Shown here piece after piece: positions 1-64,000 of a DNA stretch of 64,000 nt. Made by a program: the position numbers and the translations under genes. How positions within the stretch are numbered: position 1 is the first letter of the stretch; each line of letters begins with the position of its first letter. The notes under the pieces were generated by a model. It searched no databases. It was given only the letters and a program-made list of their open reading frames with translations, and had not been told where the DNA came from. Origin of the DNA: Okamejei kenojei (taxonomy: Eukaryota); the NCBI GenBank assembly GCA_035221665.1, contig CM069145.1:39308001-39372000 (forward strand), written 5' to 3'.

Positions 1-769
1 AGCCAACATCTGTGGAGGGAAATGGAAAGATGACATTTAGGGATGGGGTCCTTCTTCAAACCAGAGATCCTTTGAGTTCCTCCAGGAGTTTGTTTTTTAC
101 TCATCATTTTGTTTTATTTCTAAGCAACCCATGGTTTTGATATTATTATGTAGGTAACTGCCTAGAAGGCAGGAGGATCTATACAAGGGCCTTTCCCCAT
201 AGAGTTTCAGTGACCCTCAGCTCCTGCACCTTATAATGCACCCGTTTAAATCACTTCATTACAAGCAGCTATTTCCACTGGAAACCCACTAATTTTGAAC
301 CAGACCAGACTACTCAGTTGATGAATTTCCAGCAGCAGTGATGTAGGCTCCTGTTTAGAGATTTGAAGATGTTTCCAAACGTATACTTTATTGAATGATT
401 CATTTAAATGATTAAATGATACTTTATTGTCACATATAGCTAAGTACAGTGAAAGAGTTACCACGTATCTGGCGCTGACAAACTTACAAAAGTACTCATT
501 GGAGTCCTGATGATCCCTCTTTGTTCTTGGCGGCCCCTCCCCCTCATACGGTCTGCCAGCGAGCCGTCCCTCTCCTCTCCAGTTCTTCAGCCTTCGTGCC
601 CTTTGTTTCATCAAGTAACTCAGTTGGTCAGTCAGCATCTCTGGAGAGCATCTGCAGAGGGGAAATGGACAGATGACATTTCAGGACAGGACGCTGCTTC
701 AGACTGGAGATCCTCTGCGTTCCTTCAGGAGTTCTTTTTGCTCATTATCTTGTTTAATTTCCAAGCTTT

Positions 770-1380
770 GCATAGCACAGAACATGAACATCTTGGCCTA
801 CGCGATCTCACATTTGCCAAACACTTTAACTCCCCTTCCCATTCTGACCTTTCTGTCCTGGCCTCTTCCACTGTCAGAGTGAGGGCAACACCTCATATTT
901 TGCTTGGGCAGCTTAAAACCCAGTGTTATGAATATTAATTTCTCAAACTATGTAACCCTTGCATCTCCTCCTTCACTGTCCCTCCCCACCTTAGTCATCG
1001 TCTTAGTTTCACTGTCGTCCTGCTGAGTTTCACTATGTGTATTACTCATTATCACCTTCCCCACAGCCAACAATGGACCATTGAGGGCTCCACCTTTCCT
1101 TAAGCATAAATGTTGGTTTTGATCTGTCTTTTTGCATATTCTTCATTGTTGTTCTATGTACCTTTTCATCTCTCTCGGTTCCCTCTCCCCTGACTCTCAG
1201 TCTGAATAAAATTCTCGACTCGAAACGTCGCCTATTCCTTTTATTGAGATGCCACCTGACCCGCTGAGTTACTCCAGCATTTTGTGTCCATGTTCTCCAG
1301 AGATGCTGCCTCGCCCACTGAATTACTCCAGCACTTTGTGTCCTTTTGTGTAAAACCAGCATCTCTAGTTCTGTGGTTCT
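770..1380 (+). mobile_element. Penelope-like element 3' fragment (GIY-YIG tail plus terminal repeat)
   Basis: AKHFNSPSHSDLSVL peptide and downstream sequence resemble the 3' part of the Penelope-like copies at 19.5-21.2 kb and 41.3-43.0 kb. Confidence 0.75.
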
Positions 1381-2068
1381 ATACTTTATTCGTCAAAGAG
1401 ATATGGAAAATGGGACACGAGTTAAAGACTTAAATACAAGAGCTTCAGATACTTCAAAGATGTTTGTTGTTTGGAATTAAAATTGATTGGGGAGGGTGGT
1501 TAAAGGCTACGGGCGATAGATGAAACCATCAACTGCATGAGGAATACATGTAACCAGAGTTGGCCACGCTGCCGGAATACCATTTATAACACGAAGCACT
1601 GGCAATGAGTGCTTTGAAGTGGACTTTGCCTGCAGCACTCCACAGGGGCAGGAATAGTTGACCATTATCTGTGTTTAGATAGTGGGATGAAGTGAGAATC
1701 GACAGTCTTGAGTCCAACTAAACTCGCCCTTTAAATATTGCAGTTGGTTTTAAACAGGCCACCATAAAAAGATAGATGAAAGTATTCACAATGTGGCCTC
1801 CTCTACATCAAGTTCAAGTTTATTATCATACACATGAGTGCAGCGAGGTACAGGTCCAATGGAAAATCTTGCTTGCAGCAGCAACACAGGCACACACACT
1901 CAGACAGGCTCATATTTTAAAAAAAAACAAATTATGCACGAATTTCACTTAAAATTCTACAAGAAACAAGACTGTGCAAATTAACAAGATGTTTGTACAA
2001 AAACAAATGTTTGAAAAGAAAAAAAAACAAGGTGGCGCAAGAGTGTTCCGTTGTTGAGGTAGCATTAA

Positions 2069-3065
2069 TGGCCTGTCCCACTTGGCCGTCATTCGCGCCC
2101 CATTTACTCTAGCTTGTGGGTAGCGCGTGGGTAGTGCGGGACGGGCGCATGGAGTGGTGTGGGGGAGTGTAGAGTGGAGTGGCGTGGAGGAGCGTGAACT
2201 TCGTCCTGCACAAAATCTTCGCGTGCCACCGGCCTGTCGCGTAACCGACGGCCAAAGTGGGACAGGCCCAAGACCCTGTCGCGGCGCAACGTCTCACCTC
2301 CAACAGCAGCAGAGGCAGGCAAACGATCGCCGAGCTCAGCCTGGGGCTCATGGCCATTGCGGATCCGGATCCACCCCCACTCCTACTCCCAGAACGAGGC
2401 CAAGATGAGTTGAGTTACTGCAAAATGCAGGAGTAACTCAGCGGGACAGGCAACATCTCTGGAGAAAAGCAATGGGTGACATTTCGGTTCGAGACCCTTC
2501 TTCAGACTAAAGAAATATCTCGTCCCGAAACATCATCCATTCCTTCTCTCCAGAGATGCTGGTGGTCCCGCTGAGTTACTCCTGCACTTTGTGTCTATCT
2601 TCAAATGACATCACATTTGACTTACAAAATTCTTAAGGGGTTGGACAGGCTAGATGCAGGAAGATTGTTCCCGATGTTGGGGAAGTCCAGGACAAGGGGT
2701 CACAGTTTAAGGGGAAGTCTTTTAGGACCGAGATGAGAAAATCGTTTTTCACACAGAGAGTGGTGAATCTGTGGAATTCTCTGCCACAGAAGGTAGTTGA
2801 GGCCAGTTAGTTGACCATATTTAAGAGGGAGTTGGATGTGGCCCTTGTGGCTGAAGGGATCAGAGGGTATGGAGAGAAGGCAGGTACAGGATATTGAGTT
2901 GGATGATCAGCCATGATCATATTGAATGGCAGTGCAGGCTCGAAGGGCCGAATGGCCTGCTCCTGCACCTAATTTCTATGTTTCCATGTTTCTATCACGC
3001 GCTCCAGACGGCTGTGCGGACGCTACCGGCCTGTCGCGTAAATGATGGCCAAGTGCGACAGGACA
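2069..3065. mobile_element. Non-autonomous TIR element(s) (PIF/Harbinger-like MITE) with nested inserts
   Basis: TIR GGCCTGTCCCACTT at ~2070, its complement AAGTGGGACAGGCCC at ~2255 and a degenerate copy at ~3051. The same termini recur at ~50158, ~50245 and ~50523. Confidence 0.6.
2615..2993 (+). mobile_element. CR1 LINE 3' fragment
   Basis: Near-identical to 26555-26910. (TTTCTATG)n-type tail. Flanked by an ATCAC duplication (2610-2614, 2994-2998). Confidence 0.9.
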
Positions 3066-3234
3066 GTAGGATTTTGCAGGTCAGTCCAAGAACCTGAGAC
3101 TTGTAGGAAAGCAGTTGTTCCTGAAGTGGTGATTTGGGACTTCAGGCTTCTGTACTTCCCGTCTGATAGTAGCAGTGAGAAGAGGCATGACCCAGATGGT
3201 GATGATAGATCCTTGATTGTGAAATTTGAGAAAC

Positions 3235-3505
3235 CAAACCATAGGATCAAAGATGTAAGAGTAAAATTAGGCAATTTGCCCCAATGAGTCTGCTCCACCA
3301 TACGATCGTGGCTGATCTATTTTTCCCTCTGAACCCCATTGTCTTGCCTTCTGCCTGTAACCTTTGATGCCCTTACTAATCAAGAACCTGTCAATCTCCG
3401 CTTTAAAAATACCCAATGACTTGGCCTCCACCACCATCTGTGGCAATGAATTCCAGATTCACCACCCTCTGGCTAATGAAACTCCTCCTCATCTCCATTC
3501 TAATG
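3235..3505 (-). mobile_element. CR1 LINE 3' fragment
   Basis: Reverse complement of the CR1 3' end (ttggcctccacc...ggcaatgaattcc). Confidence 0.8.
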
Positions 3506-4469
3506 CTGAATGGGTGACACAAGCAATTGCAGATGATGGAATCTTGAGCAAAACACAGTGTTGGAGGAACCCAGCGGTCAGGCAGCATCTGTGGAAGGAA
3601 TGGACAAGCAACGTTTTGGGAATGGACCCTTGATCGTATTGTGAGGAAACTGTGCTCAGTCCCCAGGGGAGACCCTGACCCTCTGGTTGTCTGCCACTTT
3701 ATTTCTCCATCCCACCACCACATGGACCTTTCTGTCTGTGGCCACCTACATCACCTCATCTCATCTGGGCACATTGCAGGAGGACTCAATATCTGCGTGA
3801 CGAAAAGGAGGCCATTCAGGCCATCGTTCTTACCCCAACACTTAGCAAGAGCTTTCCATTCAGTCCAATTCCTCTTATTCCATCTCCCTAAATCTTGCAA
3901 ATATCCCCCCCACAGGAATTTCCTTCAGAAAATTCATTTTTAATGTGCTTACAGTTCCTTTTTGTATCAAAACACTTTGTCAAATAAAAACATCTTGCCT
4001 GGCAAAAATCAATCTTCCAAGGAAGTTTTTTTCTGAGGCAAACTTCTCTTTTTTGGCTATTTACAGCACGTTGTGAAGTTTCTTTTCATTGTTGTTACTA
4101 TGTAAGACAACATTTTTATTTTAAGAAGATGCACCTTCATCATTGGTCAACTGCCACCAGGTTTCCGACTGAGCCTTTGTTTTCAACGTGGAACTGATCC
4201 AAGTACTCTGATTGTTTGTGCACATTTCTTTGATCCTGGGCCTAATATCAAATTTAAAGCAGCTGTGGGGAAAACTGAAGCATTCTTCTCACAGAAAATT
4301 CATGCGGTGCGTGTATTTGTAGCCATATCTCACCAGGACTTTGGGAACTATCCAACTCTTGCACCCTGGACGTCTGAAGAAGGGTTCTGGCCCGAAATGT
4401 CACCTATTATTTTTCTCCAGAGATGCTGCCCGATCCGGTGAGTTACTCCAGCAATTTCCGTCTGTAAAT

Positions 4470-4815
4470 TCACAAATTATAGGAGCAGAATTAGGCCATT
4501 CGGCCCATCAAGTCTACACCACTATTCAATCATGGCTGATCTATCTTTCCCTCTCAACCCAATTCTCCTGCCTTCTCCCCATAAACCTTACTAATCAAGA
4601 ATCAGTCATCCGTATTAGAAATATCCATTGACGGCCTCCACAGCAGTCTGTGGCAATGAATTCCGCAGATTCACTACCCTCTAACTAAAGAAATTCCTTC
4701 TCATCTCTTTTCTAAAGGTACGTCCTTTTATTCTGAGGCTATGGCCTCTGATCCTAGACTCTCCCACTAGTGGAAGCACCATCTCCACATCCACTCTATC
4801 CAGGCCTTTCACTAT
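4470..4815 (-). mobile_element. CR1 LINE 3' fragment
   Basis: Contains aggagcagaattaggccattcggccc, the reverse complement of the CR1 3' UTR hairpin. Confidence 0.85.
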
Positions 4816-5227
4816 TTGATTTCTGAATTCTCTCCCTATTTACAAAATCGTCTATACCTTTATTCCTACTACCAAAATTCCTACTGCTGTTTTGAAAATT
4901 ATTCATCAGATTCCTGTGTCATATAGAAATAATGAACCGCAGATGCTGGTTCACACACAAAATATGCTGGAATAACTCAGCGGGTCTGGGAACATCTCCG
5001 AAGAACATGGATAGGTAATGTTTCAGGTCGAGACCTTTTTCAGACTGGCAATGCCCATGTAAAATTAACCAAATTTACCATGCAGATTTCTGTATATTCT
5101 CCCTGTGGCCGAGTGGGATTCCATCGGATGCTACAACCCTCTACAACCAATTATTTTGTTTGCAGTGGTTATTGGAGGAAACTCAGCGGTTGATCAGCAC
5201 AAACTGAAACTCACAAACATCATGTGG

Positions 5228-5490
5228 CAGGCGGCACAGTGGGGTAGCGGTAGAATTGCTGCCTCACAGCGCCAGATATCTGGGTTTGATCCTGACTATT
5301 GGTACTGTCTGTGCGGAGTTTGTACGTTCGCCCTGTGACTGCACGGATTTTCTCCAAGTATTCCGTTTGTAGGTTAATTGGCTTCGGGAAAAATATTGTG
5401 CATTGTCCCTAGTGTATAGGATAGTGCTAGTGTACAGGGTGATCGCTGGTCGGCTGAAGGGCGTGTTCCTGCACTGTATCTCTAAAGTCT
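5228..5490 (+). mobile_element. tRNA-derived V-domain SINE (HE1-like)
   Basis: Pol III A/B-box-like head (ggcacagtgg...gggtttgatcc), a central domain shared with other copies, and a CR1-like tail ending ctaaa. Confidence 0.85.
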
Positions 5491-5654
5491 AAAATAATAC
5501 TGGAGCGTGATAGCGACAGTCGACAGGGAGAAGATTATTCTCCATTCTATACAGCAAGTTACATATCCCTATTGCATTCTAATTGTGCCACTTGGTTTCA
5601 TGGAGCTTATGCTGCTCTGTGAAGTTACCAATACGTAACCAATTTAGAGACATA

Positions 5655-5930
5655 AGAATCATATAGAGTGGAAACAGGCCGCTCAGCCCAATTTGCCCAT
5701 GCCAACCAACATACCGCATCTACATTTGTCCCACCTGCCTGCATTTGGCCTATATCCTTGTAAATTTTTCCTATTCATCTACCTGTCCAAATGTCTTTTA
5801 AACATTGTGATAGTTCCTGCCTCAACTACCTCCTCTGGAAACTCATTCCATGTACCCACCACCCTCTGTGTAAAAAAGTTGCCCCTCAGGTTCCTATCAC
5901 ATCTTTCCCCCTTCACCTTAAACCTAGTTC
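5655..5930 (-). mobile_element. CR1 LINE 3' fragment
   Basis: Minus-strand ORF has the CR1 ORF2 C-terminus RGNFFTQRVVGTWNEFPEEVVEAGTITMFKRHLD. Confidence 0.9.
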
Positions 5931-6614
5931 TTGAGTGAAAAAGGACAGGGATGATTTCCACATGGCTGTGTTTATTGCCTTGGTTAACCTGGCCATTGCT
6001 TTGAGGTAAATGTGTGTTACAGGTAGTTCAACATCTCAGATGTCTGTGACAACCTAATATCTGCCCACTTTTTGTTTACACGTATATTCTGGGACTCTTC
6101 CACTGCCAGACATTGAAGAGCAGAGTCCAGTGGGGGCACCTCTCAACCAAGGGAAGGGATATCACCCCAGGGGGGCACATGAGAAGGCAAGAGTGTTTCA
6201 TTTAAAATCAGGTGCAAACACTACTGAGTATGATATATTGAATGGATAGCCACTGAGAATATATGAAGTATCTTTGCACAGTTTTTGCTTTGTATATATT
6301 TTTCATTCGGAATAAAGTTTATTTTTGTTCGTCACCAACAACTACTTCATTTACATAACAGCTTAGTGGAACAAAATACACGAGGATTATCAAATTAAAA
6401 TCACAGCTGAGCCACAGGAGGTGACAGATGAAGGCATGGTGACCCGAGGTAGAATCCCTAAACATGGGGATGATGTGAATTAGAGGAGCTTAGAGATCCC
6501 AGAGGTATTGGAGGAGTTATGGAGACAAGGAATGATGAGATCGCAGATGGATGTGAAAAGTTAAGAGAATCTTAAAATCAGGCTCTTACTTAATAGGGCC
6601 ATTGGTGATTGGAA

Positions 6615-6860
6615 CAGTGAGAGTTAGGGGTAGCCAGCTGAGTGTACCAGTGTAAAAATGGAGTGACCGGTGTGAGACTAGTCTTTGATTATGTTGGCTG
6701 CTTTTCCGAGGCAGCGTGAAAATGGTGCAAATATGTTCTGTGTGATGGACTGAGCTACATTTACAATTCCCTGCAACTTCTTCTGGTGTTGCACAGAATT
6801 GTTCCCAAACCAAGCTGTGATGCAACCCGACAGTATGCCTTCTATGGTGCATAAGGGACC
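6615..6860 (-). mobile_element. Rex1/Babar-like LINE ORF2 fragment
   Basis: CTIEGILSGCITAWFGN...KKLQGIVNVAQSI is typical of the post-RT region of Rex1/Babar elements. Confidence 0.75.
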
Positions 6861-7882
6861 AGAGGGCACCATTGGGCATACCTTTAGAATGGAGATGAAG
6901 AGGAGGGGATGTGTATCTATGGAATTTATTGCCACAGGCAGCGGTGTAGGCCAAGTCATTGGGTATTTTTAAAGCAGAGATTGGTTCTAGATTAGTGATG
7001 GTATCAAAAGATTATGGGAGAAGGCAGGAGAATGGGGGTTGAGAGGGAAAAATAAATCAACCTTGATCAAATGGCAAAGCAGATGCGATGGGCCAAATAG
7101 ACTAATACTGCTCCTACAGGTATGTCATGAACTTCTCTGTGGAAGCTTGTAAGAGTCACTGGAAACATGTAGGAGGAGACTGAATTCCTTCAGTCTCCTC
7201 CGGAAGTAGAGGTGTTAGTGTGGTCTCAGTGAGGGTAACTCATCTCCAGCCATCAGAGTCCCTCCGTTAACTGGGTTTGCACAACATGTAGTATTGTAGA
7301 TCTCTTTTATATTTCAGGGGTTAGAACGCATTTAGTTCCCTCCTGTACGTCACAACAAACATGTTGTGTTTCTTTCAATCAATGCCATCATTGTAAGAGC
7401 CTATTTAACCCTCGAGGAGATATTACACCAATACCCATGAGATCTTCAGCTTGCATTCAGTATCTTCACTTCCCAACTGGTGGTAAATAAGAAAATAAAT
7501 TGTCACCGTATTTCACCAAGTTGCTTTATTTGTGACATTACAGCGAACTGCTACCTCTAAATGGTTAAACACCATTATTTTGATTTTTAACCATGTAACA
7601 AGTATGTTTATTAAAGGTGCGTTCTGGCACCTTCTTGAGTCTGAAGAAGGGTCCTGACCCGAAATGTCACATTTGCATGTTCTCCAGAGATGCAGCCTGA
7701 CCAACTTAGTTCCTCCAGCACTTTAGTTTATTCTTTTGTAAGCCAGCTTCTGCAATTTCTTGTACCAAACAAAAAAAACGTGTTATTTTACTCAGTATCT
7801 CCCTCAGTTTCAAAATTCAATAAAATCATAAACATATTTATAAAGGAGTTTTAAACGGAATTCATATCAAGATGCTTCACCC

Positions 7883-8190
7883 GGCAGCTCAGTGGCGCAG
7901 CTGGTAGATCCGTTGCCTCGCAGCGCCAGATATCCGAGTTCGATCCTGACTGAGTTCGATGCTACCTGTGTGGAATTTGCATATTCACCCTATGATTTCA
8001 TAGGTTTTCACTGGGTGCTCCGGATTCCTCCCACAACCTAAAATGCACGGGTTTGTAGATTAATGGGCCATACCATCCCTAGTGTGTAGGAAGCTGATGA
8101 GTCATAATATAGAACTAGTGTGAAAGTATGATCGATGGTTAGCGTGGACTCCATGGACAGAAGGGCCAGTATCCATGATGTACCTCTAAA
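7883..8190 (+). mobile_element. V-domain SINE (HE1-like)
   Basis: agtggcgcagctggtag...gagttcgatcc head, gggtgctccggattcctcccaca central domain, ctaaa tail. Confidence 0.85.
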
Positions 8191-8319
8191 CCCATGGAAT
8201 CATCAAGAACATTTGACAGCATGAAAGAACAGGTGACCAAAAGCTTTAAAAGTTTTTGCTAAAGAGAGAGGGTCAGATTGATGAGGGAGACAATTCCAAA
8301 GGATAGGCCCCGGTACAGT

Positions 8320-8577
8320 GTAAATCTTTGTTGCGCGCTAACTGGTCAATGGAAAGACTATACATGATTACAATGGAGCCATCCAGTGTACAGATACATG
8401 ATAAAGGCAACAACATTTAGTGCAATGTAAAGTCCAGTAAAGTCCATTCAAAGATAGTCAGAAGGTTTTGAATGAGGTGGATAGTAGCTCAGGACCACTC
8501 TCTAGTTTTTGGTAGTTCAGTTGCCTGAACACAGCTGGGAAGCAACTGTCCCTGAATCTGGAGGTGTGCGTTTTGAA
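8320..8577 (-). mobile_element. Rex1/Babar-like LINE 3' end
   Basis: C-terminal peptide THTSRFRDSCFPAVFRQLN on the minus strand. Confidence 0.65.
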
Positions 8578-8708
8578 ACCAGAGCACCCGGGAAAACCCA
8601 CGCAGTCACGGGGAGAATGTACGAACTCCGTACAGACAACACACTTGGCCAGAATCGAATCCGGGTCTCTCGCGCTGTAAGACAGCAACTCGACCGTTGC
8701 GCCACCAT
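8578..8708 (-). mobile_element. V-domain SINE 5' half
   Basis: Reverse complement of the SINE head and central domain. Confidence 0.8.
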
Positions 8709-8779
8709 GACGCTCCTCCGTTTTAGTTCTATCTCTCCAATGGATTAAAAGGAACTGGACAGACATATTTTCCAGGCTC

Positions 8780-9230
8780 AAGGAACTGCAGATGTTGGTT
8801 TAGTAAAAAACATACAAAGTGCTGGAGTAACTCACCGGGTCAGGGAGTGTTTCTGGAGAACATGGATATAAGACATTTTGGGTCGGGACTAATTGTGATC
8901 AGGACGTGGGGGGGGAAAGAAAGCTAGAAGAAAGATGTGGGCAGGACAGCCTGGCAAGTGATAGGTGGATACAGATGGGGAGGAAGGGGTTATAGGAAGA
9001 GGCTTGGACAAAGGCCAGAGATGAAAAGAGAGAAGGTGTGAGATAAGAATAGCAGATTTGCAAATTGTCAAGCCAGAGGAAGTAGTATAGGTGGATGAGA
9101 TGGGAGAAATGGGTGCGAGTCCAGGTGGGATCCTGGTAAAGGGGGGAAGGAGTGACAGGTTGTTTGTAGGTAAGTTACCTGAAATTAGAGAATTCAATGT
9201 CCATACCATTAGTACTAAGCTACCCAGACT
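8780..9230 (-). mobile_element. Penelope-like element 3' fragment
   Basis: Reverse complement of the terminal repeat (gctggagtaactc...) plus pyrimidine-rich 3' UTR. Confidence 0.7.
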
Positions 9231-9387
9231 AATTTTCCAATTTGCTTCTTATTCAAGTTAGGCTGTCATTTCTCATTGACTCCAGTTAACTAGTGAGCCG
9301 CAATATTTATGGCAGTGGTCTTGTTGCGTTTCTGGTCAATGATAATGCCAGAATGTTTATGATGGGCGATTCTGCTGAATAATGTTG

Positions 9388-12300
9388 GGTTTTTTTTTTT
9401 TGGTTTTTTTTTTAATTTTAAATTTATAAAAGAACAGTGAGAGAAGACAGAAATAAAGAGTGTCGGAATAGATAGTCAAGCGAGTAGAAACAGAAAGCAA
9501 AAGAAATAAAGGATAGAGATGAGAAGTTAAAAGATTGAAAGAAAAGGAGAAAGTAAAGAAAAGAAAGATTAGGAGAGATCTACCTATCTCGTTTTTTTGG
9601 GGTTTTTTTGCCCATCCGTCATCCAGTTCTAAACCATTTAATTTCTACGGTTATGTTATGTTGCACCATATGCTTGTAAAAAGTTGATAAAAGGAGACCA
9701 AATCTTTAAGAATAGGTCTACTTTGCGTAGTAGGAGGAACCTCATTTCTTCAAGATGTAGCGTTTCAGACATACTTGAAATCCACATTTTGAATGTTGGC
9801 GTAGGTGCGTTTTTCCAAAATTTGAGTATAAGTTTTTTTGCTGTTATTAGACCGTAATTAAGAAAAGCTTCTTGGAATATAGTTAGTTTACTTCCCTCTT
9901 CCATTGATCCAAAGATAATCAGTTCTGTATTGGGGTTCAATTTTGTGTTAAATAGTTTGGTAAAAATTCCAAAAATATCATTCCAAAATGTATACAGTTT
10001 TGTACAAGAGACAAAGGAATGTGCTATAGTGGCATTTTGAGTTAGACATTTGTCGCAGATGGGGGAAACATTTGAAAATATTTTAATCAGTCTAGTTTTC
10101 GAATAATATAATCTATGTAAAATTTTAAATTGAATTAGGTTGTGTCTTACATTCATTGAGCATTTGTTTACATATAATAAATTTTTATCCCATCTATCGT
10201 TCGGAATTTTTATCAATAACTCTTGTTCCCAGTCCCTTCTAATTGCCTCTGTCGTTGGTGTTTCTATATTTAGAATTATATTATATAAGTAAGATATTAA
10301 ATTGCTTGATTCATTCCTTCCTCCAATAAATCAAGAGTTGAAGTTTGATATCCTTGTATATACTTTTTCAAATAATCTTGAATTTGAAGGTATTTGAAAT
10401 ATTGATTACTTTTCAAATTATATTTGAGTTGTAATTGTTGGAATGATAACATTTTTCCCATTTCATACATATCTCCCAACGTTTTGATTCCTATTATTTC
10501 CCAATGGATGAATGTTTTATCAATAATGGATGGATTGAATGAAGGATTATTAGCTAATGGAGAAAGAAGTGATAATTTTCTTAATTTTCAAGTTAGTTTT
10601 ATTTGTTTCCAAATTCGTATTATACTATGAATAATTGGATTCTTCTTATATATTATAGTGTTCAGTTTTATCGAGGAAAGAAGGATCACTCCTATATTAT
10701 AAGGGGAACAATCCTCTTTCTTCATTCTTATCCAATCTACCTGTTGGGCAGCACTGTCCAACCAGTAGATTATATTTTTAATATTCACTGCCCAATAATA
10801 ATACAATAAGTTAGGGAGTGTCAGTCCCCCTGATTCTTTAGATTTACACAAGTGTTTTTTTTAAATTCTGTGTGATTTATAATCCCATTTGAAATTTATA
10901 ATATCAGAATCTATTTTTTTAAAGAATTTTTTAGGTAAGTAAATTGGTATTGATTGAAATAGGTACAATATTTGTGGTAAGAAGATCATTTTTATCCCAT
11001 TTATTCTGCCTATTAAAGACATCGGCAGGGTTTTCCAAAATTTAATCACCCCATTTAATTTAGTTAATAAGGGCATATAGTTTGCGTTAAGTAATGATTT
11101 AGAGTTCCTAGTCATTTGAATGCCCAAATAAATTTTTTCTGTTGTAATTCTAAAAGGGAATTTCAACAAATGTGTCGACTCTTGAGGTTTTATCGTCATA
11201 ATTTCGCTTTTGTTCCAATTTATTCTATATCCTGAAAAAGAACCAAATTCCTCTATTAAATTTAGTATATTTGGTATGCTAATTTGCGAATTTGTAATAT
11301 ATAATAATATGTCGTCTGCATATAATGAAATTTTATTATTTGAGTGTTTGGTATTATATCCATGATTATTACCTATACGAGGTAGTTTTACCGGGCAATA
11401 TTAGTTGGTATTTTGACAGGTCCAAAAACGCGCAGTTTCCGGCGGGCAATATTACTTGATATTTTTCTTCTTCCGGGTTTCGCCATTGAAAAACGCGCAG
11501 TTTCCGGCGGGCAATATTACTTGATATTTTTCTTCTTCCGGGTTTCGCCATTGACTTTTGCTAAAGGGGAGCGGCGGCCAATCAGAGGATTTATCCAGCT
11601 TCACGGGGAGGCCAATCAGCGCCTGTTGCTAAGCGAGCGGCGGCCAATCAGAGGAATCTCACACGGGGAGGCCAATCAGCGCCTGTTGCTAAAGGGGAGC
11701 GGCGGCCAATCGCGAAGAATCAGGTCACGGCATCTAAACAAACATGGCAGCCTCCAGCAGTGCAAGATTCGCGTCTCTTGACGACGACGGAATTATTTTA
11801 ATTTACGTGGGGATAGGTAATAATTATAATATTGACTGCCTTCGTCTTCGACTCGGGCAATATGATTTCAGTTTGGGCAATATTCCTGGTGTCTCCCTCA
11901 AGGCCAGTCAATATTATATTAATATTCGGATGACTTTTTATGCTTTCAGCTAAAGGCTCTATCACTAGTGCAAATAGCAGGGGCGATAATGCGCACCCCT
12001 GCCTATTGCCCCTTGCTAATTGGAATTTCGGGGATAATATATTATTAGTCAGTATTCTAGCCGTCGGCTTATCATATAATAATTTTACCCATGAAATAAA
12101 ATTATCTCCCGTGTTAAATTTTTCCAATACTTTGAATAAATATTGCCATACTACTTGATCGAAAGCTTTTTCTGCATCCAATGAAATAATTGCTAGTTCT
12201 TCTTCAGTATTATGTGAGTACATTATATTAGACAGCCGTCTCAAATTTTTAAACGAGTATCTCATTGGTATAAACCCTGTTTGGTCCGGATTTATTAGTT

Positions 12301-13264
12301 TACTAATATATTTACTCAATCTTCTCGCTAGGGTCTTTGCTAATATTTTTTGGTCTGTATTTAGGAGTGCAATAGCTCTATATGAGCCTGGGTCTTCTAG
12401 ATCTTTATCCTTTTTTGGTATAAGTGTAATAGTTGACTCAGTTAGTGTTTCTGGTAGTTTATTTTCTTTAAAAGCGTATATATATAAATCTTGCAACCGT
12501 GGAGAAATTATCTCGTAGAATCTTTTATAGAATTCATTACTAAAGCCATCTGGTCCTGGCGTTTTGCCATTCTTCAATGAACTTATTGTTTTTTCTATTT
12601 CCTGTAGTGTAATCTGAGCTCCTAATCCCTCTTGTTCCACCAGATTTAATTTCGGAAGATTACAATTGTCTAAGAAATTTGAAATTTGAGTATTATTTGC
12701 AGAGGTTTTCGATGTATATAAGTTTTGATAAAATTGAGCAAATCTTTTATTAATATCTTTAGGTAGTGTTAGTAATTGCCCTTTGTCTGATTTAATTTTA
12801 GTAATTGTATTTTCTGTTTCCCGTTTTTTCAGTTGGCGTGCTAGGAGTTTATGAGGATTATCACCAAATTCAAAATGTTCTTGTTTTGTAATTTGAAATA
12901 ATCTTATTATTCTGGCCGATAAAATTTTATTTAATGTATATTTTAGTATTGTTATCTTATTATGTTTATCTATAGTTGGTTCTTTGGCATTTTCTAAATC
13001 TAATTGTCTAATTTCTTGTTCTAATTGCAATTGTTCAATATTATTCTTTTTATTTTGGAAAGCTTGATATCAGATTATAGTTCCTCTAATAAATGCCTTA
13101 AATGTTTCCCATAATAAAGAGGGTGAAATATCTGGTGTATCATTTGTCTCAAAGAAGAATATCATCTGCTCTTTTAAATATGTACAACCTTGTGAGTTGT
13201 TTAAGATTTGGGGGTTAAACATCCAAAACGAATTTTTATCAGGCATTCCTTCTAATTTTAAAGA
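9388..13264 (-). mobile_element. L1-clade LINE, 5'-truncated, degenerate ORF2 (reverse transcriptase and C-terminal Cys-rich region)
   Basis: Motifs GKTPGPDGF, YRAIALLNTDQKILAK, SLDAEKAFD, RGNRQGCALSPLLF, SLYADD (~11310-11325) and QFKILHRLY..CDKC. Poly(T) at ~9390-9415 is the poly(A) tail. Possible AATAATGTTG duplication (9378-9387, 13265-13274). Confidence 0.92.
11365..11920. mobile_element. Non-coding insertion with asymmetric inverted repeats inside the L1 RT
   Basis: Splits the L1 peptide SHPNI|HGYNTKHSNNKISLYADD. Inverted repeats at 11365-11376/11813-11824 and 11825-11838/11905-11918. Confidence 0.75.
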
Positions 13265-13922
13265 AATAATGTTGTTATGGTAAAGCTATTGAATTGTAGG
13301 GAAAATGGCTAGAAAAACATAAGTATTGGATTGCACTGGGAAATTCTTTAACTCATGTTACAAAACTTTGTTTCCACAAACCTATTATTAGTTTGTCAAC
13401 CCAGCGAACATTACCACCTCTGCCAATCCCCTTTATTTCTGCATGACTTCCGTTTCTGAAGCGGGAATATTTGCCAGTTCTCTGGGATTGTCCTGAAATT
13501 TCCAGGAATCAACCGTTATTCATCTTCTGCCAGCTACTGTTGAGAAATGACAGGGTTATTAAAAATGGGCTGTTCATTTTTTCCTGATCACCCATTTTTA
13601 ACAGTGAGATTCCACGGCATGGACAATAAATACTGGCACAGATAAGCATGTTAGTATCCTGTTACCGAATAAATAAAATAATACATTCCCAGAAGAACGA
13701 CAGACTGACTACAGAGCCTTCAGTAACTTATTAAAACTTCTGTGACTCAGCTGTGAGCTGCAGGTCACTGAAAACACATCACATTCTACCTGGAGTTCAC
13801 CAGTATAAAGGTTGGAGCTTCACCTTCACCACCTCTGACAGATTCCCACAGAGCTTGGGGCACTTAAGAGTCATAGAGTCATACAGTATGGAAACAGGCC
13901 CTTCAGCCTAACTTGTCCACAC

Positions 13923-15000
13923 CAGTGACGTGCGGTGAGGTCAATGGCTAGGGAGGCACTGGCTAGTATCAGTGGCCCGGCCCTCCCTGTATTGATCACC
14001 GCGTCACCCTGGGCAGAGAGAAGGGTGGAGCCAGGGCTGTGTGCATGAAGCACGGTGACTGGAGGGGCGGGAGTGTTGCCCCGGGACAGTGAGGGAACGA
14101 CCCACCTCCCCCTTCTCCATTCCCCCTCACACCCCCCTCCCCGTCTACCCCTTGCTTCCCCCTCCACCCCTCTACTCTCTCTCCACCTCTCTCCTGCTTC
14201 CACCCAGGGTAGATCTACCCGAGCCGAGAGTACATTACTCCAGCGCGGGGCCCCCTTATGCACGGGGGCCAATTGGGAGCTCTCAGCTGCACAGAGCCTC
14301 CGAATCGACCGCTACAAATCAATGAATCAACCTACCAGTCAGCGCTGCCCGCAGCTGGAAAGTCAGCGCCCCCAACGGTGGAGTCCAGTGCTGCACCACC
14401 GCTGCTGAAGCTCGCTAACGTGGAGGGAGAATGAGGTAGCGTCAATTACGTGGGCTGAGCCTACATAATAGATGCTCGCTCTCCCTCCACTGGGCTCAAG
14501 ACATGCCCCCTCAGTGAGGCAGATGTGATCGCTGCCTCCCCTGGTGCTTTTTCATTGCAGTTTTATGACGATTATATTAAATTTAGCGAGCCTAAATTTA
14601 ATATATTTATACGTGAAATAAGCTACATGGACTATGGAAGGGAAGGACATGTCATGAAGGGGTTTACAAACATTACATTGGTGACATACATAGAGATAGT
14701 AACAGGCACACGCTTATTGCCCGTGCTCCATCCAGTTTCGGAAGGGTTGCGCAATCAGAATGGAGGCGCAGCTCGTCGCTGCCTCACCTCATATCTCTCG
14801 CTGTATTTGCTCTGCGCAAATTTTGACTATAAAAAGTTATTAGATTCATATAGAAATGACATAACACAGATCAGTGGAAAAATCTTTACATTTATCTTAT
14901 TTTATTATTATTTTTAATTACTTTTCTTAACAGCTATTTTCATTGGGAGTATGACAATTGAGGCTCTGCCTCCCCTGTCTCCCCTGACCGCACATCCCTG
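13923..15000. mobile_element. Non-autonomous hAT-type DNA transposon
   Basis: Imperfect TIR CAGTGACGTGCGGTGAGG / CCTGACCGCACATCCCTG. Perfect 8-bp TSD GTCCACAC (13915-13922, 15001-15008). Inserted into a minus-strand CR1 3' UTR. Confidence 0.88.
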
Positions 15001-15330
15001 GTCCACACTGACCAACATGTCCCATCTACACGAGTTCCAGTTGCCTGCGTTTGGTCCATATCGCTCTAAACCAGTTCTATCCATGTACCTATCTAATTAT
15101 TTTTTAAACATTGTGATAGTCCCTGCCTTAACTACCTCCTCCGGCAGCTCGTTCCATACACCCACCACCCATTGCGTGAAATCATTATCCCTCGGATTCT
15201 TATAAAATCTTTCCCCCTTCACCTTAAACCTGTGTTCTCTGGTTCTCAATTCCCCCACTCTGGGCAAGAGACTTGTTCGTTCACCCGATCTATTCCTCTC
15301 ATGATTTTACACACCTTTATAAGATCACGT
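15001..15330 (-). mobile_element. CR1 LINE 3' fragment (its tail, 13870-13922, is displaced by the hAT insertion)
   Basis: Continuous with 13870-13922 across the TSD. Similar to 5655-5930. Confidence 0.85.
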
Positions 15331-15554
15331 GACAGGACAGTGTAAACAGAGTGCCAGGGAACTCTATTGGATTTGGTAACCTCCAATCCCAAATTTGTCA
15401 CGTGCTTCCTCTGATGTAGGTTTAGTTTAGTTTAGTTCAATTTAGTTTTGTTTCGTTTAACAACATGAAACAGCGGACGTTGAGGGAGGACCTGATAGAA
15501 GTATATAAAATAATGAGAGGCATAGAGAGGGTAGACAGTCATAGTTGAAGGGTC

Positions 15555-15855
15555 ACAGAGTGTGGAAATAGGCCCTTCGGCCCAACTTGTCCACGCTGAC
15601 CAACATGTCCCATCAACACTAGTCCCACTTGCCTGCATTTGATCCATATCCTAAAATTATCTGATGCATGTACCTGTCGAAGTCTTTTAAACAGTGTGCC
15701 TCAACTAGCTCAGGCAGCTCATTCCATATACCCACCATCCTTTGTTTAAGAAAGTTGCCCCTCAGGTTCCTATCAAATCTTCACCCCTTCACCTTAAACG
15801 TCTGTCCTCTGGTTCTTGATTCCCCTACTCTGGGTGCATTAACCTAATCTATTCT
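15555..15855 (-). mobile_element. CR1 LINE 3' fragment
   Basis: Same sequence family as 15001-15330. Confidence 0.8.
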
Positions 15856-16094
15856 AGTCAGAACCTTTTTACTTGGGTGGAAATGTCAAAGACTAGAGGT
15901 TCTTTGTGCCACGTTCTATGGAAACAGACACTTCGGTCCGTTGAGTCCACGTTGACCATTGATGACTTGTTTACACCGGTTCTATATTTGTACATGCTTG
16001 TGTCGTGGTTAAATTACTGGACTAGTAATCAAAGTTCTGAATCATTAGTTCAGTGACACATTTCAATTCGCCTCAGGAGAGATAAGGAATTATT

Positions 16095-16712
16095 GGGCGG
16101 CACAATAGCGCAGCTGGTACAGCTACTGCCTCACAGTGCCAGAGACCGAGGTTCGATTCTGACCTCAGGTGCTGTTTGCGTAGCGTTTTCACGTCCTCCC
16201 TGACTGCGTGGGTTTCCTCTGGGTACTCTGGTTTCCACCCACATCTCAAAGACGTGCGGATTTGCAAGTCAATTGGCCCTCTTTAAATTTCCCCGAGTGT
16301 GCAGGGAGTGGATGCGAAAATGGGACAAAAAAAGGACGGATGGTTGATGGTCAGCGGGGACTTGATGGTCTGAAGGGTCTGCTTCCATGCTGTAACTTTC
16401 AAACAGTCTATCAACTTCAGCAATTTCATGAAATAAAAACAGAAGATGGTGGAAAAACTCAATATCTGGAGAACCGGGATTGATCTTGACCAGGGGTGTT
16501 ATCTGTACAGTTTGTATGTTTTCCCCGTAACTAGGAGCTCTGGTTTCCTCCAACACTTCAAACACATACACGTTTGTTGGCTAATTGGCTTGGTACAATT
16601 CTAAATTGATCGTAGTGTATGCAGGATAGTATTAGTGTACGAGGATCGTTGTCGGCACGGACTCGGTGGACCGAAGGGCCTGTTTTTGTGCTTTATCTCT
16701 AAACGAAACTAA
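16095..16712 (+). mobile_element. Two V-domain SINE copies (16095-16405 and ~16470-16712)
   Basis: tRNA-like head gggcggcac...ggttcgattc, central domain, and tail gaagggcctgttt...ctaaac. Confidence 0.85.
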
Positions 16713-18231
16713 ACATATTTAGATGACGTTTCAGCACTCTGTGTCTTCTTTTGTAAACCAGCATCTGCAGTTTCTTGTGTCCACAAAAAAAAGCACATGT
16801 CTTTTATTGATCAGGATGCACAAAGCTTCCTGAGAAAATCGCTGGGAATTTTCCCCCCACCTCTCTTCCAGCTTCCTCCTCCCTTATCAAAGCAGCGTCT
16901 CTATCTGACATGTTAACTCCCATGTTTTATTCAAATTCCCATAAGAGAAGCTCCCTGCTTCATGTTTTGAACCTCCCAATATCTTCTGTTCCTTCTACCG
17001 CGTTATTATTTTCCCTGACATTCACTCAAAATATTTTGCACCATGCCATTGTTTTTTTTAAAAAGGATGCAATGTATGAAAGCTTCTCTCCCTTCACTTC
17101 CTGGTTCCCCCGCTTCTGTGCGAGAGGCCAGGGTGACAAAACACGATTGGCCTGGAATAAAAAGACTGAGCTCATTTCCAGCCAATCAGACCCCAAAACA
17201 GGGGAGACTGACATGGCTGCCTCTCCGCTAGATGGTGAAGGCAGGAAATGGAATGCCCAGAGATGTAGCCCGACCACTAGACTGATAAAGAAGTCTGCTG
17301 GACAGGGATGATTAAACGGACTTTAGGAGCGGGAATCAGAATCTCATTGCCTGAATGTTTTCAATAACCTGCCACAGAAAATTATACAGCTCTATTGTCT
17401 AATTGTTTTCACCTAGCCCACAGCTAACAATGGACTGTTTCCTTGATTATCGTGAATTTTTTGCATATCTTTCATTCATTTGTTCGATATCCCTCTAAAT
17501 CACCGTCTATGTCTCTCATTTCCCTTTCCCCTCTCTCAGTCTGAAGAAGGGTCTTGACCAGAAACGTCACCTATTCCTTTTCTCCAGAGATGCTGGCTGA
17601 ACCGCTGAACTACAGATTTTTGCGTATATCTTCGATTTAAACCAACAATTGCAGTTCCTTTCTATACAAATTCTACAGCATGTTCTTTAGGTTGGGTTTT
17701 AAAAAAATGACCCACAGGGAAAATAACACAAGGTTTGGATAGAGCCACTGTGTCTGAACCCACTGAAGAACACACAACCCTTTACACCTGTATCCGCCTA
17801 TCACTTCATATAGAAACAAAGAACTACATAATAACAAAAATAAACACAAAATACTGGAGTAAATCAGCGGGTCAGGCAGCATCAGTAGAGAAAAGGAATA
17901 GGTGACGTTTTGGGTTTAAGAAACCGTATGAAGAAGGGTTCTGACCCGAAACGTCACCCATCCTTTTTCTCCAGAGATGCTGCCTGACCCGCTGAGTTAC
18001 TTCAGCATTTTGTGTCTATCCACTTATAACTTGTCAGGCTTTGTTCTACCCCCACCTCTCTTCTAGCTATCTCCCACCATTACCATCAGTTTGAAGAAGG
18101 GCCCCGACCCGATAGGTCAACTATCCATGGTCTTCAAACATGCTGCCCGACCCGCTCAGGTACTCCAGCACTGTGTCTTTTTTTTGTAAACCAGCATCTG
18201 CAGTTCCTTGTGTCAAACAAGGTTACTGAAA

Positions 18232-18530
18232 GGTACAGCATGGAAACAAGTTCTTCGGCCCACCGTATTTGCACCATCGATCACCCGTCCAAATGAGTTC
18301 TATGTTATCCCACCTTCGCATTCACTACCTACAATTTCCAGAGGCCATTCAGCATACAAACCCGCACATGTATTGGGGTTGTGGAAGGAAACCAGAGCAC
18401 ACAGAGGAAACCCGCGAGGTCACAGGGAGAGTATGCAAACTCCACACACAGACAGCTCCTGGGGTCAGGATTGAACCTGGGTCTCTGGTGCTGTGAGGCA
18501 GCAGCTCTACTTGCTGCACCACTGTGCAAC
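18232..18530 (-). mobile_element. V-domain SINE
   Basis: Reverse complement of a full SINE, head at 18470-18530. Confidence 0.85.
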
Positions 18531-19492
18531 CCCTAAGTCATTATCAATGCGACCAGTGCTATTAAAGCAGCATTTCTGTGGTCTCCTGGGACAGAACGGA
18601 CAGGATCCTACCTCGCCAGAATCTCGCCCTGAGTTGTCATCCAACTAGTTCCACTACACTGATCTCTCCCCGCTGCACTGCAGTTGATTTTTCCTTTGAA
18701 TATGAATCCATTTTCTTTTGCCAGTTGCCTTTACATCTGTCTTCACTGCTCTTTCAGATCATAACAGCAATTTAAACAACTTTCACTTTCCCCACCCATT
18801 CATTTGTCACATAGCTTTGCAACCCCCCTTTTCAGTGGAAATAGTGACTTGTTTACAATTTTCAAACCATTGATGATTTTGAAACCCGCTGCTCCAAATG
18901 TTTTTCCACATAAATATAGGGCTCTATTTCTTGTATTGTTCTACAAATTCTCTTTCACATCCTGTCCCAGGACCTTTTTAAAATGTAGACCCCAGAGTTG
19001 GACCCAGTTCTCAAATGTGTCAAACCCCGTGAAATATATATAATCAAGATGGCTTCCTTTGTCACTTATTTCACCCTTCTAACAACCAAACCTCCTAATC
19101 TTATCCACCCATCACCTGCCAGACTTTGTCCCGCTCCCACCTCTTTTCCAGCTTACTCCCTCCCAACCACAAACATTCTGAAAAAGGGTCCTGACCCGAA
19201 ACGTCATCTGTCCATTTCCTCCACAGATGCTGCCTGACCCACTGATTTTCTCAGGTATTTTCTGTCTTGCTCAAGAGTCCGGCGTCTGCAATTCCTTGTG
19301 TCTCCAATTAAGAAAGCTTCCATGCTATTGTTGGCTATAACTCTGTGTACAACAGCATCATAAAAATAGTCTACCTATGTACAATAGTACCTCCAATATA
19401 ACAAACAATCTCACTACAGCATTATCAATCAAATATTTAGTGTCTAACTGACATTTTTTGGCAGAAAACAAAAGACTCGGCTAAAATGATTA

Positions 19493-21168
19493 AAGGTAGA
19501 CAAAAATGCTGGAGAAACTCAGCGGGTGAGGAAGCATCTATGGAGAGAAGGAATAGGCCACGTTTTGGGTAGAGACCCTTCTTCAGACTGATGTCGGGGA
19601 GGGGGTGGGAAAAAAGAAAGAAAGAAGCGGAGACAGTAGGCTTGTGGGAGAGCTGGGATGGGGGAAGGGAAGGAGGGAGAAGCAAGGACTATCTTAAATT
19701 GGAGAAGTCAATGTTCATACCGCTGGGGTGTAAACTGCCTAAGCGAAATATGAGGTGCTGTTCCTCCAATTTGCGCTGGGCCTCACTCTGGCAATGGACG
19801 AGGCCCAGGACAGAAAGGTCAGATTCGGAATGGGAGGAGGAGTTGAAGTGCTGAGACACCGGGAGATCAGGTTGTTTAGTGCGAACTGTGTGGATGTGTT
19901 GGGCAAAATGATTGCCAAGCCTGCGCTTTGTCACGTCGATGTAGAGAAGTTGAGACCTGGAACAGCGGACGCAGTAGATGAGGTTGGAGGAGATGCAGGT
20001 GAATCTCTGCCTCACCTGGAAAGATTGCTTGGGTCCTTGAATGGAGTCGAGGGGGGAGGTAAAGCGACATGTGTAGCATTTCCTACAAGGGAAAGTACCC
20101 GGGGAGGGGGTAGTTTGGATGGGAAGGGACGAATTGACCAGGGAGTCTGTGGAAAGCAGAAAGGGGAGGAGATGGGAAGATGTGCCCAGTGGTGGGATCC
20201 CATTGGAGGTGGCGAAAATGTCGGAGGATTGTATGTTCTATGCCACGGCTGATAGGGTGGAAGATCAGGACAAGGGGGACTGTCCTTGTTACGAGTAGGG
20301 GAATGGGGAGTAAGAGCAGAGCTGTGGGATATTGAGGAGACCTCGTTTATAGTAGAAGAGGGGAACCCCCGTTCCCAAAAGAATGAGGGCATCTCCGATG
20401 CCCTGTTCTGGAACACCTCATCCTGGGTGCAGATGCGGCGTAGACGGAGAAATTGGGAGTAGGTGATAGAGTCCTTACAGGAAGCAGGGTGGGAAGAAGT
20501 GTTGTCCTGATAGCTATGGGAGTCAGTGGGTTTGCAGTTGATGTCGGTCAGTAGTCTGTTACCTGTGATAGAGATGGTGAGATCAAGTAACGGTAGGGAG
20601 ATGTCGGAAATGGTCCAGGTAAATTTGAGTGCCGGATGGAAATTAGTGGTGAAGTGGATGAAGTCAGTGAATTCTGCATGGGTGCAGAAGGGAGCACCAA
20701 TGCAGTCGTCAATTTAGCGGAGGTAGAGTTTGGGGATAGGGCCACTGTACGCCTCGAACAAGGATGTTTCGAAGTACCCTACAAAGAGGCAAGCATAGCT
20801 GGGGACATGCACATGCCCACAGCTAAGCCTTGGATTTGGCGGAAATGGGAGAAGTCAAAGAAAAAGTTGTTGAGGGTAAGGACCAGCTGCGCTAGGCGGA
20901 GGAGAGTATTGGTAGACGGAGATTGGTTGGTTCTGCGGTCGAAGACCATCCTGGTGGGGGATGAAGATATAGAGTGAGTGGACATCCATAGTGAAGATGA
21001 GGAAGTGGGGGCTTGGTAAACTGAAGTTATGAAGGAGACGAAGAGCGTCTGAGGTGTCTTGGACATAGGTGGGTAGGGATTTGACCAGCGGGGATAGGAT
21101 GGAGTCGAGGTATGTGGAAATAAGTTCGGTGGGATATGAACAAGCAGACACAATGGGTCTGCCAGGAC
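19493..21168 (-). mobile_element. Penelope-like retroelement, 5'-truncated (RT plus GIY-YIG endonuclease, degenerate)
   Basis: IFTMDVHSLY, LTLNNFFFD..QIQGLAVG and NLIYCVRCSRSQLLYIDVTKRRLGNHFAQH. 9-bp duplication AAATGATTA (19484-19492, 21169-21177). Confidence 0.92.
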
Positions 21169-24100
21169 AAATGATTAGTAGGAAAGTGAGGATGCACGGG
21201 CGATCAAAGAGGGAAATCCAGAGATTAGGAACGTGTTTTGTTTAGTTTATTGTCATGTTACTGTTGTGTGCTATCCAGTCATTGGAAAGACTGAACATGA
21301 TTACAAGCAGAGGCCCAGGAGCTGTTGGTGAGGGAGGAGCAACGTCCAAGCGGTGAGTGTAAAAACACAGCGCGGGGCTTTGTTTTTTCAGAGGTCCAGG
21401 AGCCGTTGGCGAGGGAGGAGCGACTTCTGAGCAGTGAGTGTAAAAACCCAGCACGGGGCTTTCTTTTTTCAGAGGCCAAGGAGCCGTTGGTTGGTGAGGG
21501 AGGAACCAAAATCTGTAACGTTCTAAATCTGTAACGTTCCATTCAATTAACTGGGCTTGAGGAAGCCGCTGATTGGTGGGAAGTGGACTAGAGTAAGCAG
21601 CTGATTGGCAGTCAGATTCCAGCAGTTTGTAGTGTACTGTACTTTGTATTTTGTATTGTATCCAGGGTAAGGGGGAGTATGAGGCCCAGGGCAGTTTACT
21701 GTTCTGGATGTCAGATGCGGGAGGTCATGGAGTTGGATAGCCCTCCAGACGTCCACATCTGCGCCAGGTGTGGCGAGATGGGGCTCCTAAGGGACTGTGT
21801 TAGGAACCTGGAGCAGCAGCTCGATGACCTCCGTCTGGTCAGGGAGAGTGAGGAGATCATAGAGAGGAGTTACAGGGAGGCAGTCACTCCAAAACCACAG
21901 GAGGCAGACACGTGGGTCACAGTTAGGAAAGGAAAGGTCAGAGGCAGGGACTAGAGAGTACCCCGGTGGCTGTACACCTTGAAAATAAGTACACCTGTTT
22001 GAGTGCTGTTGGGGGGGACAGCTTACCTGGGGGTAGCAACAGCGACCGGGCCTGCGGTACAGAGACAGGCCCTGTTGCTCAGAAGCATAAGGAAAAGAAG
22101 AGGAGGGCATTAGTAATAGGGGACTCTATAGTTAGGGGGTCAGATAGGCGATTCTGTGGATGCAGTCAGGAGACCCGGATGGTAGTTTGCCTCCCAGGTG
22201 CCAGGGTCCGGAATGTGTCTGAATGTGTCCAAGATATCCTGAAAAGGAAGGGAGGGGAGCCTGAGGTCGTGGTACATATTGGTACCAATGACATAGGTAA
22301 AAAAAAAGAAGAGGTCCTGAAAGGAGAATTTAGGGAGTTAGGAAGAGAGTTAAGGAAAAGGACAGCAAAGATAACAATCTCAGGATTACTTCCTGTGCCA
22401 CGCGACAGTGAGAGTAGGAATGGAGCAAGGTTAAGGATAAATGCCTGGCTGAAGGACTGGTGCAGAGGGCAGGGATTCAGCTTTCTGGATCATTGGAACA
22501 TCTTTTGGGGAAGGAGTGACCTGTATAAAAAGGATGGGTTGCACTTGAACCCGAGGGGGACCAGTATCCTGGAGGGGAAATTTGCAAAGGCTACTGGGGG
22601 GACTTTAAACTAGAACGGTTGGGGGGAGGGACTCAAATAGAGAAAGCTAGTAGACAGGGTCTGAGGCAGGAGGCAGAGAAGGGAAGCACTCAGACCCAAC
22701 ATGTAGGGGGGAAAGAAGAAAAAAATAATAAACAGAGAATAAGAGGTGGTGCGTTTCTTAAATGTGTGAGCAGAGAGAAAGAGAGGTATAAAATGAGGGT
22801 AGAAGGAATTGGTAGCAAGGTGAAAATTAATAGTGGCAGGCTGATAAATCCAGGGCAAAAATCAAAAGGGGCCACTTGTCAACATAATTGTATAAGGAGT
22901 AAGAGTGTTGTAAAAACAAGCCTGAAGGTTTTGTGTCTCAATGCGAGGAGCATTCGTAATAAGGTGGACGAGTTGAATGTGCAGATAGCTATTAATGACT
23001 ATGCTATAGTTGGGATCACGGTGACATGGCTCCAGGGTGACCAAGGCTGGGAGCTGAACATCCAGGGATATTCAATATTCAGAAAGGAAAAGGAGGTGGG
23101 GTAGCGTTGCTGGTGAGAGAGGAGATTAATGCAATAGAAAGGAAGGACATTAGCTTGGAGGATGTGGAATCGATATGGGTAGAGCTGCGAAACTCTAAGG
23201 GGCAGAAAACGCTAGTGGGAGTTTGTGTGCAGGCCACCTAACAGTAATAGTGGAGTTGGGGATGGCATCAAACAGGAAATTAGAAATGCATGCAAAAAGG
23301 GTAAAACAGTTATAATGGGCGACTTCAATCGACATATAGATTGGGTGAATCAAATTGGCAGGGGTGCTGAGGAAGAGGATTTCTTGGAATGTATGCGGGA
23401 TAGTTTTCTAAACCAACATGTAGAGGAACCAACGAGAGAGCAGGCTATTCTAGACTGGGCATTGAGTAATGAGGAAGGGTTAGTTAGCACTCTTGTTGTG
23501 CGTGGCCCCTTGGGCAAGAGTGACCATAATATGGTTGAGTTCTTCATTAGGATGGAGAGTGACATAATTAAGTCAGAAACAAGGGTTCTGAACTTAAACA
23601 AAGGTAAGTTTGAAGGTATGAGACATTAATTGGCCAAGATAGACTGGTAAGTGATTCTTAAAGGGTTGACAGTGGATGTGCAATGGAAGGTATTTAAAGA
23701 CTGTATGGATGAACTACAACAATTGTTCATCCCAGTTTGGCAAAAGAATAAATCAGGGAAGGTAGTGCATCCATGGATAACAAGGTAAATCAGGGATAGT
23801 ATAAAAACAAAAGATGAAGCATACAAATTAGCCAGAAAAAGCAGCCTACCAGAGGACTGGGAGAAATTCAGAGTCCGGCAGAGGAGGACAAAGGGCTTAA
23901 TTAGGAAAGGGAAAATAGATTATGAAAGAAAACTGGCAGGGAACATAAAAACTGACTGCAAACGTTTTTATAGATATGTGAAGAAAAAGAGATTAGTTAA
24001 AACAAATGTAGGTCCCTTGCAGTCAGAAACAGGTGAATTGATCATGGGGAACAAGGTCATGGCAGACCAATTGAATAACTACTTTGGTTCTGTCTTCACT

Positions 24101-25327
24101 AAGGAAGACATAAATAATCTGCCGGAAATAACAAGGGACCGGGGGTCAAATAAGATGGAGGAACTGAGTGAAATCCATGTTAGCCGGGAAGTGGTGTTGG
24201 GTAAATTGAACGGATTAAAGGCCGTTAAATCCCCAGGGACAGATAGTCTGCATCCCAGAGTACTCAAGGTAGTAGCCACAGAAATAGTGGATGCATTAGT
24301 GATAATTTTTCAAAGCTCCTTAGATTCTGGAGTAGTTCCTGAGGATTGGAGGGTAGCTAATGTAACGCCACTTTCTAAAAAAGGAGGGAGAGAGAAAACG
24401 GGGAATTACAGACCAGTTAGTCTAACATCGGTACTGGGGAAACTGCTAGAGTCAGTTATTAAAGATGGGATAGCAGCACATTTGGAAAGTGGTGAAATCA
24501 TTGGACAAAGTCAGAATGGATTTACGAAAGGTAAATCATGTCTGACGAATCTTATAGAATTTTTTGAGGATGTAACTAGTAGAGTGGACAAGGGAGAACC
24601 AGTGGATGTGTTATATCTAGATTTTCATAAGGCTTTCGACAAGGTCCCACATAAGAGATTAGTATACAAACTTAAAGCACATGGTATTGGGGGTTCAGTA
24701 TTGATGTGGATAGAGAACTGGCTGGCAGACAGGAAGCAAAGGGTAGGAGTAAACGGGTCCTTTTCAGAATGGCAGGCAGTGACTAGTGGGGCACCGCAAG
24801 GCTCAGTGCTGGGACCCCAGCTATTTACAATATATATTCATGATTTGGACGAGGGAATTGAATGCAACATCTCCAAGTTTGCGGATGACACCAAGCTGGG
24901 GTTAGTGTTAGGTGTGAGGAGGATGCTAGGAGGTTGCAAGGTGACTTGGACAGGCTGGGTGAGTGGGCAAATGCATGGCAGATGCAGTATAATGTGGATA
25001 AATGTGAGGTTTGGTGGTAAAAACAGGAGGGTAGACTATTATCTGGTGGAAGATTAGGAAAAGGGGAGATGCAACTGGACCTGGGTGTCATGGTACACCA
25101 GTCATTAAAAGTAGACATGCAGGTGCAGCAGGCAGTGAAGAAAGCAAATGGTATGTTAGCATTCCTAGTGAAAGGATTTGAGTATAGGAGCAGAGAGGTT
25201 CTACTGCAGTTGTACAGCGTTTTGGTGAGACCACACCTGGAGTATTGCGTACAGTTTTGGTCTCCAAATCTGAGGAAAGACATTCTTGCCACAGAGGAGG
25301 TACAGAGAAGGTTCACCAGGCTGATTC

Positions 25328-26455
25328 AGATTCAGATTCAGATTCCTTTATTGTCATTCAGACCTTTCGGTCTGAATGAAATTTGTTACCTTGCAGTCAT
25401 AACATGTAATAAATTAAAACAAAACACACAATAAACACATAATTTAACATCCACCACAGTGAGTTCACCAAGCACCTCCTCACTGTGGTGGAAGGCAAAA
25501 GTCTTAAGGTCTTTGTCATTTTCCCCTACTTGTTCCCCCTCTGTACTGAGGCAATCCAGGCCTTCGATGTCATCGTCCACCAGGCCCGCGGCCGAGCCTC
25601 CGAAGCCAGGCCGCCACCGCCGCCGCCGCCGGAACGCCGGAACACCACCACAGCTCCCAGCCAGGATCGACCACGGGAACGCTGGAGCCGCCGGAGCTCT
25701 GAAGCCGGGCCGCCGCTGGAGCACCTGCTGGAGAGCCGCTGGAGAGCCGCCGGAGCGCCGAAGCCGGGCCGCCGCTGGAACACCCGCCGGAGAGCCGCCG
25801 GAGAGCCGCTGGAGCCGCCGGAGCGCCGAAGCCGGGCCGCTGCCGGAGCACCCGCTGGAGAGCCGCCGGAGCGCCAATGCCGGGCCGCTGCTGGAACACC
25901 CGCCGGAGCCGCCGGAGCGCCGAAGCCGGGCCGCCGCTGGAACACCCGCCGGAGAGCCGCTGGAGAGCCGCCGGAGCCGCCGGAGCGCCGAAGCCGGGCC
26001 GCTGCTGGAACACCCGCCGGAGCCGCCGGAGCGCCAATGCCGGGCCGCTGCTGGAGCACCGCTGGAGCGCCAATGCCGGGCCGCTGCTGGAGCACCGCTG
26101 GAGCAACTGCTGGAGCGCCGAAGCCCCGAAGCCCCGAAGCCGGGCCGCCGCCGCCGCCGCTGGAACACTGGAGCTCTGAACGCTCGCCACAGCTCCGAGG
26201 CCACCAGCTCCGCCATTAGGCCTCAGCACAGACGGAGACGGTGACGGGGGACACGACAAGAAAAGGTCGCATCCCCCCGAAGGGAGAGACTAAAACCTTG
26301 TTTCTCCCACCCTCCCCCCCCCCCCCCCCACACAAACACAGCCTAATAAACCAAAAATTCTAACTAAAAACAGACACAAAAGGACGAAAAAAAAAGAAAA
26401 AACAGACGGACTGCAGGTGAGCCGCAGCTGCCACGCAGCGCCGCCACTTCCGGAG
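25328..26455 (-). mobile_element. Non-coding retroposon with GC-rich tandem core, inserted in the CR1 ORF2
   Basis: The CR1 sequence ctgattc|ctgggatgtc is interrupted, whereas it is intact in the 33.4-kb copy. GATTC flanks both sides. Minus-strand AATAAA followed by a (GAATCT)n tail. Confidence 0.85.
25600..26180. repeat. GC-rich minisatellite (ggagccgccggagcgccgaagccgggccgccgctggaacacccgcc variants)
   Basis: Direct reading of repeated units. Explains the stop-free ORFs in all six frames. Confidence 0.9.
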
Positions 26456-27574
26456 GATTCCTGGGATGTCAGGACTTTCATATGAGGAAAGACTGGATAG
26501 ACTTGGCTTGTACTCGCTAGAATTTAGAAGATTGAGGGGGGATCTTATAGAAACTTACAAAATTCTTAAGGGGTTGGACAGGCTAGATGCAGGAAGATTG
26601 TTCCCGATGTTGGGGAGGTCCAGAACAAGGGGTCACAGTCTAAGGATAAGGGGGAATTCCTTTAGGACTGCGATGAGGAAAACATTTTCACACAGAGAGT
26701 GGTGAGTCTCTGGAATTCTCTGCCGCAGAATGTAGTTGAGGCCAGTTCATTGGCTATATTTAAGAAGTAGTTAGATGTGGCCCCTGTGGCTAAAGGGATC
26801 AGGGGGTATGGAGAGAAGGCAGGTACAGGATACTGAGTTGGATGATCAGCCATGATCATATTGAACGGCCAAATGGCCTACTCCTGCACCTATTTTCTAT
26901 GTTTCTATGAATCTGAGGTATGCGTTTTTAAAATTCTGTACCTGTTGCATGTTTGGAGAGGGGAGAAGAGGGAATGTCTGGGGTGAAACTTGTCCTTGAT
27001 CATGTTGGTGGCCTTGCTGCTAAACAGCTGAACCATCAGTTATAGTCCAATTACTTTCGATATGATCAACAGAACAACATTTGTGGAGTTCAGATATCCT
27101 GGAGGGTTACAAACTGGACGATATTAGAACCAGGGTGGATAAAACTGTGGAGAAATGTGAAAAAAAAAACAATACAAATTTTACAATTGATGCATTACTC
27201 AACCATCTGCCAGTGTGGGCAGGTTAGCACAGGGAGAATAGGTGAATAGAACTTGGTGTACATTCAGACACAGGTGACCGAGTTTTGGAAGACTTCAAGT
27301 TCACAGGAGAACGACAGAGACTGATCACGTGCAAGGAATCCTGCCTGCAGTTTATCAACTTCAAATTATTTTACTTTTATGTCTGAAGAAGTCTTGACCC
27401 AAAGTGTTGCTTGCCCATGTTCTGCAGAGATGCTCCCTTGCTCGTTTGGTTTGGAGATACAATGGGGAAACAGGCCCTTATGCACATCGAGACCATCCCA
27501 ATCAGCGATCACCCGTACTGGGAACTGGGCATATATCTAAAAGAGTGTGTAAGAAGAAGGAACTGCAATTGGGT

Positions 27575-27935
27575 GAGAAAGACACCCAACAAAGCTACGG
27601 AAATGCCTAATGAACCATCGTGGCCTAAACATCCATCAGGCGAGAATGAAATGCTCGGAGAAGGAGAAAGAGGTGCAGCGCGCAGGCCTTGAACCTGGTG
27701 AGACGCAGGAGGAGCCCGGCTGGGAGTCACCCCACAGAGCCCAGTCCCTCCATGCACTAGTCTCCCAACCCCTGCAGAGTAGTTATTAAGATGGCTGATC
27801 CGTGGGCAGTTGCTGCTGGGACGCAAGTCGGGGCCTGATCAACCCCGGCTGGGTCGTCTGGGCGAGGGTGTCTGATGTTGTGAGACCGAAACACCCGATG
27901 ACCCCAGGTCACATCATTGAGGATGCGTCCCAGCT
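27575..27935 (+). mobile_element. Internally deleted HERO-like (restriction-like-endonuclease clade) non-LTR retrotransposon
   Basis: N-terminal NHRGLNIHQARMKC...PGETQEEPGWESPHRAQSLH (from 27610) joined to C-terminal IKMADPWAVAAGTQVGA* (27785-27838) and a structured 3' UTR. Family recognised from memory of these peptides. Confidence 0.55.
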
Positions 27936-28619
27936 CATCTAGAAGATGTATATTTTTCATAAATGCTGGTTTAAACCGAATATAGAGACAAAAAGTTGGA
28001 GTGACTCAGTGGGACAGGCAGCATCTCTGGAGAGAAGGAAAGGGTGACGAAAGAAGTTGCCAGGCTGTGGAGGAAAGGTGGATACATTTGGACTTGCAGG
28101 TTGCTGCTATAGAGATACAATCTCGATGAACCAAATGGCCTTCATCCAACTATTCTCGAACTACATATATTTTTTTCAAAAAAAGCTTGCCTAACATTTG
28201 AAGGAAAATTATTCAGTCTTAAGAAGGGTCTCGACTCGAAACGCGGTGCAGACTCGAAGGGCCGAATGGCCTACTCCTGCACCTATTTTCTATTTTCTAT
28301 GAAACGTCACCCATTCCTTCTCTCCACAGATGTTGCCTGTCCCGCTGAGTCACTCCAGCATTTTGTGTCTACCCTGGCTTCCATTTGTCTGATTCATAAA
28401 TCCAACCGCAGTATTACTTGTTTTGATGCAATTTGCCGGTAAAACTCTGGAATTGTGAAATTCCAAACATTCCCATGATGTTATTGGCCTGTGGCTTTCA
28501 TTTGCAAGTTTGAAATTAAATTCAAGTTTGGCTTCAAGTCTGACTTAGGTTATAGGCGAGTCATTGCAAGGTGTTGCATATTTCAGTACTTTTTGCATTA
28601 ACGGCTCTGCTTCCATGTG

Positions 28620-29419
28620 GCTGCCTCCACTTTAAAGCGGCCGTATAACCTTTCTCACCACGTCCTTGCTGGGGAGCGCACACAGCTCTTGCTGTGTCAA
28701 GTCCTATCAATCATGTGACAGGGTTTCCCGCCAATGATTGGAATACGTTCCTCGTGAACCCTTCACGGCCGACCATGCCTCCCTCGCAACCGAACCTGAT
28801 TGCATGAGTGACGCGGCAAGCGGCCAGCCAGCGCGCAAAGCGACGGGGAGAGGCGGGGTGACATCCAATGACAACGAGTGGAGTGGGCGGGACTTCAACT
28901 CATCAAGTTAGGTTGAAAGTCAAAACGCGGCCCTCTGAAGCGCGTGAGCGGAGCGGGTGGAGGCGACGGGGAGGGGGGCAGTCGGTGGGGATTGACATGC
29001 GCCCCAACCAATGGTAAAGGGGATGGTGTGGCGGTGATGATGTCAGTCATAAGGGCGGGCCAATCAGGCCGTGTGAAGGGCGGGGTCACGGCTAGGTCCC
29101 GCCCTCGGCCGGCGGAAGTTGGTCTGGGCGGGCGCGGGCGGAGGGGTTGGGAAACCGTGGTACGTCACGGCCAGCGGCCCCATTTTGCCCCCCTGCCTGC
29201 CGCAAGTTAGGCCAGGAGGAGGAGAGGATAGCGACGGTGGGGGCAGAAGATGCGGGCGGCTCCTCATAAAGGGCCGGCGCGTCGAGTGAGCCGAACGTGA
29301 GGACGATATTAGGGCGAAGGGGCGCCACAAATACCGCGAGGAGGAGGACGAGGAAGGGAAGGGAAGAGAGAGAGAGAGAGAGAAAACCAGCCCGGGCTTG
29401 GCCGCCAAGTTTTTCCCCG
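28620..29419 (+). promoter_or_regulatory. CpG-island promoter and 5' UTR of SLC25A28
   Basis: CpG-dense and repeat-free. CCAAT boxes at ~28731, 28865, 29008 and 29060; GC boxes (GGGCGG) at ~28885, 29053 and 29126; ETS-type CGGAAGT at ~29113; CRE-like TACGTCA at 29161; (GA)n tract before the ATG. TSS cannot be determined from sequence. Confidence 0.8.
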
Positions 29420-29806
29420 ATGGAATTTGAACATGAAGGGGTGAGGATCAAAGTACCGGAGCGAGCAGAAGCGATCAGCAGCGGTGAGGGCAGTGCCAGC
29501 AGCAGCGGGACGAGTATCGCGGGCGGCTCGGTGGCCATCGCCCGCAAGTCGCCAGTGCTCGCCACGCCGCCTCCTTTCTTCGACATCTTGGTGAGCCCTC
29601 CGTCCCCAGCCAGCCGCTTCCTGAATATTATGGACAATTTCTCGGATGAGAACAACAGCAGCAGCAGCAGCAGCAGCAACAGCAACAGCAACGAGCCAGA
29701 GTACGAGAGCCTCCCCGAGACCGCTTCCACCTCCACGCACATGATCGCCGGAGCCGTGGCCGGGGTCCTGGAGCATTGCGTGATGTACCCCATCGACTGC
29801 GTCAAG
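29420..29806 (+). CDS. SLC25A28: Mitoferrin-2, coding exon 1 (129 codons, phase-0 donor)
   Basis: ATG at 29420 opens MEFEHEG...[38 protein letters not shown]. This matches the mitoferrin first transmembrane helix and the Px[D/E]xx[K/R] carrier signature. Donor AAG|gtactc at 29807. Lies in a CpG island. Confidence 0.95.
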
Positions 29807-29939
29807 GTACTCACTCGACAGCCCTGCCGTCCGCTGCCGGGGGAGGGAGGGAAGCGGGTGCAAGCAGTGGAAAAAAACAAACGGCACGGTCCATCTGCAT
29901 TGGCAGCCGATCTCTTTTTGGAAATTGAAACGTCGAGAG

Positions 29940-31180
29940 AGTTGCAAGTTTCATCTTGTAAAGAAGGGGAACTGTTTATTCCTTCACACGAGTTGCAATA
30001 CAGATCTCTGTTTTTGAAGAGTTCAGTAAGCAATGATTTGTACGGTGTATTGTAGAGGCACCAGTGTCAAAGTCATCTTGCAAAGGAGGGAAATCGTTTA
30101 TTCCTTCACCCAGGTGCTGTGCTGCAATTCTGGTATGTTTGGACAGTTCAATAAGCAAGGAATTGTACGGTCTATTGTAGGGTCATCAGTGTCAAAATCA
30201 TCTTGCGATTGTGGAGAATAGTTTATTCCTTCACACAGGTGCTGGATTGCAATACAGTTCTCTGTTCTTGAAGTTCGTTAAGCAAGGAATCCTACATTGT
30301 ATTGTAGAGGCAAGTCTCAAAATCGTCTTGCAAAGGAGGGGAATAGTTTATTCCCCCACACAGGCACCGAGTTGCAATTCAGTTTTAAAAAAAATGTACG
30401 ATGTATTGCAGAGGCACTACTGTCAAAATCATTGTTCAAGGAAAGACTCAATGCTGGAGTAACTCAGCGGGCAGACAACATCCCTGACGAGCCCTGGAGA
30501 ACATCGATTTATGATGTTTTGGGAAGGGACACTTCTTCAGACTGGGTTACAACGTTGAGTTCCCCCTGCATGTTGTGTCTTTCCATGCAAAGGACAGTGG
30601 TAGTTTATTCCTTTACACAGGAGTGAGTTGGAATATAGCTCTCTGTTTTTGGATAGTTCAGTAAGTCTGGAATTGTATGGTGTATTGTAAAGGCACCATT
30701 ATCAAAATCATCTTGCAAAGGCGGAGGAAAGTTTTATTCATTTGCCCAAGCACTGTAATGTAATATTTTTGAGGACTTGAGTAAGCAAGGAATTATATGG
30801 TGTTTTGTAGAGGTACCACTGTCAAAATCATCTTACATAGAAGAATGTTAGTTCATCCCTTTACACAAGCAGCATGTTATAAAACTCTGATATTTTGAGA
30901 GTTGTCAGCTAGGAACAGTATGGTGTGTTGTAGAGGCACCACTGTCAAAATCATCTTGGAAAGGAGGGGGACTCGGCGGGTGAGGCAGCATCTATGGAGT
31001 GAAGGAATATGCGATATTTTGGGTCAAGACCTTCCTCCAGCATTTTTGTCTACCTTTGATTTTTCCAGCATCTGTAGTTATTTCTTATATATGGTTGTTA
31101 TACTCTGATACTTTTGGAGATTTAACAAAGCTAGGAATTTTGTGGTGCATTGTTAGAGACACCACTGTAAAAACCTACCT
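29940..31180 (+). repeat. Degenerate ~120-bp tandem array (about 9-10 units) at the start of intron 1
   Basis: Recurrent gttcagtaagcaaggaattgtacggtgtattgtagaggcaccactgtcaaaatcatcttgcaaagg...tttattccttcac. Interrupted by Penelope-derived repeats at ~30450-30545 and ~30970-31080. Confidence 0.85.
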
Positions 31181-32934
31181 TTGAAATAAAGACACAAAGT
31201 TCTGGAGCAACTCAGCGGGTCAGACAGCATCTCTGGAGAACATGGATAACTGACATTTCAGTCTAACGAAGGGTCCCAACCTGAAACATTGCCTATTCAT
31301 GTTTTCCAAAGATGCTGCCTGACCCGCTGAGTTACTCCAGTTCTTTGTGTTGCTTTTTTTTGTAAACCAGCATCTGCAGTTCCTTGTATCCTGCTTTTGA
31401 AAGTTTATCTTTAGAAAGATGTGAGTAAAATGATATGGCAGAAGCTAATTTTCTGTGGTCGATCTACTCTTTGGAGAAACATCATGAGCTCTATAAATGT
31501 TGGAGCACTTGAGCTTTCAAATTGCTGGGGGTTTGGGGAGGGAATTAGTTTACTTGAAGTTGTAGTTTTGATGCCATGGCATTTCAGTTCTGTTCCTTGG
31601 ATACGAATAGCATTAGTTTCTTTTTAGAACTGTTCTTGTCTGACATGCAAATTAATAATTGCATTAAATAGTTACAGTTGAGAAGGATTTTAGTTTTTTG
31701 ATTAAGTTTTGTAATGAATATTTTGGCAGTGCTTAATTAGATTGCCAGGCTGAGAGGTGGAGGGGCAATGACTCCAACCGGGCTAATGCATTTAACTATC
31801 CCTATCAACATATAAATAAAATGAATATTAGTCTGTATATGAAACAGTGTTTTCTTTAGAAAAATAACGTATAATAAAATTGTCTCAATGGCAGTTTTGG
31901 TTAAACTGCAACTAAGTGCTGGCATTAGATCACTTTTTTTTTAATTGTATTTGAGTTATAGTTGAGAATAATAATTTTTCTAGAATTGTTACAGCAATGT
32001 GAGAAACCATTTCACCCATCAAGTTGGTAGTGCAGTCCTGTGAGTCGACTAAATTGGGCACAACATGACTGTAATGTTAAGATAAACTCAAAGCTGGAGT
32101 AACTTAGCAAGACAGGTAGCAATTCTGGAGGGAAGGAATTGGTGCTGTTTCGAGTCGACCCTTCTTCAGACTGGTTAGGGCATGTTAACAGTTTATACGT
32201 AAATATATATTTTGCTCTGAATTGTTTTAGAAGAATGTTATAAAGAAAGCCGAGGGAAACGGTATAATTGTTATTCATACCTATGCAAATGTTTGTAATG
32301 TTCAGTGGTACATTAGTAACTAGAAATGTCCTCATACGTAGATGATTGATGAAAGAGAAGCAAGCAGACAATGCATATTAGCTGATGTTGTAATTAAAAG
32401 AGAGCTGGTGGCTTGGGTTAGGTCATGAATTTAGGTGGCTTGTGGTGGAAAATGCTGAAGCTAACATTTTACAAGTAACCTGTAAATATGAGACAAAAGA
32501 TTCAATAGGTTTTCCAGCAAATTTTCTACATTTTAGGGAAGACAGCGGACACCTCAAATACCCTAGCATGTTGCTTACACCCGGTGACAGTTTTCTTGCT
32601 CTGTGCAGCTAAAATAGACAACAGCTATAAACTTGCATCTTCAGAAAATTGTGTTGAAATTCAAAAGCCAGGTATGTTTGCTGATTTCTTCATTGTGACT
32701 TTGATGTGTTAGAACTTTTCCTATTCAAGTGTGCATATATCTGTAGTTTGGGTGAGTTCTCATAGGTACATGTATCAAATACCTGTGATAGACACAAAAT
32801 GCTGGAGTAACTCATCGGGATAGGCAGCATCTCTCGAGAGAAGGAATGGGTGATGTTTTGCTCAAGACCCTTCTTCAGACTATACCTGTGACAGTGGTTA
32901 CTTCACATGGGATCTGTTTTGATTCTTATTTTCT

Positions 32935-33876
32935 CTTGAATGCAATATCTCCAAGTTTGTGGAGTCATTAAGTTGGGGGGTAGTGTTAGGTGTGGGGAGG
33001 ATGCTAGGAGGCTGCAAGGTGACTTGGATAGGCTGGGTGAGTGGGCAAATGCATGGCAGATGCAGTATAATGTGGATAAATGTGAGGTGATCCCCTTTGG
33101 TGGCAAAAGCAGGAGGGTAGACTATTATCTTAATGGTGGCAAATTAGGAAAAGGGGAGATGCAACGAGACCTCGGTGTCATGATACACCAATCATTGAAA
33201 GTAGACATGCAGGGGCAGCAGGCAGTGAAGAAAGCAAATGGTATGTTAGCATTCATAGTGAAAGGATTTGAGTATAGGAGCAGGGAGGTTCTACTGCAGT
33301 TGTACGGAGTTTTAGTGAGACCACACCTGGAGTATTGAGTACTGTTTTGGTCTCCAAATCTGAGAAAAGACATTCTTGCCATAGAAGGGGTACAGAGAAG
33401 GTTCACCAGACTGATTCCTGGGATGTCAGGACTTTCATATCAGGAAAGACTGGATAGATTTGGCTTGTACTCGCTAGAATTTAGAAGACTGAGGGGGGGG
33501 GGATCTTATAGAAACTTACAAAATTCTTAAGGATAGGCTAGATGCAGGAAGATTGTTCCCGATGTTGGGGAGGTCCAGAACAAGGGGTCACAGTCTAAGG
33601 ATAAGGGGGAATTCCTTTAGGACCGAGATAAGGAAAACATTTTTCACACAGAGTGGTGAGTCTCTGGAATGATCTGCCACAGAAGGTAATTGAGGCCAGT
33701 TCATTGGCTATATTTAAGAGAGAGTAAGATGTGGCCCTTGTGGCTAAAGGGATCAGGGGGTATGGAGAGAAGGCAGGTACAGGATACTGAGTTGGATGAT
33801 CAGCCATGATCATATTGAATGGCGGTGCAGGTTCGAAGGGCCGAATGGCCTATTCCTGCACCTATTTTCTATGTTT
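32935..33876 (+). mobile_element. CR1 LINE 3' fragment (end of RT plus 3' UTR)
   Basis: [28 protein letters not shown]...VLVRPHLEY. Near-identical to 24860-25327 joined to 26456-26910. Confidence 0.93.
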
Positions 33877-36800
33877 CTCCCCCCTGTATTGACAAAACCT
33901 GTGCTTAAACGCCACTTTGTCCTCTTGTGCATTAACCAGCATCTGCTATTCCTTGTTTCTGTATTTACTGATTGTTTGGGAAGATGTGCAATGATTTATC
34001 ATTGAAATGCCGTGCTTGTTTAAATAGCTTCTATTTTATCTTCATATGGGGAAAGGTAACAGATTGTTTCAGCAGCTTTTGAAATGGAATATATTAGCCA
34101 TTGGTTTACAATGTATCTTGTTACTTGTAACCAATAAGTTATGACTTGGTTGTTCAAATCTGTAAAAAGATGAATTTGATTTGTTATTTGTGTGGTTTTT
34201 CTGTGTGATTGCGCAATAACGTTGGTTTAACAATGTATTTGTTCCTAATAGCTTATGTGAAGACTTTGCTTATAAAAGTAGACATTGGCAGCCATTTTGT
34301 TTGTGGGTAATTGTTCTAAAGTAGATTATTGGTGATGTGTATCTCTATTTTAATAGCTAATATTGTTACTTGTGCTGTAGTTAGATAAGGTGTGTTGAAG
34401 ACATGAATGCTGTTTAGCTGAATAATAACAGTTTTATTAACTCTGTTAACTGATGTGACAAGTTTTCTTTAGGATGTTCTGCCCACACGGTGCCTTTTGT
34501 ACTCTAACTATATTGGTCACATGGGGTGAACTTGTAATTCAAGATTGAGGCATTTGTGGAATCTCATGGTTCTTTGCAGTTGGGAACTACTTTTTGAAGC
34601 CTCAACTCTGTAATCAAGATGGGAGTTTTCAGTTTTGCTTCTGGTAATCTGGTTTTACAATATTTCTAGGACGCTTGTGCAGATAGCTGTGGGATTCTGT
34701 GCCCTTCAACTTAAACTGAACCATGCTAAGGGGAAAAATGCCGTTTGCTTTTGTTGCTGGACATGGAATCATATGTGATTGTTAGGATTTCTAAGTTATT
34801 CAATCTCAATTCATTCCATCGCCTCCAGTTGAACTGCGTTGAAGGCAGAAGCCTGTTAAACCTGGTCTAATTCTGCCTGCATTTCACTCTGTAATTACAG
34901 TAAGACTCATCTGTGTCAAGCATTACTTTTAAGCAGCAATACAAATATAATGTGTAAAGTACCTGACCCTGAAACTCATTAGGAAATCTTTTTGTGCCAA
35001 GCATAAAGAATTAATTTAAAGAAAGTGCAAACCTGTGACAAAAATTGTGATGATTTTAGGTAATTACCCTGCCATGTACATGTGAAGGAGCATTCTTTTT
35101 TGGAGTGGGGGTAATTGGAGGGTGGGGGTGCAGTGAATGAGTGAATACCCTCCTTTGTGTGGCACGTAAAACAGGCAGCCATGGAAACAATACCATGCTG
35201 GAAGAAGCTGTTTCCTCAATGAAATCTCATGGTCTCTTCATATTTAAAATTGACCTTGTCCACGTTAGTAGTGAGTCAAGGGCACAGTGATGGAGGTTTT
35301 AACGTACCCGGTGATCTGCATTATTCAAGTGCCAAGTTGCTACCAGAAAACAGATGTTTTTGCTAATCACGGGGTAAGGGTAAATGTGTGTGGTGTTCTT
35401 TGCTCATGCTGGTCAGCTAACCATAGGAAAACAATGCCATTGTGCAGGAAAATATTGTCTCTAAAAAATAAAATGAATCAACAAGTCCTTCTTTAGATGG
35501 CAGGATTACAAGCTTGAAATGGGTTATAATGACCTTATGGATCTCCTTGAATGATAGCTAAGGTACAATCCATTTGCAAAAAAACACGTATTTTACACAA
35601 ATGTGAATGGTAAATTTATTGATGCCAGTGTTGAACAGTATTATAGCAGTTAGTCTATACAGAGTGAGTTTGAGCTGTACACAAACTTGCCATTTAGCAT
35701 TGTTACCTTGTGCCCATCTCAATATTTATCCCTTAACTGAATAATCTATTTCAGAAAAGTTGGTTACGATATTGTGTGTGTGAATGAAAATAGGTTTCCT
35801 TGTTTCCAACTTGCGATAATGACTGCATGTGATAAGTACTTTGGTCACAGTGAAAGTATTTTGAGACCTCCTGTTGATTGAACTGCAATAAATTAAAACA
35901 ATTTCAAATTAATGAATTTGCATTATTCTTTTGGTTATACTGCGGAGCAACCCCGACGATGCTAAACTTCAAACAAAGTAAAGATGCAAAATGAGAAGAT
36001 GCTGTGTAAAATAAGTGATGTGGGTAACCATATGGTCCATTTCCCCCCCCCCCCCTTCTTTTGGGTAAAATCTTAATATATACTTGTGATTGGGGGGGGG
36101 GGACGGGGGGGAATCTTGTTCAGAAAATATTTGTACAGGCTTTTTTCTTGTATCTGGCGTCAAAGCAGAATGTTCAACTGATGTGATGACTCGGCCAGGC
36201 GATTCATCATGACTTGCAGTTTTCTAATATCGAAGGGTGTTGTCTGTATTGAATAGCAACGTATTCTGTGCATGCTAGTTGGTTTGCATGAGTTTGTTGT
36301 TCCTCAGGAAACAATGTTAAAATTATGAATGAATAATATAAAATGTCCAGACCCAAGGGCAGGTAAACCAGTGAGTCTGAGCTGTTTGGGACAAGGAAAC
36401 AATATATTGTCTTATTTGAAATTCAACTTGAACAATTCTTCTGCTTGGTTTGCTATTTATCAAGTTTATATAATCCTTTGGAGCAAAACGTTGGTTATGC
36501 AACAAACAGCCTAATGTCTGTAACAGTCAGTGCAGACCAGCAATAGTACAATTAGATCATGGACATAAAGATTTGATCTCACTGGGCCAAATAAAATAGC
36601 AGATGTGGGGGAAGTGGAATTACCCAACCTTAGTCATTGGATTTACAGTAAGTGGATAACATTTATTTGTGCACCTATTCAGGTGCCATGCTGAAGCTGA
36701 GCCCCAACCCACTGCCTGACCTCCAGCCTTTTGATTTTTGCTCAAGATTCCATTTTAATTAATTAAGCAGTTGATTCATTCACGGAGTTTGTGCTAAATA

Positions 36801-38373
36801 TGTGGAAAGGACTATTCATGTACAAACTTGACATTGCACAGCACTGTGTCGGCTGCCCTTCATAAAATGCACAATCGAGGTCCCTGGAAAATGCCAGATT
36901 TTGAGAACCACCTTGCATTCACAGCAGACATTGACATCAGCATCAGCACACCATTCAGTGGACTATTCCAATATGTTGTATCTGGACTGTTCCAAGATGT
37001 TGTATCTTAGTTCACCAGCAACAGTGCGTCCCACCTTCCTATGTGTTTGATTTTCTTGGCTTACCTGTATCCAGCAACTGAAATGTTGGAGAGAAATGTC
37101 ACATTGTCTCTGTCCTACAGTGGATTGAAAAATTCCAGTATCCTTGCCCTTCTCCCATATTCTGTCAACATCTCCAGTATCAAGGCTCTGAATGTGTTTA
37201 ATCTTCTGTGGTGAGTAGACTGTAGCATCTACAAGCCTGACAACAAGGGATATTTAGATTTAGGTTCAAGCATTACATTGCAGTTGCTAAGAGCCACTAT
37301 AGCAGAGACCTGGATTCAATCTTGACCATGGATCCTATCTGTGCAGTGTCCATCGATAGAGCGGGCGTGGCTGAGTTGGTGAGATTATGGGAAGTATTTT
37401 CTTAAAAGGTTAATGGAGTTGTATAAATAGGTGATTGGTGGTTGGCACTGACCTTGGGCCAAAGGGCCTGTTCCCATGCAGTATGTCATTGTGACATTTT
37501 GAAAAATTTCTTTGCAAAAAGGAAATGTCCCGTTTGAGTAATTGGATTCCTTGCTGGATACAGGTAAGCCAAGAAAATCAAACACAAGAAAGCGAGAGAG
37601 AGCACAGAGGGACATTTGCATGCACTGAAAGCAGTACATAATATCTCAGACAATCTATCCACCATTCTACCTTGTTAAGTATCACCTACTCTGTTTATGG
37701 CCCAGTCTGTGGGTTTCTCGTAGGAAACTTTACACCACAAAACCACTCTTGAAGGAGTCTGGGCAAGAGTACATTATAATTTCTACCTGTTCAATTATCT
37801 TGAAAGTAATATTTTATGCACAGTTTGATGGAAACTATTAAGACTAGTTCACCAAGATGAAACAACAATGTGCGGAATTTCTATCTTTTCTCTCAAACAG
37901 TATCTTTTGAAGATGAGCCTAGTTTTCTATCACTATAGTTCAGAGGTGGTTAAGCAGTTGTGTCTGGGATCTGCGGACTCTTAAGGTGAGGGAGTAGATG
38001 CTGGAAGGTATGGGTGGATTGTTTAGGAGACTGTATTCCTGTTGTATTTTTTGATTGACCTCCATATGCTGTAGTTCCATTCTGGACACCAGCTGATACC
38101 ACTGTTCAAACTTATTCAAGAATATGTACTCCACTGTGATTTCAAACTTGAGGGTCGACCATACTGCCCACTGAGCTGATTGAGCATAATTAACAATTAC
38201 AAGAGACATGAACCTATGAGATAATGTTTGCTTGCTTCTTCTGCCAATGTATTTGGAGGATTTTGGAGATTGCATTAGACTTACAGAATTTGAGTTTACT
38301 TTCAGGGTGGTTGACCTTCATATGCTTAGTCAGCCAAAGGTGTGGTGCCTGGGGTGAACTTTATTGTTTGAAT

Positions 38374-38953
38374 CAAAGATCTTAGAGCAAGATGGTTCAC
38401 TCCGTGAAAAAGCCGTAGTAGCTGATGGGTAATCTTCAGCGACATTCCTGTAACCGGCTTCTGTCTAGGTGGCATCTACAAGCGGAGTACGCTCCGCTAC
38501 AATTTGCTCAAATCGCCAATGTAGACGACTCTACCTGTCTGCGGGTTCCCCACGAAAAACGAAAGGTGAGAAAAAATGTATTTCTGTCGTGTAGTGAAAA
38601 TATTATTTATCCTGGCCAATCTTTCCCTATAGCTCAGATAGTCGAGTCGTTGGCATTTAAAAAAAAAAATCATTTAAAAACACACGCAAACTGTTCCTCC
38701 GCAACGCTGATTACAGCAATCTTAATACAAAAATCAATTCAAACACAGTTCACGAGCCATTTAAAAAGAAAAATTAAAAAACATTTAAAAACACGCAAAC
38801 TGTTCTCCAGCAATGTTGATTACACTGCGAGAGGCATAACTGAAGTCGGGCCGCGTTTGCTGAAATGGCAGAATTTATGCTCCGTTGTGTACTACACGTC
38901 AGTCCATTGGATTTTGCAGGAGTGGACCATCTTGCTCTGCTCTAAGATCTTTG
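38374..38953. mobile_element. Non-autonomous TIR DNA transposon with 8-bp TSD (hAT- or P-like)
   Basis: TIR CAAAGATCTTAGAGCA..AGATGGTTCACTCC / GGAGTGGACCATCTTGCTCTGCTCTAAGATCTTTG. Flanks GTTTGAAT (38366-38373) and GTTTGAAC (38954-38961). Confidence 0.85.
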
Positions 38954-41305
38954 GTTTGAACCCTGCTGAGGCTGTGAAGTGGCTCATGGGATGAAGATGA
39001 GTCTCTTTTTAAGGTTTTCATTGTTCATTGAAGGTTGTTGTTCAGTGAGGAAATGTTGGCAGAGCTAACATTCCAGATCTTTTGTGAAAGGTCCATTATC
39101 TTGTTTTATTTAATTAATGGTGTGGGCAAGGCCCAACATCTGCAAGTATCTTAATACGGCAACTCTACCTGAATTTGCAGTGATAATATTTCTAGAGTAG
39201 AAGCAAGAAATGTTTTCTCTGTTTATCCTTTAGAGTAACTTTTCAGTGGATGTCTTTTGAACATGAAACAAGTTTGCAAGAGGAGTATATTACTGCAGAT
39301 CTACATTGACCATGTAAAGTTGCTCTTCCTTGTCATTTGCTCTAGCTTATCTGATGTTTTATATTAAACCCCTTGCCTCCTGTGCAAGTTCCAATCTTTA
39401 CTTTTCGTTAAATGTTTGAAAAGTTAAAGTAAGTGAGCCCCATTTCTTGGGTTGCTGTCTGCAAATCAGAATCCCAGAATGGGCCATTCAGGGCAACAAC
39501 TAACTAACTCTTTCAAAGACTAATTCAATTAGTCACATTCTTCCCCCTATCCTCTTTGCATGAGCAATATATTTTCTAGACCTGATTTATACAAACCTGA
39601 TTTAACTATTTCTTATAAATCTATATCAACCACCCTATTATTTTGAGGCAACTTTGAGACCAGTTTCTCCATGATGATCAAGTCAACTGAGTAAAACTTT
39701 GACTAGCTGCACAGTCAGGCAAATTGTCCACGCTGGCTTACTACCTTTTTTTGTGACAATGCTATCCAATGATAATTATGCAGTGTATCCAATGATGCGT
39801 TGTGCATTACATGAGGACCGTGCACCACTTCAGTGCTTTGAGGAAGGAGCAGGAAGCTGTGGTGTACTGGTGAAACTGTTGTAGGATTTGATGGCGAGAG
39901 CGTTCTCCTAAAGGTCTTGGTCCTTGTTGGTAGAACCACTGCTGCTATCTTCCTTGTGGTCAGCTACCATTGACAAATGACTTGCAACCTGCTGCTGATG
40001 CTTACATGACCTTGAGGTAAGAATCTTCTGTGAGCAAGCTGGAAGAGTGCTTGATGGCTGCACTTATTGGTAGTGGTGTTTGTTTGATTGCACACTGTGT
40101 ATCTTGCATGTTATTGGCATGGTGTTTGCCTGCTAAACAATGGACTGCTGTAAATGATGGAACATTTTATTATTGTGATATAATTGCATTCAAGGATACT
40201 GTGCCAGAGCAAACATATTATTTTTCATGTAATAAATACCCAAAAAATCATCTATTCATTTTCTGTAGGGATGCTGCCTGACCCAAGTTATTCCAGCATT
40301 TTGTGTCTGTTTGGTATCGATTTTCATATCCGTTTGGCGATCGCATTTTCGTTCCAAAAAGATCTGATATTCCGGTTTAGAAGTTGAAAAACACAAGTAA
40401 TTTTCTTAATTAACAACCATGTGTTGGAGGTATAACTTGTCAAAAGATTTGTCATGGTTTTCTCGGGTGCATCAACCGATGGAAAGCTTGGTTGTATTTT
40501 TCTATCTTGGCACAATTTCAGATTTCATACCGTCCCATTGAGCCTTCTTAGAGCAACATTTTTCAGATTTTAAAATTGATGACAACAGCACGAGTCAGTT
40601 TTCAGACTGGGAATTTACTTTTGATCAGCTTTTCCATCTATCTTGTGGGTGTATCACATTCTTGAAATTCCAAACCACCAGGTTTACCTCCGGTATGTAT
40701 CGAAGTTTAAATTGGAGCAAAATGTGCCTGAGATTTTGAAGCATGGAACTGCGGAGGTTAGAAAGCCTTAAACATAAACTGGAAATGCTCAGTAGCCCAG
40801 ACAGCATCAACATCCACTGGTAAACCTTAACCCCACCCCAATATGTTATCAAACCTGCTAGTTTCCTCCAATATTTGTGCTGTTAGATAAAAAATTGATT
40901 CGTTCTGACAGAAACTAGAAAGTTTGGTCGAGTCCTCGGGAATTCAATAATTTCAAATAAACGACCTTTCCAGTTTATAAGGGAACTGGCCAGTTTGCAT
41001 GTACAAGCAGAAAATGCTGGGGTGCTTGGTGGATCAGGTGAAATGTTAGTTTGGGCAGCGAGGTTGGTGTTTCTGGTTCACTTATGTGTTGGCTCTTTCT
41101 CTGTGGTTGTTTCATGGCCTGCTGAATATTTCTAGCATCTTTTGTACTAGGTTTTCCTTGCCAGTGAATATTTCCTTGACTCTGAGTGTTTTCAACTTTG
41201 GAATGTCAACAACAATAGTTCTACAACTCAGCTGAAGCATTGTTCTACATTTTTTGTTGTCCCTTTCCAAACAAAATTGAGTGCCACTAACAAGTATTCA
41301 CAACT

Positions 41306-42970
41306 ATGTTCAAGACACCTGAGACACTCTCCGTCGTCTCCGCGCATTACATTCTCCAGGCCCCCCATCCTCTCATCTTCACCATGGACGTCCAGTCACT
41401 CTACACCTCCATCCCCCACCAGGATGGTCTCAAAGCCCTCCGGTTCTTCCTCGACCAGAGGAGCAACCAATACCCATCCACTGACGCCCTCCTCCGCCTA
41501 GCGGAGTTGGTCCTTACCCTCAATAACTTCTCTTTTGACACCTCCCATTTCCTCCAAATACAAGGCGTAGCTATGGGCGCACGCATGGGCCCCAGCTACG
41601 CCTGCCTCTTTGTCGGGTACGTCGAACAATCCTTGTTCTCGGTGTACCAGGGCCCCATCCCCGACCTCTACCTCCGTTACATCGACGACTGCTTTGGTGT
41701 CACCTCCTGCACCCACACACGACTGACTGACTTCATCCATTTCACCACCAACTTCCATCACGCACGCAAATACACTTGGACCATTTCTGACACTTCCCTA
41801 CCATTCCTTGACCTCACCATCTCTATTGCAGGGGATACACTCCTGACTGACATCCACTACAAACCAACTAACTCCCACGGCTACCTGGACTACTCTTCCT
41901 CCCACCCTGCTTCCTGTAAGGACTCCATCCCCTATTCCCAATTCCTCCGTCTACGCCGCATCTGCTCCCAGGATGAGGTGTTTCACACCAGGTCATCACA
42001 AATGTTCTCATTCTTCAGAGAACGGGGATTACCCTCCCCCACTATAGATGAGGCTTGCACCAGGGTCTCCTCCATAGCCCGCAACACTGCCCTCTCTCCC
42101 CATTCCCCCCCCACTCGCAACAAGGGCAGAGTCCCCCTGGTCCTCACCTTTCACCCCACCAGCCGGCACATACAACACATAGTCCTCTGCCAGTTTCGCC
42201 ACCTCCAATGTGACCCCACCACTCGCCACATCTTCCCATCTTCCCCCCCCCCCCCCCCCCCCCCCCCCCCGATCTGCCTTCAGCAAAGACCGCTCCCTCA
42301 GCAACTCCCTTGTCAATTCTTCCCTTCCCTCCTGCTCCACCCCTTCCCCGGGCACTTTCCCTTGCAACCGCAAGAGATGCTACACTTGTCCCTTTACCTC
42401 CCCCCTCCACTCCTTTCAGGGACCCAAACAGTCCTTCCAGGTCCGACAGAGATTCACCTGCACCTCCTCCAACCTCATCTACTGCATCAGCTGCTCTAGA
42501 TGCCAGCTGATCTATATAGGTGAGACCAAGCGGATGCTTGGCGACCGTTTCGCCGAACACCTCCGCTTGGTCCGCAATAACGAACCAGACCTCCCGGTGG
42601 CTCAGCACTCCCCCTCCCATTCCGTATCTGACCTCTCTGCCCTGGGCCTCCTCCACGGCCAGAGTGAGCAACACCGCAAATTGGAGGAACAGCACCTCAT
42701 ATTCCACGTGGGGAGTCTGCATCCTCTGGGATTGAACATTGAATTTTCTCAATTCTGTTAACCCTTGCTGTCTCCTCCCCTTCCCACCTCTCCCTCAGCC
42801 CTCGGGCTCCTCCTCATTTTTCCTTTCTTCTCCCCGCTCCCCCCCCCCCCCCCCCCCCCCCCCACCTCCCATCAGTCTGAAGAAGGGTTTCGGCCCGAAA
42901 CGTTGCCTATCTCCTTTGCTCCTTAGATGCTGCTGCACCCGCTGAGTTTCTCCAGCCTTTTGTGTACCCT
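41306..42970 (+). mobile_element. Penelope-like retroelement, 5'-truncated (RT plus GIY-YIG)
   Basis: MDVQSLYTSIPH, QIQGVAMGARMGPSYA, YLRYIDDCF and NLIYCISCSRCQLIYIGETKRMLGDRFAEH. 14-bp duplication AAG(T/A)ATTCACAACT (41292-41305, 42971-42984). Confidence 0.95.
42871..42910 (+). ncRNA. Putative minimal hammerhead ribozyme in the Penelope-like terminal repeat (representative copy)
   Basis: CUGAAGA-A-GGGUU(UC)GGCCC-GAAA-CGUU: hammerhead boxes CUGANGA and GAAA around a GC stem, followed by a self-complementary AACGUU. Confidence 0.6.
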
Positions 42971-44544
42971 AAGAATTCACAACTTAGCAGGCACCAAACT
43001 GTCAATCATTTCCCTCTTGGTCTCCTCTCTATGCAGACATTTCACCTTTATTCCAACATGATTACAAAGATAATAACAACAAAAGATTTGAAAAAAGAGA
43101 CCCAACCTGAAACGTTGCCTGTCCATTTCTTCCACAGATGCGGCCTGACTCAGTGAGTTTGAACGGCATTGGGTTTTCTTCAAGGTTCTAGCATCTACGG
43201 TTTTGTCTTGACTTCCATTCTCTCTCGGCCAACACCAATCTGTCTTCCATATTTTCTTGGTCACCACCCAATTGTGATCATTGTTTCTTCCCATCATTCC
43301 ATCTTTCTCTGTAACTTTTCTTTATTTTCTCAAATCTAAAAAGAGCTCATTATCCTCAAGGATTTAATCCTTTTATCAAATGATGCTTGATGGGTATTTC
43401 CAGCATTTTATTTTTTATTATGGATTTCTGGCATCTTCAGTTTGTTAATGTTAGCTGCCTTCTGTGATTTGTTTTTTGTAAATTGTATGACTTTCTAAGA
43501 TCCCATCCTATTGCAGTCCTAACAGCTGTGAATTCTTAATACTGCATTTACATTACACCTATCATGTAACTTTCATGCTATTAATGTAAATGGAAGTTTG
43601 GTGGCTAAAATGTAATAGTAAAATCCCAGAAATGCTTGTGTAATGTGAGCTGTCACATTTTGCGCTTGTTTGAAATTATAATTAGTATTGGATGGGGTAT
43701 TAAGGATAAACTTTTATATACGTTTCCAAACTAATAACTGCATCTTTGATTTCAAAGGGTGTAATTGGTATGGACAGGGAAGACATTGCTGCTGTACAAG
43801 GCAGTTGTGAGACTACACATCGAGCAGTACATAGTTTTGGCTTTGTCTATGATACATTTTGGAGGCAGTTTGGAGTAGTTTCACAAAGTTGATTCCTAAA
43901 CTGAAGACATTATGAGCAGAGGATGAACAGGTTGAGTCAATACTTGGAGTTTTGGAGCAGTGATCTTATTAAAAAATAAGATTTTGAGGGACTGGATGCT
44001 GAGAGGATGTTTACTTTTGTCTGGCACATTAGAATAGGGTGGGGGTATGCTTCCAGTACAAGAAGCCATCCATTTAAAAACTGATATGAAGTAATTTACA
44101 GTGTACTCTTCCTCCACCTTCAACCAAGGTTTATTGAGAAAGTAATGAAGGACGCATTGAATAAGATTTAAATTGCCGTGTTTAATTCTGAAATAAAAAA
44201 TTGTGCCATCTAAGATGTTTAATTATTATTCCAATACCTCATGTCGGTCAACTTTTCAACCTGCCACCTTGCAACACAATCTGTTCTGTTGTTCTTGCCA
44301 AGTTTAATTAAGTGGAAAAGGAAGACCGTTTAAGAACGTGTTGGAAAGAAATATGAAGGAAGGAAAAAGTATTCCAAGATTGTGAAAGAAGCAGTTCAAT
44401 TACCCTGGAAACAAATTTGTTTTCAACATGGCTAAGTGAGGCAACTGGCATTACTAAATGACCAAAAAGTCATTATATTTAGTTCAAATGGTATTACTGT
44501 CCTGTAGAAGTGCATTAACAAAAACTCTCTGTTAAGGTTCTGTG

Positions 44545-45135
44545 CAAAATAAGTAAGTTTATTGGCCAAGTAGTCACATACAAGGAATTTGCCTTGGTGC
44601 TCCTCCGCCCGCAAGTAACAACATGACATACTGCGACAGTCTCGAATGACTCCGAAATATGGACATGGTTTGAAAATAGAATATGAAACTTCGAGTCCGC
44701 ATCAGTGCAGGCAGCATGTCCATCTCGTTTTTTGGCGACCTCACATTCCTCACTGTGATGTAAGGAAAATAACATATACCTTCTTTCCTCCTCTATTCAC
44801 CCGCGGTCGGGGCAATCAAAACATCCGTAGTCGGAGCGATCAAGGCTCCCGCAATCAGGGCGGTTGAAGCCCCTGTGGTTGGAGCTCCCAAAGTCTATCC
44901 CTAACAAAGGGATCGCCAGCTCCACAATTTTAAGGCTGCAGTGCGGACGGAGATACGATACGGAAAAAGTCGCATCTCCATCGAGGGGAGATAGAAAATG
45001 CCCACCCAAACCCCACATAATACAAAAACAAAAGATACACTAAAACATACGTAAAAACAACAAAAGAAGAAAGGGACCAAAAGAAGAAAGGGACAAGACC
45101 GGCTGTTGGCGAGGCTGCCGTATATGGCGCCATCC
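44545..45135 (-). mobile_element. Non-coding retroposon related to the 25.3-26.5 kb insert
   Basis: Shares blocks with that insert (cctcactgtg(a/g)tg.aagg; gacggaga.; gaaaa(a/g)gtcgcatc..gggaga). Minus-strand AATAAA followed by a cttactta-type tail. Confidence 0.7.
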
Positions 45136-48100
45136 AGTAGACTGTTGATGCCATTTAATATATTTTGTCCTATCACTGTTGTAAATGTTGTATTTATTCA
45201 TAAAGTGAGGTTGTTTCTCAAAGCTAGTATTTATGGGCTACCCTAGCTGGCCTTGCATTAACATTGGCCAACATGCTTGATTCTTCAAAGTCAAATCGTA
45301 TATAGGGCAGATGAAGGATGTGCATTTTCTTCCTTAAAGGGCATTAGTTAATTATACATGTTTTGAGTGACCAGTAGATCAGTACCAGCTAGTTTATCAT
45401 TCCAAATCCCACAATTTCTATGGTGCATTCCCATATAGCCCATCTCACACAGCGTTGGAAGTGATTTTGTCCTATTGATGCAAACTAGCTCATAGAGCAA
45501 GCCTGTTACTCACTGATTTTCATTAACATTCTCTCCACACTGATATACCAAAAGGCACATTGATAAGGGCAATTAGCAAATTTCCCTTAGACGGCATTGG
45601 TCATGATTGAGCGTGAAGTTGAGGCAGAAGCAACTCTGCTAGTCATGCGAGTATCCTTGTTCACATCTCCAAATCGATAGTTCATTCTTAATAGTAGTCC
45701 AGTAAATTGAGCTGGAGTTAAATACCTGCTGGAGCAGTTGACCATTTACAGGTTTAACTACATAGAACAGCCATCTTTAAGTGGATGGGTCTGGAGGTTC
45801 ATTGGAGTTTGCATTTGGGTTGCAGGTACTGCCAGAACTGTACATGTGCATTAAAGTCTGAAATCAGGCATGTGGAGTCTAACCCAGTTAACTGAATACT
45901 GAACTGTAAAGCTGGTATCCAACTTGATAACATTAATCTATGTTTTCCAATAGTTGGAAATACACTAAAGCCACACCATCTCCTGTAAAAGAGATGGACC
46001 CAGTGACTTTCTAAAAGTGACATTCAAAATAGCTACAAGTATATATTTAATTTTGAATTTTTTTGTGTGTTGTCAAGCCAAAAACAAAGCCTCATATTTG
46101 TCAGCGGTATTTGATTTTTATTCCTTCCCACACTGCATTTTAAAATGTTTGGTTATGTGACGAGCTTGACTCACTTGACTCAATATTTCTTTTTGCCTTG
46201 TGCAGGATGATCACGAGTCCAGGCCTTGTGATAAAAGGCACACTTGAGTCTCTTTACTGTTGGGTGGGGTTATGGTGTTGGCAGACCTGCCGTCTTTCAC
46301 TAAACAAGGTGCCCCTCTCACTTGTAGCTTTTAGAAAGGTGGGTACAGAGCTCCATACAAAAGATAAGAGGTTGCCTTGGAATCTTGAACTCCCATCCTG
46401 ACAAATAAACGTGTACATGCTAGCTAAAGTACTTCTACCTCAATAGGTCATGGGAATTTGGTGTGCACTAGTTTGATAGACGTGGACTAAAAGCAACTTC
46501 AGGCGAACTAGGAGAAAATACCTTGGCAGACTTTGTAGATTTATTGAACTGATTGGAAAGAGGAAAGATCTGATCTTGGACCTAGACAATATTGCCACTG
46601 AGGTCTAAACAAGCATTTTATTCAAGTTCACAGAAAGCTGAAGTTTCTCTCCAGAAAGCTTTTTTTTCCCTCCCCAAAAATCTTTTTATTCTCTCTGGTC
46701 TTGAAGTCCCCTGTTGCTTTCCCTTTAAAACTGATTTTTAAATTTAAACTCGTTGCTGCATAGGTGGCTATGAATGTTTTTTTGGAAACCAAATCAGGAT
46801 GGTTATGATTGAGTCATTAGATTGTTGAGCAAGCCTGCCATCGACATTTCTGCAAGTCACTGACATCTTCCTCTTTGCATTTCTGGCCAAACTATTCTGC
46901 TTGGACTTGGAAAATAAATGGAGTTTTATTTCAGATGTTCAAAATAATTTTGATTTTTTTTCTAAATAAATTCATCTTATCTGTCATATTGGATTTGCGG
47001 CAGACAGCCAGGCATGTACCCTGGTCTACATCAAGTTCATTGTGAAACGATACTAGTCAATTATGATGCATTTGCTGACTTCAGTATCCTGTGACCACCT
47101 TCATTATCATTAGTATTTCTAAGCTTTAATGGCATAAAACCTGTAGTTGGACAATATCTGAGTCGTGACCCCAAGACCAACCTTTGGATGTACATCTGTT
47201 TTGCAGTCTGAATATAAGCGTGTTCAACATTTGTCTTTTCTAATCTCTTATTTCCAATTTTTATACAAATTTTGTGAAACTTAATGTACACATCAGCTGT
47301 GTTGCTGATGATATGATTCCTTGATCTTGCACTCTGCTCTGTTTTTCTGTCTGTTTTCTGCTTTTGAATGTGGCGTGGTCTGGAAATCAACCGTCAAGAT
47401 ATTCAATGATTCAGCTTCCACAGCTCTAGAGTCATTGTCCTGAGAAATTCCTCATCTCAATTGTAAATAGGTGACCTCTTTTCCATCTACCCTAGTGCTG
47501 GTCTTTGTTTGGGTTAACTTGTGACAGCATAATAAAAAATCTGCCTCTAAAATTAAAGACAAAAAAAGCATGCAGTTGCTGGCTAGTCATGTGATTCTAT
47601 TCAATATGCTAGTAACCAATGTGGTGAGACACTAGACTTGGTCAGCTTAAAAATAAATAATTACAAATAGATTTAAATTTTCTTTTCCTGATCGCTCCTC
47701 TGCATTATGCAACATGTTTTTGAGAAGGCAATGAATCAGCTCTGACTGGCTGTGAAATCTGCCAGCTTGGCACTAATATTAAATTCCAAAGAGATTCATC
47801 CCAGCATCACTCAAAATAAAAATAAAAACTGAAACTAAATAGATTCCTGGAAATTGAATAGGTTCTGTTTCCTTTTCTCCTTCACACAACCCAATCTTGC
47901 AGAATTTTTCCCAGAAGGCATATAAATTTGAGAATTTATTTTTTTTCCCCTTATTGTTAATTTACCATCATTGGTGTTGCTTTGGCATTTAATGTTTGTT
48001 TACTGGGCTAGTTTTGGTACAATCTAGTACAATACTAGAAATAAAAAATCTGGATCTAAAGTGAATTAACCGCTTGCATGTAATTACCCATTTCATGCAG

Positions 48101-48738
48101 GGCATTAAACTCCTCCAAATAACTTCACCTGCTCACTGACTAAATACAGTGCCCTCCATCTTTGAGACAAAGACCCATCATTTATTTATTTGCCTCTGTA
48201 CTCCACAATTTGAGCTTTGTAATAGAAAAAAAAATCACATGTGGTTAAAGTGCACATTGCCAGATTTTAATAAAGTAGCAATGTTACAAAATTTTGAGAT
48301 TTTAAAATCAAGTCTGCAATTTATCCCATCAGATAAAGAATAAAAAAGTTTAATTTGACACATAATTCACTTTCATATCTTCAGTATTAAAAAGGTTATG
48401 GCCATTTTCATACTCGGAAATTAGCATCTTGTTCCCCATTGCCTTTCCATTGACTTAACTCAAAAGCTGTGATCTAGGACAGTCAAAAGCCCATAACATT
48501 CTTAAAAATTAAGAGAACTCAATGACGTTTTCTGTTATTATAGATTGAAGCATTCTGAAACAATATGAAACAATCTTACTTGGATGACCTGAAATTGTTT
48601 ACTGGGCTAGTTTTGGTACAATTTAGTACAATACTAGAAATAAAAAATCTGGAACTAAAGTGAATTAACTGCTTGCATGTAATTACCCATTTCATGCAGG
48701 GCAGCAGACTCCTCCAAATAACTTCACCTGCTCACTGA

Positions 48739-48961
48739 CAGTGCCCTCCATGTTTGAGACAAAGACCCATCATTTATTTATTTGCCTCTGTCCTCCACAA
48801 TTTGAGATTTGTAATAGGAAAAAAAATCACATGTGGTTAAAGTGCACAGTCAGATTTTAATAAAGGCCATTTTTATACATTTTGGTTTCACCATGTAGAA
48901 ATTACAGCAGTGTTTATATATAGTCCCCTCCATTTCAGGGCACCCTAAATGTTTGGGACAC
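48739..48961. mobile_element. Tc1/mariner-like terminal repeat fragment (partial copy also at 48147-48274)
   Basis: TA|CAGTGCCCTCCAT terminus at 48145-48159 and an inner repeat tgtttg(g/a)gaca. Confidence 0.65.
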
Positions 48962-50244
48962 ACCAATCCTTGTGTTAAGAGAGTTGGATATTCCGAAAAA
49001 CTCAAGGAATCATGGGGTTTGTCAAAGGTCACTCGATGTAAAGAAAAAGGCAACGAAGCGCTGCCGAACTGCCACTGGACTGTTTCCCCGCCCGAGGGGC
49101 GGCTGGAGACGTCCAGCACGGAGAAGAAAGCCAGCAAAAGCCAAGCACCAGCCATCAACTGCAATACACACAAAATGCCGCAGTAACTCAGCGACACACG
49201 CAGCATCCCCAGAGAGAAGGAATTGGTGACGTTTCGGGTCGAGAACATTTTCCAGAGATGTTGCCTGACCCGCCACGCCACCGTAGCATCCAATGTGCAT
49301 CCCCAGCGATGCCCGGCGCTCGGCCCCCACCGGCTGCCAGGGGGCCAACTGACAGCCCCTGGACAAGGCGAGAGACGCAGGCACCCCGCCGGTCCAGGGT
49401 TGCCGGCCAACCCGGCAGGACAGGCAGAGCTGGAGCCAGCGCATCCCCCCGCGCTGGCTGCAAATCCGGGACCTCCCCGCCACCCCGGACACCTCCGGCA
49501 GCCTCCGGATAGGGACGGGACACCCGGGGTCGGGTCTCCGGACACCTCCAGCAGCACCGGAGACCCGACCCCGACCACGGGACGAAACGCAGCTACAAAG
49601 AATGTTTATAGTGAGTGACCTATGACCTGCGCATGTGCAGTTGGTGAAAAGCCAAATTGGTAGTGTATTTTGTTTTACTAATTGGAATGGTGTTGCCATT
49701 TTTAATTCATAATCTTTTCAAGCTACATTGACCTGGTGCTGCTTTTCATTGGGGGGGAAAAAAATCATAAGCAATAGTTTTCAGAACCAAGGATAACCGA
49801 CCAGTACTGTTAAATGTCTGCCGAGCTTCACAGCCGTGTATCTCTGGCTTCTTAATAGTTGTCTCCACTCCTTCTCCCCCCTTCTTTTAAAAGACTTGCT
49901 GTACACTATGCTTTAGCCGTCTTAATTACAGCACCAACCTTCCTGTTCATTGCGGAGTGTGTCTGCATTACATTGGCTTTGCACCATGTGAATTTCAGTC
50001 AGACAGCGCACCCCACGCTTGCCCTGTCCACCGCCTGCAGAATGGGCTGGTGAAGGAAACGATCTGTGTGTGTGTGTTCCACTCTGCCGGTCGCCGTTCT
50101 AGTTGCCGGTTTTTCAGGCGACTGCCGGCAACTTGACAATTACCTGAAAAATCTCATAAGTGGGATAGGCCCATGACAAGTGCCACACAAAAGGAGATCT
50201 CTACTTTTTGGGTGAACATAGTGTTGACGTGGTTGTTGATTTAA

Positions 50245-50535
50245 GGGCCCGTCCCACTTGCATCTCCTAGGCACGCAAATTACGCAAATGAAGTTTTGGG
50301 TCAAGACCCTTCTTTCCGACTGAAGAAGAGTCTCGACCCGAAACATAACCCATTGCTTCTCTCCAGAGATGCTGCCGGTCCCGCTGAGTTACTCCTGCAT
50401 TTTGTGTCCATCTTCAAATGATGTCACGCGCTCCAGAAGGCTGTGCAGGCGCATGAAATCGCGTGCAACCTTCGCGGGACCGTCGCGTCTCGTGGTCGCG
50501 AATTAGCATGCCAAGGACACGCAAGTGGGACAGTG
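50245..50535. mobile_element. PIF/Harbinger-like MITE containing a Penelope-derived repeat
   Basis: taa|GGGCCCGTCCCACTT ... AAGTGGGACAG. Internal sequence shared with 2420-3065. Confidence 0.65.
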
Positions 50536-50689
50536 GTTTTAGTCATGTAAATAAATGACACTTCATGTAATGAGAAGACTTCAGATCTCCGTGCATTTAT
50601 ATTGTGCCAGTTCACCACCTCATTGCTTCTTTTATCAATGCCGTAGCCCCTTTAGAGCCATATGGCAATGTTGCCTCTTGCGTTACTTT

Positions 50690-51035
50690 TACATTTTTCC
50701 CCTTTCACCTTAAACTAATGTGTTCTGGTTCTTAATTCCTCTATTCTGGGTAAAAAAATGCATTAATCCTATCTATTCCCATCATGATTCTATAAAATCA
50801 TCCCTTAGTCTCCTGCGCTCCAAGGAATAAAATCCTAGCTTTCCCAATCTCTCCCTATAGCGCAGACACTTTACTACTGGTAACATCCTTGTATCTTCTC
50901 TGTACTCTTTCCCAACTTAATAACATCCCTCCTATAACAGGTTGACCAAAACAGAACAATACTCTTAATATGGTCTCGCCAACATCTTGTACAACTGTAA
51001 CACGATGTCCCAACTTCTGTACTCAATACCCTGAC
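50690..51035 (-). mobile_element. CR1 LINE fragment
   Basis: Degenerate minus-strand translation resembles the CR1 C-terminus (VRVLSTEVGTSCYSCTRCWRDH). Confidence 0.75.
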
Positions 51036-54000
51036 TTTATCCTGGAATTGTACAGTTGAACGTTTTCTCTCCAGCTGTGGCACAATATAAAAAGAAAATC
51101 TCTCATTAGTACTACAGACCTTTTTCCCTCAATTTTGATAGGCATGATACAGGTTTTTGGCTGCTTCATGCAACAAGATTTCAAACCCATAATTAAAGTG
51201 ACTGTTGCTAACATCATAGTGAATTAATAAATGTAATAAAGGTGAAAACTATTTATTAACATTAGATGTAACTATTTATGGACATGGTAATCATTAATAT
51301 GATTAGATTGAAGCAGAGACAAAGCTGTAAAACACTTAATGGGAGCTCATAACTTGCCCTCCAAGACTGCAAGTTGTGTGCCTGACTTGCTGGGAGTTCA
51401 TTTTTCAAACTAACAAGCTCTTATCTTGTTTACATTACTCAAAATTGTATCTTATCAGTTACAAAACAAATGCACGTGTGAGTGAAAATGTTGCTGGTAC
51501 AATTTGGGTGATTGTGGAAGAATTGAGTCTAATTAGCGGTATGTTATTGGGTCTAAAGCATTCATGGTTACATAGATATTTAAAATATCAACTTCCTGAA
51601 AGCCTTCAAAAAGTAAAAGATACTGCAGTAGCTGGTTTATACCAAAGATAGACACAAAATACTGGAGTAACTCGGCAGGGCAAGCGGCATCTCTGGCGAA
51701 AATGAATAGGTGACATTTTGGGTCATGACCCTTCAAATTATTTTTTTGTTGATTACCTTTCCAAATCCTTTCCTAGTCTGAAGAAGGGTCCCGACCCAAA
51801 CTGTTGCCCATCCATTTGTCTCCAGAGATGCTGCCTGACCCATTGAGTTACTACAACATTTTGCGTCTACCCTGATAGCCTTTGTATCCCTAGGATAGAT
51901 TTGTGTAGTATGGAGGTGGTGAAGAAATAGTATATTTACGTAACAGAATTACTACTCCGTTGCGCACATCTTTGTCCTTTTCAAAAACCGGAAATCCAGT
52001 ACCAATTTTTGATTGCTTCGTAAATGTTTTGACATTGATCCATTGTCATTTCTGCTGCCCTTCAAACTTGTTTTAAAAATTGTTTACACTTCAATCAGAA
52101 TGTATTTTGTCAAATTCATCCTGTTCTGTTCTCCCACCGAAATCTTTCCCCATGGTCTCCAAATCACTTTTTCTTGATTGTCTTTCCAATTCCTTTGATA
52201 GTCTGAGGAAGGGTCATGACCTGAAACAATATCTGTCCGCTCCCTCCATAAATGCTGCTTGTGCTCCTCCAGAACTTTTTATTTTTTGCTCCTTTTTGCT
52301 CCATATTCCAACATCTACAATCTCCTTGTTTTAAGGGCATTGACTTCCAGATATCTCACAATGCATTTTAAAGTCTTTACATATTCCCATTGTATCTTTT
52401 GCTAATCACAGTAAATCATTGTCCCCTGGTCCTTAGAATGATCTGCTGATAGAAAAAGCTTCTCTATTTTATACCAATTCTGTAGGGTTGGTTGTTAATT
52501 TGTTTTCAAAAAGGGTTGATGAGGCCCATTGTGAACCATTACTGTGACTTAGTCATATTTTGTGGCACTTGATGACTTAAACTTTTTGAATGAATTGGAT
52601 TTGTATAGAATGGTAATTTCATTTCGTAGAATATTGATTTGTCTTTAATGTGTGTGACCCGAGTAATTCTTTTTCCTTTGTTCAAAACAGCGACTGATTA
52701 GCCCGTTGACTATATTTTGATTTTTTTTAAACGGGCAAAACAAGTTAAGTTTTAAAATCAAGTAGCAGCTCAATCAGTGCAAGGTGTTGCAATTAATTGG
52801 TGGTTGATACAATTGCAATCCTTTTGCATTTTCTTGTTAGCAAGTAAAATCAGAAAAGCTTTGTTTAAAACTCTTAACTATGCAAGGATTTATTGACAAC
52901 TTAGTTCGAATGAAATTGCATTCACGGGAAGCCTTTTTTAGAAACCTAAATTTAGGGTGGACTCATTCCAAAGGCTTATCAGAGACTTTCAGTGTAATTT
53001 CCCTTTCAGTGGGAGGATATGGCCTTTCAGACTCTTTTGTTTATAGTGGATTTCCACAGTCATTGTAAACAACAATATTAAAACTTTATTCGTGTTTTTG
53101 TAAGAATTTTGGACTGTAGCCTGTGTAAATGGACTATTTAGAGATGATTGGATTCTGCCTGTGCAGTCTGGTAATCAGGTGCCATTATAGTGCTACAGAG
53201 AGGTCAGATCTAACATCTGCAATTTAAATGATTGGGAAGACAAATTCCACGTTATTCTCATCGTACCTGTTGAAATTACATTATTGTATGTGAAATTGGT
53301 GGTGGCAATTTCTGTTTCTGCTGTTAATACCAACCTAATGTTTTTTGAAGGTGACTTTTCTTCGGAACGGTTTTGAACTATTGACTTTTTGTCCGTTGAT
53401 GCATTTTTGAATGTTTGCAATATTTTAATTTATTGTTCTTGCTGGTTGAGGAAGCAATCTTGGAGGAACTTCCTGCTCTTCAACCCGTATTGGCACTTTT
53501 ATATCTGGGTTGAACAAACACAGCACCGCTGACAATGAAGCATACTCTAGATCTTGCAATGAAATTTTAGCTTGATTCATGTGTTCAAACTGTGAAATGG
53601 AACCTCGCCACTTGAATCAGGTGTCCATCCACCCAGCGATGTACAGCTGATATTTTCATTACTGGAAAGTGTAGTCACCAGACTTAATTAAAAATTAAAA
53701 GAAAGTTCTTCTCTGCAGCTTAATGAAAAGGGAATGTAGTGTAGTTATTCAGCTTTGTGGTTCTGCTCTAATCATACCAGTTGCAACAAGGACTAATTCT
53801 ACGATACGATAGAACTTTATTCATCCCCGGAGGGAAACTGCTTAAGATGCTAGAATCCATACAATTAATACACCTAAATAATTGGGTAGCCAGCACTTTG
53901 CAACTTTGTGGGTTACATCCAGGTTGAAGGCTGATTCACCAACATAAAATTAAAAACAGAAATGCTGGTAACACTTAGCAAATCAGGCAGCATCCATGGA

Positions 54001-57000
54001 AAGAGATATAGAGCCAATATTTCAGAGCAATTACCAGAACTGGGAAAGAGAAAGCAAGTTAGTTTTAAATTTCAGAGTGTGGGGAAGGGATGGATGGGAT
54101 AAAAATAATATCTGATGTGAGGCTAGGATTGTCAAGGTTTATAAGGTCATCTGGCTAATAGATTAATGAGGGCATTGGGGAAAAAACAAAGAAACATTAT
54201 GGAAGCTGTGAAATTTGAGTCAGAACTTTAAAGTCTGAGACCAAAACACTCGGTAGAGAGCATTGTTGTGCATAGAGAGGAGAGCTGACAATCTTACAGA
54301 TGGACAGTTTGCCGCAAAACTGGGAATTTCTGATTCATCTGAAAAAGTTAGTTATCTGAAATGGACATTGAGACCCAGGATGTAATGCTCTTAGATGGGA
54401 GATGAGGCATGTTCCTCAAATATGCTTTGTTTCATTGGAACGGTGCAACAGTAGGTATAGGATGGAGAATTCAAATGTCTGGCCACTAAAAATTAAGGGG
54501 CACCCTTGGGGAATCTGCAACTTAAACATTGTCTGGACTGAACAATAGACTAGATAGGCCTTACTTAGACTTGTGGGTAATTAAGTCTTCCTTTTGCCTC
54601 GGGAAGATCAAAACCAGTTGTAATGTAGGTGCTATGCAGATTTGTCTGAATGAATGCTGTTCAGAAACAATGTTATGAATATTGTTCATTCCCCATTGTG
54701 GTTCTGAGGCTACCTGCTGCTTATATTTGTCAGACTGAATTAAGCCAAAGTACAGCGTTTGAAATGTAACAATTCTTGTACAGATGAACTGCTTCAGTTA
54801 GAAAACTTCAGCAACATGTATTGAAATGAGTGTCTATTGTTTTGATGGTTTTAATCAGTGCAGGTAAAATTCCACTACTGTCTGGGAAATATTCACCTGA
54901 AATGTTACCTGTAAAGGAAGCCCCTCCAGGTATGGTAACACAATCGTCTTGACTAAACAACAACTGCTTTTGCCAGAACCAATATCATCTTGTAAACTTA
55001 ATGTGAAGGCACATTAGTAAATATTACTGGGTATAACCATATAACCATATAACAATTACAGCACGGAAACAGGCCCTCTCGGCCCTTCCAGTCCGTGCCG
55101 ACCATTTGTTCTCCCCTAGTCCCATCTACCCATACCTGAGTGCTCTTGTACCTATTTTCTGTAATCAAGCCTTTTGGATTGAAAGGGGTTTTCCTTAAGT
55201 TGTGTGAAATGAGAACCAAAAGTTGACTTAAGTGTGAGACAGAGCTACTGATAAAGGTCCAATTTTGGTAGCTGGATAACAGTTTTGTTTAAACTGGTAA
55301 AATTGCATTGTTTTCTCTGTGGGAAAGCGAAGCTTGTAAGATACCTATTTAAAAAATATATAGAATATGTTTTGATGCTTTCTATCATATTTTCCGCGAA
55401 TGTGATCTTCTCTTTGCCCTTTTATCAAAGTATCTTGTGCTTGCAAACCAGAGGCAAATACTGTTTTATGAAATTTTCTAATTAAAAATATCTGGTAACT
55501 TGAAGATTTGAAAGCTGTGAGCAAGAGGGACAATATAACGTGAAGAAACTGCAAGTAATGCATAACTGCAAGTTTTAATTAATATTATTTGCATACTGTT
55601 TCAAACCTCAGTTGGGAAAATATGAGTACCAGTGATCTGTAGTGCAAAATGAGTCTCTTACTTTCTCTACTGTAAGAGTTCCAGGAAAGGATGGTGTTGG
55701 CAGGAAGTGAAGCTGGGTTAATTAAAATATATATTATCAGTATGATTGTTTACATTACTAAATAATGGTTTGAGTGCTTGTATGTAAAGTAACTTTAAGG
55801 ATATTCCTGCAAAAATGTCTTGGCATTTTGAATCTAACAAAAGCCTTGACATTCAGTGGCAAATCCATCATTCTTCTCTCGCCCTCCTTCTTCAATGAAC
55901 TCTTTTGGGGGATGGTATTGGGATTTTGTGTAAAAATGTAATCACCATTAATATGTAGTTCAAATGAGTTGAATGCAAGAGCAGGTTTAAATAACTCTTT
56001 ACTCCCCAAGTCCTTCCACTATCTTCAAGGCACAAGTCGGGGGAATGATAAACTATTCCCCACTTGCTTTGACGCCATCCCGGACATAAACTGCTTTATT
56101 GGGATCCTCCTCTCTACCCTAAACATTGACTGCTCCTTTTTCCTCTACCACTGATCCATTACAGCCTTAAGGCCTCTTACCTCAGTGAGTATATAGTGGC
56201 CAGAGGATTTAGTTGAGGCAGGTACTATAACATTTAAAAGACAGTTGGACATGCATGGGTAGGAAATGTTTAGAGAGATATGGGCAATGCAGGCCGGAGA
56301 AACTCATGTAGGCCTGTTTCTGTGCTGTATGGCTATATGCCGATTGTCAAAATGAAATTTGTAACAAATCTATTATTGTACATATTGTTTGGTGTAGTGA
56401 ACACATGCAATGGGAATACATTAAACCTCATGTCTCATTTTGTAATGGTAGCTTTTGCAGATTAGCACTAGAGAAAGCAAATTTTCAAGGAACAGCAATT
56501 GCTGCCTGGTTCACATATGGAAAATAGCCTTTCAGTTCGGGTAAGAATTGGGAGAAATTCAGGTTTGTTTGTGAACTAAGGAGGTGTCAACTGACAGTTG
56601 TACTATACACACTTGGCTCCAAACATATGGAAGTACAGCACTTGTTTGGCATTGTTTTTTTTAATTTCAAAATATACTTTATTCAAATGATAAATATATA
56701 CAATACATTAACCTTGCGGAAAATCCATCCGACATTTTCGGAGGCTGTACAATAGATCAATACAGTTTAGACATTTCTTTCCCCCAAATTTCCACAAATC
56801 AGTCCCCCACTCGATTGTTGATCAGTGACTCTTTTCTCCACCTAGTGCCTGGAAATAAATGACAGTCAGGGTTGGAAAAAATTTGTACTCTTTGAATCCA
56901 TTGTAGCAGGCTGATGTTTTTTGGAGATTCATTAGGGCTAGTAGCTATCTCTTTGAATACCTGAAACAAACAGTTTGGGATAATACTGGATTTCTAACTT

Positions 57001-57824
57001 GCTGTACATTTGCATGACATAAATATCACAGCACTGATTAGCCACTTGCTACCAGCTGGGCCTTACTCTGACTCCAACTAAGTGAACTGCTCTGGTTTAA
57101 TCAAAACTGGATTTTTACATGTGATCACAGGTTACTATGTAAATCACAAAATCTCAGGGATGGTAGACATCTTCTATATGTGTTAAATCTATCATTTGAA
57201 ATATTGTCATTAGAAAGACGAGCTGGCTTAATTAAATTGCGAAAATATGGAAGTTTAAGTGTAGTTTTTGTAATGTTTGCTTTGAATTGAGTTACTGTAT
57301 TAAATGATTTTCAATTAACAGGCTTTTTCAACCCTTGAGTTGGAGTGGGGGAACGAAAAAATAGACTTTTTTGAAGTTTTTAAGAAGGCTCTCGTTGAAA
57401 AACTCATTTGAAGAGATGATCTGTAAATGTATTTTAGTTTGTGAATTATGTCACTTGTTTTTAAAACATGTTTATTTTTTTGTGGTTGGGAGTGATGAAA
57501 GGAAAATCTGCAGGTGAGATTTAAAACCAAACTAATGCGGATGAGCTTGGGTATCTTAGTAATTGGTTGAACAGAATCCAGATAGTGAATAGGCTTTAAA
57601 AAAAAGTCAAATTCTCTTCCTGAAAAGCCTGTAGATTTTGATACAAATAATTCTCCCAGCTTTGAATTCTGTTCATTGACTAGATATAGTGTGATGGACG
57701 TACCTCATCAAGATGACCTATTGGTCAATTATGATTTTGTGTAAATTCCACTGACGAGGTGTTGCTGCAACCCACAAGTGTTTTTGTACTTGCTTTAAAT
57801 AGCTTTCCTGTTCTTTGATTTCAG

Positions 57825-58053
57825 ACCCGAATGCAGAGCCTACAGCCAGACCCTGCTGCCCGATACAGGAATGTAATGGATGCTTTGAAGAGGATTGTCC
57901 GTACTGAAGGTTTTTGGAGGCCAATGAGAGGATTAAATGTGACTGCCACTGGTGCCGGGCCAGCACATGCCCTCTATTTTGCCTGCTATGAAAAGATTAA
58001 AAAGACATTGAGTGATACCATCCATCCGGGTGGTAATAGTCACATAGCTAATG
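57825..58053 (+). CDS. SLC25A28: Mitoferrin-2, coding exon 2 (229 nt)
   Basis: Acceptor ttctttgatttcag|ACC. Encodes [77 protein letters not shown], which fits SLC25A28 ([18 protein letters not shown]) better than SLC25A37. Donor G|gtatta. In frame with exon 1. Confidence 0.97.
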
Positions 58054-59582
58054 GTATTAATTACTTCAGTGATTCTTCCTCGATTTCACCCTTGTACCTC
58101 ATCTTCCCATTTGTTGCTTTCATGTAATCTTTTAATGCTCTGTACAGGTACCTTGACCAGAATGTTCACCTAATGCTGAAAACTGCTTGTGCTGTCCTGG
58201 TTTTAAAATCTACTAATCTGCCTTCCTGTAAGCATGTTGGTCTTTTCCTAGCCTTGACTTTTTTTTCCATTCATTGCTGTGATGCAACTTAGTTTTGCTC
58301 TCTGTGTTTTTACCTAGAAAACAGATGATAGGACCTAATGGGGACCTAACGCAACTAAATAAAGCACTTGCAGCAATGATGAGGTTGTGGGATACTAAAC
58401 ATGGGAAGAATGGCTGTTCTTTTAAAACACTCACTTTTTTTTTACGCTAACTCCATGTTTCTGGAAGATCTAAATCTTTTTGCATGTTTTTGATTTGTGT
58501 TGGATATAAATAACATTTAATTCAATTTATTAAGTAGAAGTAAAAAAGCCTGATGGGCCGGAGTAGATTAACTGGGCCGAATGGCTTAATACGGCTCTTG
58601 TAACTTTTGGATATGCACTGGACATCTATTGCCTGACAATGGCTTGAAGAAACCTGTGTGAATTTATTTTGCACTGACATCCAAAAGTGTTTTTTTCAAG
58701 TACACAGTGATATTGAACTTGAAGCTACTTAAATGGTTGAGGCATTCAGCATAGATATAATGAAGGAGAGGAATTATAAGTGTGTGTTAGAGAAAGAGTA
58801 GAAATATTTATTGGGCAAGATGGAGGTTGCTAGGCAATTTCTGTGGAGCATAACCATTGCCGTAGATCTGTTTAGTGAAAAGGCGTGTTTCTGTGCTGAA
58901 AATTTCATTCAAGTTGGCTTAATTGCAATTGACGATATTGTAGTTAAAAATCTCTGCATCTCGAGTTAATGTGCAGTATATGTGTGGCATAGCAATTACA
59001 TTACTGGGCTAGAGCTCTGGATTAATGCATCCAGGTTCACAGTGATAGATTTGACTCTTGGCTGCTCATTGAAGTTGCTTGACACACTCTCAGGTATACC
59101 TAATCCTTGTTAGGGATTTACTTCAAATTTAAACAAATGCTTTCCAAGGTAGGACATTTTCAGAAAATCAAAATTACCTTGTAAATATATACTGAAAATT
59201 TCAACTGAAGAGGTTGAATTTGTAGATTTTAAATGTCAATTTCTGGATTTTTAAGTTTGATAATACTTTTTTGAAGAAAAAATTGGCACTGAACTTTGAA
59301 TGGAAGTTTAATAACAAATTTTACACAAGATTGCTGTATGCTCCTTCCGTTCCACTCTGAAGGTGGTGTTTTATGATGCATAGCTGTTTCACAACTGTCT
59401 AAACCACCGTTGTTTAATTCCACAGTTATCATTTCACTAAATATGGTTAGCTATGAGTTGACGTCTCATTGTCGTACTATTATTTGCCAATGCTTTTAAC
59501 TGAAGTTTCAAAAATACAAATTACTTTGATCTTCAATTAAACTTTTCTTAATGTGTGGTGTGCAATCAGTCTGCAGATACTT

Positions 59583-59814
59583 GGGCGGTCACAGTGGCAC
59601 AGCGGTAGAGTTGCTGCCTTACAGAAAAATGCAGCGCCAGAGACCCGGGTTCGATCCCGACTACGGGTGCTGTCTGTATGGAGTTTGTACGTTATCCCCG
59701 TGATCTGCGTGGGTTTTCTCCGAGATCTTCGGTTTCCTCCCACACTCCAAAAGACGTACAGGTTTGTAGGTTAATTGGCTTGATTAATTGGCTTGATAAA
59801 AATGTAAAATTGTC
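59583..59814 (+). mobile_element. V-domain SINE (3'-truncated) in intron 2
   Basis: gggcggtcacagtggcacagcggtagag...gggttcgatccc head and central domain. Confidence 0.9.
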
Positions 59815-62060
59815 CAAGTTGGCGATATGCAGAGTACTGCCCTGCCAACTACAAAATTCAGAAGGTACTTGTTAAGCTTCTCCCTCTCTCACTTCAGTTG
59901 TTTTTGTTGTTACTCTTTATTTCCTGGTTGTCCCTTTTTGAAAGTTGGAGCCAGACCTGCAGATTATTTTGTGCTGTGCTCCATCTAGTGGTACTTCCTC
60001 CCAGAGAATTTTGACCTTTTTATATTGTTTCAACTTGTATCTGTGTCTGCCACTTAGTGTGGTTCTGAGATTTTATTTGACAACATTAATTCATCTGGCT
60101 ATCTGCCTAGTGTATTTAGATGATCTTCCCCTGTATCATTTGGGTATGTGCAATGTTTTGCTCTCCTTTTAGCAATACTCAATCGTAGCATAGTAGAGTG
60201 CAGGAGTTTCACATTTTAACAACATTGGTGGGTGCCAGATTGCTTAACAAAGCTTATTGAATGTAAAACATGTCCAAAGGATAATGTTTTCTCCTGATAT
60301 AACTTTCTAATATGCAATCTAGTTGACTTTAATTTTCATTTTTTCCCCTTAAAATATCAGATTCCTAACTGTGCATTCCTGACTGAGGTGGAGCTATTAA
60401 TTCCAGTAATGAATTTACAATACCCAGGAACGTTTTAATCTTGCAACTCGAAGCTTATGTAACCCTGTTTTGCATTAATACATGGTACTTGCTTACATGC
60501 TGGCAACCACAGTTGTGATATTTTCAGTTTAGCTGTTGTTTATCTTCCAATCCTTCCTCCTAGTCCCTGTTTCATTTTGCAGGTTGCGAATCTTGGTAAG
60601 TAAAATATTGGTATGTCTTTGCCTTGCCTGTGTTTTCAAAATTGTGATCTGGTATTTTAATTGAACACTTTTCTCAGAAATGCTACATTGAAGGATTTTA
60701 AATAGGTGTTTGAATTTGCCAGTTCAACTTGTGACATAATCCTGTCATTATTTTGCTACACATTGTAAAAAGAAACTATTGATTCAATGTATGGAGTTTT
60801 TTACTTAATGAGCCAGTAATTTCTTTTGGATCGGTGTATTCCATGGTCGCTGAATTATTAACTCATTTGAATTCCTTGTGATGCATTTGTGAAGTGGGAA
60901 CTGTAGGTTGGCAGAGTTTGCTGTAATTGAAACCCATTAACAAGTGTTGGAGTTTGAATCATCTGGGTTAGCATTTTTCTTCTTCAGAGATAGATTCTAA
61001 CTTTGAAAAGTGTAGTGCATTGCCACATTAATTTTGAATATTACACTGCAAATCCAAACACAAAATACTAAATCATTTAAACCATAGCCCAGATGTTTTT
61101 TACTTTTATCTCAATACTTCATTCTGTGAGTCATCTTGGGTCCTGGGTATAATCTCACCACGTGGTTATTTTTCATATGCAAGATAAGCCATATCCAGTC
61201 ACGTGCACATGCATTTTCTGTTATTATTAAATTGTTGAAAACATTAGCGATGCAGTGGTGCTAGTTTCTGATGGGCACGGTGACGGACGCACCATACATC
61301 GCTGTCCTCCATGCTGCTGGTGCACATTCACAACAAGTATTTTGGTAAAGATGGAGTTCATTCTCATCTCTTTCATGCAACCATACCCAACCCTCACCCT
61401 ATCATCCCTCCTTGGGTGAAAACAGCTGACTTGCTTAGCTAAGTGATCAAATGTGATGCCCTCCTGGTTTTTAAATCTTCGGTTTGGACGTAACTGCACG
61501 TAGTCCTCAAACAACTAAACTTGCTGGTCTGCGTGGAACCAGAGTTCCAGTTGATTTGGTTGGTAGGATGAATGTTTTTCCCCTTTTTTCTCAGCAGGCC
61601 ATGCTACAGAATGTAGGCACAGTATCTTGGGAGAAGAAATAAATTGCCATTAGCTTGCCTGAATTGCTCCTCCTGTTGATGTGTTTGGCAGTGACAATAG
61701 CATGTGTGAAGGGCAACAAAAATATAAACGAGTCAAATACTCAAAATGATTGAGTTTCCTGAGCCATTCAGTAGATGTAATGGCAACTATGACTTTTACC
61801 CAGTTTTCTTGGCTTTCATTCACCCATTTTACTCAATCAAGATGTATGAGGAACAAATGTGAAACAATACGGCCCATCTATTAAAGTAGTATCGATTCCT
61901 TGGGCTATCCGCGCAGGGCTCTGAATGTTCTGCTCTTGGGCTCCTTGCAGTTCATGCTGTTATAGATATTTTCATATTTTTGGGGATACAATTTCCTCTA
62001 GCAATGTTGATAGCTATGTGTGATTCTGACCTTTATTCATGAGTAGAGTTTCTTTTACAG

Positions 62061-62117
62061 GTGCAGCAGGATGTGTGGCGACTTTATTTCATGATGCAGC
62101 TATGAACCCTGCTGAAG
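62061..62117 (+). CDS. SLC25A28: Mitoferrin-2, coding exon 3 (57 nt); gene continues past the window end
   Basis: Acceptor tttcttttacag|GT, donor GAAG|gtaatg. Encodes (G)AAGCVATLFHDAAMNPAE in phase with exon 2. Too short to appear in the ORF track. Confidence 0.95.
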
Positions 62118-62524
62118 GTAATGTTGACAGTATTAAGAATTTAACTGCAAATGTTGCCCTTATTGTTTTTTACCTAAATGTATAAATACAGATTCAAATC
62201 AGATGCCTGTGTGATTGCATTGTTTTGATAAGTATAAAATGGTTCAGAGGTTTCTGGGTCTTTACAACATTTCTGGACTGTTCTTGCTGTTTCCATTTGG
62301 AGCTCTTTTTGTTCTATATTTTCCTTAAAGCTTTTGTCATCTGTTGACCCAGTAGTACTGGACTGTTTAAGCTGTTGTTTACCGATGAAACATTGAACCA
62401 AATGGCACTCCTCAATGAAAATGGGTTATCCAAATATGCTGGATGTAATTGTTACCCCTCTGCTAATATTCGTAAAGTGAATGACCTAGTCATTGCCGCA
62501 TTATTGTTGCAGCAATGTAATCAT

Positions 62525-62720
62525 AGACATAGACATAGAAAATAGGCGCAGGAGTAGGCCATTCAGCCCTTCAAGCCAGCACCTCCATTCAATATGATCA
62601 TGGCTGATTGTCTGCTATCAATAACCCATGTCTGCCTTCTTCCCATATCCCTTGACTCCAGTAGCCCCTAGAGCTCTATCCAACTCTCTCTTAAATCCAT
62701 CCAGTGATTTGGCCTCCATT
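62525..62720 (-). mobile_element. CR1 LINE 3' end
   Basis: catagacatagacatagaaaataggcgcaggagtaggccattc is the reverse complement of the tail and 3' hairpin. Confidence 0.85.
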
Positions 62721-64000
62721 GTAGAAACATAGTGGAGGCCAAATGACTTGGTCTTTGTTCTCGTGGATGTTAGAATTGGTTTCTGTATTTCCTACAAAAG
62801 AGATTACTCTTCAAGAGTGTTCCATTATCCAAAAAAAATGCTTTGGGATGTATGTAAACACAATAATGTAATTTTCACTAAATTTTACTTTTGATAAGAA
62901 TTAGACAAATTTTCATTGAGCAATTCTCAATTGAATACATTTAGTGAAGAACTGTTTAATGCTCTTCCACCACCGTAAGAGCAGAAGACGTCACAGAAGT
63001 TAGTCTGTATCAAATCTGCCATACATTTTTATTGTATGCTGTTCAGAGGAAATATATTTTAAAAAGTAGAGAAAACAAATCATTTTATAAATTTGTAACG
63101 GACTATTAAGGAATCTCGATTTTGATAACCCATAAATGCTGAAGGGAACATCAAAAAGAACAATCTGTTGTCTCGGGGAAGGCGTGCTTTACCAATGCCT
63201 ACTTCTATAATACTTTACACTTTAACTCCTGGGGTTGGTAGTAGGATTTGAAAAATGACTTTTTATTCCCCTCATCTTTCCACTCTCACAGGTAAAACAT
63301 TTACAACCAATGGTGTGTTGTCTTGCATTTATAAACTTTTCCGCAAATTAAAAAAAAATGCCGCTGCTTCTAAAACAAAAACCGTAAATGCTGGGACTGC
63401 TGAGCAGGTCAGGCTGTATCTGTAGGGGAGAGAAACGATCAACGTTTCAGGTCGGGGTTCCTTTTCAAAACTGAAAAGAAGACCAAAAATAAGTTTGTAA
63501 AGCTGCAGGGCGGCTGGGGAAGATGGATGTCTCTTACAGAGTAGAACCGCTGTGACCATGGGGGATAAGATTTTTTTTTTTCCCCTTTGGAATGGAGAGC
63601 ATGCCTAGCCTGATCCGCTGGGCTTGTCTTCCTGCTCTTAATTTTTCAACTCAAGTTATTTTACCTCGCCCACTAACCACTCCCAGTTGCACATTAACCA
63701 GGTAAGCTTGTCCACAACTTATCATCATGGTCAGCCCAGTTTTACTCTATTGGGAACAACTTTCCCTATAGCTTTATAACATTCTTATGTCTCCTTTTCA
63801 GTTTTGTCAGTCATCGACTTGAAACGTCGACTGTTTCTCTTTGTACAGACGCAACCCAAGTATTTCCAGCATTTTTGTTATTTTTGTTGCCCTCATTTCT
63901 GTCCATCTCCACTCTTCCTTTTCGTTCCTTCCCTAACTATATACAAAAGATTGTTCCTAGATTTCCTCCAATGTTGTTCGACATTAAAAAAAAATAGGAA

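Follow-up and report, generated by a model that had tools for sequence, protein, structure and literature searches.

The short repeat that dominates a 64-kb stretch of the skate Okamejei kenojei (contig CM069145.1; the whole stretch analysed, hereafter the window) is the minimal hammerhead ribozyme already described for Penelope-like elements (PLEs), carried, as judged from sequence, in the pLTR of related PLE subfamilies. Its scattered copies of ~92-130 nt are best read as products of run-off reverse transcription of uncleaved, internally primed RNA. We give a probability of about three in four to the reading that this metazoan PLE hammerhead resides in Neptune-type pLTRs and that the short copies are dead-on-arrival products of the PLE reverse transcriptase (RT) and GIY-YIG endonuclease, not of ribozyme cleavage.

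A ~92-nt unit headed by a hammerhead motif

An nhmmer profile of the ~92-nt repeat gave 40 matches, corresponding to 39 units and 4.8% of the window, and no match to the unit in the reversed window used as a control. The hammerhead motif forms only the first third of this unit and is spanned by 25 of the 40 matches. Its 12-nt head was found 15 times with at most one mismatch (0.53 expected), a number reached in none of 100 shuffles. The initial annotation presented the motif as the commonest short dispersed repeat, and indeed 23 of the top 25 non-simple 12-mers of the window fall inside the unit. The motif is real and repeated, its high density is genuine and a copy was present at each of the 13 places listed; the repeat was nevertheless understated, since the motif heads a longer unit, and the consensus quoted has no exact match in any of the 40 rows. 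That many copies are short and ORF-less was also correct, 36 of the 39 units in the window lacking an ORF. In public contigs, summed depth over the ORF 3′ end equals that over the ribozyme head (both ~5e5 × flank), so that the ORF-less share genome-wide may be lower than 36/39.

The core C3-U4-G5-A6-N-G8-A9, G12-A13-A14-A15.1 and U16.1-H17 is the majority base at each position, and an A follows A9 in 29 of the 30 copies covering that position. This extra A, taken initially for a new variant, is therefore present, but it is a published hallmark of PLE hammerheads. Stem II is composed of 4 bp and a tetraloop (CUCG in 7 copies, CUUG in 5, CCCG in 4, and others); among 29 copies, its closing pair G10.1-C11.1 reads GC 19 times and GU 5 times. 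The 5-bp stem with a 2-nt loop proposed earlier was rejected because this loop is below the 3-nt minimum of the folding model, and the ‘fifth pair’ variants seen as kept pairing are loop variation. At positions 15.1-16.1, the palindromic ACGU of a dimer helix III is observed in 13 of 37 copies, and 14 others are single CpG-decay products of it; the assignment to minimal type I hammerheads of the PLE kind with such a helix was right. The putative helix I is limited to 2 bp, where pairing is possible in 21/23 and 19/20 copies, with 0/16 at the third position. In the sole fully intact copy (Table 1), C3 is at 42877, the extra A at 42884, G12 at 42897, stem II at 42885-42888/42893-42896 with a UUCG loop and the ACGU helix III at 42900-42903, with a 2-bp helix I and a predicted cut after 42904.

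The pairing probability of helix I was 0.001-0.002 in the computed window consensus, and stem II was not the favoured fold in any of four folded copies (probability 0-0.15). The suggested comparison with Rfam hammerhead models matched no curated model: no hammerhead family was among the 7 matches of the whole window (E ≤ 10) or the 4 matches of 42820-42990. Stem covariation, which had also been claimed, was not supported in the 18 of 25 spanning copies used, where a single cell with both sides changed was reached by 276 of 500 shuffles and the covariation score of the stem pairs by 210 of 500. Missing covariation is expected for copies decaying from few masters and does not thereby exclude membership of the source motif.

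All 11 core bases are kept in 6 of the 25 spanning copies, only one copy is fully intact, and 7 of the 13 copies listed initially carry a changed core base. G12 was changed in 13/37 copies versus 26/105 at other CpG guanines (p 0.28), and non-CpG core G in 10/57 versus 48/290 elsewhere (p 0.85). The copies decay like neutral methylated DNA, with G12 lost at the CpG rate. Core adenosines were changed in 7/170 cases compared to 44/281 for adenosines of the 3′ half (p 1e-4), which we read as selection in source elements, with possibly some selection after insertion. The ribozyme of the source elements is probably a weak dimer-dependent or protein-assisted cutter, and nearly all scattered copies are probably inert.

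Elements carrying the unit and positions of its ends

The motif had been said to cap both long PLE copies; this holds for their 3′ ends and not for their 5′ ends, both being 5′-truncated. The two are 75% identical over 1564 columns. The RT domain was detected by Pfam below the curated cut-off (E 9.6e-5), the RT has 159 full-length relatives (best E 2e-97), and the GIY-YIG signals are weak (E 0.0015 and 0.029). A Cys-x4-Cys-x2-Cys linker, typical of Neptune/Nematis PLEs, separates the RT from the GIY-YIG-like C-terminal end, linker and end being 49% identical to a full-length relative; judged by this linker, both long PLEs would be Neptune-type. The window includes 7 UTR-bearing truncated insertions and no full-length element with a 5′ pLTR, so the element's start site and ORF start are not visible here. 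UTR-bearing copies form no separate group (permutation p 0.76, 35 units).

UTR-less copies have a common 5′ edge 0-3 nt before C3: 20 of 31 begin in model columns 1-4, no more than 4 nt from a single point immediately 5′ of the core (binomial p 1e-16 against a rough uniform null), and none of the 31 starts at the cleavage site (columns 30-35). This edge recurs across subfamilies with different UTRs. Unit 32792..32881 displays a 10-bp target-site duplication which abuts column 1, shares 2 bases with the unit's own end and places the 5′ end on the A lying 3 nt upstream of C3; as a control, the longest suffix match was ≤9 in 419 of 420 mismatched pairs. No other clear duplication was seen in the 21 near-full copies, and around 9 inverted structures nothing exceeded chance. 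The most frequent 5′-side loose ends among those listed for public DNA contigs, from two organisms, are 19589 (X5, 402) and 19588 (X17, 389). Three loose-end rows hint at a cap-derived extra G, yet it occurs in only 2 of 16 window copies starting at columns 1-2. At the 3′ side two classes of ends were observed, around column 98 or with a tail to column ~121-138. The tail, on 11 of the 33 units reaching the 3′ end, agrees with the published tail of 30-40 nt, which separates two RT start sites.

The TCAGTC located three bases 5′ of the core resembles an initiator. These bases also resemble a 3′ splice site, and a Drosophila intron ends at the corresponding site (PMC4209133). TCA[GTC]T was found within ~15 nt upstream of the core in 12 of 56 published rows versus ~4 expected (by-eye count, rough null).

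Ten head-to-head structures were identified, among which 2..100 and 614..770 have the same junction with the inverted 3′ piece. Upon folding, three of four pairs gave -94 to -112 kcal/mol. Between the two mitoferrin-2 exons lie 17 of the 40 matches (8 sense and 9 antisense), and intronic head-to-head pairs would, on the folding model, form long RNA hairpins.

Table 1. Units, elements and host exons in the window (positions of the 64-kb stretch)
Position	Strand	Feature
42874..42906	+	sole fully intact minimal hammerhead
41301..42965	+	5′-truncated PLE: RT, Cys linker, GIY-YIG, frameshifted; pyrimidine-rich 3′ UTR; terminal unit 42874-42965
19503..21230	-	second 5′-truncated broken PLE; terminal unit 19503-19589 without G12; 5′ limit approximate
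830..1371	+	3′ remnant of a third PLE, with endonuclease end and UTR, then unit 1199-1287, partial tandem unit 1286-1341 and tail
17406..17660	+	tailed UTR-bearing unit 17538-17625; unchanged core, disrupted G10.1 pair
18017..18214	+	UTR-bearing unit 18088-18178, second UTR type, tail
19091..19302	+	UTR-bearing unit 19177-19265, second UTR type, tail; G8 changed
8779..8983	-	UTR-bearing unit 8812-8890, second UTR type, tail; head eroded
2421..2594		head-to-head pair of two whole units, 5′ tips joined via 5-nt imperfect palindrome
17844..18015		head-to-head pair
31192..31390		head-to-head pair, tail on right arm only
49168..49273		head-to-head pair, right arm short
50286..50407		head-to-head pair, left arm short; junction resembles 2421-2594
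51616..51866		head-to-head pair with 40 nt between the units, only left arm tailed
2..100	-	unit cut at window edge, with short inverted 3′ piece; outer limit approximate
614..770	-	unit 614-705 with short inverted 3′ piece; outer limit approximate
30445..30590	-	unit 30445-30543 with short inverted 3′ piece; outer limit approximate
30971..31090	-	tailed unit 30971-31040 plus inverted 3′ piece; outer boundary approximate
4372..4461	+	solo unit retaining core and stem II; helix III now AUGU
7638..7764	+	tailed solo unit retaining core and stem II; helix III now AUGU
4931..5046	-	solo unit and tail
28215..28368	+	one solo unit interrupted by ~58 nt from another repeat; scored as 2 matches
32084..32172	-	solo unit
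52200..52328	+	solo unit and tail; U16.1 changed
27381..27446	+	solo unit without 3′ part
32792..32881	-	solo unit flanked by 10-bp direct repeats; G12 lost
3551-3635	-	eroded solo unit
27987-28049	-	eroded solo unit
40238-40306	+	eroded solo unit
43092-43176	+	eroded solo unit
53960-54025	-	eroded solo unit
63381-63468	-	eroded solo unit
63814-63875	+	eroded solo unit
17928; 19178; 51778; 52203	+	initially listed copies, altered core: C3; G8; G12 and A15.1; U16.1
19556; 32144; 32850	-	initially listed copies, altered core: G12; U16.1; G12
29420-29812	+	mitoferrin-2 (SLC25A28) first coding exon
~57825-58055	+	mitoferrin-2 (SLC25A28) next coding exon

Origin of the short copies

We propose that the PLE RNA would start at the initiator-like TCAGTC and that the RT would use one of two internal priming sites, located ~95 or ~130 nt further 3′, for which an anole PLE provides an in vitro precedent. 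Priming at the 5′-most pLTR would run off at the RNA 5′ end and generate a short unit with a fixed edge, and priming at the downstream pLTR would generate long 5′-truncated copies keeping the UTR and ORF end. Head-to-head pairs could result from priming of both target strands, or from self-priming.

The initial annotation implied instead that a lineage-specific active ribozyme variant excises itself and spreads as retrozyme-like units. Core conservation in the source sequence, the fully intact copy and the derivation of animal retrozymes from pLTRs (10.64898/2026.07.22.740005) would fit. Cleavage, however, predicts ends at column 31/32, and the unit end positions given above already largely refute self-excision; moreover the extra A is general among PLE hammerheads and stem covariation is absent. 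Animal non-LTR retrozymes resemble the skate units in being short, non-coding and pLTR-related with a type I hammerhead, include many monomers and were found in one chondrichthyan, but they are defined by tandem repeats holding two or more complete hammerheads (10.64898/2026.07.22.740005). The skate units occur dispersed or in head-to-head arrangement, and almost all of them are broken. The window contains no head-to-tail tandem with two complete hammerheads; its single partial one (1199/1286) has a broken core in the first unit and no ribozyme in the second. Finally, anole ribozyme mutants insert normally, uncleaved RNA being the main substrate (PMC11167929), and we regard this explanation as hardly credible. 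Solo units and head-to-head pairs could also be recombination leftovers of two direct pLTRs, like solo LTRs, and rotifer (Adineta vaga) solo pLTRs were ascribed to recombination or deletion (PMC3846280). This would equally yield a fixed 5′ edge and a target-site duplication, with head-to-head pairs arising from an inverted 5′ pLTR. It is nonetheless very unlikely, as it requires more than 20 once-full-length insertions in 64 kb where only the 7 truncated ones remain, and ~92-bp repeats offer little length for homologous recombination to be efficient in vertebrates.

Less improbable, though still doubtful, is a SINE-like non-autonomous element of ~95 nt derived from the pLTR, with an internal promoter, solo masters and PLE proteins acting in trans. 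A diagnostic group of eight units (28301, 49168, 32084, 50319, 2421, 32792, 2504 and 27987) includes neither a UTR-bearing copy nor a tail above threshold, and the closest pairs of the window (8-10% apart) fall in it. An internal promoter exists in Drosophila Penelope, and non-autonomous PLEs are known in Chlamydomonas. By themselves, pLTR sequences suffice to mobilise DNA in trans (PMC3846280). The grouping is, however, post hoc, and 0/8 UTR-bearing members would be expected in ~13% of cases (hand calculation from 7/35); in other groups, diagnostic sites are common to solos and UTR-bearing copies. In addition, the anole protein needs a template that includes the ORF's first 172 nt (PMC11167929), a length exceeding the unit. 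We favour run-off copying of uncleaved PLE RNA.

Comparison with known PLEs and significance

The consensus of PLE hammerheads is CUGANGAH (Cervera and de la Peña 2014, PMC4209133). In that alignment, by our count, an extra base is present in 54 of 56 examples, A in 30 and CUGAAGAA in 18, the latter in 10 of the 11 vertebrate rows with A. The published minimal motifs share with the skate the CUGANGAH core, the extra base, the G10.1-C11.1 pair, the palindromic minimal helix III, the GUC/GUU triplet and a position in the 3′ pLTR of truncated PLEs; single-motif dispersal from such PLEs and opposite-strand pairs, 100-700 bp apart, were also already published (PMC4209133). The Acropora Neptune hammerhead likewise has the extra A, a 4-bp stem II with 4-nt loop and the CGUC end (PMC4209133). 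The skate stem II is at the short end of the published range, a 2-bp helix I occurs in 6/56 rows (our count), and no cartilaginous fish is among the 56 examples, unlike the motif here. Compared with ~4,000 and ~9,000 descriptor matches in coelacanth and Xenopus (PMC4209133), 39 units in 64 kb make the skate abundance look higher, a comparison limited by the strict descriptor, which would accept only 1-3 of 25 skate units.

In the anole Poseidon element PAc (Frangieh et al. 2024, PMC11167929), an extra base, an ACGU helix III and a GUC triplet near the repeat start are found as in the skate, and a hammerhead of the same layout cleaves only with protein present. The spacing of its two RT start sites makes an optional tail, and both target strands are primed. 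It belongs to the Poseidon clade whereas the skate elements would be Neptune-type, and its ORF starts in stem II, compared with a candidate ATG at columns 53-55 in the skate; the portions of PMC11167929 considered here hold no discussion of short run-off copies with a fixed 5′ edge. Adineta vaga PLEs (Arkhipova et al. 2013, PMC3846280) resemble the skate in their head-to-head inverted pLTRs with junction palindromes, optional tail, 8-10-bp duplications, solo pLTRs and initiator-like motif in the pLTR, and differ in their low copy number and pLTRs of ~190-220 bp.

The skate motif is ordinary except for its abundance and the fixed start point of the short copies; as a ribozyme, it merely extends to cartilaginous fish, by one example, a class that was described in 2014. 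A more speculative reading, to which we attach a low probability, is that of a ~95-nt ribozyme-headed element with ~half a million copies in skates, whose 5′ edge would be the capped start of Penelope RNA and whose copies would form a fossil record of the PLE reaction, at least one subfamily perhaps being a self-propagating polymerase II SINE-like parasite of PLEs. If true, this record would display internal priming, run-off at the cap, priming of both strands and use of uncleaved RNA. If the initiator adjoins the core in PLEs generally, the hammerhead would lie at the transcript tip, and its cleavage would decap and inactivate the RNA instead of freeing unit-length elements. Because the family is abundant, its 5′ edge sharp and its head-to-head junctions many, models of pLTR, inverted-end and tail formation and of the role of the hammerhead in PLEs could be tested statistically from one assembly.

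The repeat unit and its hammerhead head

An iterated profile search gave 40 matches in the window and none in the reversed window. Since the matches at 28215 and 28301 are a single copy split by another repeat, these amount to 39 units, spanning 3,095 bp or 4.8% of the window (0.6 per kb). The hammerhead motif forms the first third of the unit of about 92 nt, and the 12-nt head gives 15 matches at one mismatch against 0.53 expected in the window. The motif was present at all 13 places named in the initial annotation; as proposed there, no other dispersed repeat in the window is as common as this unit, and its high density is real. In public DNA contigs from two organisms, summed depth relative to unique flank was about 4.5e5 and 5.0e5 in the bin of the ribozyme head and 1.1e6 and 2.0e6 in the 3′ bin, ratios which give an order of magnitude only and not a copy number. 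Depth over the 3′ end of the ORF of Penelope-like elements (PLEs) was similar to that over the head, and the genome-wide share of ORF-less units is therefore uncertain. Metagenome, viral and prokaryote collections yielded no match to a generalised motif pattern.

In hammerhead numbering, the head consists of three bases, C3-A9, an additional base that is A in 29 of 30 copies, stem II, G12-A15.1, the palindrome ACGU, N17 and two bases able to pair back as helix I. Stem II has 4 bp and a tetraloop. The 2-nt loop of the 5-bp stem drawn initially is shorter than the folding model permits, and the claimed stem covariation did not hold, as judged by pair counts no higher than in shuffles (18 of the 25 ribozyme-spanning copies). 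When four copies were folded, stem II was never part of the favoured monomer fold and helix I was negligible. No Rfam hammerhead family matched the whole window or 42820-42990, which shows only that the library models do not fit the minimal form. The motif is almost certainly the minimal hammerhead of PLEs.

Among the 25 ribozyme-spanning matches, six retain all 11 core bases, three of these stem II too, and a single copy, at 42874, also the palindrome. In the copy at 7638 the helix III palindrome is altered, which would make it a poorer substrate. Working ribozymes would be far fewer than units, given one to three intact motifs in 25. G12 and the palindrome both fall within CpG pairs, and their decay is no different in rate from that of other CpGs (changed in 13/37 for G12 vs 26/105, p 0.28). 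Core guanines outside CpG are altered with the same frequency as other guanines, and core adenosines are better preserved (p 1e-4). Across 37 matches, non-CpG sites diverge from the window consensus by a median of 15%. We read the copies as stemming from several source subfamilies in which the core was retained, and as having decayed neutrally since they inserted.

The ribozyme belongs to a known class. The extra adenosine, put forward as a distinctive variant, is already published, as is the dispersal of ORF-less solo units, which is real here but not new (Cervera and de la Peña 2014, PMC4209133). By our own counts from their 56-row alignment, 54 rows have an extra base (A in 30), 18 read CUGAAGAA and six have a 2-bp helix I; no cartilaginous fish is among them. 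Monomer cleavage was not seen in that study and dimers cleaved at a low level. Dimer cleavage of hammerheads (Lünse et al., through a review) and G12 as general base are covered in two reviews. A 2026 preprint derives animal retrozymes from the pseudo-LTRs (pLTRs) of PLEs and includes one chondrichthyan (bioRxiv 10.64898/2026.07.22.740005). A search of mainly titles and abstracts, with few subscription papers, gave no skate account of the unit and no fixed 5′ edge of solo pLTRs.

Surroundings of the units

Two PLEs, both truncated and broken and 75% alike, terminate at their 3′ side in the unit. Each codes for a reverse transcriptase (RT) and for a GIY-YIG domain of weak score, and has the cysteine linker characteristic of Neptune and Nematis PLEs; 159 full-length relatives match them. 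By context, seven of the 40 matches run into one of three types of PLE 3′ UTR and 16 belong to head-to-head structures, which comprise six pairs and four units bearing a short inverted arm; the other 17 have neither context. A tail of 30-40 nt follows 11 of the 33 matches that reach the 3′ end. The site flanking the second long PLE is common to both organisms, because it has single-copy depth with few differences in each.

Past the predicted cut, unit columns 37-55 (profile positions) hold a pyrimidine tract, CAG and a well-kept ATG (95-97% per base), on sequence candidates for a splice acceptor and for the start of the ORF. A rotifer pLTR contains the first 12 codons (PMC3846280).

The copies at 2-100 and 614-770, 643 bp apart, are probably one insertion duplicated locally rather than independent events, because they have the same unusual junction. 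The extension common to the two structures 48 kb apart could be a variant of the tail, a target common to both, or part of a composite that was moved whole.

On sequence likeness, the window is skate DNA: one exon has 93% identity to a skate mitoferrin, with 78-84% for ray and 63-76% for shark sequences, and the majority of its relatives are named mitoferrin-2. Between the two mitoferrin-2 exons, eight unit matches are sense and nine antisense, so that nothing in this small sample indicates that a cutter is selected against in host pre-mRNA. The tandem repeat of about 120 nt near the start of the mitoferrin-2 intron suggests a preferred insertion target, because three units, at least two of them of differing subfamilies, have their outer ends close to one position of it.

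Features of the window and its units
Coordinates	Strand	Feature
2-100; 614-770		Unit copies 643 bp apart, same unusual junction
830-1371		Third PLE fragment, with endonuclease end
2421-2594		Two whole units joined exactly at their 5′ tips through a 5-nt imperfect palindrome
2501-2614; 50314-50427		Head-to-head structures 48 kb apart, similar junction; common 3′ extension of ~25 nt, 88% alike, not the usual tail
9656-13069	-	Broken LINE with RT and zf-RVT domains; presumably L1-like, by layout
16746-16782; 33925-33964		Tail-only matches, no adjoining unit detected
17961-17979		Example of unit columns 37-55
19400-19480		Unique flank of second long PLE
~19503-21230	-	Second long PLE, truncated
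21927-25434	+	Broken non-LTR element, esterase-type first ORF and RT; presumably CR1/L2-like, by layout
25400-26300		GC-rich tandem repeat, following the non-LTR element
28215-28368		Unit holding a ~58-nt piece of another repeat, GAAACG at both sides
29420-29812		Mitoferrin-2 exon
29974-31390		~120-nt tandem repeat; units 30445, 30971 and 31192 with outer ends within ~8 nt of one repeat position
32792-32881		Unit with 10-bp duplication abutting column 1
41301-42965	+	First long PLE, truncated
42018	-	Core-like match inside RT region, 3-bp stem; rejected as family member
~57825-58055		Next mitoferrin-2 coding exon

The 5′ edge and its possible origin

With the seven UTR-bearing matches, a partial tandem and the latter part of the split copy set aside, 20 of 31 units start in columns 1-4, column 1 being the A three bases before C3; the other 11 start between columns 6 and 43, and none in columns 30-35 around the cut site (31/32). 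The profile itself begins at column 1, and upstream flanks were therefore compared with the UTR types: no type rose above the 99% null in the flanks of UTR-less units, although an extension by just a few bases would escape this comparison. In 7/12, column 1 is preceded by the templated C. Target-site duplications around nine inverted structures were not above chance.

Public DNA contigs were also aligned on 19400-20000 at 80% likeness. Among the best six loose-end rows per run, the top 5′-side ends were 19589 and 19588, that is columns 1 and 2, in two organisms, with AT-rich flanks of low agreement; a second peak among these rows, at 19591, corresponds to another UTR type. The bases at the 5′ edge fit the initiator consensus YYANWYY, with +1 at column 1. 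In the published alignment (PMC4209133), we count 12 of 56 PLE hammerheads with an initiator-like motif TCA[GTC]T no more than about 15 nt upstream of the core, where a rough null made by eye would give about four; many other rows end in YAG upstream of the core, like a splice acceptor.

For an anole PLE, Frangieh et al. 2024 (PMC11167929) describe two internal RT start sites that define the tail, extension on both target strands, and a hammerhead that cleaves only with protein and whose mutants still insert. Joining this with the 5′ edge gives what we consider the simplest reading. PLE RNA would start at column 1; priming at the first pLTR copy, internal to that RNA, with run-off at its 5′ end would yield a unit of 95 or 130 nt, and priming at a downstream copy the long truncated forms. 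Inverted pairs could come from priming on both strands, or from self-priming as proposed in 2013. We put the run-off step, with its inferred start site, at slightly better than even (about 55%). Features already in print include pLTRs placed head to head with palindromes at the junction, as well as tails, solo pLTRs, short duplications and an initiator-bearing internal promoter (Arkhipova et al. 2013, PMC3846280; Craig et al. 2021; Schostak et al. 2008; Goubert et al. 2022).

Spread driven by the ribozyme is contradicted by the positions at which units end; templates would have been uncleaved, because units begin before the core. A SINE-like subfamily propagating itself, or recombination between pLTRs, are rival explanations. 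The 5′ edge recurs across subfamilies that differ in their diagnostic sites, and copies with a UTR do not form a separate group. Splicing as a source of the edge was rejected, as solo units retain the AG and share no common upstream exon, and is also countered by the one duplication abutting the A. As for run-off, a cap-derived G is a known mark of capped templates. Three of the listed loose-end rows, which begin with C on the + strand, hint at it, but a cap-type extra G is present in only 2 of 16 copies in the window.

Both the density of the units and the sharpness of their 5′ edge are real, and could be used in testing the mechanism of PLEs.
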